Part shown: piece after piece, positions 1 through 35,112 of the stretch
Layout of the letters: each line of letters begins with the position of its first letter
How positions within the stretch are numbered: position 1 is the first letter of the stretch
Source of the DNA: an uncultured Methanosarcinales archaeon
Lineage (GTDB): Archaea; Nanobdellota; Nanobdellia; Woesearchaeales; CAZZGN01
Reading direction: 5' to 3'
NCBI GenBank assembly: GCA_964654165.1
Contig: CAZZGN010000002.1
Span: 1 to 35,112, forward strand
DNA: 35,112 nt
Translations under genes and position numbers: made by a program
Notes under the pieces: generated by a model
Databases searched by the model: none
The model's input: the letters and a program-made list of their open reading frames with translations, nothing else
What the model was told of the DNA's origin: nothing

Positions 1-159
1 AAACTAGTTTGCAAAACTTTTGTGGAAATTTATAAAGATAAATCTTGTTAATGAAAAAATAGAGAATCTTATTTTTAAGGCAATTAATCAGGAAACAAAT
101 ATGTTTAATTTTTTACCCAAACATAATTGGAAGCCAAGTGCTGATATTAATGAGATAAA

Positions 160-453
160 ATGAATAGACCTGAGACTTGTTATTGGGATCCTGAAGAGAA
201 TAAGTTACAAGGTAATACTGGTTCAAAAGTTAGGCAATTCCTCCGTGAAGGTTTGATTAAGCCAGGGGTGGTTGGGGAGTTTTTTGTTCATCCTGCAAAG
301 GGAAGGCATTTGGTTCATAAGGTTAACTTGAATGAGGGGACGTGTACTTGTCAGTATTATAAGATTAAGCATGAGAATTGTAGTCATATTTTGGCTTGTA
401 AGTTGTTTATGTATCAGGTTGTTAGAGGGGAAAGGAGGATTGATAAAAAGTGA
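160..453 (+). CDS. SWIM-type zinc-finger protein
   Basis: 97-aa ORF. CTCQYYKIKHENCSH matches the C-x-C-x10-C-x-H SWIM signature. The stop overlaps the next start (GTGA). Confidence 0.6.
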   Translation: MNRPETCYWDPEENKLQGNTGSKVRQFLREGLIKPGVVGEFFVHPAKGRHLVHKVNLNEGTCTCQYYKIKHENCSHILACKLFMYQVVRGERRIDKK

Positions 454-704
454 GCTTTAAAGAGGATATAGATCATCTTGAGAAATATGCATTAGATAAT
501 TTTAAAGATGATGATTTTGAAAATGTTAATGCTGTTGTTTGGAATTTAAGAAAAAATGGTTTGGATAAGCAGAAAGTCAAAGAGACATTTGATTCTTGGA
601 TTAATCATCTGGAGAAACATATAGGTACTGGGGAGATAGAAGGCTGTGAAGGAAATCTTTGTTATCTTAATTTAATAAAAAAAGAGCTTGGTTTTGAGGA
701 TTGA
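450..704 (+). CDS. hypothetical acidic protein
   Basis: 84-aa ORF with a GTG start overlapping the upstream stop and AGGAGGA about 11 nt upstream. No recognisable motif. Confidence 0.45.
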   Translation: MSFKEDIDHLEKYALDNFKDDDFENVNAVVWNLRKNGLDKQKVKETFDSWINHLEKHIGTGEIEGCEGNLCYLNLIKKELGFED

Positions 705-709
705 TATTT

Positions 710-1024
710 ATGAAAAAACAACTATCTGAAAAAGTTATAAGAAAGATTGAATCTTATGCAAAGGAATATGTTAGAGGATTAATTACTAAGTATAAAATAT
801 CAAAAGAAGTTGGTGTAAGTGTTTATTCTGTTGATAAATATATGGGTAGGTATCTTAGGATAAGCAAGATTAAGTTTAGGCCTGTAAAAACTAATGGTAT
901 TTTTAGAGAAGAAGTTTTGTCTAAGGATACTTTTCAGTGTAGGCTTTGTAGGAAGATAAGGCATAATGATATGAAGAGCAAAAAAAGGAAAGGCTATTGC
1001 AGATTATGTATGGCAGGAGAATAA
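710..1024 (+). CDS. small HTH-like protein with C-terminal zinc ribbon
   Basis: The ORF track starts at TTG 701; I prefer in-frame ATG 710 (GAGGA 9 nt upstream). It has an HTH-like KISKEVGVSVYSVDKYM segment and a CRLC...CRLC cysteine pair. Confidence 0.5.
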   Translation: MKKQLSEKVIRKIESYAKEYVRGLITKYKISKEVGVSVYSVDKYMGRYLRISKIKFRPVKTNGIFREEVLSKDTFQCRLCRKIRHNDMKSKKRKGYCRLCMAGE

Positions 1025-1051
1025 AAAAAAAGATATTGGAGATGAATAATA

Positions 1052-2623
1052 ATGGAAACAATAAAAATTGAAGAACTAAAAGTTTTAGACAACATCAGAA
1101 AAGATATGGGGGATATGAAAGAGCTTGAAGAAAGCATAAAAGAGCATGGTATCCTAACCCCATTAATAGCAACAGAAGATAAAACTCTTGTGGCAGGGCA
1201 TAGAAGACTTCAGGCTGCAAAAAATGCGGGAATTAAAGAAGTGCCAGTTGTTTTTTTTAAGAAGAAAAATAATAAGCAGTGGAGATCTGAAGTACAAATT
1301 TTGGAGAATGTGCATAGAAAAGATTTGGATGCTGTTGAGGAAGGAAAAGCTTTCCAGGATTATATTAAACAAAATGATTCTGATGTGAAAAATCTTTCTT
1401 ATAAGATTAAGAAAACAACTCAATATATTCAGAGAAGAATAGAAATTAATAAGGCTGCACCGGAAGTAAAAACAGCATTAAAGAATAGTGAGATTGAGAT
1501 AGGGCATGCTATTCTTTTAGGTCAGATGAAAAAGGATCAACAAAAGATAAGTATTGAATCAATAAAAGAGTTTGACTTGACTGTTCAAAACTTTTCTGAT
1601 CAGATAAGATGGATGAAAAAGATTGATTTTGGAAATCTGAAGTTCAGGCCTTCTAAAGAAATTAATGGACAGACTACAATATTTGATAGTATAGGCCAGG
1701 AATTAGATCCATTATCGGAAGTTGATTCTTATGGTGATCTGGACTTAAAATCAAATAATATTTTTAAGAAAGAAATATCTGATTATGTTGAAAGTCAAAG
1801 GAAGATGTTAAGAGATAAAGGAATAAATGTTTTTGCGAGCGAAGGAGATCTTATTAATAAACATCCAGAAGCTGAAGAAGTTAATAATTGGGATGGAGGA
1901 TATACTAAGATTGTGAAAGGACTTCCTAAAAGTAAGAATTTTGCAATTGTTGTAGACTTTGGAAATTATGATATAGAAAAACAAATTTATAGATTAAAGA
2001 AAAAGGATGCAGCTAAAGACTTAAGTGCTAAAGATTTAAAGAAAGCAGCTAAATCAGGAAAGGTTTCAAAAAAGGAAATGGAAGAAGCAGAAGAAACTCT
2101 TGAGTTGTCCAGGAAGCAGAAACTTCAGAGTAGGGTTGAATTTTATAAAAGGAAATTGTTTAAGTCTCAGCTTGAAGAGTTTGCTCCTGAAGATGGAAAG
2201 CTTGCAAAGGTCCTGGCTGTTTCTGCTTTGATGCATAATGTTGAAAACATATTTTATGCTGATGGGTATAATGAATTAAGTGATTTCATAGAATATTCAA
2301 AAAAGGGAGAGATAGGATTCTTAAACACTCTAAAAGAAGATGTCCTGGATTCATGGATAAAAAAGTTAGGGACAAGCAGGTATAATTCATTAGATAATGC
2401 AGAACTATTCACTGCTTTAAAACTATCAGGTTTTGAATTAAAAAAGCATTGGACAATTGATGAAGATTATCTCGAACTTCATACCAAGGCACAGCTTGAA
2501 GAATTAATAAAAGAGTTTAAACTGGTATGTATAACAGAAGGAAAGAAAGGAGATATTATTGCAGAGATTCTCAAATGTAAACTTAACGGAAAAGTTCCAA
2601 AGATAATGTTGAAAAATGAATGA
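1052..2623 (+). CDS. ParB/Srx N-terminal-domain protein with long uncharacterised C-terminal region
   Basis: 523 aa. The N-terminus LEESIKEHGILTPLIA...VAGHRRLQAAKNAGIKEVPVVF matches the ParB-type GxRR box. An ATTGGAGATGA ribosome-binding motif lies 10 nt upstream. Confidence 0.7.
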   Translation: METIKIEELKVLDNIRKDMGDMKELEESIKEHGILTPLIATEDKTLVAGHRRLQAAKNAGIKEVPVVFFKKKNNKQWRSEVQILENVHRKDLDAVEEGKAFQDYIKQNDSDVKNLSYKIKKTTQYIQRRIEINKAAPEVKTALKNSEIEIGHAILLGQMKKDQQKISIESIKEFDLTVQNFSDQIRWMKKIDFGNLKFRPSKEINGQTTIFDSIGQELDPLSEVDSYGDLDLKSNNIFKKEISDYVESQRKMLRDKGINVFASEGDLINKHPEAEEVNNWDGGYTKIVKGLPKSKNFAIVVDFGNYDIEKQIYRLKKKDAAKDLSAKDLKKAAKSGKVSKKEMEEAEETLELSRKQKLQSRVEFYKRKLFKSQLEEFAPEDGKLAKVLAVSALMHNVENIFYADGYNELSDFIEYSKKGEIGFLNTLKEDVLDSWIKKLGTSRYNSLDNAELFTALKLSGFELKKHWTIDEDYLELHTKAQLEELIKEFKLVCITEGKKGDIIAEILKCKLNGKVPKIMLKNE

Positions 2624-2704
2624 AGTATTTATTTATCAGCAAGCAATGGAGAAATGGGGGCCTAAATTACAGGCCACTGTTTTCATTGAGAAAAATGGTG
2701 GAAT

Positions 2705-3118
2705 ATGATGGTAAGTAAGAATTTTGTGAAGATGAGGGCTGAACAGACAAGGAGAAGATATAAGATTCCTGGATGCAGTGACCACCATCATAGGCCAATT
2801 AATGCAATTTATGTGAGTAGATCTAATACTGTAAAGCATGAGTTATCTAAGTGTTTAGGGGCTTATATGCTTAATCGTTGGGGAGATATTGTTTTTACTG
2901 ATGAAGTATTGGCTGCGCTTAGTTTATTGGATAGCGCAAGTATGAGGGCTATGGAATCTTTTGATGCTACTGTTAGATCTGATTTCATTACTGAAGCAGT
3001 CCCTAAGGATCAGAACTGGAGAAGGATTGATTTGGTTAAGCTTGATACGGATCAGCATATAGAATTTGAAACAAATCCTAAGATTAAGAAAGAAGGATCT
3101 GTAACATATTATATATGA
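2705..3118 (+). CDS. hypothetical protein (weak PD-(D/E)xK-like nuclease resemblance)
   Basis: 137 aa. It has a His/Cys cluster (CSDHHHRP...HELSKC) and a C-terminal RIDLVKL...IEFETNPK resembling a D...ExK core. The function call is weak. Confidence 0.4.
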   Translation: MMVSKNFVKMRAEQTRRRYKIPGCSDHHHRPINAIYVSRSNTVKHELSKCLGAYMLNRWGDIVFTDEVLAALSLLDSASMRAMESFDATVRSDFITEAVPKDQNWRRIDLVKLDTDQHIEFETNPKIKKEGSVTYYI

Positions 3119-3128
3119 GGTAAATAAA

Positions 3129-3356
3129 TTGAATGAAATAAAGAATAAAATTAAAAAATTACAAAAGATTATATCAGAACTTGAAGTGATGATATTAGAT
3201 ATGGCTGGATTTAATGTAATCAAGGAACCATTTTTTTCAGTTGTTGGAACATGGAATTGTGATAAATCTCCTTGTGGTTTATGTTGTTACCATCATTATG
3301 TTGATCCAGTTCATGATGAGTGTGTTTTTTGTGGAAATCCAGAAGAGAGAAAATAA
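3129..3356 (+). CDS. small Cys-rich zinc-binding protein
   Basis: 75 aa, TTG start with GAGGT 9 nt upstream. Cys/His cluster CDKSPCGLCCYHH...HDECVFCG. Confidence 0.45.
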   Translation: MNEIKNKIKKLQKIISELEVMILDMAGFNVIKEPFFSVVGTWNCDKSPCGLCCYHHYVDPVHDECVFCGNPEERK

Positions 3357-3369
3357 TATTGTAAGAAAA

Positions 3370-3388
3370 TCGCAAATGTTATATAGGA
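3370..3388 (+). promoter_or_regulatory. variant copy of the recurrent promoter-like motif (TCGCAAATGTTATATAGGA)
   Basis: It shares TCGCAAATGTTATA with the 25455 copy. It lies upstream of the 3425 ORF and 31 nt upstream of an alternative ATG at 3408. Confidence 0.45.
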
Positions 3389-3424
3389 GAAACATCATTA
3401 ATAGAAAATGGGTGTATTTGAACA

Positions 3425-3667
3425 ATGTCAATTGATGAAGATGTCTCAACTTTCTGTTGTGGCGATGGATTTGTATGTGAAGAAGATCTTAAATGGGACT
3501 CCAGGAAAGAATATATTGAAAAATTTCAGCACACCTATAATCCAGCACATTTATACTGCCGCTTAAAAGAATGCGGTCTTGATGATGAGAATGTTAAAGC
3601 ACTTTGTAAGGTTTATGATTATGAAGTTTACCAGGTGATTATTGCTAATTTTAGAGAAAGGGTATGA
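3425..3667 (+). CDS. Cys-rich hypothetical protein
   Basis: 80-aa ORF with protein-like composition (FCCGDGFVCEED...CRLKECG...). No SD. The start is ambiguous with the overlapping 3408 ORF. Confidence 0.45.
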   Translation: MSIDEDVSTFCCGDGFVCEEDLKWDSRKEYIEKFQHTYNPAHLYCRLKECGLDDENVKALCKVYDYEVYQVIIANFRERV

Positions 3668-3751
3668 TCAAGTTTGTTTGGATATTTGTTGAGTTTGCCC
3701 TCAATTTATTCTAAATAAGGTTTGGTCATACCCCTCTTTGCTTATTTTTTT
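3660..3751 (+). terminator. long-stem structure plus T7 tract (transcription terminator candidate)
   Basis: An 11-bp stem pairs GGGTATGATCA (3660-3670) with TGGTCATACCC (3723-3733, one G-U). It encloses an inner hairpin TTGAG (3689-3693)/CTCAA (3700-3704). T7 follows at 3745-3751. Confidence 0.5.
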
Positions 3752-3758
3752 AGAAACA

Positions 3759-3766
3759 TTTATATA
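3759..3766 (+). promoter_or_regulatory. TATA-box-like element TTTATATA for the RHH gene
   Basis: The TTTATATA centre lies about 30 nt upstream of ATG 3793 and no SD is present. This spacing suggests a leaderless or near-leaderless mRNA. Confidence 0.5.
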
Positions 3767-3767
3767 G

Positions 3768-3794
3768 TTGTTATATTGGTTATATTTGTTATAT
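3768..3794 (+). repeat. three tandem 9-bp repeats (TNGTTATAT), candidate operator
   Basis: GTTATAT occurs at 3770-3776, 3779-3785 and 3788-3794, with an exact 9-bp period. The repeats lie between the TATA element and the RHH gene, and the last overlaps its ATG. Confidence 0.55.
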
Positions 3795-3987
3795 GGGCAG
3801 ACAAAACGAATATACAACTGTAAGAATCAAAACAAAAGATAGGGATAGGATTGCTTCTAAAGGAAAAAAGTCAGAAAGTTTTGATGAAATAATAGAGCGA
3901 ATACTTGATTATAATGATAAATGCATCAAACAAAAAACAAGGGAAGAAAGTATTTCAAAAGATGGCGATGGTGTTGGATCAACTTAA
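3793..3987 (+). CDS. ribbon-helix-helix (CopG/Arc-like) transcriptional regulator
   Basis: 64 aa. An N-terminal beta-strand (TTVRIK) is followed by two helices (KDRDRIASKG..., SFDEIIERILDY), the typical RHH layout. Confidence 0.6.
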   Translation: MGRQNEYTTVRIKTKDRDRIASKGKKSESFDEIIERILDYNDKCIKQKTREESISKDGDGVGST

Positions 3988-4097
3988 GTGCGAAATGTAA
4001 AAATCCTTTTGTAGCAAAAAGCAAAAGGTCATTGAGGGTTTGTCCGGCGTGTGATAAGTTATTAAAGTCTATCGGTTTAACGATATGGAGGTACAAA

Positions 4098-4658
4098 ATG
4101 GAAGGAAAAAAAGAAGAAAACAAACTTTATGAAGAGAAATTTGAGTGGCTTAATTCAAAAGAGTGTAAGGTTACTCATGAAGTGAAGGAGCCAATAAAAA
4201 ATAAGCATGGAAAGACTGTTGGTTTTAATACTAATGAAACGTCTTTTGTTGGCAGTTATGAAGAGATGGAAGAAGCTTTGCATAATCGTGAGTTTAGTAG
4301 GGATAAAGTTCTTAAGCAGCACCAACTTGAGGAAGCCAGATTGGAGAAGTTAGGTAAGAAGCCAATGAAAACACCTGAGATGGTAAGGCTTGAAAAGAAT
4401 TTGGTGGCTCTTGGAACTATTAAGAATCTTTCTCAGGCTGAAGATAAATTGAAGCATTGGAAAGTACAGTTGGATCAGGAGAATTCTTTTTTGGAAGCAA
4501 GGAAGAAAACTTTAGCTGCATGTCCTGCAGATGGAGAAGAACCTAAAGAAGAAGAACATCCAAAAAATCCGGATGGATCTAAAGGTGGAAATAGGCCAAC
4601 AACCGATGAGGAAAAGGCAGAGGCAGAAGCTAACAATGAACTTAATACAGGCAATTAA
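4098..4658 (+). CDS. hypothetical coiled-coil protein
   Basis: The ORF track begins at 3921 and overlaps the RHH gene. I prefer ATG 4098 with GGAGG 6 nt upstream. The protein is charged and coiled-coil-like with an acidic C-terminus. Confidence 0.5.
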   Translation: MEGKKEENKLYEEKFEWLNSKECKVTHEVKEPIKNKHGKTVGFNTNETSFVGSYEEMEEALHNREFSRDKVLKQHQLEEARLEKLGKKPMKTPEMVRLEKNLVALGTIKNLSQAEDKLKHWKVQLDQENSFLEARKKTLAACPADGEEPKEEEHPKNPDGSKGGNRPTTDEEKAEAEANNELNTGN

Positions 4659-4689
4659 GTCTTTTTTTGTTAAAGTCCAGGATATTATA

Positions 4690-5088
4690 ATGCAAGATAT
4701 GCTTTCTTATCCTGGTTTTTTAATTAAAGAACGTCTTGATGATATTGCGATAAAAGGAAGTTATGTTGAGATCTTGGATCAGAGTTATCTTATTCCAGAT
4801 CTGGATACACTTAAAGCAATTGTTAAGACAATGCCTATCAGGTTACAGAAGTACACTAAAGAAACTCATGATTGTGATGATTTTGCCAGGGAGTTCTGGG
4901 CTTTAGCAACAAAAATGTTTCCAGGAGTAAGTATTGGTTATGGTCATTTTGTGACTCCTGCAGGTAAGCATGCGGCGAATATTGCGTTTTATCATTTTGA
5001 TGGGATGTTACGTTTCACGCATATTGAACCGCAAAGTGGAAAGATTACTGAGTTCAGTGATTGGAAAGCTTACATGATGATTATATAA
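4690..5088 (+). CDS. hypothetical protein, possible papain/transglutaminase-fold cysteine peptidase
   Basis: I prefer ATG 4690 over the track start 4531, which overlaps the upstream gene. The candidate Cys-His-acid arrangement is HDCDDFAREFW ... GKHAANIAFY ... HIEPQSG. The fold call is weak. Confidence 0.4.
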   Translation: MQDMLSYPGFLIKERLDDIAIKGSYVEILDQSYLIPDLDTLKAIVKTMPIRLQKYTKETHDCDDFAREFWALATKMFPGVSIGYGHFVTPAGKHAANIAFYHFDGMLRFTHIEPQSGKITEFSDWKAYMMII

Positions 5089-5091
5089 AAA

Positions 5092-5238
5092 ATGGTAGAT
5101 ATAAAATCAATAAATAGGTGGGCTAAGTGGCTTATTGACAGGATTGAGTGTGTGACTTCAATACAACAGATGGAGATCACACCAACAAAAACACACTTAA
5201 TATTTGTGATAGAAGATGGAAAAAGAAAAAAAGATTGA
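5092..5238 (+). CDS. small hypothetical protein (48 aa)
   Basis: Hand-translated MVDIKSINRWAKWLIDRIECVTSIQQMEITPTKTHLIFVIEDGKRKKD. It fills an otherwise empty gap and overlaps the next gene by 23 nt. Confidence 0.3.
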   Translation: MVDIKSINRWAKWLIDRIECVTSIQQMEITPTKTHLIFVIEDGKRKKD

Positions 5239-5821
5239 AATAAAAGAAGTAAGTTTGGATAAGTTACAAGAGGATTCAACAAATCCAAATCGTATGACAA
5301 CAGAAAAGTTTGAATCATTAAAAAAAGGAATACAAAAATATGGGTTCTTAGTTCCAGTTATTACAAATAAAGATTACTTGATTGCAGATGGTCATCATAG
5401 GTTTAGGGCAGCAAGAGATCTTGGATATGAAAAGATTCCAGTTGTTGCTTTGGATGTTTCAAATGTTGATAGAATAATGCTTAGGCAAGTAATGAACAAG
5501 CTTCGAGGAGAGCATAATTTAATGAAAGATATTGATGATTTCGAAAAAATAATGAGTGACAAAGGAGACTTGAAAGAGTTTGCAGATCTTATGGGACAAC
5601 AACAAGATTTCTTTAGGGATGTGATCAAACTTAAAGATGAAGAAATGGAGCATTACATTGTTGTAAGGGATTATAATAAAGAGATCAATAGTCCGCAACA
5701 AGTTAAGCAGCTTAAACTTAAACTTACAGAAGATCAGAAAATTACAATAAAACAGAAGTTTCAAACACAAGAAAACCTTTTAGGGATAACAGATTACTTT
5801 ATAGTTTTGGAGGAAGAATGA
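5216..5821 (+). CDS. ParB-like nuclease-domain protein
   Basis: 201 aa. NPNRMTTEKFESLKKGIQKYGFLVPVI...IADGHHRFRAARDLGYEKIPVV carries the DGHHR-type ParB/Srx motif. The stop overlaps the methyltransferase start (ATGA). Confidence 0.7.
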   Translation: MEKEKKIEIKEVSLDKLQEDSTNPNRMTTEKFESLKKGIQKYGFLVPVITNKDYLIADGHHRFRAARDLGYEKIPVVALDVSNVDRIMLRQVMNKLRGEHNLMKDIDDFEKIMSDKGDLKEFADLMGQQQDFFRDVIKLKDEEMEHYIVVRDYNKEINSPQQVKQLKLKLTEDQKITIKQKFQTQENLLGITDYFIVLEEE

Positions 5822-6729
5822 AATTTGTAGATCTTTTTAGTGGGGCAGGAGGATTAAGTCTTGGTTTTAAAAAAGAAGGATTTAAAAGCCAGGGATTTGT
5901 AGAATTTTGGCAGCCAGCAATTGAAACAATGCTTAACAATGATCCTGAAGAAAAACTTATTCTTAAAGATATCACCGAAGTAACTAAAAAACATTTCACC
6001 TCAAACACTGATGTGGTGGTCGGAGGGCCACCATGTCAAGGTTTTAGTATGGCTGGGAAAAGAGAAGTTGGGGATAACAGAAATAGTTTGTTTGAATATT
6101 ATTTTAAGGTTGTTGATTATACGCAACCAAAGTTTTGTCTTATGGAAAATGTGCGAGGGATCCTTTCAATGAAAGATGTTGATGGAAAACTAATCATAAA
6201 CAAAATAATTTCTGCATTTAAAGATAAGGGTTATAGGACAGATATTAAATTGTTGAATAGTTTTAATTATTGTGTTCCTCAGAAAAGGCAAAGAATTATT
6301 ATTATAGCAAACAAAGAAGGAATTAAGTTTGATTTTCCTGAACCAAGATCAAAAATGTTTCTAAAAGAAGTTTTAACACTTCCTTATGAAGAACTGCCAG
6401 AGATACAGCATATTTATACTAAGAAAAAAATGCTTATGAAGAAAGGATTTTATATGAAACCAGGACAGAAGATTAGTAGTTTTGGAAGTGCAGGAATTAA
6501 GTTAAGATGGAGTCATGCACCAACGATTACTAAGACTGGGAGGTATATTCATCCAGGGTTTAATAGGTTGATAAGTGTTCGTGAAGCTGCAAGGATCCAG
6601 ACGTTTCCGGATGATTATATGTTTTCTGGAAATATTGATCAGAAGTATGGTCAGATTGGGAATGCTGTTCCTGTTAATATGGCGAGAGCACTTGCAGGAC
6701 AAATAAAAAAGAATATTGGAGATGATTAA
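5818..6729 (+). CDS. DNA (cytosine-5)-methyltransferase
   Basis: All the hallmark motifs appear in order: DLFSGAGGLSLGF (I), GGPPCQGFS (IV), ENVRG (VI), QKRQR (VIII), REAARIQTFPD (IX) and GNAVPV (X). Confidence 0.92.
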   Translation: MKFVDLFSGAGGLSLGFKKEGFKSQGFVEFWQPAIETMLNNDPEEKLILKDITEVTKKHFTSNTDVVVGGPPCQGFSMAGKREVGDNRNSLFEYYFKVVDYTQPKFCLMENVRGILSMKDVDGKLIINKIISAFKDKGYRTDIKLLNSFNYCVPQKRQRIIIIANKEGIKFDFPEPRSKMFLKEVLTLPYEELPEIQHIYTKKKMLMKKGFYMKPGQKISSFGSAGIKLRWSHAPTITKTGRYIHPGFNRLISVREAARIQTFPDDYMFSGNIDQKYGQIGNAVPVNMARALAGQIKKNIGDD

Positions 6730-6731
6730 AA

Positions 6732-6902
6732 ATGATTGATCATAGTGAAAAAATAGATGTTGCAGAAGCGATGGAGAAGTATGGGGGGAGTTTTGTTAAG
6801 AAGCTTTCTTCTCTTGTATATTGTGCTGATCCAGTAAATCTTGCAAAGATTAAGAATGCTTGGCCTGAGTATTGGGATCAGTATTTACAATTGAGTAAAT
6901 AA
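6732..6902 (+). CDS. small conserved phage-type protein (56 aa)
   Basis: Hand-translated MIDHSEKIDVAEAMEKYGGSFVKKLSSLVYCADPVNLAKIKNAWPEYWDQYLQLSK. A GGAGATGAT RBS lies 10 nt upstream. The GGxFV...AD..N...WPEYW pattern recurs in small phage proteins. Confidence 0.5.
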   Translation: MIDHSEKIDVAEAMEKYGGSFVKKLSSLVYCADPVNLAKIKNAWPEYWDQYLQLSK

Positions 6903-6921
6903 AACATTGGAGATGGTGTAA

Positions 6922-7323
6922 ATGAAGATAATTGAAAAAATTAAGAGATTTTTTACAAGGCAGACTATTGCAGATGTAGAAATTAAGATTAAGAAAAGAC
7001 CGGATGATTGTGGGGATTGTGATGAAAAAGATACTTGCAAGCTTTACAGTGGTGAAGTTGATTATGATATTTATCCTGTTGGGATGTCTGTTCCTATTTC
7101 TAAAACTGGAAGAGTTCCTAAGGGATGGGTTGTCATGCATGGTCAGAGATATAGGAATTTAAGAAGCAGCTATAATAATAATATCTTACCAAATGATCCA
7201 AACAGGATGATGCGAGTATGGGATAAAGAAGAGGAGGATACTTTCAAATTGACTAAGAAGGGTAAGAAAGCAGCGAATCAATCCAAAAAAAGGAAAAATA
7301 ATAAAGAAAGTGGTAGAAAATGA
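6922..7323 (+). CDS. hypothetical protein with basic C-terminal tail
   Basis: 133 aa with an ATTGGAGATGG RBS 9 nt upstream. It contains a CGDCDEKDTC cluster and a Lys-rich tail. Confidence 0.5.
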   Translation: MKIIEKIKRFFTRQTIADVEIKIKKRPDDCGDCDEKDTCKLYSGEVDYDIYPVGMSVPISKTGRVPKGWVVMHGQRYRNLRSSYNNNILPNDPNRMMRVWDKEEEDTFKLTKKGKKAANQSKKRKNNKESGRK

Positions 7324-7571
7324 ATAAGGATATAAAAAAGTTAAAAAGGAACGGTTGGAATCTTGAGAGGGAGACTACCAGGAGTTTTTATGTTTATAGG
7401 AATAAGAGTTTTAGGAATAATTTTAGTTGGGCGAGTTTTGTTTTGCTTAGTTTGTTTTTCAACATTTTTGGCTTGGTTGGTTACATTATTTGTTATTTTC
7501 GTAAACCTCATGTTGAAAACAGAATTGTTCCTAAGAGTTTTCCTGAAGAGGACTGGGACCTAAACGTATGA
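7320..7571 (+). CDS. small membrane protein
   Basis: 83 aa with ATGA coupling to the upstream gene. The hydrophobic segment WASFVLLSLFFNIFGLVGYIICYF is a candidate transmembrane span. Confidence 0.5.
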   Translation: MNKDIKKLKRNGWNLERETTRSFYVYRNKSFRNNFSWASFVLLSLFFNIFGLVGYIICYFRKPHVENRIVPKSFPEEDWDLNV

Positions 7572-7714
7572 AAATGATAGAATGCGAGAATTGTGGGGCA
7601 AGATTTGAGGATTTCAGTAATGATTTTGAATGTACTGATTCAGGAGAAGAGATTTGTCCTTCGTGCCAAAAATGTACATTAATACATAATTTTCCAGAGG
7701 GAGTTTCACCATGA
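7568..7714 (+). CDS. mini zinc-ribbon protein (48 aa)
   Basis: Hand-translated MKMIECENCGARFEDFSNDFECTDSGEEICPSCQKCTLIHNFPEGVSP. It has CxxC ... CxxC pairs and is coupled to both neighbours by overlaps. Confidence 0.5.
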   Translation: MKMIECENCGARFEDFSNDFECTDSGEEICPSCQKCTLIHNFPEGVSP

Positions 7715-8175
7715 GAGAGATAAAATTCAGAGCATGGGATGGGAAACAAATGATTGAAGAACTTGATTGTCCAGTGTTAAAACCAATTGGTTTGCTTAAT
7801 GAGAATCATAAATTAGTTTTTGGTCATGATGGGCATGATGATTATGTTTATGAAGGAGATGTTGAAGATTTTAAATTGATGCAGTTCACTGGCCTAAAAG
7901 ATAAAGAAGGAAAAGAAATATATGAAGGAGACAAAATAATATTTCCTAACATAAAAAAAAATTCATCAGCGATAATAAGTTTTGGAAAACATACAGATAT
8001 AGCTGAAGCAGGATGCACCACACATTCAAATTATGGTTTTTATTTACAATTTGATGATGGCTCAACTGTAGGACTATTAAATGAAGAATCCTTTTTGGAT
8101 TGGAAGAATATTGAAGTTATTGGAAACATTTATCAAGATCCAGAACTAATCAAAAAAGACTTACCAAAAGATTAA
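7711..8175 (+). CDS. yopX: YopX-family protein
   Basis: The N-terminal MREIKFRAWDGKQM and C-terminal IEVIGNIYQDPELI are characteristic of the YopX family. Confidence 0.7.
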   Translation: MREIKFRAWDGKQMIEELDCPVLKPIGLLNENHKLVFGHDGHDDYVYEGDVEDFKLMQFTGLKDKEGKEIYEGDKIIFPNIKKNSSAIISFGKHTDIAEAGCTTHSNYGFYLQFDDGSTVGLLNEESFLDWKNIEVIGNIYQDPELIKKDLPKD

Positions 8176-8177
8176 CG

Positions 8178-8678
8178 ATGCCTAAAGAATCAAAATTTAA
8201 GGAAAAAGAATGGGAGTATCCAAAGAATAATACTTTCTGGCCTACTCAGCAAAGGAGGAGGAAGCTTAAGGATTTGTCTGAGGAGATTGGTTTGTATAAT
8301 GTTAATTTGACTCAGTTGGCTATGCAGATGGGTATTTCTCGGACCATGATTTATAATGATATTAAGGCTTTGTATAAGCAGGGTTTGGATAAGGATGTTT
8401 TGGCTCAGGCTAAGGTTAATATTGATAGTGCGCATAAGAAGGTTATGAAGGAGATGCAGAAGCTTGTTTTTGATAGTAAGGAGAAGGTTTCTGTTTCTAA
8501 CCGGATTCGTGCTGCTAATACTCTTCTTTCTGCTAATGAGAAGCATACTGATTTTTTGGAAAAGTTTGGTGAGAAGGCTAAGGTTGCTGAGCGTGTTGAG
8601 AGTAAGACTGTTGTGATGTGGGATGATGGTGAAGAAGAGGAAGATGGTGAGGAAAAAGAGGGAGATGATCAACAATGA
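8178..8678 (+). CDS. HTH protein, candidate small terminase subunit
   Basis: 166 aa. It has an HTH-like segment (NLTQLAMQMGISRTMIYNDIKAL), a helical middle region and an acidic tail. It lies in the block upstream of the large terminase, so the call rests on position. Confidence 0.4.
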   Translation: MPKESKFKEKEWEYPKNNTFWPTQQRRRKLKDLSEEIGLYNVNLTQLAMQMGISRTMIYNDIKALYKQGLDKDVLAQAKVNIDSAHKKVMKEMQKLVFDSKEKVSVSNRIRAANTLLSANEKHTDFLEKFGEKAKVAERVESKTVVMWDDGEEEEDGEEKEGDDQQ

Positions 8679-8932
8679 TTAAGAAATTTAGAAAGAAACC
8701 TGTTGTTATTGAAGCAATAAAATATGATGGAACTATGGAATCTTTTAGTGAGATTCAAGAATGGTGTGATACAATTGAAGTAACTGCTTATAGAGATAAA
8801 AAGTTAAGAATACCTACACTTGAAGGTTTTCATGATGCGAGTATTGGTGATTGGATAATCAAAGGAGTTAAAGAAGAGTTTTATCCTTGTAAGCCAGATA
8901 TATTTGATATGACTTATGAAGAAGTAAAATGA
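8675..8932 (+). CDS. conserved small phage protein (KKPV...GDWI...YPCKPDIF type)
   Basis: 85 aa. The motif pattern KKPVVIEAIKY ... GDWIIKG ... FYPCKPDIFDMTYE is common in uncharacterised phage proteins. ATGA couples it to the upstream gene. Confidence 0.55.
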   Translation: MIKKFRKKPVVIEAIKYDGTMESFSEIQEWCDTIEVTAYRDKKLRIPTLEGFHDASIGDWIIKGVKEEFYPCKPDIFDMTYEEVK

Positions 8933-9081
8933 AACAAAAAAGATTTGAAAAAGTATTTGGAACAGATAAGTGGAGATGCTTAAAGTGTGGAAAATTAGTA
9001 AAAGAGATGGGTTGGTCAGGTCATTTAAGAAAACATAAAGAAAAGGTTCATCAAGTAAATAAGCATATTGACACTTACTAA
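8929..9081 (+). CDS. C2H2-like mini zinc-finger protein (50 aa)
   Basis: Hand-translated MKQKRFEKVFGTDKWRCLKCGKLVKEMGWSGHLRKHKEKVHQVNKHIDTY. The pattern is CxxC ... HxxxH. ATGA overlaps the upstream gene. Confidence 0.5.
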   Translation: MKQKRFEKVFGTDKWRCLKCGKLVKEMGWSGHLRKHKEKVHQVNKHIDTY

Positions 9082-9088
9082 AATAAAT

Positions 9089-9184
9089 ATGAAATGTAAA
9101 TATTGTTGGGAAGAAATGAGAGAAGGGGGTTTTAAAAAATGTAATAGAAGCCCTGTTGGTTTTTGTATTCCAGAAGGTTTTTAA
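9089..9184 (+). CDS. mini Cys-rich peptide (31 aa)
   Basis: Hand-translated MKCKYCWEEMREGGFKKCNRSPVGFCIPEGF. It has CxxC plus two further Cys and is very short. Confidence 0.3.
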   Translation: MKCKYCWEEMREGGFKKCNRSPVGFCIPEGF

Positions 9185-9310
9185 ATGAGGGCTAACGATA
9201 TTGATCATGTAGTGATTGATGTCTGGAGTAAGTCCGGAGAACACAAAAGAATAGATACAAAGAATTATAGTGAGGCTTGCAGGTGGTTAAGGCTTGCAAG
9301 TTTTGAATGA
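9185..9310 (+). CDS. small hypothetical protein (41 aa)
   Basis: Hand-translated MRANDIDHVVIDVWSKSGEHKRIDTKNYSEACRWLRLASFE. It starts immediately after the previous stop. Confidence 0.3.
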   Translation: MRANDIDHVVIDVWSKSGEHKRIDTKNYSEACRWLRLASFE

Positions 9311-9382
9311 AATATTATGTTCACCAAGCTGAAAATGGGTGTTGAAACTGATTGGTTTTTCATAGGGCCAATCGCCTCTTTT

Positions 9383-9452
9383 CCCCTGGCATTATACACA
9401 TTCGGGTGTTACGAAGGATCAGCGTCTTAACGCTTTTTTGCCAGGGTTTTTT
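9383..9452 (+). terminator. nested stem-loops each followed by T6 (terminator candidate for the upstream operon)
   Basis: The outer stem pairs CCCTGGCA (9384-9391) with TGCCAGGG (9439-9446) and is followed by TTTTTT. The inner hairpin AGCGT-CTTA-ACGCT (9421-9434) is also followed by TTTTTT. The large outer loop is atypical of simple intrinsic terminators. Confidence 0.4.
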
Positions 9453-9525
9453 ATAATCTTGAAAAAACAGATATCACATGGGGTTGATAACCATGAGTGT
9501 CGGGTGAGAATCCCTACGTCATATT

Positions 9526-9562
9526 CATGGGGATGGAAGTATGGATCATGGAAATCCATGGA
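9526..9562 (+). repeat. cluster of four direct ATGGA repeats within a CATGG/CCATG-rich stretch
   Basis: ATGGA occurs at 9533, 9541, 9548 and 9558. CATGG occurs at 9477, 9526, 9547, 9557 and 9715, and CCATG at 9491, 9556 and 9748. That is 8 pentamer hits in about 280 nt, where I estimate well under 1 by chance. Confidence 0.5.
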
Positions 9563-9812
9563 TTATATGTAAACCGGAAGACATAACTTGAGTATGTCTC
9601 AAAGCAATTTTGTGAAAATCAAAACAGTAACTTGCTGCTGCAGGGAACATAAGTGTAATCTGATGAAGATCTTTGCAGGTTCGAAATTGGCATTAAAAGC
9701 GTAGAGCATTGTGGCATGGCACAACAGTTAGGGGTTGCAAACCCTCACCATGTAATCGATATCGTAAAAGCCATCGAAAATCCTGCCCATCCCATTATAA
9801 TTAAAGAAGAGA

Positions 9813-9980
9813 ATGAAAAAATACAGATGCTTTAGATGTAAGAAAATATTTGTCACAAATAGGATATATTCAGCTAATTCCAATAGAAGAATTTGTGGTG
9901 ATTGTATAAAACCAAGAGATAATAAAAATCATAAATATATTCATCATTATAAGAAAGTAATGAATTTGATCAGTGACTAA
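9813..9980 (+). CDS. mini zinc-ribbon protein (55 aa)
   Basis: Hand-translated MKKYRCFRCKKIFVTNRIYSANSNRRICGDCIKPRDNKNHKYIHHYKKVMNLISD. It has CxxC ... CxxC pairs and lies immediately upstream of the large terminase. Confidence 0.45.
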   Translation: MKKYRCFRCKKIFVTNRIYSANSNRRICGDCIKPRDNKNHKYIHHYKKVMNLISD

Positions 9981-9986
9981 ACAAAG

Positions 9987-11264
9987 ATGGCGATACTCAA
10001 AATACCTTACAAACCACACAAAGGACAAAAGAAATTCCATCAAAGTAAAGCTAAATTCAGAGGATTATTAACAGGAGTAGCATACGGAAAAACCGCAGCA
10101 GGAGCAAACGAAATACTCAAGATGGCCGTGAAGTACCCTAAAAGTAAATTCTTAGTAATGGCCCCAAACAGCAAGATCCTTAATCATGCAACACTTCCTG
10201 AAATATATAAATGGGGAAGAAAACTAATTGTTTCTGAAACAAAATCTAAAAACACTATTCACATTCTTGGAGGAGGAACAATTATTTATCTTACTGCAGA
10301 TAACATGCGGCACGTTGACAGACTTAGAGGAATGACAATTGGAGGTTTCTGGCTTGATGAAGCAAGCTTATTTCTCAGAATGGTTTGGGCAGTTATTCTT
10401 GCAAGACTAAGATGTAATCATGGACCTCTTAAGGGAGTTATCACAACTACTCCTAAAGGATTTAATTGGCTGTACTGGTATTTTGTTAAAGGAACTAATC
10501 CAGTTAATAAAAAGAAATTACGTAATGCGGATAGTTATTGGTGGATAGGTGGGACAACGCATGATAACCCTTATACTCCTGAAGAATTTAAGCAGACTTT
10601 GATGGATGATTATACAGGAATATTTAAGAGACAAGAGATTTATGGTGAGTTCACAGGATTTGAAGGCCAGGTATATCCGCAGTTCAAACATAATACTCAT
10701 ATCTTGGAAAAGTATCCTGAACCTGGAAGGATTAGGGATGTTATTGCAGGAGTTGATTGGGGGTTCACTAATCCGATGGCAGGTTTGATTATAGGGTTTG
10801 ATAATGATGGGCGTTCTTATGTGCTTGAAGAGTTTTATAGGACTGGCCAGAAAGTAAGTAATTTGATTGATTGGTTGCATGAACAAAAAGAAAAGTATCC
10901 ACTTCTTAGAAGAGTTTATGCAGATCCTGCAGAGCCGCAGTTCATTATGGAAGTTAATGAAGCAAGGTATGAGTGTATTGCTGCAGATAATAGTGTCCTC
11001 CCTGGGATCAATAAAGTTTATGATTATGTTGAGATTGCAGGTGATGGACTTCCAAGGTTGTTTGTTATGAAACATTGCCAGGGAACTATTGATGAGTTCA
11101 GTACTTATCATTTTCCGGAAAGTAAGGATGGTGTTCCTAAGCAAGATAAGCCTTTGAAAGTTGATGATCACTGCATGGATGCGTTAAGATATGCTCTTAA
11201 ATCTCATGCTTATGGCAAAAAGTCTCACACAATTCTTAGTGATAAGGATGGTTCAATATTATAG
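9987..11264 (+). CDS. terL: terminase large subunit
   Basis: 425 aa. It has a Walker A-like GVAYGKTAAG and Walker B-like FWLDEAS. The RNase H-like nuclease motifs are GVDWGFTNPMAG, VYADPAEPQFI and DDHCMDALRYAL. Confidence 0.92.
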   Translation: MAILKIPYKPHKGQKKFHQSKAKFRGLLTGVAYGKTAAGANEILKMAVKYPKSKFLVMAPNSKILNHATLPEIYKWGRKLIVSETKSKNTIHILGGGTIIYLTADNMRHVDRLRGMTIGGFWLDEASLFLRMVWAVILARLRCNHGPLKGVITTTPKGFNWLYWYFVKGTNPVNKKKLRNADSYWWIGGTTHDNPYTPEEFKQTLMDDYTGIFKRQEIYGEFTGFEGQVYPQFKHNTHILEKYPEPGRIRDVIAGVDWGFTNPMAGLIIGFDNDGRSYVLEEFYRTGQKVSNLIDWLHEQKEKYPLLRRVYADPAEPQFIMEVNEARYECIAADNSVLPGINKVYDYVEIAGDGLPRLFVMKHCQGTIDEFSTYHFPESKDGVPKQDKPLKVDDHCMDALRYALKSHAYGKKSHTILSDKDGSIL

Positions 11265-11270
11265 AAATAT

Positions 11271-11289
11271 CCGATAATGTTATAAATGA
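11271..11289 (+). promoter_or_regulatory. recurrent promoter-like motif CCGATAATGTTATAAATGA
   Basis: One of six copies of the motif. TTATAAAT starts 39 nt upstream of the portal ATG, and no SD is present. Confidence 0.55.
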
Positions 11290-11317
11290 CAATCATTATT
11301 AAATTAGATTAGACACG

Positions 11318-13654
11318 ATGGGGATCTTCAAAACTTTTAAAACAAGGATGGGTAAGCTTAATCCTTATGCTAATATAGCGACGTTATCTAAACAATTACA
11401 ACTTAACCAGGTGGCTATGGATGGTTTACTTCGTCCTGGAAGCGGAGGAAACAGAGGTTATGAAGGTAGTACTTTTGTTGTTCCAAGATATCCTCTTCCT
11501 TTAGAAACATTGTATGATGTTGCTTATAATTCTGATACTTTGTCTACAATTCATTTTGCGCTTAAGCTTGAATGTTTCAGGAATGGTTTTGAACTTTTGG
11601 AAGCTGATTCAACTGATAGTGATACCATGACTTCTGAAGATGATGTTAAGACAAATAATGAGTATATGAATGGTGTTCTTGAAAGGCTTGATAATGTTAA
11701 TGAGAACGGACAGAGTAATCTTGATGTTCATGAAGAGCTTGAAGATGACTGGAATATTATGGATGATATTTTTAAGTTTTACTTATTTGATTACAAATTT
11801 AATTCTGCAGGAGAAATTAGTGATTATGATCTAAGAGAAATGATGCGGATGGATCCTAAATATATGGGTCTTGTCATGAATTACCAGGACAGGCCAGGCT
11901 ATGATGATAAAAGTAATATCCTTACTGTTTGTCCAGATCATAGGAACGCGCTTTTAACAAATACTGAACTATGCCCTCAGTGTAACAAAATGACTTATAA
12001 AGCTTATTACAGGCATTTGTACCGTGGAGATGCTCTGTACTATTTCAAGCATGAAGTTTATCATAAGAGCAGGTACAGGAAAAGTAAAAGATTAGGTTTC
12101 AGTCCGATAATTACTGTTTGGCAAAAGAATGCAACTCTTTGGAAACAGGATAAATATATTCTTGAAATGTATACTAAGGAAAGGCCACCAAAAAGTGCTT
12201 TATTCTTTAAGACTTCTAATGTTGAAAGTTTAAAAGCTGCATGGGAAGAAGCTAAAGTTAATGCTAACGCAAACCCTCATCACCCTGTTGTCATGGCAAT
12301 ACAGAGTAGCGGTATTAAAGGTGAGCAAGGTAAGTTTGTTGAGTTTGTAGATTTCATGAGAAGCCTTGATGATTTGCAATTCACTGAACAAAGAGAAGAG
12401 TATAGGAGAACAATTGGCGCAGTCTATGGAGTTCTCCCAATTTGGCAAGCAGACACGTCAACCAGTGGCGGCCTAAATAATGAAGGTATGCAGATCACAG
12501 TTACTAATCGTAGGATCCAGGCTAACCAGTCAGGGCATGATGATATTTTTAAGAATGATCTTAAAGCAATGAAAGTTGAAGGATTAGTTTTAAAACTTAA
12601 ACCTTCTGAAGAACAGGATGAAATGGCTAAGCTTGACAGACAACAGAAAAGTCTTGAGATTGGTGAGAAGGCTGCAGAGCTTGGTCTTGAAGTTGTTTAT
12701 GTTGAAGATACTGATGAGGTTAAGATCCATCCAGGAACTATTGAAGCACGTTCTCCAATATCTGGCTTCCCGGGTATTCCACAAAATTCTAACTCTTTTG
12801 ATTCACCCCCAACAAACGAAGGAGATGTTGATAATTCTGGAACACCCGAGGAGCCTTCTTTTAATAAAGCTGATAAACAAAAAAAAAAGCCAAATTTAGG
12901 AAATAGGGCTAATTTCACTACCTTTTCTAAGACTCTTGAAGAAAATGTTGATATATTCTTAAAGAAATTTAAGCGTAAACCTTCAAGTTTTGAGATGTCT
13001 AAAATGATTAAAGAGATTGACAAAAATCTTTATGACAGTCTGAAGAGTTCTGTTGGTTTAAGTTTTGATAAAGTTTATAAGGATCAGATGGATTTTGTTG
13101 GTAAAGATCTTGGAGTGAATATTGTTTTTGGTCAGGTTGATGTTAATGCTTTGGAAGCTTTGAAGAACCAGGATGTTTTAAGTAAGGCTTTTAAGGATTT
13201 GTCTAATGATGTTGTTTCTAAATTGAATCTTATTTTGAATGAGAGTTATGCTAATCCTGCAGAGTTGACTGTTGCGAAGATTACTGAAAAGATTAAGGAT
13301 GTTGCTGATGTTACAGATTATCGTGCAGAGAATATTGCAAGGACTGAACTTGGTAAAGTTGCAAGTGCTGCTCGAAGGAATAGTTATAAGAAAGAAGATT
13401 CTGAGAATGAGTTTAATTATTTATGGATTGGACCAAATGATCATAGAACTACTTCGACAAGTAAAAGAATTAAGAAGCGTGTTGGTAAGGGAGTTAAGTG
13501 GCAGAAATTAATTAATATTATTGAGGAGGAGTCTATTAAAGATTTTCCTAAGTGGGTAGTTGATAAGAATTTTCCAGTTAGTCATTATCAGTCGAGACAT
13601 ATATTCCTTAGAACTCAAGGTTCTTTAAAAGATAATATATTTTTTAAAACTTAA
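11318..13654 (+). CDS. portal protein with C-terminal MuF/SPP1 gp7-like head-morphogenesis domain
   Basis: 778 aa, directly downstream of terL. The C-terminal ENIARTELGKVASAARRNSY...NYLWIGPNDHRTTSTSKRI resembles Mu F-type domains. There is an internal CPDH...CPQC knuckle. Confidence 0.72.
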   Translation: MGIFKTFKTRMGKLNPYANIATLSKQLQLNQVAMDGLLRPGSGGNRGYEGSTFVVPRYPLPLETLYDVAYNSDTLSTIHFALKLECFRNGFELLEADSTDSDTMTSEDDVKTNNEYMNGVLERLDNVNENGQSNLDVHEELEDDWNIMDDIFKFYLFDYKFNSAGEISDYDLREMMRMDPKYMGLVMNYQDRPGYDDKSNILTVCPDHRNALLTNTELCPQCNKMTYKAYYRHLYRGDALYYFKHEVYHKSRYRKSKRLGFSPIITVWQKNATLWKQDKYILEMYTKERPPKSALFFKTSNVESLKAAWEEAKVNANANPHHPVVMAIQSSGIKGEQGKFVEFVDFMRSLDDLQFTEQREEYRRTIGAVYGVLPIWQADTSTSGGLNNEGMQITVTNRRIQANQSGHDDIFKNDLKAMKVEGLVLKLKPSEEQDEMAKLDRQQKSLEIGEKAAELGLEVVYVEDTDEVKIHPGTIEARSPISGFPGIPQNSNSFDSPPTNEGDVDNSGTPEEPSFNKADKQKKKPNLGNRANFTTFSKTLEENVDIFLKKFKRKPSSFEMSKMIKEIDKNLYDSLKSSVGLSFDKVYKDQMDFVGKDLGVNIVFGQVDVNALEALKNQDVLSKAFKDLSNDVVSKLNLILNESYANPAELTVAKITEKIKDVADVTDYRAENIARTELGKVASAARRNSYKKEDSENEFNYLWIGPNDHRTTSTSKRIKKRVGKGVKWQKLINIIEEESIKDFPKWVVDKNFPVSHYQSRHIFLRTQGSLKDNIFFKT

Positions 13655-13692
13655 GTATGGATTATTGTTTTCCATTTTAGATCACCTATTTA

Positions 13693-13737
13693 GGACTTAG
13701 TGGGTTTATTCTTTTTCCTGCTAAGTTCTTTTTTTTT
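13693..13737 (+). terminator. hairpin plus T9 terminator
   Basis: An 8-bp stem pairs GGACTTAG (13693-13700) with CTAAGTTC (13721-13728, one G-U). T9 follows at 13729-13737. Confidence 0.6.
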
Positions 13738-13753
13738 CGATAATGTTATAAAC
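13738..13753 (+). promoter_or_regulatory. recurrent promoter-like motif CGATAATGTTATAAAC
   Basis: It abuts the terminator T-tract. TTATAAA starts 31 nt upstream of ATG 13777, and no SD is present. Confidence 0.55.
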
Positions 13754-13776
13754 GAATTCTATTATAATAAAATATT

Positions 13777-14190
13777 ATGGCAACAGCAGAACAACAATTA
13801 TTAAGCGCAGTTGATAAATTCATGGATGATATTGCAGATAGAATTTTTGAACTTAGCCAATTAACTCTTATTGATGAAAACAAAACTGATAGTTCAACAA
13901 TGTTTAAAACCGCAAATGTTGTAAGAAAACCTTTTGAGAAAACAATTGTTTATCCTGCACCTTATTCTGATGTTATCGAGTTTGGAAGAAATCCAGGAAG
14001 TCCAGTTTATAGTAAATGGTTACATAAATGGGTTGAAAGAAAGCTTGGAATTACTGATCCTAAAAGGATTAAGAGTGTGAGTTTTGCAATTGCAAAGAGT
14101 ATACAAGAAAGAGGATTGCAAGCAACTAATTTTTTGACTAATGCTGCTTTTAAAGCAAGGAGTGAAATGGAGAGTGGAATAAATGAATGA
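13777..14190 (+). CDS. hypothetical head/neck-associated protein (weak HK97 gp10-like resemblance)
   Basis: 137 aa. YPAPYSDVIEFGRNPGSP resembles the ..YA.YVEFGT.. signature of gp10-family proteins. It sits between the portal and protease genes. Confidence 0.45.
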   Translation: MATAEQQLLSAVDKFMDDIADRIFELSQLTLIDENKTDSSTMFKTANVVRKPFEKTIVYPAPYSDVIEFGRNPGSPVYSKWLHKWVERKLGITDPKRIKSVSFAIAKSIQERGLQATNFLTNAAFKARSEMESGINE

Positions 14191-15538
14191 TGTAATGTTT
14201 GTTAAAAAATCTGAAGGTAATGCAGCATATTCTTTTAATGAGGTTTTGGATGCTTTCCAGAGTATGGATGATATGGAGATGCTTCGTGAAGTTGTTGAGA
14301 ATGCTGAAGATAGAGTTTATGTTAGTTGGGCGAGTGTTGATGTTCGTGATCATGATGGTGAGAAAGTTCAGATAACAGATATAATTAATGATCAAGATAC
14401 TTTGCTTAAAAGGAATGGTCCTATTTCTGATACTCATACTAATGCTATTGTTGGCCAGACGCATGCATATAAAGTTCTTGAACATCCTGAAGCTAAGAAG
14501 ATGGGTGTTTTGCATTTGAACAGGATCTTTGATGATAATAAACAGGATGATCTTGTATGGAGCGAAACCCAATCTGGAAAAAGAAAAGGATCCAGTGTGG
14601 GAGGTTTTAATCTAAAGTTTAAATTTGAGAAGGATCCTGATACTGGTCTTATGACAAGGATCAGAGATGATTTTCACCAGTATGAGACTGCTAATGTTAA
14701 GGATCCTGCAAATCCTTTGGCACTTAATGAGTTTGTAAGTTTGGTTGCTAAGAGCAAAAATCCGATTAAGAAAATGCTTTCTAAATCAGAAATGGAGACT
14801 GTCGACGACATAATGGGCTATGTGGCAGGTAAGATAGCTAAATTAAAGGAAACTTTTGATAAAGGTTATGAAAAGCCAAAAAAAGAAGTTGGCAAAGAAG
14901 AAACAAAAAAGGCAAATTCGGACAAAAACGCCGATAATGTTATAAATAAGAAAACTAATGATTTAGATAATGTTGAAAAATCTAAATTTATGAGGGATAA
15001 AAAAATGGCTGAAGAAGTTAAAAAAACAAATGATGAACAGATTGCTTCTATTACTAAATCTGTGGGTGACTTAACAGATGTTGTTAAATCACTTGCTGAG
15101 AAAGTACAAAAGCAAGATGCAATAGTTGCAAAACAAGAAGATGAAAAACCTAAGGAAGAACCTAAAGAGGAACCTAAGGTAGAAAAACCTGAAGAGAAAA
15201 AGGTTGAAGAGACAAAGAAAGAAGAAGCAAAATCAGATATTCCTGGAGAAGCAGATGCTAAACAACCTGAACCTCCTTTAGCAGAAAACAGTAATCAAGA
15301 ATCAGTTTTCAAGGAAATGGTTTCAAAACAGAATACGATTATTGAAGGATTACAAAAGGATATGGCATCAGTTAAGAAATCAGCTGAAACCAGACCAGGA
15401 TTCCAAGAGACAGCGAAAGTCACAAAAGCAAGAAAAGAAAATGAAACTCTTGCAGTAGATATCGCAAAAGGAACTGTTAAGAAATCCTTCAGACACTGTC
15501 ATGATGTAAGCCGAGATATGGGCTTACTAATCGAGTAG
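14183..15538 (+). CDS. prohead serine protease (HK97/S78-like) fused to a K/E-rich scaffold-like C-terminal domain
   Basis: The N-terminal ~200 aa carry VDVRDHDGEKV, ISDTHTNAIVGQ and KGSSVGGF, matching the prohead-protease pattern. The C-terminal ~250 aa are low-complexity and coiled-coil-like (EEKPKEEPKEEPKVEKPEEKK). Confidence 0.8.
   Translation: MNDVMFVKKSEGNAAYSFNEVLDAFQSMDDMEMLREVVENAEDRVYVSWASVDVRDHDGEKVQITDIINDQDTLLKRNGPISDTHTNAIVGQTHAYKVLEHPEAKKMGVLHLNRIFDDNKQDDLVWSETQSGKRKGSSVGGFNLKFKFEKDPDTGLMTRIRDDFHQYETANVKDPANPLALNEFVSLVAKSKNPIKKMLSKSEMETVDDIMGYVAGKIAKLKETFDKGYEKPKKEVGKEETKKANSDKNADNVINKKTNDLDNVEKSKFMRDKKMAEEVKKTNDEQIASITKSVGDLTDVVKSLAEKVQKQDAIVAKQEDEKPKEEPKEEPKVEKPEEKKVEETKKEEAKSDIPGEADAKQPEPPLAENSNQESVFKEMVSKQNTIIEGLQKDMASVKKSAETRPGFQETAKVTKARKENETLAVDIAKGTVKKSFRHCHDVSRDMGLLIE
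14930..14952 (+). promoter_or_regulatory. intragenic exact copy of the promoter-like motif (GCCGATAATGTTATAAATAAGAA)
   Basis: It is identical over 23 nt to the copy at 26447-26469. It lies inside the protease-scaffold ORF, upstream of in-frame ATGs at 14990 and 15005. Confidence 0.5.
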
Positions 15539-15552
15539 GAGGAGAGAAAAAA

Positions 15553-16680
15553 ATGGTAGACTTTAACAATATGGACAATCTTTTACAACATTATTATGGT
15601 GGGTTTGGTGTAAAAAAAGATGCACCAGTTCTTACTACAACAACAGGCGTTTATAACCCAGTGTTTGGAGCTTTCGCATTTAATCAGATAAATATGGAAG
15701 CAAATGCATTTGCGTTATTGCCTAAATATCCATGGCCGCATTCAGGATTTAGAGCTATCACAGCAGATCCTTCAAGTTCAGATTATGGAGCAGTAGCAGA
15801 AAACGGAAATATTCCTGCAACTATTAAGCCAACATTTGCAGAAATTACAGTGACCACAAAGCAAGTAGTTCATTCTTTTGATGTTTCATACATCCAAGAG
15901 GGTAAAGTGAATAAGTCAGCTGATGATGCAATTGGAGATATGGAATTCTTAAGAGGTTACTTTGCAACATTCCACGGAAAGGATATTAACCGTCAGATTT
16001 TGATTGATGGAGATACTCTTGCAACAAACAAATTTGAAAGTATTGATAGGGTAACCGCATCAAGTGCTTATGCAACAGCAGTTGGATGGACAGCAGGAGA
16101 TGAAGATATCTATGGAATCGACAGAAGTGGAGCAGCATGGGCAGATGCTTATGTAAACCATAATTCTGGAGTTGACAGATTCTTAACTGATGAGATCATC
16201 AGGACAAGTTTTTCAAATCTTGAAACAAATGGTGCTGCAACTAATTTAATGTTGACAGGAAATGACACTAAATGGAAGATCTTTGGTATTTACGAAAACC
16301 AAGTAAGATATCAAGGAGTTCTCCAAAAGAATGTTGGTTTTACTATTGGTATTAACGGTGTTGAAACTGATGGTGGAATGGGAGCAGGTGTTCGAGTAGC
16401 AACTGTTTACGGTACACCTTTGTTCAGCACTCAGAGTGCAGCGCAAGATACAATTTCAAGAATTTATATGCTTGACACAACTGAAGAAGCAGGAAGTGGA
16501 CGGCCAAGACTTGGAATCTCACTTATGTATCCGACACTTTACTTTGAAAGCGGAATGAGTGCAGCAAATCCTAATCCGTTTGCGATTGGAAGATTTGGAA
16601 CTGAAGGAGTTTATTATACAGCAGGAGAATTGGTGTGTACTTTTTTAGCAGCACAAGGATCTATAAGAGATCTTAAGTAG
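15553..16680 (+). CDS. major capsid protein (HK97-fold inferred)
   Basis: 375 aa with a strong GGAGGA RBS, immediately after the prohead protease. It is Gly/Ala-rich and codon usage suggests high expression. The call rests on position and size. Confidence 0.72.
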   Translation: MVDFNNMDNLLQHYYGGFGVKKDAPVLTTTTGVYNPVFGAFAFNQINMEANAFALLPKYPWPHSGFRAITADPSSSDYGAVAENGNIPATIKPTFAEITVTTKQVVHSFDVSYIQEGKVNKSADDAIGDMEFLRGYFATFHGKDINRQILIDGDTLATNKFESIDRVTASSAYATAVGWTAGDEDIYGIDRSGAAWADAYVNHNSGVDRFLTDEIIRTSFSNLETNGAATNLMLTGNDTKWKIFGIYENQVRYQGVLQKNVGFTIGINGVETDGGMGAGVRVATVYGTPLFSTQSAAQDTISRIYMLDTTEEAGSGRPRLGISLMYPTLYFESGMSAANPNPFAIGRFGTEGVYYTAGELVCTFLAAQGSIRDLK

Positions 16681-16692
16681 GAGGAGATCAGA

Positions 16693-17613
16693 ATGGGAGG
16701 ACAAGGATTAACAGGACCAAACCCTGCAGCACCACCTTATAATGCTGGCCCTTATTTTTGGGATCAACAAGTTACATTTTCGCAGGGTGTATCAGGAGTA
16801 AATACTAACAAAGATGTATGGTATGTTGATAGTGCAGGTTCTTCAGGTGAAGGAAGATCTTGGGATGATGCATTTGATACAATTGCAGCAGCACTTACTG
16901 CAGCAGGCGATGGAGATTATATCTTTATTGCACCAGGAGATTATGAGATTAGTGCGGCATTAGCAGTTACTAATGATAATCTCACAATAGTAGGACCAAA
17001 CAAAAGTTGCAATGATTACAGAGCGCTTATTTATTCTGATGGTGCAATGGATCTTATGACTGTTGATGCTAACCAAGTTAGCATTATAGGATTAGGATTT
17101 AGTGCAGCAGGAGGAAACGGAAACGGTATTGCTATTGCAGGAACAACAGCATCTTATAAGTTATATGTTGCAAATTGCAGATTTGATGGATGGGGTAATG
17201 ATGGATATGGGATCTTATGTGATGATACCCAAGATCAGCCAGATCTTGTTGTTGAAGATTGTTTGTTTAGAAGCTGGGCAACTGGTAGTATATACCACAA
17301 TGCAACAAGAGCAGTTTATCGAAGAAATATTATTCAGGTTGATGCAGCAGCTATTGGGATAAATTGTATTCCTACAGCTGGAAATAGGCCAGATTCATGG
17401 ATTTATGACAACCTAATATTGGGAAGCAATTCTACAGATATAGGAATACAGATTGCAGCTACAGAACCAACAGATGGAACACTTGCAGTATTTAATAATA
17501 CAATAGCAAATTGTAATTTGAATATTACACAGGACAAATCTGATGCAGGAGTTGTCAACAACGGTACTTACGGAGATGGAGCAACATTCTTCCAAGTAGA
17601 TCCTAACGCATAA
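16693..17613 (+). CDS. right-handed parallel beta-helix (pectate-lyase-like) protein
   Basis: 306 aa with a GGAGGA RBS 6 nt after the capsid stop. YVDSAGSSGEGRSWDDAFDTIAAALTAAGDGDYIFIAPGDY matches the usual N-terminal cap of beta-helix proteins. Repetitive N/G/I-rich rungs follow. Confidence 0.6.
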   Translation: MGGQGLTGPNPAAPPYNAGPYFWDQQVTFSQGVSGVNTNKDVWYVDSAGSSGEGRSWDDAFDTIAAALTAAGDGDYIFIAPGDYEISAALAVTNDNLTIVGPNKSCNDYRALIYSDGAMDLMTVDANQVSIIGLGFSAAGGNGNGIAIAGTTASYKLYVANCRFDGWGNDGYGILCDDTQDQPDLVVEDCLFRSWATGSIYHNATRAVYRRNIIQVDAAAIGINCIPTAGNRPDSWIYDNLILGSNSTDIGIQIAATEPTDGTLAVFNNTIANCNLNITQDKSDAGVVNNGTYGDGATFFQVDPNA

Positions 17614-17621
17614 ACAGGTGG

Positions 17622-17747
17622 ATGAAGATGAAAACTAAAAAATCTATTCATGAAAGAGATGCTGAACGTATGGCAGAGTTAGCAAAAACAGAGCATGCTA
17701 ATAAAGGCAAGTCTGGGAAAAAGAAAGCTAAGAAATCTGAAAAATAA
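17622..17747 (+). CDS. small basic protein (41 aa)
   Basis: Hand-translated MKMKTKKSIHERDAERMAELAKTEHANKGKSGKKKAKKSEK. It ends at a T-rich tract. Confidence 0.3.
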   Translation: MKMKTKKSIHERDAERMAELAKTEHANKGKSGKKKAKKSEK

Positions 17748-17763
17748 TTTTTTTATTTTTTTT
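17748..17763 (+). terminator. oligo-T tract (TTTTTTTATTTTTTTT)
   Basis: A T7-A-T8 run lies directly after the stop at 17747. It separates the capsid operon from the next unit. Confidence 0.5.
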
Positions 17764-17804
17764 AAATAATTTTTTAATATAAGATATTGGAGATGAGAAC
17801 TAAA

Positions 17805-18461
17805 ATGGGTAAATTCGTATGTATAACACAAACATTGCAGACAAATCAGTACATTGGACCTTCTGGGACAAAATATATGAGTATTAGAGGAAAACCTTTT
17901 GAGGTAACTAATAAGATAGATCTTAAATGGATCACTACAAAAACAAGAGTTAATCGTTTCAAGAAATGGAATATTTTTATGAAAGAAAAACAAGAATCTG
18001 ATGTTGATGTAGTTCTTTATGATAAGATGAAAAAGATTGGTCTTGATGATAAGGATGCAGAGATTGTTCGAGATATTTATATGCAGGAAAAGAATGTTAT
18101 TGATGCTGTTGAGCATAATTATAAATTGGACATTTCTATTTCAGAACCGGGTAGGCTTAAGATTAAGGCTTGGGTTAGTGAAGAGACAGATCCTCCTAAG
18201 CAACCAGATAAACCTGAACCAGAAACTGATGAAGAAAAGAATAAAAGGCTTCTTGAAGAAAATAAAGTTTTGAAAGAAGAAGGAATGTTATCTGATGAAC
18301 CTTTTGAAGAAACTCTTCCAGGGCATCAGGAAAATAATAAAGAAATATCTAATCAAGAAGTAAAGGTTGTAGGAAATCAGACAATACATAATACAGATCT
18401 TACTGGGGATAAGTATGTTCCAACTGAACCAGATAAAGATTTTATTGATTCAAAAAAATAA
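17805..18461 (+). CDS. hypothetical protein with acidic Pro/Glu-rich C-terminal half
   Basis: I prefer ATG 17805 (ATTGGAGATGA RBS 12 nt upstream) over the track start 17787. 218 aa with no recognisable motif. Confidence 0.5.
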   Translation: MGKFVCITQTLQTNQYIGPSGTKYMSIRGKPFEVTNKIDLKWITTKTRVNRFKKWNIFMKEKQESDVDVVLYDKMKKIGLDDKDAEIVRDIYMQEKNVIDAVEHNYKLDISISEPGRLKIKAWVSEETDPPKQPDKPEPETDEEKNKRLLEENKVLKEEGMLSDEPFEETLPGHQENNKEISNQEVKVVGNQTIHNTDLTGDKYVPTEPDKDFIDSKK

Positions 18462-18478
18462 GCAGGAGTTGAAAATTA

Positions 18479-18625
18479 ATGACAGCAGGAGATATAGAAG
18501 TTTTAGGACCTTTTGAACTTTCAGAAATTGATGCAGGACTAACAGGAAGTGTAGTTGTTGCAGATCTTATTGTTCCTTTAAGGCATGGAAGACAATGGGC
18601 TTTTGTCGTAGTTAAGGCAGCATAA
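18479..18625 (+). CDS. small hypothetical protein (48 aa)
   Basis: Hand-translated MTAGDIEVLGPFELSEIDAGLTGSVVVADLIVPLRHGRQWAFVVVKAA. An AGGAG RBS lies about 12 nt upstream. Confidence 0.35.
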   Translation: MTAGDIEVLGPFELSEIDAGLTGSVVVADLIVPLRHGRQWAFVVVKAA

Positions 18626-18637
18626 AAACAGGTTAAG

Positions 18638-21600
18638 ATGAAGTTAACAAAAATATTTTTTTTAATTTTATGTACAATTTTATTCTCACAAATAGTTAGT
18701 GCTGTTTATCCTTTTATTCCTACAGGAGATATTGATGGTGTAGGAATTCGTGGAATAAGAAATATGACTACAATTAATTCTTCTGAAGGTTTTTATGATG
18801 ATGGAGTTTTATTGACTCCAGGAAACTTGTCTTGGAACCAAGCTGTTGCAGATTCTTTATATATTGCCTTAATTGAAGAAGGAAATATTAATGGAAATAG
18901 TTCAGTTTATTGGTATACTGTGAAAGGTCCGATTAATAATTTTAAGAGCAGATGGTTCTTTCGTGATGGAAATTATCTTGATTATGATGAATCAAGACTT
19001 AATGATACAATTGATTTAAGAGCTTCAGGAAACACTTCTTTTAATCAATCAACTACAAACAAACTTTATGCAACACATGATGCAGTTAGAAATAATTTTA
19101 CAGAAGCAGAAGCTTATACTAATCTTACAAATGAGACTAACACAAATTACACTAATGCATTGAATAAAACTACTGCAGACAGAATTTCTTCTATAACTCC
19201 CACGAATTTAACTGAAGAAGATGTGGATGTATTTAACAATAATTTGGGTTACAAAAAAGAAGCTTATAACACTTCCACTCAGATTGATGGTGTTGTTGAA
19301 GGTCTTGGTTTCAGAAAGAATGCTTACAATGAGTCAGATCTTAATGCAACACAATTAAAAGAAGATAATGGAAAACTTACAATAATTGTTTCATGGTTAA
19401 GAAGTTTATTTTATACTAAAACAGAAGTTGATACAAGGATTGTAGATAACATAACTGAGTCAGAAGCGTATACAATGACTTTGATTAATGAGAATTTTAC
19501 TGTTGCTGTTAATACTGCAGAGGCTTATACTAATCTTACAAATATTTCTAATACAGATTATACTAATTGGCTTAATACCACTCAACAACTTTATATTGAT
19601 GCCAAAGATGTTGCTTTTAATCTTTCAATGAAATCTTATGTTGACTATCTAAATCAAAGCATGAATGATTGGGTTAGTTCAGTTTATCTTGCAGGAGTCA
19701 CAATTCATACTTTAATTACAGATAATCGTACTGAGTCAGAAGCTTATATTATGAATTTAATGAAAATTAACCAAACAATTACTGATGGAAATATCACTCG
19801 TGTTGAAAACCAAGTTGATGATATGATTAACCGTTCAGGAGATATTTTCAATGCTAAAGATACGCAATATAATTTTTCATTCTTAAACGAATCTCTTCCA
19901 ATTGGACTCAATAATGCAGTCTTGAAATTCAGAACTAATGAATCATTGTCAACTATGGTCTTATCAGTCGGAAATGATGGAGATTCACAGATTAATATAT
20001 TCTCTGCTGGAACAAATGCGACCAGAGGTGTAGCAGGTTCATCAGTCGATAATGCCACAGGTATATCCGCAGTAAACGCAGATTTAAGGTTTATAGTGCA
20101 AGAAGTTAATAGAAGCTTCATATTTCAACAATGGAATGGTACAGAATTAGTAGATAGTATGATAATTCAAGAAGATGGTACTGTTTTATTAAATAGTGAT
20201 TTATTTTTTGAAGATAGAAATAAAACTATTAGAACTGTTCCAGTAGATGGCGGTGCAGCAATGTTATTTCAATCTGAAGAAATTTTAGAAGCAGGAGGAT
20301 TCCCTTTCATTTGGGTTGCAAGAAGTTCAGACGGTGATCAAATTGTGCCATCTTGGTTACAGAATGGAAATAATAATTCTTATAGTGGAAATATGAACTC
20401 ATTTGGTACAGTACCTCAAACATGGGTAACTTTCTCTGGTATGGGAGATGAGGGAGGTATTGACTTTTTATTTAATGTTAGTAATTATTTAAACTATTGT
20501 GATTGGTTACAAACAAATTTAAGTTTAATACCTGATGGATGTCAATATGCTGCAGATACAACTGGTAGAGGAGTTCCTTTATTATTTGGTGGAGATTTAG
20601 AAGTTCATAGAACTGCAACAATTCATGAATTACTCAGATTATTTGATGGTATCTTAGCTACGGGTGATGCAGATTTTGTAATGGAAGGTAACCAGTTTGA
20701 TGTTTTTAATGGATCAGTACATGTTTCTACTCCTGTTATTTATGAGGCAGGATTTAGTGAGGGTGATGCTCTTACAAAACTATCTGGAACTTTCCCAGGA
20801 ATACTTTCTCCTTTTGCAAATCAACAATCAGATTTTGGTGATTGGGTAACTACTTCAAGCGGTTTTTGTGAAGATAGTCCTTGTGCAGCTGCTAATGGTG
20901 GTGGTTCTGGAGTTGTTGAGATGATGGCTAATTTTAACACTATTGATTCAGAAAATTGTACGCTTAATTTCACTTACAGTAATGATGATCTTAGAGATGC
21001 TCCTGAAGAAATAGTTGTTACAATGAATAATGGTAATGCAAGTGGCGAAATTGAAGTTTATAGTGATGCTACTAAAGATGTAATATTACAAGATGTTTCT
21101 ATTATTTTAGATAATGGTTTTGCTGATTTGTCAAGTGTAAATCTAAGTTATACTTGTTATTCATCTAAGGATAACCGTTTGTGTTATGTTGATAGTGTGA
21201 ATGTTCAATGTTTTGCTACAACTACAACTTTGAGTAATCAGTCAGGATTTGATTCTAATTACTGTACCAGTGATGGAGGCCTTGATGTTAATGATCAGTG
21301 TAATACAGGTATCGTTTATGATGCTGCTACAGATACACATTTAATGAAGGGTACTTGGAATGTTACCGGAACTGTTGTTGGTGGGGTTACAGGAACAGGA
21401 ACTTCTAACACTGTTTCGAAATGGACTGGTACAACTTCTCAAGGTAACTCTAATATTTTGGATGATGGTTCGTTGGTGACTATTAATTCTGATACAACTA
21501 TTGTGGGGGATCTTGTGGATTATATTAAAAATGCTTTTAATAAGAGTAGTGAAGTGGATATTTCCCAAACTTCAGGATATCTTAGTAATTCTGCAGGATG

Positions 21601-22036
21601 GATTAATAGATCAAGTGATACTTATATCACAAAGAATGTTTTGATTGGAAAATCAACTGCTGAGAACTTTCCTTTTTTTGTGACAAACAGTTCAAGACCT
21701 CAGTATGTTTTTGAATCTACAAGTACAAATGATGTATGTATTTTGTTAAGACCTAATGGTGGTTTTTCAGATCAGAAATGGATGTGTGTTGATGATGATC
21801 AAAATAATAGGATGATGTTTGGGTATGGAAGTGTTACAGGTGCACAGAGAACTTTTGATTATACTGAAGATGAAGTTAATTTTAATAGTCATGATCTTGT
21901 TGAGACTGGCAATATTAATATGACTTCTGGAAAAAAGATTTGTTTGGATGGAAATTCTTGTAATTCTCAACAATATTATAATGGGACTTGTCTTATACAA
22001 AATGTTTCTGGTACAGTGGTATCAATTTGTCCATAG
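18638..22036 (+). CDS. large secreted, sequon-rich repeat protein (adhesin or fibre-like)
   Basis: 1132 aa. It has a Sec-type signal peptide, MKLTKIFFLILCTILFSQIVSA|VY. I counted about 50 N-x-S/T sequons by eye. The motif TE(A/S)EAY..L.N recurs, and the C-terminal third is Cys-rich. Confidence 0.7.
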   Translation: MKLTKIFFLILCTILFSQIVSAVYPFIPTGDIDGVGIRGIRNMTTINSSEGFYDDGVLLTPGNLSWNQAVADSLYIALIEEGNINGNSSVYWYTVKGPINNFKSRWFFRDGNYLDYDESRLNDTIDLRASGNTSFNQSTTNKLYATHDAVRNNFTEAEAYTNLTNETNTNYTNALNKTTADRISSITPTNLTEEDVDVFNNNLGYKKEAYNTSTQIDGVVEGLGFRKNAYNESDLNATQLKEDNGKLTIIVSWLRSLFYTKTEVDTRIVDNITESEAYTMTLINENFTVAVNTAEAYTNLTNISNTDYTNWLNTTQQLYIDAKDVAFNLSMKSYVDYLNQSMNDWVSSVYLAGVTIHTLITDNRTESEAYIMNLMKINQTITDGNITRVENQVDDMINRSGDIFNAKDTQYNFSFLNESLPIGLNNAVLKFRTNESLSTMVLSVGNDGDSQINIFSAGTNATRGVAGSSVDNATGISAVNADLRFIVQEVNRSFIFQQWNGTELVDSMIIQEDGTVLLNSDLFFEDRNKTIRTVPVDGGAAMLFQSEEILEAGGFPFIWVARSSDGDQIVPSWLQNGNNNSYSGNMNSFGTVPQTWVTFSGMGDEGGIDFLFNVSNYLNYCDWLQTNLSLIPDGCQYAADTTGRGVPLLFGGDLEVHRTATIHELLRLFDGILATGDADFVMEGNQFDVFNGSVHVSTPVIYEAGFSEGDALTKLSGTFPGILSPFANQQSDFGDWVTTSSGFCEDSPCAAANGGGSGVVEMMANFNTIDSENCTLNFTYSNDDLRDAPEEIVVTMNNGNASGEIEVYSDATKDVILQDVSIILDNGFADLSSVNLSYTCYSSKDNRLCYVDSVNVQCFATTTTLSNQSGFDSNYCTSDGGLDVNDQCNTGIVYDAATDTHLMKGTWNVTGTVVGGVTGTGTSNTVSKWTGTTSQGNSNILDDGSLVTINSDTTIVGDLVDYIKNAFNKSSEVDISQTSGYLSNSAGWINRSSDTYITKNVLIGKSTAENFPFFVTNSSRPQYVFESTSTNDVCILLRPNGGFSDQKWMCVDDDQNNRMMFGYGSVTGAQRTFDYTEDEVNFNSHDLVETGNINMTSGKKICLDGNSCNSQQYYNGTCLIQNVSGTVVSICP
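19112..19543 (+). repeat. intragenic direct repeat (exact 21-mer GCTTATACTAATCTTACAAAT twice)
   Basis: The copies lie at 19112-19132 and 19523-19543, which is 411 nt or 137 codons apart. Both encode AYTNLTN. Degenerate further copies lie near 19457 and 19733. Confidence 0.8.
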
Positions 22037-22044
22037 GTGAAATA

Positions 22045-24762
22045 ATGAAATGGCAACAAGTAGCAATAATTCTTGTAACCTTACTAATCAGTGGGGGTGT
22101 TGTTACTTATACAGATCTTTTTGGAGCATTATTTCAATTATCAGGAATGGATTATAGTTTTACTGGAGATCAATCTTGCGGTACTGAATGTGAAAGTTAT
22201 ATTAATGTAACTTCTTCTTACTGGCGTGTTTGTTTTGAACATTCAAAAGATACTCAAAATATTTATATCCCTGGAAAAGTTGTTCTTAATAAGACAACGA
22301 TTGCAGAAGCACCAAACACGGTGTTGTTTAAGAAAAGTACTCGTGGAAGAACTCTATGGGTCAATATGAATAATGTAAATAATGTTGTGACAACAGAACC
22401 AGAAGTTGATGTTGACTGGCTTGTTCCAACAGTTAAAAGATATAGTACAAATAAAGATTCTATTGGTTACTGGAGACCTCTTAAAGATGGCGATTGTTGG
22501 GAACGCGGGGAGATCAATAAAATAAAACTTATAGGTCACAAACCAGAAGGATTAACAGTTAAATGGAGTTTTTTAATGGAAGACAAAATTGATATTGATC
22601 CAGTATGGACAGGAACAAATCTTTATAATAACATTGTATTTTATGCACCTCTTGATGGGGTATATAAAGATTATTATGGTCTTGGATATCCTACTGTTTT
22701 AAATTCTGTTTTCAATAAATCAGTTCTTTATGAAGGATCATATTTTAATCAAGATGGAAGTTTAGAATATACAGATACAGGACCAATGAATACTCAAGAT
22801 GATGTTTCCATTAAGGCTTGGATTAATCTTGCAGAAAGGCAAGCTACTAATATGGGTATTGCAGGAAAAATATCAAGTTCACCATCATACTCTTATGGTA
22901 TGTTAAAAGATTCAGGTCATGATATTAGATGTAGGTGGACAACTGGTGCAGGAAATCAGAATTGTATTGCACCTGGAACATCAGAACCAGTAGTTGGTAA
23001 TTGGGAGATGTGGGTATGTGTTTTTAATGAAACATCTAATTTAGTTATGATTTACAAGAATGGGATACAAGTAAAAAATTGTTCAACAGCGACAAGAACT
23101 ATCACTGGGGGAAATTTCTTTATTGGTTCCATGGATACATCAAACAGGTTTAATGGTACTATTGATGAAGTATATGTGTTTAATGTTTCATTGTCTAAAG
23201 AAGAAATTGGAGATTTATATTATAGAACTTTGAATGGTTCAAGTTTTGGAAAAGATTTAACTTATTATATGAATAATTCTGGGAATGATGCAAATACTGG
23301 ATTGACTCCAGATGCACCATTAAAATCTCAGGGAGAAGTTAATAATCGTCGTTACGTTCAAGGATATAATATTGTATATAATCGTGGTGATGAATGGAGA
23401 TTAACAACTGATGATTATTTTGATCCTCAAGATGGAGATAACTATACTAATACAACTTATGGAGTTTATGGTACTGGACCTAAACCCGTCTTTTATGGAA
23501 GTTATGAAGCAAATGGTGCAGGAAACTGGACTCTGACAGGAGATGCTAACATATACAAATATGTAGGTACCTTAACTACTGATGCAGGAAATATAATATT
23601 TAATAATCAACCAGGACTTAATGGTAGAAAAAACAATACTTTTGCAGGTCTTGATACGAATCTTGATTTCTGGTATAACTCAACTGGAAACAATGTGAAA
23701 TTATATTATGATGTTGGTAATCCTGGAAATGTGTTTGATGATATTGAAATTGCTGTTGAGGTAGGGATATTTTTTGCACTTGATAAAAAGTATATCAAAA
23801 TAAGTAATCATAGTTATAAATATAGTGGTCAACATGGTATAAATTTTGCAGAATCAAGTCCGCATTATGTATATGATTGTAATTTCTTTTATATTGGTGG
23901 TGCTTACCAAACAGGAGATACAAGGTATGGTAATTGTTATCAGAGTCTTAGAACTGTTGATAGAGTTCATGTAAAAGGAAATAATGCTTCTTGGTGTTAT
24001 GATGCAGGATTTAGTCCTCAAAGTCCAAGTGCTCCAGGAGACCATAATATTACAAATGTGTTATATGAATATAATATTGCAGATCATTGTATTTATGGAA
24101 TTGAATATTTTAGTTCAAGTGCTGGAAGTATAACTGAAAATATTACTTTTGCACATAATACTCTTGTTGATAGTGTTCAGGTTTTTGGATGGAGTCATAG
24201 ATTAGGTCAAGCAATAAGGGCTTCTGCAAGTCCTTTACTTACTTCAAATTTTGTAATTAGAGATAACATATTTGATAATTCAACTAATTGGACTGTGGGT
24301 GTAGGTTATAATGCTGATTGGAATGGAGAACCACCATTATTATTAAACAATTTTTGGAGCAGAAATCCTGTTACTACTGTGTTTTATAATTATACTAAAT
24401 ATTCAGATCTTACAGCATTTAGGGTAGATTATCCAGATCAAACTATTGATAGTATTGAACAAGATATAAATTTTGTTAATAGAAACTTGTATGATTATAG
24501 GCCAGTAAATAGTAGTTCTGCTTGTGTTAATGGGAGTGATGGAAAAACTATTGGTGCTTTACCTTGTGCAAGTTCTTCATGTACTTATCCTGGAAGTGGG
24601 GATCATACTTATTTTGGATTAGATCATTGTGTTATTCCAAGTGTTGTGGATCATTTAAAGAATAATGTTTTTGTTGTTGGTCCTGGAAGTTTAACAGGAT
24701 GGAAATTTATAATGAATTATACTTATGCAAACATAAATAATCAAGTGAAGGTGACAAGCTAA
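22045..24762 (+). CDS. membrane-anchored LamG (concanavalin-like) plus beta-helix domain protein
   Basis: I prefer ATG 22045 over the track start 21988. The N-terminal hydrophobic anchor is MKWQQVAIILVTLLISGGVV. The LamG signature is ...WEMWVCVFN...IYKNG...FFIGS...FNGTIDEVYVFNVSLSKEEIGDLY. A beta-helix-like C-terminal half follows NNSGNDANTGLTPDAPLKS. Confidence 0.68.
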   Translation: MKWQQVAIILVTLLISGGVVTYTDLFGALFQLSGMDYSFTGDQSCGTECESYINVTSSYWRVCFEHSKDTQNIYIPGKVVLNKTTIAEAPNTVLFKKSTRGRTLWVNMNNVNNVVTTEPEVDVDWLVPTVKRYSTNKDSIGYWRPLKDGDCWERGEINKIKLIGHKPEGLTVKWSFLMEDKIDIDPVWTGTNLYNNIVFYAPLDGVYKDYYGLGYPTVLNSVFNKSVLYEGSYFNQDGSLEYTDTGPMNTQDDVSIKAWINLAERQATNMGIAGKISSSPSYSYGMLKDSGHDIRCRWTTGAGNQNCIAPGTSEPVVGNWEMWVCVFNETSNLVMIYKNGIQVKNCSTATRTITGGNFFIGSMDTSNRFNGTIDEVYVFNVSLSKEEIGDLYYRTLNGSSFGKDLTYYMNNSGNDANTGLTPDAPLKSQGEVNNRRYVQGYNIVYNRGDEWRLTTDDYFDPQDGDNYTNTTYGVYGTGPKPVFYGSYEANGAGNWTLTGDANIYKYVGTLTTDAGNIIFNNQPGLNGRKNNTFAGLDTNLDFWYNSTGNNVKLYYDVGNPGNVFDDIEIAVEVGIFFALDKKYIKISNHSYKYSGQHGINFAESSPHYVYDCNFFYIGGAYQTGDTRYGNCYQSLRTVDRVHVKGNNASWCYDAGFSPQSPSAPGDHNITNVLYEYNIADHCIYGIEYFSSSAGSITENITFAHNTLVDSVQVFGWSHRLGQAIRASASPLLTSNFVIRDNIFDNSTNWTVGVGYNADWNGEPPLLLNNFWSRNPVTTVFYNYTKYSDLTAFRVDYPDQTIDSIEQDINFVNRNLYDYRPVNSSSACVNGSDGKTIGALPCASSSCTYPGSGDHTYFGLDHCVIPSVVDHLKNNVFVVGPGSLTGWKFIMNYTYANINNQVKVTS

Positions 24763-25454
24763 TGAATCGAAGAAACTTTATTAAACTGGCTGGACTTGGA
24801 GCAATTGCTATTGCAACTCCTGGATGCGGAAGATACATAGTTGAAACAGTTAGGGATCAGTTAAGAAAAGATTACGAATTTTTGTTCAGTCTGGGTAAGC
24901 ATATTGAAGTTTGTGAGATGAGAATAGGTCAAAGGTCTGCAAAGGGTTGTGGAATAGTTGTTGATGGTATGTATCGGACAATGGAACATATCGGAAGGGT
25001 CAGAGTTAATCAGATGTTTCCAATTTTTGAAAATGTAGATATCTATTTGAAGGGTGTAAAAGCTGAACTTATTGGAATGGAAAAAAGTAATGATACTGCT
25101 CTTTATGAGCTTCCTAAATATAAAACTATTCCTGGAGGAAGGGTTGCACTTCACTTTGAAGAGTTTCCTCTGGATAGAAGTGATGATTATCATCTTGGTC
25201 AGCTCGTGGGATGTGTTGGAAGTCCAGCAATGGATGGAATAAGGGTAATGCAGGGACGAATCACTGATCTTGATGGTTGGAGCGGTAAGAAAGGTAATGT
25301 TGGTACTGACATGAATTATATTGGGGGAGATTCAGCGGGTGCTATGGTTGGTTTAGAAGATAGAGTTCTTCTTGGACAGAATAGTTTTAACCTGGCAGAC
25401 AAGCAAGGATACTTTATTAAACAGGATGAATGGGAAAAGTTATATAGAAATTAA
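24762..25454 (+). CDS. trypsin-like serine peptidase with twin-arginine signal and lipobox-like cysteine
   Basis: 230 aa. The N-terminus MNRRNFIKLAGLGAIAIATPGCG has the Tat RRxFxK motif, an h-region and a Cys. The candidate triad is His76 (TMEHIG), Asp111 (NDTALYEL) and Ser191 (GGDSAGA). A TAATG overlap couples it to the upstream gene. Confidence 0.68.
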   Translation: MNRRNFIKLAGLGAIAIATPGCGRYIVETVRDQLRKDYEFLFSLGKHIEVCEMRIGQRSAKGCGIVVDGMYRTMEHIGRVRVNQMFPIFENVDIYLKGVKAELIGMEKSNDTALYELPKYKTIPGGRVALHFEEFPLDRSDDYHLGQLVGCVGSPAMDGIRVMQGRITDLDGWSGKKGNVGTDMNYIGGDSAGAMVGLEDRVLLGQNSFNLADKQGYFIKQDEWEKLYRN

Positions 25455-25476
25455 TCGCAAATGTTATAAATAAGAA
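25455..25476 (+). promoter_or_regulatory. recurrent promoter-like motif TCGCAAATGTTATAAATAAGAA
   Basis: It starts 1 nt after the upstream stop. TTATAAAT starts 32 nt upstream of ATG 25496, and no SD is present. Confidence 0.55.
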
Positions 25477-25495
25477 AAATAATTAAATATATAAA

Positions 25496-26401
25496 ATGGG
25501 ACTTGAGCCACAACAAGATACAAAAACTATAAGTGCTTCTAATATGACTGGAGCATCCGGATCTTTAAATCGAGTTTATACTCTTGATACTTCTGATAGT
25601 ATTTCTGAACAGTTTAATCTTAAGCTTAATGGCGCAATATACCAACCTGATGTACATTTCACTAAATCAGGTGATGATGTGACATTTTTGATTGAAGTTT
25701 TTGATGGCCAACCTTTAACTATTGATTACTGGACGAGAACAGAAGGACCAAGTATTGGAGTAACTTATTGTACTGCTTCAGATGTTCAAAGAGTTATGCA
25801 GGTTAAGTTTGATTTTGCAACAGATACTTTTCCTTCTCTTGCACAGGTTAATAAATGGATCAATTGGGCTGAAGCAAAGATTGATATTGAAACTAAACAT
25901 GCCTGGCGAGAAGTAACTATTGAAGAACAGTATTATGATTTCCCGAAAAAAGAAAATTATGTTCGTCGTGAAGGATTAAGAATTAAGTTATTGCATAGGA
26001 GAATAAAAGAGTTTGATACAAGTGAAGGGGATAAGCTTGAAGTCTGGAATGGCCAGGAATGGGAAGATTGGATCACTGCTAAGACTGAAGGAAGAGCTGA
26101 TGATTTCTGGGTTGATTATAGGGATGGAGTGATGTATTTAAGGTTTGTTTATCCTTTTTATTTTCATAGAACTAAGGCTGTTAGAATGACTTATCGTTTT
26201 GGTGAGACAATTGTTCCAGGGGATATTAGTGATGCAGCTGCAATGCTTGTTGCAAGCAAAGTAGTTTTAAGTGACGATTATAGTCAGGTTCTTTCTGATA
26301 CAGGGGATCCTTCTCAGATGAATCATGATAGTCGAGCCACTCGTTGGAAGAATGAGGCTAATGAGACTATTTTGGATCATGTAGAGATTGTTAGTGTCTA
26401 A
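25496..26401 (+). CDS. head-tail adaptor (connector) protein with N-terminal extension
   Basis: 301 aa. The central YCTASDVQRVM...FPSLAQVNKWINWAEAKID resembles gp6/gp15-type head-tail connector signatures. It is the first gene of the neck/tail block. Confidence 0.5.
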   Translation: MGLEPQQDTKTISASNMTGASGSLNRVYTLDTSDSISEQFNLKLNGAIYQPDVHFTKSGDDVTFLIEVFDGQPLTIDYWTRTEGPSIGVTYCTASDVQRVMQVKFDFATDTFPSLAQVNKWINWAEAKIDIETKHAWREVTIEEQYYDFPKKENYVRREGLRIKLLHRRIKEFDTSEGDKLEVWNGQEWEDWITAKTEGRADDFWVDYRDGVMYLRFVYPFYFHRTKAVRMTYRFGETIVPGDISDAAAMLVASKVVLSDDYSQVLSDTGDPSQMNHDSRATRWKNEANETILDHVEIVSV

Positions 26402-26414
26402 TTCTTTATTAATG

Positions 26415-26442
26415 ACCAAATTGTTAAGGTTAACAAATTGGT
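26415..26442 (+). terminator. near-perfect inverted repeat (hairpin) after the adaptor gene
   Basis: ACCAAATTGTTAA/TTAACAAATTGGT forms a 13-position stem with one mismatch. There is no clear T-tract, so it may act as an attenuator or stabiliser rather than a terminator. Confidence 0.35.
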
Positions 26443-26446
26443 ATTT

Positions 26447-26469
26447 GCCGATAATGTTATAAATAAGAA
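26447..26469 (+). promoter_or_regulatory. recurrent promoter-like motif GCCGATAATGTTATAAATAAGAA
   Basis: It is an exact 23-nt match to the copy at 14930-14952. It lies 44 nt upstream of ATG 26513. Confidence 0.5.
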
Positions 26470-26512
26470 TGATCTATATCTAAATTAATTAGTATGTATG
26501 TGAGAAAATAAA

Positions 26513-26947
26513 ATGGGATTTGATCCGTTACAGTTTATATTAGATATTTTATCTAATGATTGGAATACTTCTAATACAGATGGTACTAAACCTACTTTTG
26601 GTAAAATTACAGATTATAAAAGAATTAATTATAATGAAAGTCCTGATTGGGTTCTTGCGCATAGATCTCCAAAAAGTAAGAAACCTGCAGGTGTTGGGAC
26701 TGGTTCAAAAAATCAGGTTTATGAGTTTAATCTTGATATTAGGACTACAGGAAGAACTAATGAGGATCATTTTTATAATATGGTTGAAGAAGTTGAAAGG
26801 ATCCTTGATGCTAACATAGTGCAGGATAATGCAAATGTCACGATTATTAATCCGGATAATGATGATACTGATCTTTCAGATAAGAGTCATTATTTCTGGA
26901 GGAGTTTATTAACTGTTAAACTTGAAAAATATGCAAAAACGAGATAA
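26513..26947 (+). CDS. neck/tail-completion protein (positional)
   Basis: 144 aa, between the adaptor and tail tube genes. Its size and position fit head-closure or tail-completion proteins. Confidence 0.4.
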   Translation: MGFDPLQFILDILSNDWNTSNTDGTKPTFGKITDYKRINYNESPDWVLAHRSPKSKKPAGVGTGSKNQVYEFNLDIRTTGRTNEDHFYNMVEEVERILDANIVQDNANVTIINPDNDDTDLSDKSHYFWRSLLTVKLEKYAKTR

Positions 26948-26958
26948 GGGTGTAAATC

Positions 26959-27348
26959 ATGGAAGATGAATTAATATATATTAAAAGCAAACAACAAGGA
27001 GTAAGTCTTAAACATAATGGTGTTCCAAATTTTCAGATAGAAATCGGATCTGATCCGGTTGCAGTGATTCGTCATGTTGCAGAATTTTTGGTTCTTGATA
27101 AGCCAAATATGATTAGTGCTTGTGATGAGAAAGGAAAGGATATCAAGATTGATTTTAAGATCATGAACAAAGAAGAGTTCTTTGCAGAAAAACAGAAGGT
27201 TCTTGATAAACTTAATTTTGAGAAGAAAGTTGCGGCTGAACCTAAACTGTCTGAGGAAAGTAAGGCAAGAGTTAAAGATTTTGCTGAAGATCTGGCAGAT
27301 GATGGAAAAAGGAACAGATCAAATAAGAAGAAAAAGGAGAGTGAATAA
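26959..27348 (+). CDS. hypothetical neck/tail-associated protein
   Basis: 129 aa with a Lys/Glu-rich C-terminus. It lies directly upstream of the tail tube gene. Confidence 0.4.
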   Translation: MEDELIYIKSKQQGVSLKHNGVPNFQIEIGSDPVAVIRHVAEFLVLDKPNMISACDEKGKDIKIDFKIMNKEEFFAEKQKVLDKLNFEKKVAAEPKLSEESKARVKDFAEDLADDGKRNRSNKKKKESE

Positions 27349-27350
27349 AA

Positions 27351-28295
27351 ATGACTTATCCAGGAATGGTTAAAACTGTCCTTATAGGGCAAGAAAGCGC
27401 ATGGGGAACAGCAGTTACAGCAGATAAAGATGTTGGTCTTGTTCAAGAAATAAGCGATAATTTCACAAGAGAAATAAAAGAGACAGGTGCAGCAGGAAGT
27501 ATTCAGACTCAAAAGGTAACATCAGGAATGTTTGATCCTGGATCTTCTATTACTGTAGACTTTCAGCATGGCAGATTACTTGAGTATGCTTTGGGAGCAG
27601 TTGCTCATCTTGAGACAACAGGAGATTGGACACATACTTTCACAGTAAGTAACACACCCCCAAGTTTCACACTTGAATCAGGAAACAATCTTACTACAGA
27701 TACAGTCTTGACTGGTGCAGGATTCCTTGCAGAAACAACAGAGTTAAGTATTGCGCTTAATGAAAATCTAAAGATTAAGATTGATGTTAAAGGAAAAACA
27801 ACAACTTCAAGTGCATCAGCAGGAGCAGCAGTTATTTCAGCACTTACAGTATTTCCGCATGCTCTTTGCTCAGTATCAATTGGGGGATCTCCAGAGACAG
27901 AAGTTCAGAATTTCAGTATAAAGATTAATTCAATTGTTGACAGAAGTGGTGGAGTTGGAAGTAATCTTTATCAGCAAGGACATGTTGTTGAGATGAAATT
28001 TGAGTTTAGTGGAACTCTTGGTTTTGCTGATAAGGATTTACAAGAGCTTTATCTTGGAGGAAGTACACCAAGCGCAACAAGTGATCCATCAGGTATTGCG
28101 GTTGTTCTTGCAGCAGATAATGGAACTGCTCTCGGAAGCGGAGAAAGAAGTATGGATTTTGCTTTACAAAGTTGTATTATGAGTACTTTTGATGAGGTTG
28201 CAACTCTTGGAGGACTTACATTTGTTGATATTGTAGGAGCAGGAATATTCAATACTTGCACAAGTGTTGATAATATTGCAAGTGCTGCATGGTAA
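27351..28295 (+). CDS. major tail (tube) protein
   Basis: 314 aa, Gly/Ala/Thr-rich. It sits immediately upstream of the chaperone pair and tape measure gene. There is no sheath-sized gene nearby, implying a non-contractile tail. Confidence 0.62.
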   Translation: MTYPGMVKTVLIGQESAWGTAVTADKDVGLVQEISDNFTREIKETGAAGSIQTQKVTSGMFDPGSSITVDFQHGRLLEYALGAVAHLETTGDWTHTFTVSNTPPSFTLESGNNLTTDTVLTGAGFLAETTELSIALNENLKIKIDVKGKTTTSSASAGAAVISALTVFPHALCSVSIGGSPETEVQNFSIKINSIVDRSGGVGSNLYQQGHVVEMKFEFSGTLGFADKDLQELYLGGSTPSATSDPSGIAVVLAADNGTALGSGERSMDFALQSCIMSTFDEVATLGGLTFVDIVGAGIFNTCTSVDNIASAAW

Positions 28296-28329
28296 TAACA
28301 AAAAAATAAGACATTGGAGGATGAGCTTA

Positions 28330-28635
28330 ATGAAAATAAAAATATTAAAAGAAGAAAAAGAAGTTGAGATTGATGCAAAGAATCCTAAAGGCAGAGATGT
28401 AAAGAAAGGATTTAAACTTTTCACATCAATATCAAAAGATGGGGAAGAAAATCTTGATAAGCTTAATGATTACATGGATTTTTTGGATGAATTAACTGCA
28501 CAGTATTGTGGTATGAATGTTGAAAAACTTGATGATTTAGATACTGATGAGAAACAAAAGCTTGTTGCTTTTTATCAGGAAAAGATTCAAGGAAAGATGG
28601 ATTTTTTGAGGTCCTCGTTGAAGTTGGAAAATTAA
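28330..28635 (+). CDS. tail assembly chaperone (gpG-like)
   Basis: I prefer ATG 28330 (GGAGG 9 nt upstream). The protein is 101 aa and acidic, located between the tube and tape measure genes. It contains a slippery heptamer near its 3' end. Confidence 0.6.
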   Translation: MKIKILKEEKEVEIDAKNPKGRDVKKGFKLFTSISKDGEENLDKLNDYMDFLDELTAQYCGMNVEKLDDLDTDEKQKLVAFYQEKIQGKMDFLRSSLKLEN

Positions 28636-28853
28636 GAGCTTCAGACCATACAGGTATTATTGAGCTTATGATTCAACGAGGTAAACCCTGGGAACATTTC
28701 CGAGAAGATATTATTGAAGCGACTCAGTATATGTGTTTTGCTGAAGCGTTCAATTGGGATGATAAAAAGGTTGATGCATTGGATCCTGATAAAAGACTTA
28801 TGTATCTGGCTTTAATGAAAGGATCAGAACTTGGAAGCAAGGAAGATAAATGA
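28330..28853 (+). CDS. tail assembly chaperone frameshift product (gpGT-like, via -1 slip at 28602-28608)
   Basis: The downstream ORF (track 28668..28853) is in the -1 frame relative to 28330..28635 and has no RBS of its own. The fusion would read ...QGKMDFFEVLVEVGKLRASDHTGIIELMIQRGKPWEHF..., roughly 175 aa. Confidence 0.5.
28602..28608 (+). promoter_or_regulatory. -1 programmed ribosomal frameshift slippery site T_TTT_TTG
   Basis: The X_XXY_YYZ heptamer is in the zero frame of the chaperone ORF (GAT TTT TTG). I checked that the -1 frame is open from at least 28560 through the stop at 28853. Confidence 0.55.
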
Positions 28854-28859
28854 TAAAAA

Positions 28860-29939
28860 ATGGCTGAACTAAAACTTAAAATTTTTGGAGACTTGGATAA
28901 GCTTAGAGCTGATCTTAAGAAGTTGATGAAAGAGAAGTTTAATATAGGTGTAGAATCAAAAGGTGGTGTTGCAGGAGGAGCAGGTGGTGGAGGTAAAGGA
29001 AAAGAACAGAAAAAACAATCTGGTTTCTTGGGTGGTATTCTTAAAGCTTTACTTCCTTTGGCTTTGCTTTCAAGTATTAAACCAATAGCTGATCTGTTGC
29101 AAATAATTTCTGGATTTATAGGATTGTTCTTTTTGTTATTTCTTAAGTGGAGCAAGATTTTAATTGAAAAAATTAAAGAGATATGGCCCAAGATTGTTGA
29201 ATGGATTAAGAATCTTCCAGGAAAGATTTGGGAGTTTTTAAAGAATCTGGCTCCTAAGATTTGGGACTTCTTGAAGCTTGGTTTTGATTGGGTTGTCAAA
29301 AAACTTATTGCTTTAAAAAATAAATTAGTCGAGAAATTCTTGGAACTTAAAGATAGATTTATTGAGAAGATAGTTCAGTTTAAAGAAAGTCTTATAGAAA
29401 AAGTTCTTACTTTATGGCAATCAATAGTTGATTTGAAGGATAGACTGGTTGCAAAGTTTAATGAGTTAAAGGATAAGTTTGTTGAAAAGATAGTTTCTTT
29501 GAGAAATAAGTTTGTTGAGAAAATTAAAGATCTTAGAGATAAGTTTGTTGAAAAATTAAAGTTATTGAAGGATAAGTTTGTTGAAAAATTTGATTTATTG
29601 AAAACAAAACTTATTGAGATTAGGGATAAAATATTTGCGCTTCCTGAAAGGATATGGGAAAAGATTAAGGGTTTAGGTAGTATTATTGCAAGTGCTATTT
29701 CAGGATTGATTCCAGATATTTTTAGAAATGGAAAAGAGGATACTGTTGATGATGCTATTATTAAACCTAATGGCCAGATTATAAGAACTAATCCTAATGA
29801 TACAATTATTGCAACACAAAACCCGAGTGGTGTTGGTGGTGGAATGACTGTTAATATGTATGGTGTGACCAGTGAGAGAATGATCCAGGAAGTAGAAAGA
29901 AGGTTGGCAACAAAAGTTAATAGCTTTGGGAGGTTTTGA
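28860..29939 (+). CDS. tape measure protein (short)
   Basis: 359 aa, positioned after the chaperone pair. It has a Gly-rich segment, hydrophobic segments (FLGGILKALLPLALL..., GFIGLFFLLFL) and a long helical tandem-repeat core. Confidence 0.78.
   Translation: MAELKLKIFGDLDKLRADLKKLMKEKFNIGVESKGGVAGGAGGGGKGKEQKKQSGFLGGILKALLPLALLSSIKPIADLLQIISGFIGLFFLLFLKWSKILIEKIKEIWPKIVEWIKNLPGKIWEFLKNLAPKIWDFLKLGFDWVVKKLIALKNKLVEKFLELKDRFIEKIVQFKESLIEKVLTLWQSIVDLKDRLVAKFNELKDKFVEKIVSLRNKFVEKIKDLRDKFVEKLKLLKDKFVEKFDLLKTKLIEIRDKIFALPERIWEKIKGLGSIIASAISGLIPDIFRNGKEDTVDDAIIKPNGQIIRTNPNDTIIATQNPSGVGGGMTVNMYGVTSERMIQEVERRLATKVNSFGRF
29298..29645 (+). repeat. tandem 33-bp (11-aa) coding repeats in the tape measure gene
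   Basis: ATAAGTTTGTTGA(A/G)AA occurs at 29473, 29506, 29539 and 29572, with exact 33-nt spacing. At protein level there are about 10 units of the L(K/R)(D/N)KFVEK(I/L)xx type. Confidence 0.85.
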
Positions 29940-30400
29940 AATTGGCTGCACTCACAGTATTAGTAATTCAAAACAATGATAATAATAAAATATTTAGTTT
30001 TAGAGGAGTTGAGTTTACTCCAAGAAAAAGACAGAACACAATTAGTATTCCAATTGTAAATGCTTCTGCAGCAAACAATGTTTTGTTTAGGTTCTTTGGA
30101 CAAGAGGAATCAGTAACATTTTCTTTTGCATTATTTAATGATGGAGTTGATGTTAGTAATGGAACAGAAGCAGGAGGAATTACAACTATTGCTGAACAAA
30201 TACAATATTTAAAAGATACTATTTTTACAGAAAACTTTGATGTTGACTGGGATTTATGGGATACGCTTGATCTTGTTTATCCTGATACTGCACCTATATC
30301 TGGAGTTATTGAGGATCTTGCTTTACCTATAAGGGAAGGATCTGTTCAGGTTGTTGTTGGAAATATGGCATTTAAGAGAGGAAGAATCGGAGCATTATAA
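29936..30400 (+). CDS. distal tail protein (Dit-like, positional)
   Basis: 154 aa. The TTG start overlaps the tape measure stop, with GGGAGG just upstream. It is the first gene after the tape measure gene. Confidence 0.5.
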   Translation: MKLAALTVLVIQNNDNNKIFSFRGVEFTPRKRQNTISIPIVNASAANNVLFRFFGQEESVTFSFALFNDGVDVSNGTEAGGITTIAEQIQYLKDTIFTENFDVDWDLWDTLDLVYPDTAPISGVIEDLALPIREGSVQVVVGNMAFKRGRIGAL

Positions 30401-32400
30401 TGGCAACAGTAAATGAGAGTATAACAATATTTAAGGGAGCAACCAAGCTTAATTATTCAGGACTTATAATGGTTGAGACTAATGATAATATTGTTAATCA
30501 AGCAGATTTTGATATGGAAGCAGATGCAAATGTTACTACAGGATCAGTTATTGATTTTAAAAAAAGTGATGAGAGTACAACTATTTTCTCTGCAAAAGTT
30601 AAGGAGATAAAAGAGTTATTTATGTGGGGGGTTAATGCTAAAACTAATGGGTATGAATTGTTAAATACTCGTGTTGAGCAAGTGTATACAAATGTGAGTC
30701 CAGAGTTTATTGTTCAGGACGTGATTGATAATTATACAGTTAATTTGACTTATGATAGTACTTATGCATCAGGGATTGTTCTTGATAAATATATTGCTCA
30801 AGCTTACGGAATTGATGTCATTCTTGATATGATGACAATGATTAATGCAAGACTCAGAATTGATTACTTGGATAATGCAACATTTGAAGAGAAAGGTGGA
30901 GTAAATAATGGTAGGACTTTCACAAATGGAACTGATATTGACTTGACTAATTGGGATACAGATGAAGATGCGATGTGCAATCATGTCAGAGTTATTGGAG
31001 GTTTTGAAAATATTGAAACTTCTCAGACAGTAACAGGAGTAGGGACAACTTTCACTTTGAGTCATAAGCCTGCAGGAACATTTATTGCTTTTACTAATGA
31101 TGGAGGAACAGAGATCAGTCCTGAAGATTATACTGTAAATGCTGATGAGTCACAAGTTGTTTTTACAAATTCTCAAACAAATCCTTTTTTTGAATATAGT
31201 TATAATCGTCCTGTGGTTGTTGAGTACCAAGATGATGATAGTATAAATTCGTCTGCAGGAGAAATATTTAGGGAGATATCTGCTCCTTGGCTGAATACCA
31301 GAACGGTTGCTCTTCAGTATGCAAGAAGTTATGTTGATGAAAGAAAGAATCCTTTAGAAACTGTCATGGGTACAGAACCAGGGCTTAATTTTGATATACT
31401 TCCAAATGAAATAATTGTTGTTGATGATCCGGTACGTGGAAAAACTGCTCAAGAAATGGTTGTAACAGTTATTAGGAGAAGGCCTGCTGAAGGAGTTACT
31501 GAGTATGAGATGGGTCCACGTTTATCTGTTTATTATGATTGGGCTGCAGAAGTTCAGGACAGGATTAAAAAGATTGAAAGAAGAATTACAAATGAAGATG
31601 ATATAAGTTTTGCAAGATTCTTTGCACATCTTATGAACACAGAACTTACTCTTACGCTTACTCAGCAATATGCAAGCCCAAATAATAGTGCTTTAACAGA
31701 TCATATAACTCTTGGAATAGTTAGGGCTGATAGGAATACTGAGCCAGATTGTGCAAGAAATAGTAATACTGGAACCTGGAGCGGAACAGGAATAGGTGGA
31801 AGTCAGTATGTGAGTGATGGAGCAAGACTTCATGCAGGAAACTTTAATGGAAGTGATAGGAAAATAACTGTTTCTGATGATTCAAGTATTGATCTTACAA
31901 GCGATTTCACTATTGGTTTCTGGGTTAGAGTCACACCTTTGCCTGGAGCAGAGAAATATTTGCTTAATAAATGGGATGGAATTGATGGATATGCTTGCAG
32001 AATAACAGCCAGTAATACCGTTGAATTGTTATATAGTGCCTTGGGTGTTCCTAATACTATTGCAACAACATCTGCTCTTACAAACAACGTATGGCATCAT
32101 ATTGCCTTTGTTAAGTCAGGAACAGATCTTATTGCTTATTTTGATGGAGTTAGTGATAATACTGATACCGGCGCAGCATCAGCAGGATTTAATAGTAATG
32201 ATCTTGTAATAGGAAATTATAGTACAAACTGGTTTGATGGAGACTTGGATGAGTTAAGGATATATGATGATGTGGTTAGTGCAGCAAACATTTTAGATAT
32301 CAAAAATAAGGAACAATATTTGGCAGATCTTGTTTGTTATCTTGCAATGGATGATCCAGTAACAGATGATAATTGGGGTTCGAAGGTGAATATAACATGA
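30400..32400 (+). CDS. tail tip/tail-associated protein with C-terminal LamG domain
   Basis: 666 aa, coupled to the upstream gene by TAATG. The C-terminal LamG signature is FTIGFWVR...WHHIAFVKSGTDLIAYFDG...LVIGNY...FDGDLDELRIYDDVVS. Confidence 0.6.
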   Translation: MATVNESITIFKGATKLNYSGLIMVETNDNIVNQADFDMEADANVTTGSVIDFKKSDESTTIFSAKVKEIKELFMWGVNAKTNGYELLNTRVEQVYTNVSPEFIVQDVIDNYTVNLTYDSTYASGIVLDKYIAQAYGIDVILDMMTMINARLRIDYLDNATFEEKGGVNNGRTFTNGTDIDLTNWDTDEDAMCNHVRVIGGFENIETSQTVTGVGTTFTLSHKPAGTFIAFTNDGGTEISPEDYTVNADESQVVFTNSQTNPFFEYSYNRPVVVEYQDDDSINSSAGEIFREISAPWLNTRTVALQYARSYVDERKNPLETVMGTEPGLNFDILPNEIIVVDDPVRGKTAQEMVVTVIRRRPAEGVTEYEMGPRLSVYYDWAAEVQDRIKKIERRITNEDDISFARFFAHLMNTELTLTLTQQYASPNNSALTDHITLGIVRADRNTEPDCARNSNTGTWSGTGIGGSQYVSDGARLHAGNFNGSDRKITVSDDSSIDLTSDFTIGFWVRVTPLPGAEKYLLNKWDGIDGYACRITASNTVELLYSALGVPNTIATTSALTNNVWHHIAFVKSGTDLIAYFDGVSDNTDTGAASAGFNSNDLVIGNYSTNWFDGDLDELRIYDDVVSAANILDIKNKEQYLADLVCYLAMDDPVTDDNWGSKVNIT

Positions 32401-33242
32401 CGTTAATGAGTACACTTTTTACAAAGCTTAAGGCAGACTTGAAAGTAGATATGGAAGCAATATTTCTTTATGGTGCTGCAGGAATAGGAACTACTACTCC
32501 AACTATTTCAGATACTCAGCTTGATAGTGAAGTGTTTAGGGGTGCGATTGATGATGTTGATCAGAGTCAGGCAGATAGTATTACTGTAAGTTTACAGATT
32601 GAGCCATCTGAAGGTAATGGTTTTAGTATGGGAGAAGGAGGAGTTTTTCTTGAAGGAAGATATCCTGTTGATAATTGTGATACTTCGGACTGGAGTGATA
32701 GTGCAGATATGACAACGAGTTTGAATAATACAACTTTTTATGAAGGAACTGGATCTCTTGATATTACTAAAGATGATACTAATACTGATACTGCAAGCAC
32801 ATCAAAAACGACAACATCCCAAGATTTCACAAGTAAACAATTCACTATCTTTATTTATATTAAAGATGCAGCAGCACTTGCAAAGCTTACTGCAACTGAT
32901 GCTCTTACTATTCGTTTTGGAAGTGGGGCTGGAGATTATTATCAGTGGACTAAAGATGCAGCAGATCTTGCAGTAGGATGGAATGTTGTAACAAATCTTA
33001 ATTCAGGTAATGCTGATAGCACAACTGGAACTCCTGTATTAGCTGCAATGGATTATACTTATGTTGCTCTAAAAGCAACTGCAGCAGGAATAACTTGGAG
33101 TGCAGGAGATTTTATAATGGATGATATAAGGCTTGTTGGTGGAACAATGTATATAAGAAATACTTTGATCCCAATAAATAAGACAGATGATATCAGGTTA
33201 TATTATGATTTTAATGTAGCAATGGATATCACGGAGGGATAA
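32397..33242 (+). CDS. baseplate/receptor-binding protein candidate with carbohydrate-binding-module-like region
   Basis: I prefer ATG 32397 (ATGA overlap, GGTGA upstream) over the track TTG 32373. DTSDWSDSADMTTSLNNTTFYEGTGSLDITK resembles the opening strands of CBM/jelly-roll modules. Confidence 0.45.
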   Translation: MTLMSTLFTKLKADLKVDMEAIFLYGAAGIGTTTPTISDTQLDSEVFRGAIDDVDQSQADSITVSLQIEPSEGNGFSMGEGGVFLEGRYPVDNCDTSDWSDSADMTTSLNNTTFYEGTGSLDITKDDTNTDTASTSKTTTSQDFTSKQFTIFIYIKDAAALAKLTATDALTIRFGSGAGDYYQWTKDAADLAVGWNVVTNLNSGNADSTTGTPVLAAMDYTYVALKATAAGITWSAGDFIMDDIRLVGGTMYIRNTLIPINKTDDIRLYYDFNVAMDITEG

Positions 33243-33243
33243 A

Positions 33244-33945
33244 ATGACGGTAAGAGTAGTACAGGGTGGAGCAGTATTTGATACAAATAGTACTCTTCCT
33301 TTTGGAGATTTTAATGATACTTATAGAGCTTTAGATGCGCCAGTTGGTGCAACAATATTTTGGAATAAGACACCAAGTTGGGGAACATTAAGTACAGGAA
33401 CAGCAGATACAGATACAGCAAATAAACTTGAAGATTCTGGTGCAACATTTGAGAGTGATGGTATACTTCCAGGAATGATTATTCAAAATACTACAGATGG
33501 AACTTTTGGAATTGTTGATACTGTTGATGGTGAGGATACAATAACAATCAAAGCAGATACTCAGGCCGGAAGTAGTGCAACAGATGTGTTTCCTGATGGT
33601 AATGAGAATTATGAAATTTATGGCATATATGAATTAGGAGATGCATGGTATGAATATGGAAATATTACATTCAGTGATGCAAACAGTCCTTTGAATGGAA
33701 AAACGATTCCTGATTATAATGGGGAGAATAGGTTTATCAAAACTGATGTTACAAGCAGCACAGAAAGTGCAGGAGTACCTCATACTCACTCTGGAACAAC
33801 AGGAAACAGTGGAGCAAATGTTGGTGGTGGAGTAACTCATGGTGTAGGAACAGGACAGCATACTCACCCATTTACAAGTGGAAACGGAAGCGTGATTGGT
33901 GAACCAAAGAATGTAACTTTGGTATTGATAATGAAGATAAAATGA
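33244..33945 (+). CDS. tail-collar-domain-like fibre protein
   Basis: 233 aa. GKTIPDYNGENRFIK resembles the tail-collar ..LPDLRGRF.. motif. It also has the histidine motifs PHTHSG and GQHTHPF, and a C-terminal NVTLVLIMKI like the family terminus. Confidence 0.5.
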   Translation: MTVRVVQGGAVFDTNSTLPFGDFNDTYRALDAPVGATIFWNKTPSWGTLSTGTADTDTANKLEDSGATFESDGILPGMIIQNTTDGTFGIVDTVDGEDTITIKADTQAGSSATDVFPDGNENYEIYGIYELGDAWYEYGNITFSDANSPLNGKTIPDYNGENRFIKTDVTSSTESAGVPHTHSGTTGNSGANVGGGVTHGVGTGQHTHPFTSGNGSVIGEPKNVTLVLIMKIK

Positions 33946-34223
33946 GCGGAGATAAAAATTATACAAAGATACTGGAAGCTTTAGAAGTAATTCATAATAG
34001 GTTTCCTGATATGAGATTCGGACAAGTACTGCAGACAGCACTGGACAACAGCAAGAAAAGAAACAATGTTGACTTTCATGATATTTCGAGTAAAGAATTT
34101 TTAAAGATCCTTGATGGTTTTAAGGTAATTAATGAAGAAGCAAGAAAGAGATCTTTAAAGGTTAAACAAAAGCTTATTGAAAAAAGAAAACTAAGGGTTA
34201 CTGGAAGCAGATTAATGAAGTGA
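33942..34223 (+). CDS. hypothetical protein
   Basis: 93 aa, ATGA-coupled to the upstream gene, with a basic C-terminus. No recognisable motif. Confidence 0.45.
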   Translation: MSGDKNYTKILEALEVIHNRFPDMRFGQVLQTALDNSKKRNNVDFHDISSKEFLKILDGFKVINEEARKRSLKVKQKLIEKRKLRVTGSRLMK

Positions 34224-34227
34224 GGTT

Positions 34228-34515
34228 ATGTTTATGGCAGCGAAAAAGATAAGTTTGATTGATAGCAGGGAAACTCGAGATGCAATATTTGATATTAAGA
34301 GTATGGTTTCAGATTTGGCTGTAAAGTTTGAGAATTTAAAAGTGAAGACTGAAAGTCATGAGGGAAAATTGGATAAGCAGGAGAATAAGATTTTGAATAT
34401 CATGATTAAGCAGGGTGCGCAGACGACTTGGGATAAGATTAAGAGTGGGGTTATTTATGTTCAGAGTTGTGCTTGTGGTGCGATGTTTACTTATATACTT
34501 ATGAAATTAATATGA
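34228..34515 (+). CDS. small protein with C-terminal transmembrane segment (holin/lysis-associated candidate)
   Basis: 95 aa. A coiled-coil-like N-terminus is followed by the hydrophobic tail VIYVQSCACGAMFTYILMKLI. It lies at the end of the late operon. Confidence 0.4.
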   Translation: MFMAAKKISLIDSRETRDAIFDIKSMVSDLAVKFENLKVKTESHEGKLDKQENKILNIMIKQGAQTTWDKIKSGVIYVQSCACGAMFTYILMKLI

Positions 34516-34536
34516 TATAAAATGGAGGTTATCATA

Positions 34537-34752
34537 ATGGATCAAAGCGAAAGAGGAAAGTTAAATATTGAGGATTTGAAGAAGTTAGGTAAGAGTGCAG
34601 GTATTGCTTTTGGTGGTGCGGCACTTGTTATTGCAGGAGAGATTGTTCTTCCAGGACTAAAGGATATTATTGATGTTAGTTATTTGGATGCAGTATTTTT
34701 GGCAGCTTCTTCTTGGTGTGTTAATTTCGGAATGAAATTATGGAAAAAATAG
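34537..34752 (+). CDS. two-TM small membrane protein (holin-like)
   Basis: I prefer ATG 34537 (GGAGG 8 nt upstream) over 34522. The hydrophobic segments are AGIAFGGAALVIAGEIVL and AVFLAASSWCVNFGM, and the C-terminus is basic (KLWKK). Confidence 0.45.
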   Translation: MDQSERGKLNIEDLKKLGKSAGIAFGGAALVIAGEIVLPGLKDIIDVSYLDAVFLAASSWCVNFGMKLWKK

Positions 34753-34756
34753 ATCC

Positions 34757-34780
34757 TTTTTTTCTTTATTTTTTATATTT
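34757..34780 (+). terminator. T-rich tract after the last late gene
   Basis: CTTTTTTTCTTTATTTTTTATATTT follows directly after the stop at 34752. Confidence 0.45.
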
Positions 34781-34808
34781 TCGATTTCTGAAAAGATTTA
34801 TATATCAG

Positions 34809-34847
34809 TTATCCTTTAGAAAAAAGTGATTAGAGGATAATTATCCT
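34809..34847. repeat. perfect 14-bp palindrome AGGATAATTATCCT plus an upstream TTATCCT half-site
   Basis: The palindrome is at 34834-34847 and the extra half-site at 34809-34815. Both lie in the 320-bp intergenic region at the right end of the window. Confidence 0.6.
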
Positions 34848-35073
34848 TAATTATTTTTTAATTAATTTGAAAAAAGAAAAGAAAAAGAACCAAAAACACA
34901 ACCGCAAATGATGTTAAGATTCTTTCTCTATATAAAACCTTTGATTTAAGCTATTTTGAAGTATAATAAAATATAATTTTTATATAATTTTTAAGCTGAA
35001 AAGAAAGGTTTTGTTGACTATTTTCAATTGAATTAATTAAAAATTAATTAACAAAATATTGGAGATGATATGA

Positions 35074-35112
35074 ATGGCAAGAACAAAAAGTTATAAAATA
35101 GTGAAAACAATA
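35074..35112 (+). CDS. 5' end of an unidentified gene (truncated by the window)
   Basis: ATG 35074 is preceded by ATTGGAGATGA with a 9-nt spacer. It reads MARTKSYKIVKTI... to the window end. Confidence 0.3.
   Translation, partial: MARTKSYKIVKTI

Follow-up and report, generated by a model that had tools for sequence, protein, structure and literature searches.

A virus-specific word recurring six times in a tailed-virus contig as a probable archaeal-type core promoter

Introduction

What does a near-invariant word of about 20 nt do when it recurs on one strand of a viral contig, mostly at the start of gene modules? This question is raised by the window analyzed here, the whole 35,112-nt stretch of a contig binned with an archaeal genome. 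An earlier note, made from the letters of this DNA, had proposed an archaeal promoter—a BRE plus a TATA box with leaderless-type spacing—while keeping a bacterial extended -10 element as an alternative. The archaeal core promoter, mapped in Thermococcus, Methanocaldococcus, Haloferax and Saccharolobus, combines a BRE with a TATA box, transcription starts ~24-27 nt past the box center, and leaderless mRNAs occur.

Results

The word, YCGMWAATGTTATAAATAAGAA, occurs six times in the window, always on the + strand, and its ~20 nt are near-invariant among the copies. A pattern search allowing up to three mismatches located five copies (3370-3391, 11271-11292, 14931-14952, 25455-25476 and 26448-26469), with (T)CGATAATGTTATAAACGAATTC at 13737/13738 as the sixth, and returned no match in 100 dinucleotide-preserving shuffles of the window. 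The claim of six same-strand copies was thereby borne out; four of the positions given for them stand, and the other two, 14930 and 26447, were each one base too low. Throughout the 1.4-Mb bin, the core CGMWAATGTTATAAA (up to one mismatch) was found at the six sites on the contig and at one other site, with one mismatch. That lone off-contig match (contig C126) lies within an 88-codon ORF with no downstream start and is probably a chance occurrence. Taken by itself, the short core TGTTATAAAT shows no enrichment (12 matches, with 10 ± 3 expected), and the signal is therefore the full ~20-nt word. Rfam and tRNA scans of the window gave no matches, and the copies therefore do not belong to any known RNA. 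Five copies follow a stop codon (3356, 11264 and 25454) or a terminator-like hairpin (ending at 13737 and ~26447), as had been claimed, and the exception, at 14931, lies inside a 451-codon ORF (14183-15538). No copy lies apart from a promoter-like position.

The contig is a tailed virus. Its host domain, left open earlier, can be assigned to Archaea from the TBP found in the bin (110 bits), the absence of sigma-70 region 2 from a search of the same bin, an EF-1alpha 71-81% identical to those of Woesearchaeota/Nanoarchaeota MAGs, and a capsid protein whose matches in a set of 50,697 phage records are confined to haloarchaeal and Methanofastidiosa tailed viruses, with no bacterial-phage match in that set. 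A methanogen host was discarded, as no mcrA gene was found in the bin. The G+C content of the window (34%) compares with 33% for the bin. Moreover, the capsid gene is 60% identical in a second MAG of the same order, where the gene G+C (50%) fits that MAG. A CRISPR search of the bin gave no arrays, hence no spacer link; a megablast of 16 kb against the phage records returned no near relatives, and a capsid-protein scan of contigs of named genomes revealed no provirus. The virus-host link, drawn from binning, capsid relatives and the second MAG, probably points to a DPANN archaeon of the Woesearchaeota. Additionally, Pfam and PHROG scans of the small and unknown viral proteins yielded no TFB- or TBP-like protein.

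A host promoter profile was built from 183 promoters of the bin's own genes. With the ATG at +1, the profile places a BRE, VRAAA, at -37 to -33 and a TATA box, TTTATAWA, at -30 to -23; host tRNA and protein-gene promoters both follow VRAAA-NN-TTTATAWA, the tRNA promoters reading TTTATAAAT where the viral ones read GTTATAAAT. Host genes display a sharp peak of ATG codons exactly 30 nt past the first TATA base (188 at this modal offset, and 55, 33 and 19 at +1, +2 and +3, respectively). The host ATG thus falls at +1 of the profile, indicating abundant leaderless genes—some 200-300 host genes appear to be of this type.

All six viral copies fit the host profile in a single register, with a BRE of the form CGMWA and the TATA box GTTATAAA, and score 5.4-9.7 bits, i.e., within the top 0.04-0.15% of host positions. 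The alternative TATA registers TTATAAAT and TATAAATA were rejected because they reach no more than 3.1 bits on the host profile, as is the case for shifted registers in general. The archaeal reading put forward earlier is therefore upheld, with one correction: the box is GTTATAAA, one base to the left of the proposed TTATAAAT. The distances obtained in the +2 register (28-31 nt) still lie inside the host range. The BRE is CGCAA or CGATA in the window and AGAAA, CAAAA or CGAAA in related viruses, in the same register. The first TATA base is G in the window copies and G or C in nearly all relatives, as against T in 89% and G in ~0% of host promoters; furthermore, the CGATA-type BRE carries T at -34, a minority base in the host (12%). 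As host-type promoters, the copies thus score only in the middle range.

Spacing to the start codon was examined in the same frame. Relative to the modal leaderless position of the host, ATG 3408 lies at 0, ATG 13777 at +2 and ATG 25496 at +3, and the leaderless spacing suggested for the latter two is confirmed by distances of 32 and 33 nt from the first TATA base, close to the host peak of 30. The broader idea of leaderless first genes applies to three of the six copies, but not to the other three, with leaders of 9, 27 and 36 nt that are not leaderless-type. No SD precedes ATG 3793, 11318, 13777, 25496 or 26513, and many internal genes carry GGAG(G)/GGTG sites, in agreement with the mixed pattern described earlier. 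The ATGGG start context did not hold up as a feature, with G at +4 in 36% of host leaderless genes versus 30% of other ATG-opened ORFs.

Taken along the + strand, the copies and their genes are arranged as follows. Copy 1 (3370..3391; TCGCAAATGTTATATAGGAGAA), the most diverged, has its BRE at 3371-3375 (CGCAA) and its TATA box at 3378-3385 (GTTATATA), scores 7.2 bits in one register only, and is followed by ATG 3408 (a 52-aa ORF) exactly 30 nt past the first TATA base; an 80-aa ORF starts at another ATG, 3425. Copy 2 (11271..11292; BRE 11272-11276, TATA 11279-11286) begins 7 nt past the large-terminase stop and would drive the portal-MuF fusion gene (ATG 11318) from a predicted SD-less leader of ~9 nt. 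In relatives, the portal orthologues have the genome's own word upstream, with leaders of 1-30 nt. A terminator-like hairpin on the + strand (13692..13737), with a 13-bp stem and U9 (-19.7 kcal/mol, z = -3.86, none of 200 shuffles being as stable), is predicted to close the portal transcription unit directly before copy 3 (13737..13758; BRE 13738-13742, CGATA; TATA 13745-13752, GTTATAAA). ATG 13777, 32 nt past the first TATA base of this copy, starts a 137-aa gene heading the scaffold-capsid block, with a predicted leaderless-type leader of ~2 nt.

Copy 4 (14931..14952; TATA 14939-14946) is the one embedded in ORF 14183-15538, upstream of the capsid gene. It is followed by an SD, GAGGG (14992-14996), and an in-frame ATG at 15005, from which a nested 177-aa C-terminal scaffold-like protein is predicted; the same copy probably also feeds the capsid gene at 15553. 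Copy 5 (25455..25476; BRE 25456-25460, CGCAA; TATA 25463-25470) scores 9.7 bits and lies 1 nt past the stop of 24762-25454. Its ATG, 25496, is 33 nt past the first TATA base (leader of ~3 nt), and the 301-aa product shows a weak head-tail adaptor-like match (phrog_17057, along with a weak match to the connector phrog_442). Finally, copy 6 (26448..26469; TATA 26456-26463) is located past a hairpin (~26410-26447) and precedes ATG 26513 of a 144-aa gene that heads the neck/tail block, including the tail tube gene (27351-28295). The leader of this tail unit is predicted at ~27 nt, and orthologous copies in relatives have leaders of 4-57 nt, mostly 32-57 nt, the latter sharing GTGAGTA(A/T)G.

Two canonical host-type promoters, also on the + strand, were found apart from the six copies. 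One (3745..3772; AGAAAC-AT-TTTATATA) has the top score in the window, 17.1 bits, and its first TATA base lies 34 nt before ATG 3793, the start of a gene (3793-3987) whose 64-aa product is a candidate small DNA-binding protein. The earlier note had given this separate TTTATATA box the same spacing as the word; the spacing is near, but the leader is 4 nt and thus not exactly equal. This promoter overlaps four GTTATAT direct repeats. The other (34783..34810; TGAAAAG-AT-TTTATATA; 16.2 bits) sits in the 360-nt non-coding right end, followed by a 12-bp palindrome, GGATAATTATCC. The canonical TTTATATA promoters sit in the non-structural region and form a class separate from the six-copy word.

Related viruses were also examined. 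Some 40 metagenomic relatives were found, and about a dozen related genome types have a promoter at the same gene positions; in relatives with capsids 45-70% identical, the BRE/TATA word is kept before orthologous genes. A BRE/TATA word is thus present in the relatives, where absence of the motif would, by the earlier note, have undermined its reading. For orthologues of the 137-aa gene, the TATA box is positioned for a leader of -1 to +2 in 20 of 24 cases. All 13 relatives checked retain the copy within the scaffold ORF, which always matches the intergenic copies of its genome, and they retain the nested layout too—the genome's own word within the ORF, a GGTGAT-type SD and an in-frame ATG. 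A full 38-kb record, L009, contains the word five times, all forward and all in the structural region, with zero reverse-strand or control matches. About a dozen genome-specific, homogenized words can be distinguished among the relatives: identity over a 26-nt word is 0.75 within a genome, 0.62 at orthologous positions between genomes and 0.58 at non-orthologous positions. This concerted evolution affects positions that are free in the host profile, -32 to -29 and -22 to -17.

Discussion

The word itself, its restriction to the contig, its match to the host profile, its distances to start codons and the conservation of its positions are shown by the analysis, and we consider it very probable that the six copies are archaeal-type core promoters. 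The BRE (CGMWA, -37 to -33) and the TATA box (GTTATAAA, -30 to -23) would be read by host TFB and TBP, which would bring in the host RNA polymerase some 23-25 nt past the box. These binding proteins are inferred, and the predicted start sites follow from promoter geometry alone. Copies would head the structural transcription units, i.e., the portal, the 137-aa gene with scaffold and capsid, the nested scaffold/capsid, the adaptor-like gene and the neck/tail block, and one more copy would head the small gene at 3408. Late timing of the structural units is presumed from their gene content alone. In the units at 3408, 13777 and 25496, the mRNA would begin no more than 3 nt from the AUG and be translated in leaderless fashion, and the nested scaffold unit, with its GAGGG site, would have a leader of ~36 nt. 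Because the copies are near-identical within the genome and the words differ between sister genomes, the word marks one co-regulated class, distinct from the two TTTATATA promoters.

The genome-specific bases invite a further idea. It is possible, if rather unlikely, that the non-consensus G or C opening the TATA box, together with the preceding 2-3 bases and the following 4-6—homogenized within a genome and differing between sisters—co-evolve with a virus-encoded or virus-induced specificity factor, forming a private "late promoter code" atop host TBP/TFB. If true, viruses of DPANN archaea, whose transcription to our knowledge has never been studied, would possess an archaeal equivalent of the late-promoter specificity of phages.

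A related alternative, which we consider unlikely, holds that the word is primarily the site of a virus-encoded or virus-induced regulator overlapping the core promoter, with the regulon defined by that factor and not by TBP/TFB alone. The factor might be an activator offsetting the non-consensus G/C at -30, or a repressor acting on operators like the SSV1 F55 sites or mycobacteriophage stoperators. The homogenization at host-free positions is consistent with such a site, as are the first TATA base (G or C in nearly all relatives, T in the host) and the separate canonical promoter class in the non-structural region; in other archaeal viruses, virus-specific flanks of a shared BRE/TATA core have likewise been interpreted as sites for regulators (PMC11065993). 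However, recombination between copies would homogenize them alike, the motif shows neither a clear dyad nor clear direct repeats, and the Pfam and PHROG scans of the viral proteins yielded no candidate regulator. The sole conserved HTH protein (8178-8678) may be the small terminase subunit: it lies beside the terminase in relatives, and in L009 its homologue directly adjoins that gene, so that a role as late activator is not supported. Furthermore, a regulator would add a layer to the promoter reading and not replace it.

It is very improbable that the copies serve as module boundaries or recombination sequences, or in packaging or replication, instead of in transcription. Their location at module boundaries and their homogenization within genomes, as could occur at recombination hot-spots, would suit such a role, but not their strict single-strand orientation, the single-register fit to the host promoter profile, the distance to the orthologous start codon fixed in 20 of the 24 relatives, or the copy kept within coding sequence ahead of an SD and an in-frame ATG in 13 of 13 genomes.

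It is hardly credible, finally, that the word is a sigma-70 extended -10 element (TGnTATAAA) of a phage of a low-G+C bacterium, misbinned with an archaeal MAG: although TGTTATAAA fits TGnTATAAT at eight of nine positions, TGnTATAAA also occurs in some relatives (L010, L096/97, L098), hairpin-plus-U-run terminators precede two copies and internal genes use GGAGG-type SD sites, the TG is replaced in sister genomes at the same position by TC (L009, L099), AC (L123-125) or CG (L012, L103, L119) with the purine-rich element 7 nt upstream kept, sigma-70-type -35/-10 sites are not enriched (65 against 81 ± 9 expected) and a -35 box precedes none of the copies, the capsid has no bacterial-phage match among the 50,697 records and the bin no sigma-70, and an ATG 21-24 nt past the box without SD is archaeal leaderless geometry, not a ~15-nt bacterial leader.

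Reading the word as an archaeal-type core promoter has several implications. Because the viral promoters share their geometry with the genes of the putative host itself, the motif offers a route, from sequence alone and without spacers, to assign an uncultured tailed-virus family of ~40 metagenomic relatives to Archaea. The annotation gains a map in which first genes are leaderless, internal genes have an SD and one promoter sits within the scaffold gene. If the Woesearchaeota link is right, the analysis further yields a computational profile of promoters and leaderless genes in a DPANN archaeon, a kind of description that a non-exhaustive search of the literature did not turn up. Additionally, the homogenized genome-specific words give a handle on late-gene timing in archaeal viruses without an RNA polymerase of their own.

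Comparison with known systems

The word is almost certainly a virus-specific form of a known archaeal promoter signal, and the mechanism is already known, not new. As in the archaeal core promoter, a purine/A-rich element lies 7-3 nt upstream of an 8-bp A/T box in fixed orientation, with a start codon at the leaderless distance of the host, and the host has a TBP and no sigma factor. It differs in the first base of the viral TATA box, which is G (C in relatives) and not T, and in a near-invariance over ~20 nt that goes far beyond what TBP/TFB recognition needs.

Virus-specific consensus sequences around a near-identical BRE/TATA core have been described for early genes of SIRV2 and in more than 50 other crenarchaeal viruses, and in Sulfolobales viruses this promoter class marks early, single, anti-defence genes (PMC11065993). 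The present virus resembles these in having several near-identical cores per genome, with flanks constant within a virus and differing between relatives, and in a core that resembles strong host promoters. Unlike theirs, its copies mark structural modules (portal, scaffold/capsid, adaptor-like, tail), in a virus that is tailed and associated with an archaeon of the DPANN group, and one copy is embedded in coding sequence.

The promoters of the rudiviruses SIRV1 and SIRV2 reportedly carry a virus-specific element beside the TATA box and are served by the host activator Sta1. A host-type TATA box with a few virus-specific adjacent bases common to many promoters is found here as well, but sequence, virus morphotype and host all differ, and the present virus is not known to use an activator.

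Finally, the nested gene recalls the C/Nu3-type scaffold of phage lambda, in which translation from a start inside the one mRNA gives a C-terminal in-frame protein. Here, too, an in-frame internal start with its own SD would give the C-terminal 156-202 aa of the pre-capsid gene; unlike in lambda, a separate promoter for the nested product appears to lie within the ORF, kept in 13 of 13 relatives.

The repeated word in the window

The unusual feature of the window is a word of about 20 nt and not the 10-mer TGTTATAAAT, which by itself is not enriched (12 matches versus 10 ± 3 expected). Allowing up to three mismatches, a pattern search with YCGMWAATGTTATAAATAAGAA returned five + strand sites, at 3370, 11271, 14931, 25455 and 26448, and 0 matches in dinucleotide-preserving shuffles; a sixth site, (T)CGATAATGTTATAAACGAATTC at 13737/13738, has its first 16 bases in common with YCGMWAATGTTATAAATAAGAA. 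The six same-strand copies described in the earlier note are confirmed, with two of its positions (14930 and 26447) each one base low. Its placement of five copies at module starts, after a stop or terminator, also stood: a stop codon or hairpin precedes five of the six, and folding located a 13-bp stem with U9 terminating at 13737 (z = -3.9) and, upstream of the copy at 26448, a further hairpin. The remaining copy (14931) lies within the ORF at 14183-15538. Across the whole genome bin, a 15-nt core occurs six times on the window's contig (C2) and once elsewhere—as TGATAATGTTATAAA, with one mismatch, on the reverse strand of the 3305-nt contig C126 (1108-1122), within an 88-codon ORF. Contig C126 carries short virus- or plasmid-like genes, one with a Sak/Rad52-like N-terminus by eye, and could be a stray fragment of the window's virus or of another element.

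The virus and its putative host

The long ORFs of the window (G+C 34%) are all on the + strand. Pfam and PHROG scans identified a large terminase (9987-11264), a portal fused to a MuF-like domain (11318-13654), a tail tube (27351-28295), several fibre-like lectin-domain proteins, a C5 DNA methylase (5818-6729), two ParB-like proteins and YopX (7711-8175). In a tblastn search of 50,697 phage records, the major capsid protein (15553-16680) matched only the Haloarcula tailed viruses HCTV-1, HVTV-1 and HCTV-5 (33% identity, E = 1e-43) and a Methanofastidiosa virus, and no bacterial phage. A 166-aa HTH protein (HTH_11/HTH_10; 8178-8678), kept in the related viral loci L009 (4153-4657) and L010 (from 141), is probably the small terminase subunit, since its gene adjoins the large terminase gene in L009; in the window, the two genes are separated by ~1.3 kb, part of which (9081-9812) is poor in ORFs. 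Because the two ends of the contig do not overlap, the genome probably falls slightly short of completeness.

The window is a whole contig, one of 213 in a 1.4-Mb bin with a G+C content of 33%. A TBP gene is present in this bin, in which neither sigma-70 region 2, nor mcrA, nor CRISPR arrays were found. Its EF-1alpha is 71-81% identical to that of MAGs deposited as Woesearchaeota or Nanoarchaeota. Many MAGs titled 'uncultured Methanosarcinales' (including L016, L018 and L020; TPA assemblies) are equally close in EF-1alpha, and such titles look like mislabels on this sequence comparison. The order to which the bin belongs spans >130 families whose genomes measure 0.6-1.7 Mb, in keeping with DPANN. 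Among 300 genomes of the order, one other MAG (G107), from a different family, contains a 60%-identical capsid gene, on a contig at 50% G+C, like that MAG's own 49-52%. An archaeal host is very likely, and a Woesearchaeales host, resting on binning and on the concordances in EF-1alpha, order traits and the G107 capsid, is moderately likely.

Viral copies match the host promoter profile

Host tRNA promoters read (R)AAA(G)N-TTTATAAAT(G/A), ~32 nt upstream of the mature 5' end. In the bin minus the window's contig, with gene starts set by simple ORF rules, the distance from the 8-mers TTTATAAA, TTTATATA and TTTAAATA to the first ORF-opening ATG downstream peaked sharply at exactly 30 nt. A profile iterated over 183 host promoters consisted of VRAAA at -37 to -33, two free positions and TTTATAWA at -30 to -23 (ATG = +1); its TATA columns are partly circular because the profile was seeded with TATA words, a circularity that does not extend to the BRE columns or the spacing peak. 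ATG offsets from the modal position were 0 (188), +1 (55), +2 (33), +3 (19) and -1 (29), with few beyond, and the exact 30-nt TTTATAWA-to-ATG spacing recurs in about 190 genes—a very sharp leaderless signature for a putative Woesearchaeota host. The bulk of host genes display a G-rich Shine-Dalgarno (SD) signal at -12 to -8. It follows that leaderless first genes are numerous in the putative host and that other genes are SD-led, the same mix that the earlier note had inferred for the virus.

All six viral copies fit this profile in a single register (BRE CG(A/C)(T/A)A, spacer AT, TATA GTTATA(A/T)A), scoring 5.4-9.7 bits, which ranks them among the best 0.04-0.15% of host positions, against at most 3.1 bits in adjacent registers. 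Measured from the first TATA base, the spacing to the following gene start, from which leaders were predicted by geometry, places three copies within the host leaderless window: ATG 3408 (30 nt; predicted leader 0 nt), ATG 13777 of a 137-aa gene (32 nt; about 2 nt) and ATG 25496 of an adaptor-like gene (33 nt; about 3 nt). The other three have one very short predicted leader, at the portal ATG 11318 (39 nt; about 9 nt, no SD), and two real ones, at ATG 26513 of a 144-aa gene (57 nt; about 27 nt) and at the in-frame ATG 15005 (66 nt; about 36 nt, SD GAGGG). The leaderless spacing proposed earlier for the copies is thus retained for the first three and not for the others.

Two canonical host-type promoters on the + strand, at 3745 (17.1 bits, the window's strongest; TTTATATA, with ATG 3793 at +4) and 34783 (16.2 bits), lie in the non-structural part and are far stronger on the profile than the six copies. 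The virus hence seems to have two promoter classes, of which the six-copy class seems mainly to provide the promoters of structural modules. After the promoter at 3745 come four direct GTTATAT repeats, which reach ATG 3793 (3759-3800), the start of an ORF for a 64-aa protein with weak ribbon-helix-helix-like matches (DUF7557); from its sequence, the arrangement looks like an autoregulated operator-promoter. The promoter at 34783 lies in the 360-nt non-coding right end of the window; the stretch 34783-35112 also holds further TATA-like boxes, the perfect palindrome GGATAATTATCC (12 bp) and, at ~35070, an SD-led ATG whose frame leaves the contig.

Conservation in related viruses and a putative nested promoter

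Capsid searches of IMG/VR and metagenomes provided about 40 related loci (capsid identity 40-70%). In most of the longer ones, the most repeated 10-mers were again a TATA-containing word, which changes between genomes: AAGAAACTGTTATAAATAAG in L098, AAGAAACTGATATAAATAA in L096/97, TAGCAAATGATATAAATAAA in L010, GCAAAAGTCATATAAATAAG in L009, AGACAATCTTATAAATATA in L099, CGAAACACATATAAAT in L123-125, GCGTTATAAA in L012, L103 and L119, TAGAAAATTATTTAAAT in L011 and AAAAACTTAAATT in L108/109. The earlier note held that absence from relatives would undermine its reading; the scan found each genome's own word before orthologous genes, namely those for the portal, the 137-aa protein, the adaptor-like protein and the 144-aa protein. 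Upstream of the 137-aa gene, the position of the TATA box predicts a leader length of -1 to +2 nt in 20 of 24 orthologues. The complete 38-kb record L009 has its word five times, always forward and in the structural region, with no reverse-strand or control matches. Mean identity of a 26-nt word is 0.75 within a genome, 0.62 at orthologous positions between genomes and 0.58 otherwise; the higher within-genome value indicates that the copies evolve in concert. Leaders of the 144-aa gene orthologues have GTGAGTA(A/T)G in common a few bases upstream of the ATG (window 26486-26512, as GTATGTATGTGAGAAAATAAA; L011 6300-6320; L099 13850-13872; L097 5145-5167; L105 16160-16183), which, by sequence, may be either an SD variant or an element conserved in the 5' UTR.

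Each of the 13 genomes checked has a further copy of its own word inside the ORF of 380-490 codons that precedes the capsid gene (window 14183-15538, with an internal start at 15005; L009 8718-10004; L010 7524-8768; L011 1208-2635; nine further loci). The word is trailed, 39-56 nt downstream, by a GGTGAT-type SD and an ATG in frame, predicting a nested protein of 156-202 aa. This arrangement implies that a C-terminal scaffold-like protein would be transcribed separately. That the word inside a coding sequence varies in step with the intergenic copies of each genome argues strongly, on evolutionary grounds, for a functional cis element.

Proposed mechanism and comparison with known systems

Most probably, host TFB would bind the BRE and host TBP the TATA box of each copy, with host RNA polymerase initiating about 28-33 nt past the first TATA base. 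Leaderless mRNAs would begin at 3408, 13777 and 25496, and leadered ones would serve the portal, the nested scaffold/capsid unit and the tail block, and oligo-U tracts and hairpins ahead of copies 3 and 6 (13737 and 26448) would terminate the units upstream. Archaeal viruses rely on host machinery and, as far as is known, encode no RNA polymerase of their own (PMC5569661; bioRxiv 10.64898/2026.09.13.751334).

That the word is so uniform suggests co-regulation of the structural genes; it may also reflect only homogenisation and selection for equal strength. A 'late promoter code', in which a dedicated virus-encoded or virus-induced factor reads the genome-specific bases, appears unlikely, as does a regulator site over the core promoter, where such a reader would account for the uniformity. 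The bacterial extended -10 admitted by the earlier note can be set aside, given the archaeal host evidence, the host-profile match, a TG of TGnTATAAA that is present in the window, L010, L096/97 and L098 and replaced by TC, AC or CG in L009, L099, L123-125, L012, L103 and L119 (in all of which, with or without TG, an A-rich element is retained 7 nt upstream), and a sigma-70 consensus scan that found fewer sites than expected (65 versus 81 ± 9 in shuffles) and no -35 box for any copy.

On the favoured reading, the word is a virus-specific archaeal promoter class, a kind already known from the many crenarchaeal viruses in which virus-specific consensus sequences flank a common BRE/TATA core (PMC11065993). 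DPANN viruses have already been reported from metagenomes, so the host link itself is not new. Compared with the published early-gene classes (PMC11065993), the class in the window differs in that it marks structural modules, comes from a tailed-virus family linked to DPANN archaea and has, inside the scaffold gene, a putative promoter conserved within that family.

Follow-up and report, generated by a model that had tools for sequence, protein, structure and literature searches.

What kind of element occupies positions 9311–9812 of the window, the whole stretch of 35,112 nt analysed here, between the genes of a small-terminase-like protein (TerS) and the large terminase (TerL)? A first-pass annotation had read this region, hereafter the gap, as either a large structured RNA or a protein-binding array such as a pac/cos site or an origin. 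The explanation that we favour, tentatively and at somewhat less than even confidence, is that the gap would hold the boundary of a transcription unit and, behind it, a spacer specific to this lineage, in which an array of CATGG/ATGGR motifs would form a protein-binding cluster controlling the TerL unit or, less likely, serving packaging.

The TerS-like protein, an HTH protein with an HTH_11 match, is encoded on the + strand at 8178–8678, and homologs in relatives are found at or just upstream of TerL. TerL itself (9987–11264, + strand) is of the Terminase_6N/Terminase_3 (PBSX-family) type. Further upstream, the virus encodes a C5-methylase (5818–6729). The gap had been described as lying immediately upstream of the large terminase, but a 55-aa zinc-ribbon ORF with a CxxC...CxxC pattern (9813–9980, + strand) is located between the gap and the TerL start at 9987. 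This ORF belongs to no family, was missed by both gene callers, and has a weak pairwise match to a 69-aa ORF of one relative, L002 (E 0.001). The borders of the gap are soft, as the flanking mini-ORFs 9068–9184 and 9185–9310 have no family support and the Logan gene caller predicts no gene in 9185–9986.

Judged from its proteins and promoters, the virus is probably an archaeal tailed virus. Among 50,697 phage records, the capsid protein (15553–16680) has matches in archaeal tailed viruses only, namely Haloarcula HCTV-1, HVTV-1 and HCTV-5 plus one Methanofastidiosa virus, and the best TerL matches are archaeal viruses as well. A conserved + strand promoter motif, yCGmwAATGTTATAAATrA, is present in six copies scoring 25–31 bits, compared with 11 for the next best site. 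Its TATA-like part ends 23–24 nt before two start codons that lack an SD motif, a spacing that fits archaeal leaderless transcription. We take the host to be probably archaeal on the basis of the capsid and TerL matches together with this leaderless-type promoter motif. A search for the host among genomes returned only a contig of a TA06 MAG, likely a binned virus.

Composition and coding content of the gap

The G+C enrichment claimed for the gap was confirmed, with 40.0% in 9311–9812 versus 33.9% for the whole 35,112-nt stretch, which is the 98th percentile among 502-nt windows. The gap is the most G+C-rich and the second longest of 15 intergenic stretches of at least 40 nt; the G+C fraction of the others is 0.12–0.38, and that of coding DNA 0.343. 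As had been stated, neither strand has an ORF that reaches 60 aa, and both are tiled by ORFs of 29–51 aa.

The possibility that a conserved small-protein gene had been missed was checked, and no homolog was found in Pfam, PHROGs, 5.8 billion proteins or 1.84 billion representatives. The six-frame translations of the gap had no match to Pfam and a best E value of only 0.18 against PHROGs, and their concatenate gave 0 matches at E ≤ 1 among the 5.8 billion proteins. The longest suggestive stretch, 58 open codons at 9659–9832, is HTH-like and resembles the HTH of TerS by tblastn, and a phmmer search with it against the 1.84 billion representatives returned only the stretch itself and a spurious repetitive T9SS protein. 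A concatenated search with four flanking mini-proteins gave no match, although word indexing may have suffered from the X spacers. SD motifs precede none of the gap ORFs. Codon usage is uninformative, its score being near zero in the neighbouring mini-ORFs as well as in all gap frames.

We consider it highly improbable that some of the ORFs of 36–44 codons are real and belong with the neighbouring zinc-ribbon mini-genes. The candidates would be 9594–9704 (Cys-rich), 9716–9835 and 9317–9430. Mini-genes are abundant in this neighbourhood, 9716–9835 is predicted by the JGI gene caller, and a TATA-like box ends 23 nt before the ATG at 9594, as at the genes behind the promoter motif. The searches above speak against such genes in every frame, as do the missing SD motifs and the codon-usage score; in addition, the minus strand is equally tiled by comparable ORFs, and a second gene caller predicts none.

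Mobile and integrative elements were also considered. A MITE or other small mobile element was rejected, the flanking inverted repeats being 71–81% complementary, by estimate the level of chance. No further copies of the gap were found in the 35-kb stretch, where internal paralogy is absent, nor in pattern scans of IMG/VR. For an attP with a tRNA fragment, there was no integrase domain among the ORFs scanned and no tRNA-like match.

The TerS–TerL interval in related viruses

Homologs of the gap were found neither by blastn against phages and plasmids nor by comparing it with all retrieved loci by blastn and tblastx. IMG/VR was scanned four times with exact or degenerate patterns, which gave a single match, in the unrelated L153. 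All other contigs reaching the gap are 100% identical to the 35-kb stretch, and exact-protein look-ups for strain variants returned only identical copies or fragments stopping at ~9315. The TerL relatives are at most 64% identical, and the closest of them cannot show the interval because their contigs end 81–420 nt upstream of TerL.

Where the interval is covered, its arrangement varies. In L002, L059, L062, L063 and L152, TerL has a TerS homolog adjoining it or nearly so; in L180 this homolog is located 94 nt upstream of TerL, and in L150 a zinc-ribbon protein abuts TerL. In L179 the two terminase genes are ~1 kb apart, with tiny zinc-ribbon ORFs, some of them uncalled, and an HNH endonuclease in between. 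None of these intervals resembles the gap and none has a CATGG cluster. Because the arrangements of the relatives differ, we regard the terS–terL interval as a variable slot and a hot spot of turnover, in which the gap is an orphan. Its raised G+C content and the absence of homologs would then stem from acquisition and turnover of DNA in this slot, and not from a conserved RNA or protein product.

The same slot gives room for another explanation, namely that the spacer, apart from the terminator described below, is a decayed remnant without present function. The eroding material would be accessory mini-genes, or else a gene of a mobile element or homing endonuclease formerly present in the TerS–TerL slot, and maybe came from a relative of higher G+C content. 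We hold this to be unlikely, although a number of observations agree with it. The G+C fraction of 0.40 and the positive GC skew of the gap are like those of the + strand coding DNA of the virus (TerS 0.387, TerL 0.374) and of relatives with 40–54% G+C. The slot of L179 holds tiny genes, and inteins have invaded the TerL of relatives. Furthermore, one frame (codon starts divisible by 3) is interrupted by just one stop between 9366 and 9704, and 9683–9781 is weakly HTH-like, resembling TerS. Residual homology is missing, however, in six-frame searches of Pfam, PHROGs and the 5.8 billion proteins and by phmmer against the 1.84 billion representatives, and codon usage scores near zero in every frame. 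A decayed copy of TerS in the HTH-like stretch was rejected, as a TerS-family HMM, built with one non-TerS sequence (from L150) included, scored it no better than expected by chance (E 1.3, fifth among 917 six-frame ORFs). Decay would also leave unexplained a cluster of eight CATGG copies that is unique in the genome.

Folding and a putative terminator at the 5′ end

The description of the gap as stem-loop-dense is appropriate for its 5′ quarter (9345–9475, z −3.0 to −4.3) and does not apply to the whole, the folding energy of which is that of dinucleotide shuffles (z −0.54 on the + strand, −0.51 on the − strand). Only the window 9350–9449 stands out in a scan of the gap by 100-nt windows (z −4.3 on the + strand, −3.6 on the − strand); windows within 9475–9812 have z values from −1.6 to +1.3. 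Folded alone, the hairpin 9349–9374, the compound hairpin 9384–9446 and the whole of 9345–9475 each have z near −3, and the hairpins proposed further downstream fold no better than shuffles. The structure reaches upstream into the two unsupported mini-ORFs (z −3.9 for 9125–9224, −2.2 for 9120–9455). Since 28 of 701 100-nt windows reach z ≤ −2.5 in a genome-wide scan of the + strand, the structured 5′ part is ordinary for this genome; in that scan the gap's window has z −2.9, versus −7.8 for 3651–3750.

The first element of this structured part is an 11-bp hairpin (9349–9374, + strand) followed by CCTCTTTTCC. It is terminator-like, with −10.8 kcal/mol and z −3.05, and 1 of 200 shuffles folded as well. 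Downstream of it is the element that had been likened to a three-way junction, and such an element is present: a compound hairpin on the + strand (9384–9446, −21.7 kcal/mol, z −3.16), in which an 8-bp G+C-rich outer stem (9384–9391/9439–9446) encloses inner hairpins, one of them at 9421–9434. What the earlier description of these 5′ hairpins had missed is that they make up a putative terminator with two T6 runs on the + strand, 9434–9439 after the inner hairpin and 9447–9452 after the outer stem, which we propose as the termination signal (9434–9452). Taking as a terminator a G+C-rich stem-loop located behind a gene and continued directly, on the transcribed strand, by at least five T, we found two such arrangements on the + strand, 9421–9434 plus T6 and 9384–9446 plus T6, and no T run after the stem on the minus strand. 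The second T6 run can also pair with an A6 run in a hairpin of A/U pairs only (9447–9468, + strand), which holds the TATA-like TTTATAAT (9450–9457), a possible promoter element.

T runs of this kind mark noncoding DNA throughout the genome. On the + strand, runs of six or more T occur at 4.36/kb in noncoding versus 0.56/kb in coding DNA, an 8-fold difference, whereas runs of six or more A are only 2.5-fold denser in noncoding DNA. Two siblings of the gap element were found: at 3652–3751 a 34-bp hairpin (3652–3740) is followed by T7, and at 13695–13737 a 12-bp hairpin is followed by T9, with the conserved promoter motif directly after. Including the compound hairpin of the gap, the + strand thus has at least three putative hairpin-plus-T-run terminators.

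We therefore describe the structured part as a putative hairpin-plus-T-run terminator, a description that is valid for either host domain. It shares with intrinsic and archaeal oligo-T terminators a G+C-rich stem directly followed by T6, twice and on the coding strand only, as well as a position behind the final ORF of its unit, with siblings at two other gene ends. It differs from them in being compound, with an inner 5-bp hairpin and its T6 nested in an 8-bp stem with its own T6, and in being preceded by another hairpin; the host domain here is inferred and the function putative. An ordinary terminator of a type repeatedly used in this genome would thus be the content of the structured part.

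In the boundary model, the upstream + strand unit, consisting of the methylase, YopX, TerS and mini-ORF genes, would end at 9384–9446 with the T6 runs of 9434–9452, where the anatomy is seen directly and the function is our interpretation; the design is the same as in the elements at 3652–3751 and 13695–13737. The remaining ~360 nt would carry the start signals of a unit formed by the 55-aa zinc-ribbon ORF and TerL. Since runs of five or more T are absent from 9453 until 11768, transcription begun in the spacer could continue through TerL. What speaks against a boundary of this kind is its length of 360 nt, as at the other sites in the genome a terminator is separated from the following gene by far less, 50–175 nt.

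A large structured RNA, in contrast, is not supported. Folding of the whole gap equals that of shuffles on both strands, and no Rfam family was recognised. The ~270-nt domain that had been suggested is located wholly inside the part with z near 0, and the long-range 9-bp helix thought to close it comes down, when read from the sequence, to a perfect match of only 7 bp (9530–9536 with 9787–9793), which arises because the same ATGGR motif is present in inverted orientation. Its 3′ partner is CCCATCCCAT (9786–9795), with two ATGGG motifs in reverse orientation. The covariance-model comparison with Rfam that had been recommended gave 0 matches in 9311–9812 at the gathering score or at E ≤ 10; the sole match at E ≤ 10 in 9100–10000 is a chance snoRNA-like one on the − strand at 9866–9950, outside the gap. 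A tRNA/tmRNA search found none in the gap, and a regular-expression search of both strands of 9250–9900 for archaeal C/D-box sRNAs (C box RUGAUGA and D box CUGA, 30–85 nt apart) found no pair.

A smaller RNA was considered as well. A transcript starting behind the terminator, at ~9480 or ~9594, could be a 5′ leader of ~220–335 nt for the zinc-ribbon/TerL unit, or a stand-alone RNA, with three hairpins on an identical CAUGG/CCAUG stem. The gap is enriched in G+C relative to all other noncoding DNA, there is no terminator with T≥5 before TerL, and three convergent CATGG...CCATG pairs could form identical 5-bp stems. We nevertheless rate such an RNA as very unlikely, given the z values of −1.6 to +1.3 within 9475–9812 and −0.5 for the whole gap, and the lack of an Rfam family at E ≤ 10, of C/D boxes and of any homolog. 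True structured RNAs in A+T-rich genomes have a larger G+C excess than the 40% versus 34% found here. The gap is thus similar to the G+C-rich islands that mark ncRNA genes in A+T-rich archaeal genomes in being the G+C-richest noncoding stretch, but differs from them in its small excess, in having no thermodynamic signal over most of its length and in matching no family. For now the main value of the present analysis is corrective: no ribozyme or riboswitch lies hidden in the G+C-rich gap.

The CATGG/ATGGR array and promoter candidates

The over-representation of CATGG/CCATG that had been noticed is real, with 8 copies where the frequency in the rest of the genome predicts 0.48 (Poisson 5e-8). 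Five are CATGG (9477, 9526, 9547, 9557, 9715) and three CCATG (9491, 9556, 9748), and their density is the genome maximum, 8 per 300 nt versus at most 2 elsewhere. The four ATGGA repeats were likewise found as reported, at 9533, 9541, 9548 and 9558, and ATGGR occurs 6 times in 40 nt (9523–9562), compared with no more than 4 in any other 40 nt of the genome. As the motif is undepleted in the rest of the genome, the cluster is a local enrichment.

Six CATGG/CCATG and six ATGGR make up the core of the array, 9477–9564. This core contains the inverted pair CATGG-N9-CCATG (9477–9495) and a 12-bp perfect palindrome, AATCCATGGATT (9553–9564). An outlying inverted pair, CATGG-N28-CCATG (9715–9752), surrounds GGGGTTGCAAACCC, a 13-nt near-repeat of 9480–9492, and folds no better than shuffles (z +0.6). 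The repeats have a core of just 5 nt in common, beyond which no consensus extends. They follow one another at uneven distances of 6, 8, 7 and 10 nt, and the CATGG...CCATG pairs enclose 9, 4 and 28 nt, unlike a classical dimer operator.

Of the suggestion of a protein-binding array, the general part stands, since the array is statistically real and a cluster of binding sites at the DNA level is plausible on that account; the specific parts fare less well, a family-conserved pac/cos site being weakened and an origin a poor fit. Under the boundary model, the sites, dense at 9477–9564 and with outliers at 9715–9752 and 9786–9795, would be bound by a sequence-specific DNA-binding protein that controls the zinc-ribbon/TerL unit. 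The 5-nt core and the irregular spacing that set the array apart from a classical dimer operator count against this model too.

The palindrome AATCCATGGATT adjoins a TATA-like box, TTATATGT (9563–9570, + strand), and so occupies the position expected of an operator. Together the two may be a concrete, if weak, candidate for a promoter-operator. The box precedes the 36-codon Cys-rich orphan ORF (9594–9704) at the distance given above, the same as that of the leaderless genes behind the conserved promoter motif of the virus. A second candidate, a promoter-like TCGAAA-16-TATAAT (10/12 match; 9774–9801, + strand), has its AT-rich box 11 nt before the ATG at 9813. However, the number of sigma-70-type promoter matches is not above that in shuffles, and TATA-like boxes such as those named here are common in A+T-rich DNA. 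The virus's own promoter motif is absent from the spacer, which also counts against the boundary model; the best score of its PWM in the gap is −2.1, compared with 25–31 bits for the six true copies. Operator arrays at archaeal BRE/TATA promoters are similar in that the palindrome and direct repeats of the gap are located just upstream of, or overlap, a TATA-like box, the distance of which to the ATG fits the leaderless genes of the virus. They are different in that the box of the gap is weak and unlike the virus's own promoter, and that its regulator is hypothetical.

An alternative to transcriptional control is that the array is a pac, or cos-binding, site, to which the HTH small terminase, with its gene 600 nt further upstream, would bind and position TerL for the first cut. 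The array is found between the terS-like and terL genes, and its short motifs are iterated in both orientations around a central stretch, in addition to being statistically real. Iterated short motifs are also known from SPP1 pacL/pacR, the R sites of lambda cosB and the hexamer arrays of P1 pac, of which the gap array is reminiscent. Likewise, TerL proteins of the Terminase_6N/Terminase_3 (PBSX-family) type are often tied to headful packaging. We nonetheless find a packaging site decidedly doubtful. The relatives in which terS and terL abut have neither the interval nor the CATGG cluster, which weakens a family-conserved pac/cos site and would make this pac lineage-specific. Known pac sites are usually located in or just before terS, whereas the array is 800–1300 nt after it. 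The contig neither starts nor ends in the gap and has no terminal overlap, and a 10-bp palindrome at its left end, holding the genome's only CTAG, hints at termini elsewhere, provided that the contig ends are physical. Compared with the SPP1, lambda and P1 arrays, the gap thus shares repeats in both orientations next to terminase genes and an HTH small terminase nearby, but its array follows terS, is missing in all relatives and has a 5-nt core with irregular spacing.

A bolder idea joins these possibilities. The CATGG/CCATG cluster could be a functional recognition array specific to this lineage, either as a new type of packaging-initiation site between terS and terL, or in the form of hairpins of a long leader, with identical CAUGG stems, that gate terminase expression past a strong terminator, a packaging checkpoint by antitermination or attenuation. 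We consider this improbable, and know of no described counterpart of either reading in archaeal viruses. If the array is functional, it would be the first handle on the control or initiation of DNA packaging in a non-halophilic archaeal tailed virus, a group for which, to our knowledge, essentially no cis-elements are known. Taken for what it contains, the gap offers a new, orphan example of elements whose kinds are already known, and its novelty is modest.

That the clustered short repeats and palindromes would form a replication origin is extremely improbable, and we disfavour it. The gap is G+C-rich and not A+T-rich, it has only the short ATGGR pentamers and no long iterons, and the cumulative GC skew is monotonic with no turn at the gap. 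It also belongs to the packaging module, and the replication genes are far away. In one relative an iteron region (L152, 1027–1547) adjoins the primase gene; the CTAGTTTG motif of this region is seen again in the present contig, at its left end and not in the gap.

A separate observation concerns the genome as a whole, in which CTAG is avoided to an extreme degree (1 copy compared with 38.7 expected). This avoidance and the six-copy promoter motif probably tell more of the biology of the virus than the gap does.

Probable identity of the virus and a repeated, probable promoter motif

The window is probably the near-complete genome, of ~35 kb, of an archaeal tailed virus that is rich in A+T and has not been cultured. 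The capsid protein (15553-16680) matched only archaeal tailed viruses among 50,697 phage records, namely Haloarcula HCTV-1, HVTV-1 and HCTV-5 and Methanofastidiosa vir519, and the top matches of the large terminase TerL (9987-11264) were also archaeal viruses.

An 18-20-nt motif, yCG(A/C)(T/A)AATGTTATAAAT(A/G)A, is found six times in the window (3369-3390, 11270-11291, 13736-13757, 14930-14951, 25454-25475 and 26447-26468), in all six cases on the + strand. Using a matrix (PWM) built from the motif, these copies scored 25-31 bits, and the next best site scored 11. Five of the six are located shortly 5' of genes, which are the portal gene and those at 13777, 25496, 26513 and 3425. Furthermore, two ATGs without a Shine-Dalgarno sequence lie 23-24 nt downstream from the end of the TATA-like part of the motif. 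The motif is a candidate for, and probably is, the main promoter of the virus, of the BRE/TATA type.

Matches to sigma-70-type promoters were counted in both parts of the window. They were rarer than in shuffled sequence within 1-18000 (46 vs 69.7 +/- 8.4) and inside the noise within 18001-35112 (68 vs 77.0 +/- 7.8). These counts fit, if weakly, either a host other than a bacterium or selection that removes spurious promoters.

Terminator-like hairpins and distribution of T runs

The top local structure on the + strand is an imperfect hairpin of ~34 bp at 3652-3751 (-36 kcal/mol), with a folding energy well below that of shuffled sequence (z -7.8 in a 100-nt scan and -4.5 over 126 nt). It is located at the end of gene 3425-3667, is directly followed by T7, and is a large terminator-like element. 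Beyond the portal gene come a hairpin of 12 bp and a T9 run, and a copy of the conserved promoter motif follows at once; 13695-13757 is a compact junction from terminator to promoter.

Runs of at least five T occur on average about 2.5 times per kb in the window, and none is present on the + strand over 2.3 kb (9453-11768). This stretch spans the start of the portal gene, TerL, the 55-aa zinc-ribbon ORF (9813-9980), and the remainder of the ORF-poor, G+C-enriched gap (9311-9812) that lies between the TerS-like gene (8178-8678) and TerL. Strong + strand hairpins at 9125-9224 (z -3.9) and 9225-9324 (z -2.95) overlap two mini-ORFs, 9068-9184 and 9185-9310. The two gene callers disagree on these mini-ORFs, no homologs of either were found, and their coding status is doubtful.

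The terminase locus in relatives

The TerS-TerL "gaps" of the relative L179, whose TerL is 57% identical to that of the window, contain uncalled zinc-ribbon mini-ORFs (L179 2949-4000), exemplified by one of 46 aa beginning MEICNGCNQLKECKP. An HNH endonuclease of 88 aa is encoded shortly 5' of TerL in the same locus. Intein/Hint domains (PF14890, PF13403, PF07591) are present in several TerL homologs (P0021, P0029, P0037, P0045 and P0063), which are 636-734 aa long. In this virus group, mobile elements often target the terminase locus. Contigs of several TerL relatives (L149, L151, L182 and L001) stop just 81-194 nt 5' of TerL; these ends could be assembly breaks in the variable interval, or physical genome ends.

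Repeats in a relative and the palindrome at the left end

In the relative L152, an ORF-free region of 521 nt (L152 1027-1547) follows the primase-helicase gene. Dense TAGTTTGATTAT / ATAATCAAACTA repeats surround a G+C-rich hairpin there, and the region looks like a putative iteron origin. The core of these repeats, CTAGTTTG, is found again at 3-10 in the window. The first bases of the contig (1-10) form a perfect 10-bp palindrome, AAACTAGTTT, which contains the only CTAG of the whole window (1 vs 38.7 expected, O/E 0.03), an extreme avoidance of this tetranucleotide. GGCC, in turn, is commoner than expected in the whole window, at an O/E of 1.96. One of the viral genes (5818-6729) codes for a C5 cytosine methylase.

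Follow-up and report, generated by a model that had tools for sequence, protein, structure and literature searches.

The window, i.e. the whole stretch of 35,112 nucleotides analysed here, derives from an archaeal-type tailed virus in which three late genes located between the capsid and neck genes encode products apparently built for export, an arrangement that is unusual among tailed viruses. We tentatively interpret the region 18638-25454 (rough probability 0.45) as a late-expressed, envelope-directed module that could act in virus release and/or in the masking of receptors. The two large proteins of 1132 and 905 amino acids (aa) encoded there are probably not fibres assembled in the cytoplasm. 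These genes may be relevant to an unsolved problem, namely how archaeal tailed viruses act on the cell surface and escape through it; according to PMC10791045, neither the egress machinery of these viruses nor any viral enzyme that degrades the S-layer is known.

Boundaries and gene content of the block

In a search against 50,697 phage records, matches to the capsid and portal proteins of the window were confined to haloarchaeal and Methanofastidiosa viruses. A relative whose capsid protein is 68% identical to that of the window falls in a Pacearchaeota bin, and one member of the anchor-domain family described below is carried by an 'archaeon' metagenome-assembled genome. BRE/TATA-like motifs at 25-30 nt from start codons and oligo-T tracts in the window fit an archaeal setting as well. 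While the identity of the host is only hinted at, it is probably archaeal, which the sequence-only reading had not recognised, and N-glycosylation, the S-layer and BRE/TATA-type promoters therefore form the relevant frame. The following features could be placed in and around the block:

17747-17762, + strand: oligo-T tract (T7-A-T8, read directly), 3' of a small ORF at 17623-17747
17805-18461, + strand: core head-module gene, 218 aa from ATG 17805, with homologues beside the capsid gene in relatives
18479-18625, + strand: 48-aa ORF ending in ...GRQWAFVVVKAA, with likeness to the small head proteins of relatives
18638-22036, + strand: candidate secreted fibre-like glycoprotein of 1132 aa (sequons, Cys, signal)
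22045-24762, + strand: candidate signal-anchored lectin-domain glycoprotein of 905 aa (sequons, Cys, LamG)
24762-25454, + strand: trypsin-like serine protease of 230 aa with a twin-arginine N-terminus (H76, D111, S191 in GDSAG)
25457-25472, + strand: recurrent BRE/TATA-like promoter motif GCAAATGTTATAAATA, 25 nt 5' of the ATG of the adaptor gene (25496)

The sequence-only reading had proposed a self-contained operon at 17766-25454 that interrupts the usual gene order from capsid to adaptor. An interruption is present, with a capsid-to-adaptor interval of 8.8 kb in the window versus 1.3-2.8 kb in relatives L007, L033, L034 and L042, but the inserted part is 18638-25454, given that 17805-18461 is a core gene and that the 48-aa ORF looks like the small head proteins which relatives encode. 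The operon is thus not self-contained, as its first genes are core head genes and not cargo. Homologues of 17805-18461 adjoin the capsid gene in L005, L006, L007, L009, L033, L034, L036, L041 and L042, and the gene was rejected as cargo because it is present in every relative examined. Its product (alternative ATG at 17793) carries the motif M(G)KFxCITQT...GPSG..Y..G.PF.V and an acidic/Lys-rich C-terminus, has no signal and gave no Pfam or PHROG match. The 48-aa ORF, judged by eye only, is similar to the C-terminal ends (G.W.A..R) of small proteins of 85-113 aa from the head region of relatives. Close relatives differ in whether and where they carry the block, and no holin adjoins it.

Of the two proposed boundaries, the upstream oligo-T tract exists, one base away from the coordinates given earlier, and is a candidate archaeal-type terminator; an AT-rich, TATA-like sequence (about 17760-17780) follows directly. 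The downstream motif is indeed recurrent, with six sites at three or fewer mismatches versus 1.67 expected and none of 100 shuffles reaching six. It lies 25-30 nt 5' of the ATGs at 11318, 13777 and 25496, is not conserved in relatives, and at 25457-25472 is a candidate start of the next transcription unit. No copy of it occurs in the block. Transcription of 18638-25454 probably begins in the AT-rich sequence 3' of the oligo-T tract and takes in both core head genes, which would make expression of the block probably late and lytic.

The three large ORFs were found as described, as were their 8-nt gap (TAG 22034-22036 to ATG 22045) and TAATG overlap (24759-24764). ATG 22045 was taken as the start of the 905-aa protein because homologues begin with MKWQ... 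and AGGTGA stands upstream.

Properties of the three export-type proteins

The domains and signals recognised in the three products are the following:

18638-18703, + strand: Sec-type signal peptide, residues 1-22 of the 1132-aa protein (n-region MKLTK, h-region IFFLILCTILFSQIV, c-region SA before V)
18704-20197, + strand: Cys-free, sequon-laden 'stalk', residues 23-520, with 34 sequons
20222-21244, + strand: central domain, residues 529-869, 38% identical to residues 232-571 of P0002
22060-22140, + strand: hydrophobic Gly/Ser/Thr-rich N-terminal segment, residues 6-32 of the 905-aa protein, ending in a conserved L-S/T-G
22147-22614, + strand: conserved membrane-proximal domain, residues 35-190, from alignment of homologues
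22756-23208, + strand: LamG/concanavalin-A-like lectin domain, residues 238-388 (Pfam PF13385)
23263-24576, + strand: C-terminal region, residues 407-844, related to P0005 and to part of P0034
24762-24830, + strand: Tat-type signal, residues 1-23 of the protease (MNRRNFIK, short h-region LAGLGAIAIA, then TPG-C22)

All three N-termini are of export type. Across the window, a Kyte-Doolittle 19-residue hydrophobicity of at least 1.6 is reached by an N-terminal segment in the 1132- and 905-aa proteins alone. The earlier impression that the three products look exported gains support from sequon and Cys signatures, which are independent of the N-termini and confined to signal-bearing proteins. At related loci, all 15 signal-bearing giant proteins are enriched in sequons (z 3.0 to 9.7) versus none of nine signal-less giant neighbours (z -3.6 to +1.3). 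The forward sequon exceeds the reverse motif 1.4- to 2.9-fold in the eight signal-bearing proteins counted, an excess absent from the six signal-less ones counted. Cys counts are high and even in the signal-bearing giant proteins (14-43 in most, versus 0-2 in most signal-less ones), and each of the window's two large proteins has 16, outside the signal. In contrast, the structural module and proteins of the cultured relative HVTV-1 show none of the sequon, Cys and export traits of the window proteins. These signatures suggest that the three products are exported and that the two large ones are glycosylated.

The 1132-aa protein contains 51 NxS/T sequons versus 22.1 expected (z=7.0). Its N-terminus, MKLTKIFFLILCTILFSQIVSA followed by VYP, agrees in sequence and hydrophobicity with the Sec-type signal and VSA-V cleavage site predicted earlier; among seven Sec-signal proteins compared, this protein and P0002 included, position -1 is small and position -3 small or aliphatic. 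A motif in stalk residues 235-263 recurs in the Sec-signal protein L044_630. No Pfam, PHROG, PDB, NCBIfam or PADLOC match was obtained. The sole homologue found among 5.8 billion proteins is P0002, a signal-peptide protein of 1645 aa. The element that encodes it is 26 kb long, bears an integrase and gave no match to a capsid, terminase or portal.

The 905-aa protein has 24 sequons versus 13.6 expected (z=3.2). The hydrophobic anchor claimed for it corresponds to residues 6-32, which could be a signal anchor or, alternatively, a long signal that is cleaved off; AlphaFold2 placed helices at residues 3-17 and 22-29 (pLDDT 84-92). The adjoining domain (pLDDT mostly 75-94) has conserved Cys at 45, 49, 63 and 151 and the motifs RSRTLWVNL, VDWLVP and GDCWERG. 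Homologues match this N-terminal region only, at 45-56% identity, and the first 190 residues define a family of about 30 proteins, which recurs in related viruses. All contigs on which the family was found are virus-sized and none is cell-sized, so that the domain is not a captured host adhesin. It is conserved independently of virion proteins: between viruses the N-domain is 46-56% identical, versus 24-26% for tube proteins and 34% for terminases, with capsid proteins not detectably related. Across viruses its gene is located at three different points of the late operon, among them directly after tape-measure or Dit genes (L021, L023, L025) and after the tail tip (L007, L028), the usual location of genes for receptor-binding proteins.

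The LamG domain of the 905-aa protein was readily confirmed by Pfam (65 bits against a cut-off of 27.6; 9.7e-18), and Foldseek related its fold to toxin receptor-binding lectin domains, pentraxins and phage LamG proteins (E about 1e-8 to 1e-9). LamG is common in phage structural proteins. The beta-helix also attributed to this protein could not be shown in it; the match belongs to the neighbouring 306-aa protein (16693-17613). The C-terminal region has no Pfam match and an AlphaFold2 pLDDT of about 30. P0034, to part of which it is related, is a Clostridia SLH-domain surface protein, and a Cys-containing module in the last ~60 residues recurs in L005_1610 and P0015. No catalytic domain was recognised in the 1132- or 905-aa protein, which, like the frequency of LamG in phage structural proteins and the absence of an adjoining holin, speaks against an envelope-directed module.

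For the 230-aa protein, whose own Pfam match reaches only E=0.043, the trypsin-like assignment is supported transitively by its family of 57 distant homologues. Across 41 family members the catalytic residues H76 and S191 are invariant and D111 nearly so, and 38 of the 41 match Pfam Trypsin_2. The twin-arginine motif and lipobox-like site noted earlier (MNRRNFIK...ATPGC) are present; Tat models score just below threshold, however (Pfam TAT_signal 15.5 bits, cut-off 22.7; TIGR01409 15.1, cut-off 16.7), and TPGC is a non-canonical lipobox. The RR pair is conserved across the family, most members of which lack the Cys, while P0038 has a canonical LAGC. Low-GC viral contigs again carry the family, directly 5' of the terminase; as its genomic location thus differs in other viruses, the three genes do not form an obligate unit.

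Proposed role and alternative explanations

The account that follows, of the timing, partners, target and biological role of the three products, is what we infer for an envelope-directed module. The 1132-aa protein would exit through Sec with cleavage of its signal peptide, and the 905-aa protein also through Sec, held by its Gly/Ser/Thr-rich signal anchor followed by the 155-residue disulfide-bonded domain. For the protease the route would be Tat, and it may end up as a lipoprotein. Once on the external side of the membrane, both large proteins would be N-glycosylated by the host oligosaccharyltransferase and would become disulfide-bonded. They could then assemble into an array of fibre and lectin domains that is anchored in the membrane and attaches, via LamG and the variable C-terminal domains, to surface glycans of the host itself, while the protease may cut surface or S-layer proteins. 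Late in infection, the glycosylated envelope would be loosened for release, and receptors could also be masked or destroyed, with the effect that progeny are not lost on debris or already infected cells.

A less favoured explanation, which we regard as unlikely, makes the two large proteins host-recognition or decoration fibres of the virion. Their hydrophobic N-termini would then be no export signals but, for instance, buried anchors or membrane-inserting elements at entry; otherwise the proteins would be exported, glycosylated and disulfide-bonded, joining cytoplasmically assembled particles at or after lysis. Both the location of the genes inside the structural late operon and the fibre-like stalk motifs of the Sec-signal proteins point this way and are caveats to an envelope module. 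The same holds in favour of fibres for the family members placed after tape-measure/Dit or tail-tip genes, for the fact that all relatives of sufficient length have one or more exported-type genes, and for the conserved N-terminus joined to hypervariable lectin, CBM or beta-helix C-termini, a layout typical for receptor-binding proteins. For the 1132-aa central domain, the single homologue lies in a non-tailed, membrane-protein-rich element, a setting in which such proteins commonly serve as particle spikes, and HFTV1 is an example of an archaeal tailed virus whose head bears glycan-binding appendages. Against fibres, the sequon and Cys signature, missing from signal-less giant proteins of the same blocks, argues for folding outside the cytoplasm. 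The 905-aa N-domain is not a virion anchor in our interpretation, because it is far better conserved than the tube, terminase and capsid proteins, with no equally conserved virion partner found, and occurs in three gene places. Moreover, the window already encodes a full signal-less tail-tip and fibre set, including the tail-tip LamG domain claimed earlier (Pfam 1.3e-23), as well as a candidate head fibre that lacks a signal and has a conserved N-terminal anchor of its own. Cleavable Sec signals are not known from virion proteins of tailed viruses.

Still less probable is that the block has no role in release and is host-benefit or lysogenic-conversion cargo, its adhesins and protease altering cell attachment, or serves superinfection exclusion. 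With a DPANN symbiont as host, altered sticking to partner cells or surfaces would be relevant. In a study of groundwater viromes, ConA/LamG proteins and glycosyltransferases encoded by CPR/DPANN viruses were proposed to help symbionts adhere (PMC11310336). The Pacearchaeota-binned relative, the moron-like variation in presence and position of the block, and the glycosyltransferase-methyltransferase fusions beside the blocks of larger relatives are in line with cargo. This contrasts with the lack of any integrase or lysogeny gene among ten early proteins scanned, the absence of PADLOC hits for the module, its apparent co-transcription with head genes without the recurrent promoter motif, and the restriction of the anchor domain to virus-sized contigs. 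It is very improbable that the host is a low-GC bacterium, e.g. one of the Bacteroidota, in which the proteins would be morons of an ordinary kind (secreted or lipoprotein) or fibres, with sequons enriched because of structural Asn/Thr-rich repeats instead of glycosylation. An assembly named Oceanihabitans sediminis (Bacteroidota) contains family member P0014, and the marker genes of the more distant carriers are not specifically archaeal, their tube and terminase also matching bacterial phages. The capsid and portal of the window, however, match archaeal viruses only, and the Pacearchaeota bin, the 'archaeon' genome and the BRE/TATA geometry of the promoter motif likewise speak against a bacterium. 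So does the sequon enrichment, which is directional and tracks signal presence across many different domain types.

Identity of the virus and layout of the block

The window is an uncultured tailed virus in which the HK97-type head and siphovirus-type tail module are complete: it encodes a terminase, portal, protease/scaffold, HK97-type capsid, adaptor, tube, tape measure and Dit-like protein, and its tail tip carries LamG. Among 50,697 phage records, the capsid protein matched only Haloarcula viruses of the HCTV-1/HVTV-1 group (~33% identity) and one Methanofastidiosa virus, and the portal matched Haloarcula viruses only. A first capsid search of genome contigs gave no match, and a second returned only a 7.3-kb contig binned as Candidatus Pacearchaeota, the capsid of which is 68% identical. 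The GC content of the window is ~33%, and no tRNAs or Rfam families were found in it. Based on the capsid and portal matches, the Pacearchaeota-binned relative and the promoter geometry, leaders and T-tracts described below, the window was therefore treated as an archaeal virus; a DPANN host is a weak lead. Contrary to an archaeal host, an assembly that bears the name Oceanihabitans sediminis includes one member of the 905-aa family, and the tube and terminase of more distant carriers are not specifically archaeal; a bacterial host is considered very improbable. The early region encodes two ParB-N-domain proteins and one C5 cytosine methyltransferase (1052-2623, 5216-5821 and 5818-6729), and a scan of ten early proteins found no integrase. 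A stretch of ~1 kb upstream of the terminase (8932-9987) is devoid of long ORFs and holds only several CxxC mini-ORFs; no tRNA or Rfam match was found in it, and its fold energy is unremarkable (z=-0.55).

The three ORFs of the block, encoding proteins of 1132, 905 and 230 aa, are present with the 8-nt gap (TAG at 22034-22036, AGGTGA, ATG at 22045) and the TAATG overlap (24759-24764) noted in the sequence-only reading. Both proposed boundary elements were also found, an oligo-T tract upstream (17747-17762) and the recurrent promoter motif GCAAATGTTATAAATA downstream (25457-25472). This motif has six sites at three or fewer mismatches against 1.67 expected, a count reached in 0 of 100 shuffles, and the start codons at 11318, 13777 and 25496 each have a copy 25-30 nt upstream. 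Its geometry matches that of an archaeal BRE/TATA promoter serving genes with a short leader or none. GGAGG or GGTGA stands ahead of internal genes, and T-tracts stand ahead of the promoters. Conservation of the motif in relatives was tested and not found. One further copy (14933-14948) is situated inside the gene of the 451-aa protease/scaffold, followed by in-frame ATGs at 14990 and 15005, and might give rise to a nested transcript covering the C-terminal scaffold part.

The unit as a whole is preceded by the oligo-T tract and an AT-rich region, both of which it shares with core head genes, and no terminator was found at the 3' end of the block. Homologues of the first gene, 17805-18461 (MGKFVCITQT...GPSG.KY...G.PF.V), adjoin the capsid gene in every related contig examined (L005, L006, L007, L009, L033, L034, L036, L041 and L042). 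On this synteny the gene is assigned to the core and not to the cargo, and the description of a self-contained foreign operon was abandoned because its first gene is core in all relatives. A 48-aa ORF resembles the ends of small head-region proteins of the relatives. The variable part and the domains of its two large products are listed below.

Features of the variable block and its two large products
18638-25454, forward strand: variable cargo
1132-aa protein, N-terminal 22 residues: predicted signal peptide
1132-aa protein, residues 23-520: stalk, Cys-free, with 34 of the 51 sequons (N-x-S/T)
1132-aa protein, residues 529-869: central domain, 38% identical to part of the homologue P0002
1132-aa protein, distal part: carries the 16 Cys of the mature chain, starting within the central domain
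905-aa protein, residues 35-190: conserved domain (N-domain) with four conserved Cys
905-aa protein, residues 238-388: LamG, Pfam PF13385, 9.7e-18, 65.2 bits against a cut-off of 27.6

Export-type features of the three products

The N-terminus of the 1132-aa protein reads MKLTK / IFFLILCTILFSQIV / S-A|V, with a Kyte-Doolittle 19-residue hydrophobicity of 2.28 at residues 6-24. This fits a class I Sec signal peptide, of which a short, positively charged n-region, a hydrophobic h-region (7 to ~15 residues) and a small residue at both -3 and -1 ahead of the cleavage site are expected. The sole homologue of the 1132-aa protein among 5.8 billion proteins, P0002, itself has a signal peptide; no match was present in INPHARED. 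The stalk motifs are common to Sec-signal proteins of the clade of the window. PDB sequence searches with the 1132-aa and 905-aa proteins found nothing, and neither the 1132-aa protein nor the N-domain matched a Pfam, PHROG or NCBIfam family. For all three block proteins, PHROGs, NCBIfam and PADLOC returned nothing except two sub-threshold NCBIfam matches. P0002 is encoded by a 26-kb, integrase-bearing element full of membrane proteins, in which no capsid, terminase or portal match was found and for which classification attempts yielded the integrase only. Besides the integrase, which is of the tyrosine type, this element (L001-L004; ENA ERZ23498360/61, Logan SRR10072862/63) encodes a P-loop protein, a series of membrane/secreted proteins that includes P0002, and a 119-aa protein in which two segments are hydrophobic; it may be either a plasmid or a non-tailed archaeal virus.

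In the 905-aa protein, K2 is followed by a Gly/Ser/Thr-rich hydrophobic stretch (residues 6-32, Kyte-Doolittle 1.87), which is kept in ~30 homologues and ends in L-S/T-G. The hydrophobic anchor ascribed to this protein is thus borne out as a probable signal anchor or long signal peptide. The LamG domain was likewise confirmed, with a profile match above threshold and Foldseek E-values of ~1e-8 to 1e-9 to lectin-type domains. The beta-helix was not: residues 400-905 matched no Pfam or NCBIfam family and gave an AlphaFold2 pLDDT of ~30. In the AlphaFold2 model (31 sequences) only the N-domain and LamG were modelled well, and Foldseek searches of it against PDB and BFVD were dominated by LamG matches, with nothing on the N-domain. 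Beta_helix or NosD domains do occur in the C-termini of the family members P0016 and P0018, and within the window the beta-helix label fits the neighbouring signal-less 306-aa protein. The latter (16693-17613) is a parallel beta-helix (TIGR03805, E=6.6e-9). Its first ~30 residues (MGxGLTGxNPAAPPY..GPY.WD) recur in L005 (155 aa) and L041 (464 aa), with a different sequence beyond them, and it appears to be a head fibre/decoration protein with a swappable distal domain.

For the 230-aa protein, a twin-arginine motif and a lipobox-like site had been proposed. N-R-R-N-F-I-K fits the Tat motif (S/T-R-R-x-F-L-K) and the RR is conserved in the family, while the Tat profile scores stay just below threshold (Pfam TAT_signal 15.5 against 22.7; TIGR01409 15.1 against 16.7). 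The lipobox was not borne out, since in A-T-P-G-C22 the Pro at -2 and the Thr at -3 depart from the canonical [LVI][ASTVI][GAS]-C at the signal end, where Cys is absent in most relatives; one relative has LAGC. A word-based search found no homologue, and an exhaustive HMMER search 57. In an alignment of 41 sequences H76 and S191 are invariant and D111 is conserved in at least 90%, the serine motif of the window protein being GDSAG. Pfam Trypsin_2 was matched by 38 of these 41 homologues (best 3.6e-16), the own match of the 230-aa protein being weak (E=0.043, 15 bits against a cut-off of 27.6). The triad, the GDSG-type motif, the N-terminal RR and the Trypsin_2 matches of the family are the grounds on which this protein is classed, as had been proposed, as a probable trypsin-like serine protease (clan PA) with a Tat-type N-terminus. 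AlphaFold2 run without an alignment gave an unusable fold (pLDDT 29.6).

Across the whole window, a strongly hydrophobic N-terminal segment was found in the 1132-aa and 905-aa proteins only; the remaining hydrophobic segments lie in the tube and tape-measure proteins and in two small ones. In all seven Sec-type proteins compared (the 1132-aa protein, five from related viral loci, and P0002) the signal ends with a small residue at -1, and position -3 is either small or aliphatic. Compared with 3000 shuffles of each protein, N-x-S/T sequons are in excess in the 1132-aa protein (51 against 22.1 expected, z=7.0) and the 905-aa protein (24 against 13.6, z=3.2), and are not enriched in the capsid, portal, adaptor, tube and tape measure. 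Of the large signal-bearing proteins of related loci, 15 of 15 are sequon-enriched (z from 3.0 to 9.7), and of the signal-less giant proteins of the same blocks, 0 of 9 (z from -3.6 to +1.3). Among the proteins counted, only those of the signal-bearing class have more forward sequons than reverse motifs (1.4- to 2.9-fold), which argues against a mere Asn/Thr-rich structural repeat. Cys residues number 14-43 in most signal-bearing giants and 0-2 in most signal-less ones; outside the signal, the 1132-aa and 905-aa proteins each have an even number, 16. As a control, the structural module of the cultured relative HVTV-1 contains no large protein with the signal, sequon or Cys traits. In archaea, N-glycosylation and disulfide formation take place outside the cytoplasm. 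Taken together, the three independent signatures point to true export of the large block proteins, and a sequon excess confined to exported proteins is what N-glycosylated archaeal surface proteins would show.

Signal-less giants of these blocks (L015 6411-10004 and 14128-19245; L010 13514-18439; L014 13825-23639; L013 12362-14176) start with LTSDSYIKK-type repeats, are sequon-poor and, for the most part, low in Cys as well. As probable genuine fibres assembled in the cytoplasm, they served as an internal control. Just upstream of the exported-protein blocks of the larger relatives L010 (2626-5013), L014 (6555-9020) and L015 (1-1736), a fusion of ~800 aa combining glycosyltransferase and methyltransferase hints at virus-directed glycan modification.

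Distribution of the block and of its protein families

Between flanking core genes that are conserved, large signal-bearing genes are present in some relatives and absent from others. The capsid-to-adaptor interval is free of large genes in L007, L033, L034 and L042, where it measures 1.3-2.8 kb; it reaches 5.1 kb (L041), 8.3 kb (L005) and 8.8 kb (the window) elsewhere. Differing signal-bearing proteins are encoded just downstream of the capsid in L005, L041, L036 and L044. Presence or absence at one locus with conserved flanks is the pattern by which a moron is recognized. The protease family is found elsewhere, in viral contigs of 29-31% GC, immediately upstream of terminase/portal genes; the three block genes are therefore not an obligate unit. 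In L016-L019 (IMG/VR, 29-31% GC) the protease gene also adjoins a metallophosphatase-like gene, a placement recalling the position of the lambda lysis cassette.

The N-terminal 190 residues of the 905-aa protein define a family of ~30 proteins, all on contigs of 92 kb or less, whose C-termini vary (LamG, CBM96, MAM, beta-helix/NosD, DNRLRE). The gene occupies three positions. Head and neck genes flank it in the window, L010/L011, L012/L013/L020 and L015, and apparently also in L014, L022, L024 and L026, whose flanking genes were identified in part. It follows the tape measure or Dit directly in L021, L023 and L025, and it comes after the tail tip in L007/L027 and L028. Immediately upstream of it, a Sec-signal protein is encoded in the window, L010 and L024. 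Two further candidates, L005_1610 and L042_196, showed no relation to the family in hhalign. As in a virion fibre, the gene is encoded in the morphogenesis operon at a fibre position; the co-divergence with a docking virion component expected of such a fibre was not observed. The N-domain is 46-56% identical between loci, against 24-26% for the tube proteins and 34% for the terminases, the capsid proteins being undetectably related, and no virion partner conserved as well as the N-domain was found among the compared loci.

Proposed role, alternatives and known systems

With a probability of roughly 0.45, and so tentatively, the block is read as a late module aimed at the cell envelope, with a role in release, in receptor masking or in both. 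The export, glycosylation, timing, partners and target of this module are what we infer. A Sec-exported fibre-like glycoprotein and a signal-anchored lectin protein would be displayed on the outer face of the membrane, possibly complexed via the conserved membrane-proximal domain, and would bind the surface glycans of the host itself, and the Tat-exported protease would cut surface or S-layer proteins.

An envelope module rather than fibres had been favoured from the sequence alone, and the export-type features support this part, but some weight stays with the particle. That the products are virion fibres, which either reach it by an extracytoplasmic route or have N-termini that do not work as signals, is rather unlikely: the operon context, the tail-module positions, the fibre motifs and an architecture like that of receptor-binding proteins speak for such fibres, and docking on the particle is opposed by the conservation of the anchor domain independently of virion proteins, by the varying gene position and by the complete signal-less set of tail-tip, fibre and head-fibre proteins already in the window. 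A specific form of this, considered improbable, is that the exported glycoproteins are the host-recognition fibres of the particle, matured outside the cytoplasm and joining heads or tails at or after lysis, with the protease aiding release or maturation. Folding, disulfide bonding and N-glycosylation would then occur outside the cytoplasm, before attachment to the cytoplasmically assembled heads and tails. Cargo for adhesion or lysogenic conversion is also quite unlikely; the LamG genes of CPR/DPANN viruses were proposed to act in adhesion (PMC11310336), but no lysogeny genes were seen among the early proteins scanned, the context is late, and the anchor family is confined to virus-sized contigs.

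Several known systems resemble the preferred envelope module. Phage morons such as lambda Lom and Bor place exported envelope proteins in the late region, and receptor-blocking lipoproteins (T5 Llp, Cor proteins) block receptors, protect progeny and exclude superinfection. Common to these and the block are signal-bearing products among structural genes, variable presence among relatives and, as proposed for the block, an action at the surface instead of in the particle, with receptor blocking. The block proteins differ in being sequon-rich, multi-domain lectin/fibre proteins of 900-1100 aa, whereas morons encode lipoproteins of 8-25 kDa or porin-like proteins; its genes do not each have a separate promoter/terminator pair, its setting is archaeal (S-layer, N-glycosylation), and its anchor-domain family, found only on virus-sized contigs, is common to different capsid lineages. 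Sec-signal and signal-anchor-release (SAR) endolysins (P1 Lyz, phage 21 R21, fOg44 Lys44) are also late viral proteins that reach the wall compartment through the host Sec pathway. The N-terminal helix of the 905-aa family is rich in Gly, Ala, Ser and Thr as SAR domains are, its variable distal domains would parallel the cell-wall-binding domains of endolysins, and the protease family lies in other viruses just upstream of the terminase, the classic lysis-cassette position. Unlike endolysins, the large block proteins have no recognized wall-degrading catalytic domain, are 3-10 times larger and have no adjacent holin, and the target would be a glycoprotein S-layer, not murein.

Spike or terminal-fibre glycoproteins of non-tailed archaeal viruses, e.g. 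spike VP4 of the pleolipovirus HRPV-1, likewise combine a signal peptide with N-glycosylation-type sequence features and face the host surface, and the only protein related to the central domain of the 1132-aa protein is encoded by an integrase-bearing element that is non-tailed and rich in membrane proteins. However, viruses of the HRPV-1 type acquire a membrane or assemble at it, which lets exported proteins enter the particle, while the virus of the window has an HK97-type head and a siphovirus-type tail module. By function, the block comes closest to morons for exported envelope proteins and to Sec/SAR-exported lysins; by structure, it comes closest to the spike glycoproteins of non-tailed archaeal viruses.

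Haloferax tailed virus 1, an archaeal tailed virus with appendage genes in the head region, contacts the S-layer by glycan-binding/modifying head turrets, and the accessible part of PMC12494034 describes no export signals for turret proteins; as a turret counterpart in the window, the 306-aa beta-helix protein fits better than the block. CPR/DPANN viruses, assigned to ultrasmall symbionts, carry ConA/LamG 'cell-adhesion' genes and glycosyltransferases for which a surface role was proposed (PMC11310336). LamG-bearing proteins and glycosyltransferases are thus shared, whereas signal peptides, sequon/Cys signatures, an anchor domain, a Tat protease and placement in the structural operon are not described in the accessible part of that source.

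The players in the egress of archaeal tailed viruses are uncharacterized, and no viral S-layer-degrading enzyme has been identified, according to a 2024 review (PMC10791045). For the way in which such viruses breach an S-layer or leave the cell that it encloses, the block and its relatives supply testable candidates: a signal-anchored protein family with swappable glycan-binding heads, present on virus-sized contigs only, and a family of Tat-signal serine proteases. The combination of N-terminal signal, sequon excess and Cys count gives a simple sequence test to separate exported from cytoplasmic giants in uncultured archaeal viruses. If the block proteins were true virion parts, the assembly of tailed viruses would gain an extracytoplasmic, secretory-pathway step. 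After the last tail genes (34522-34752), a 76-aa protein with one transmembrane segment (residues 28-46) is a holin-like candidate and is relevant to any lysis model.
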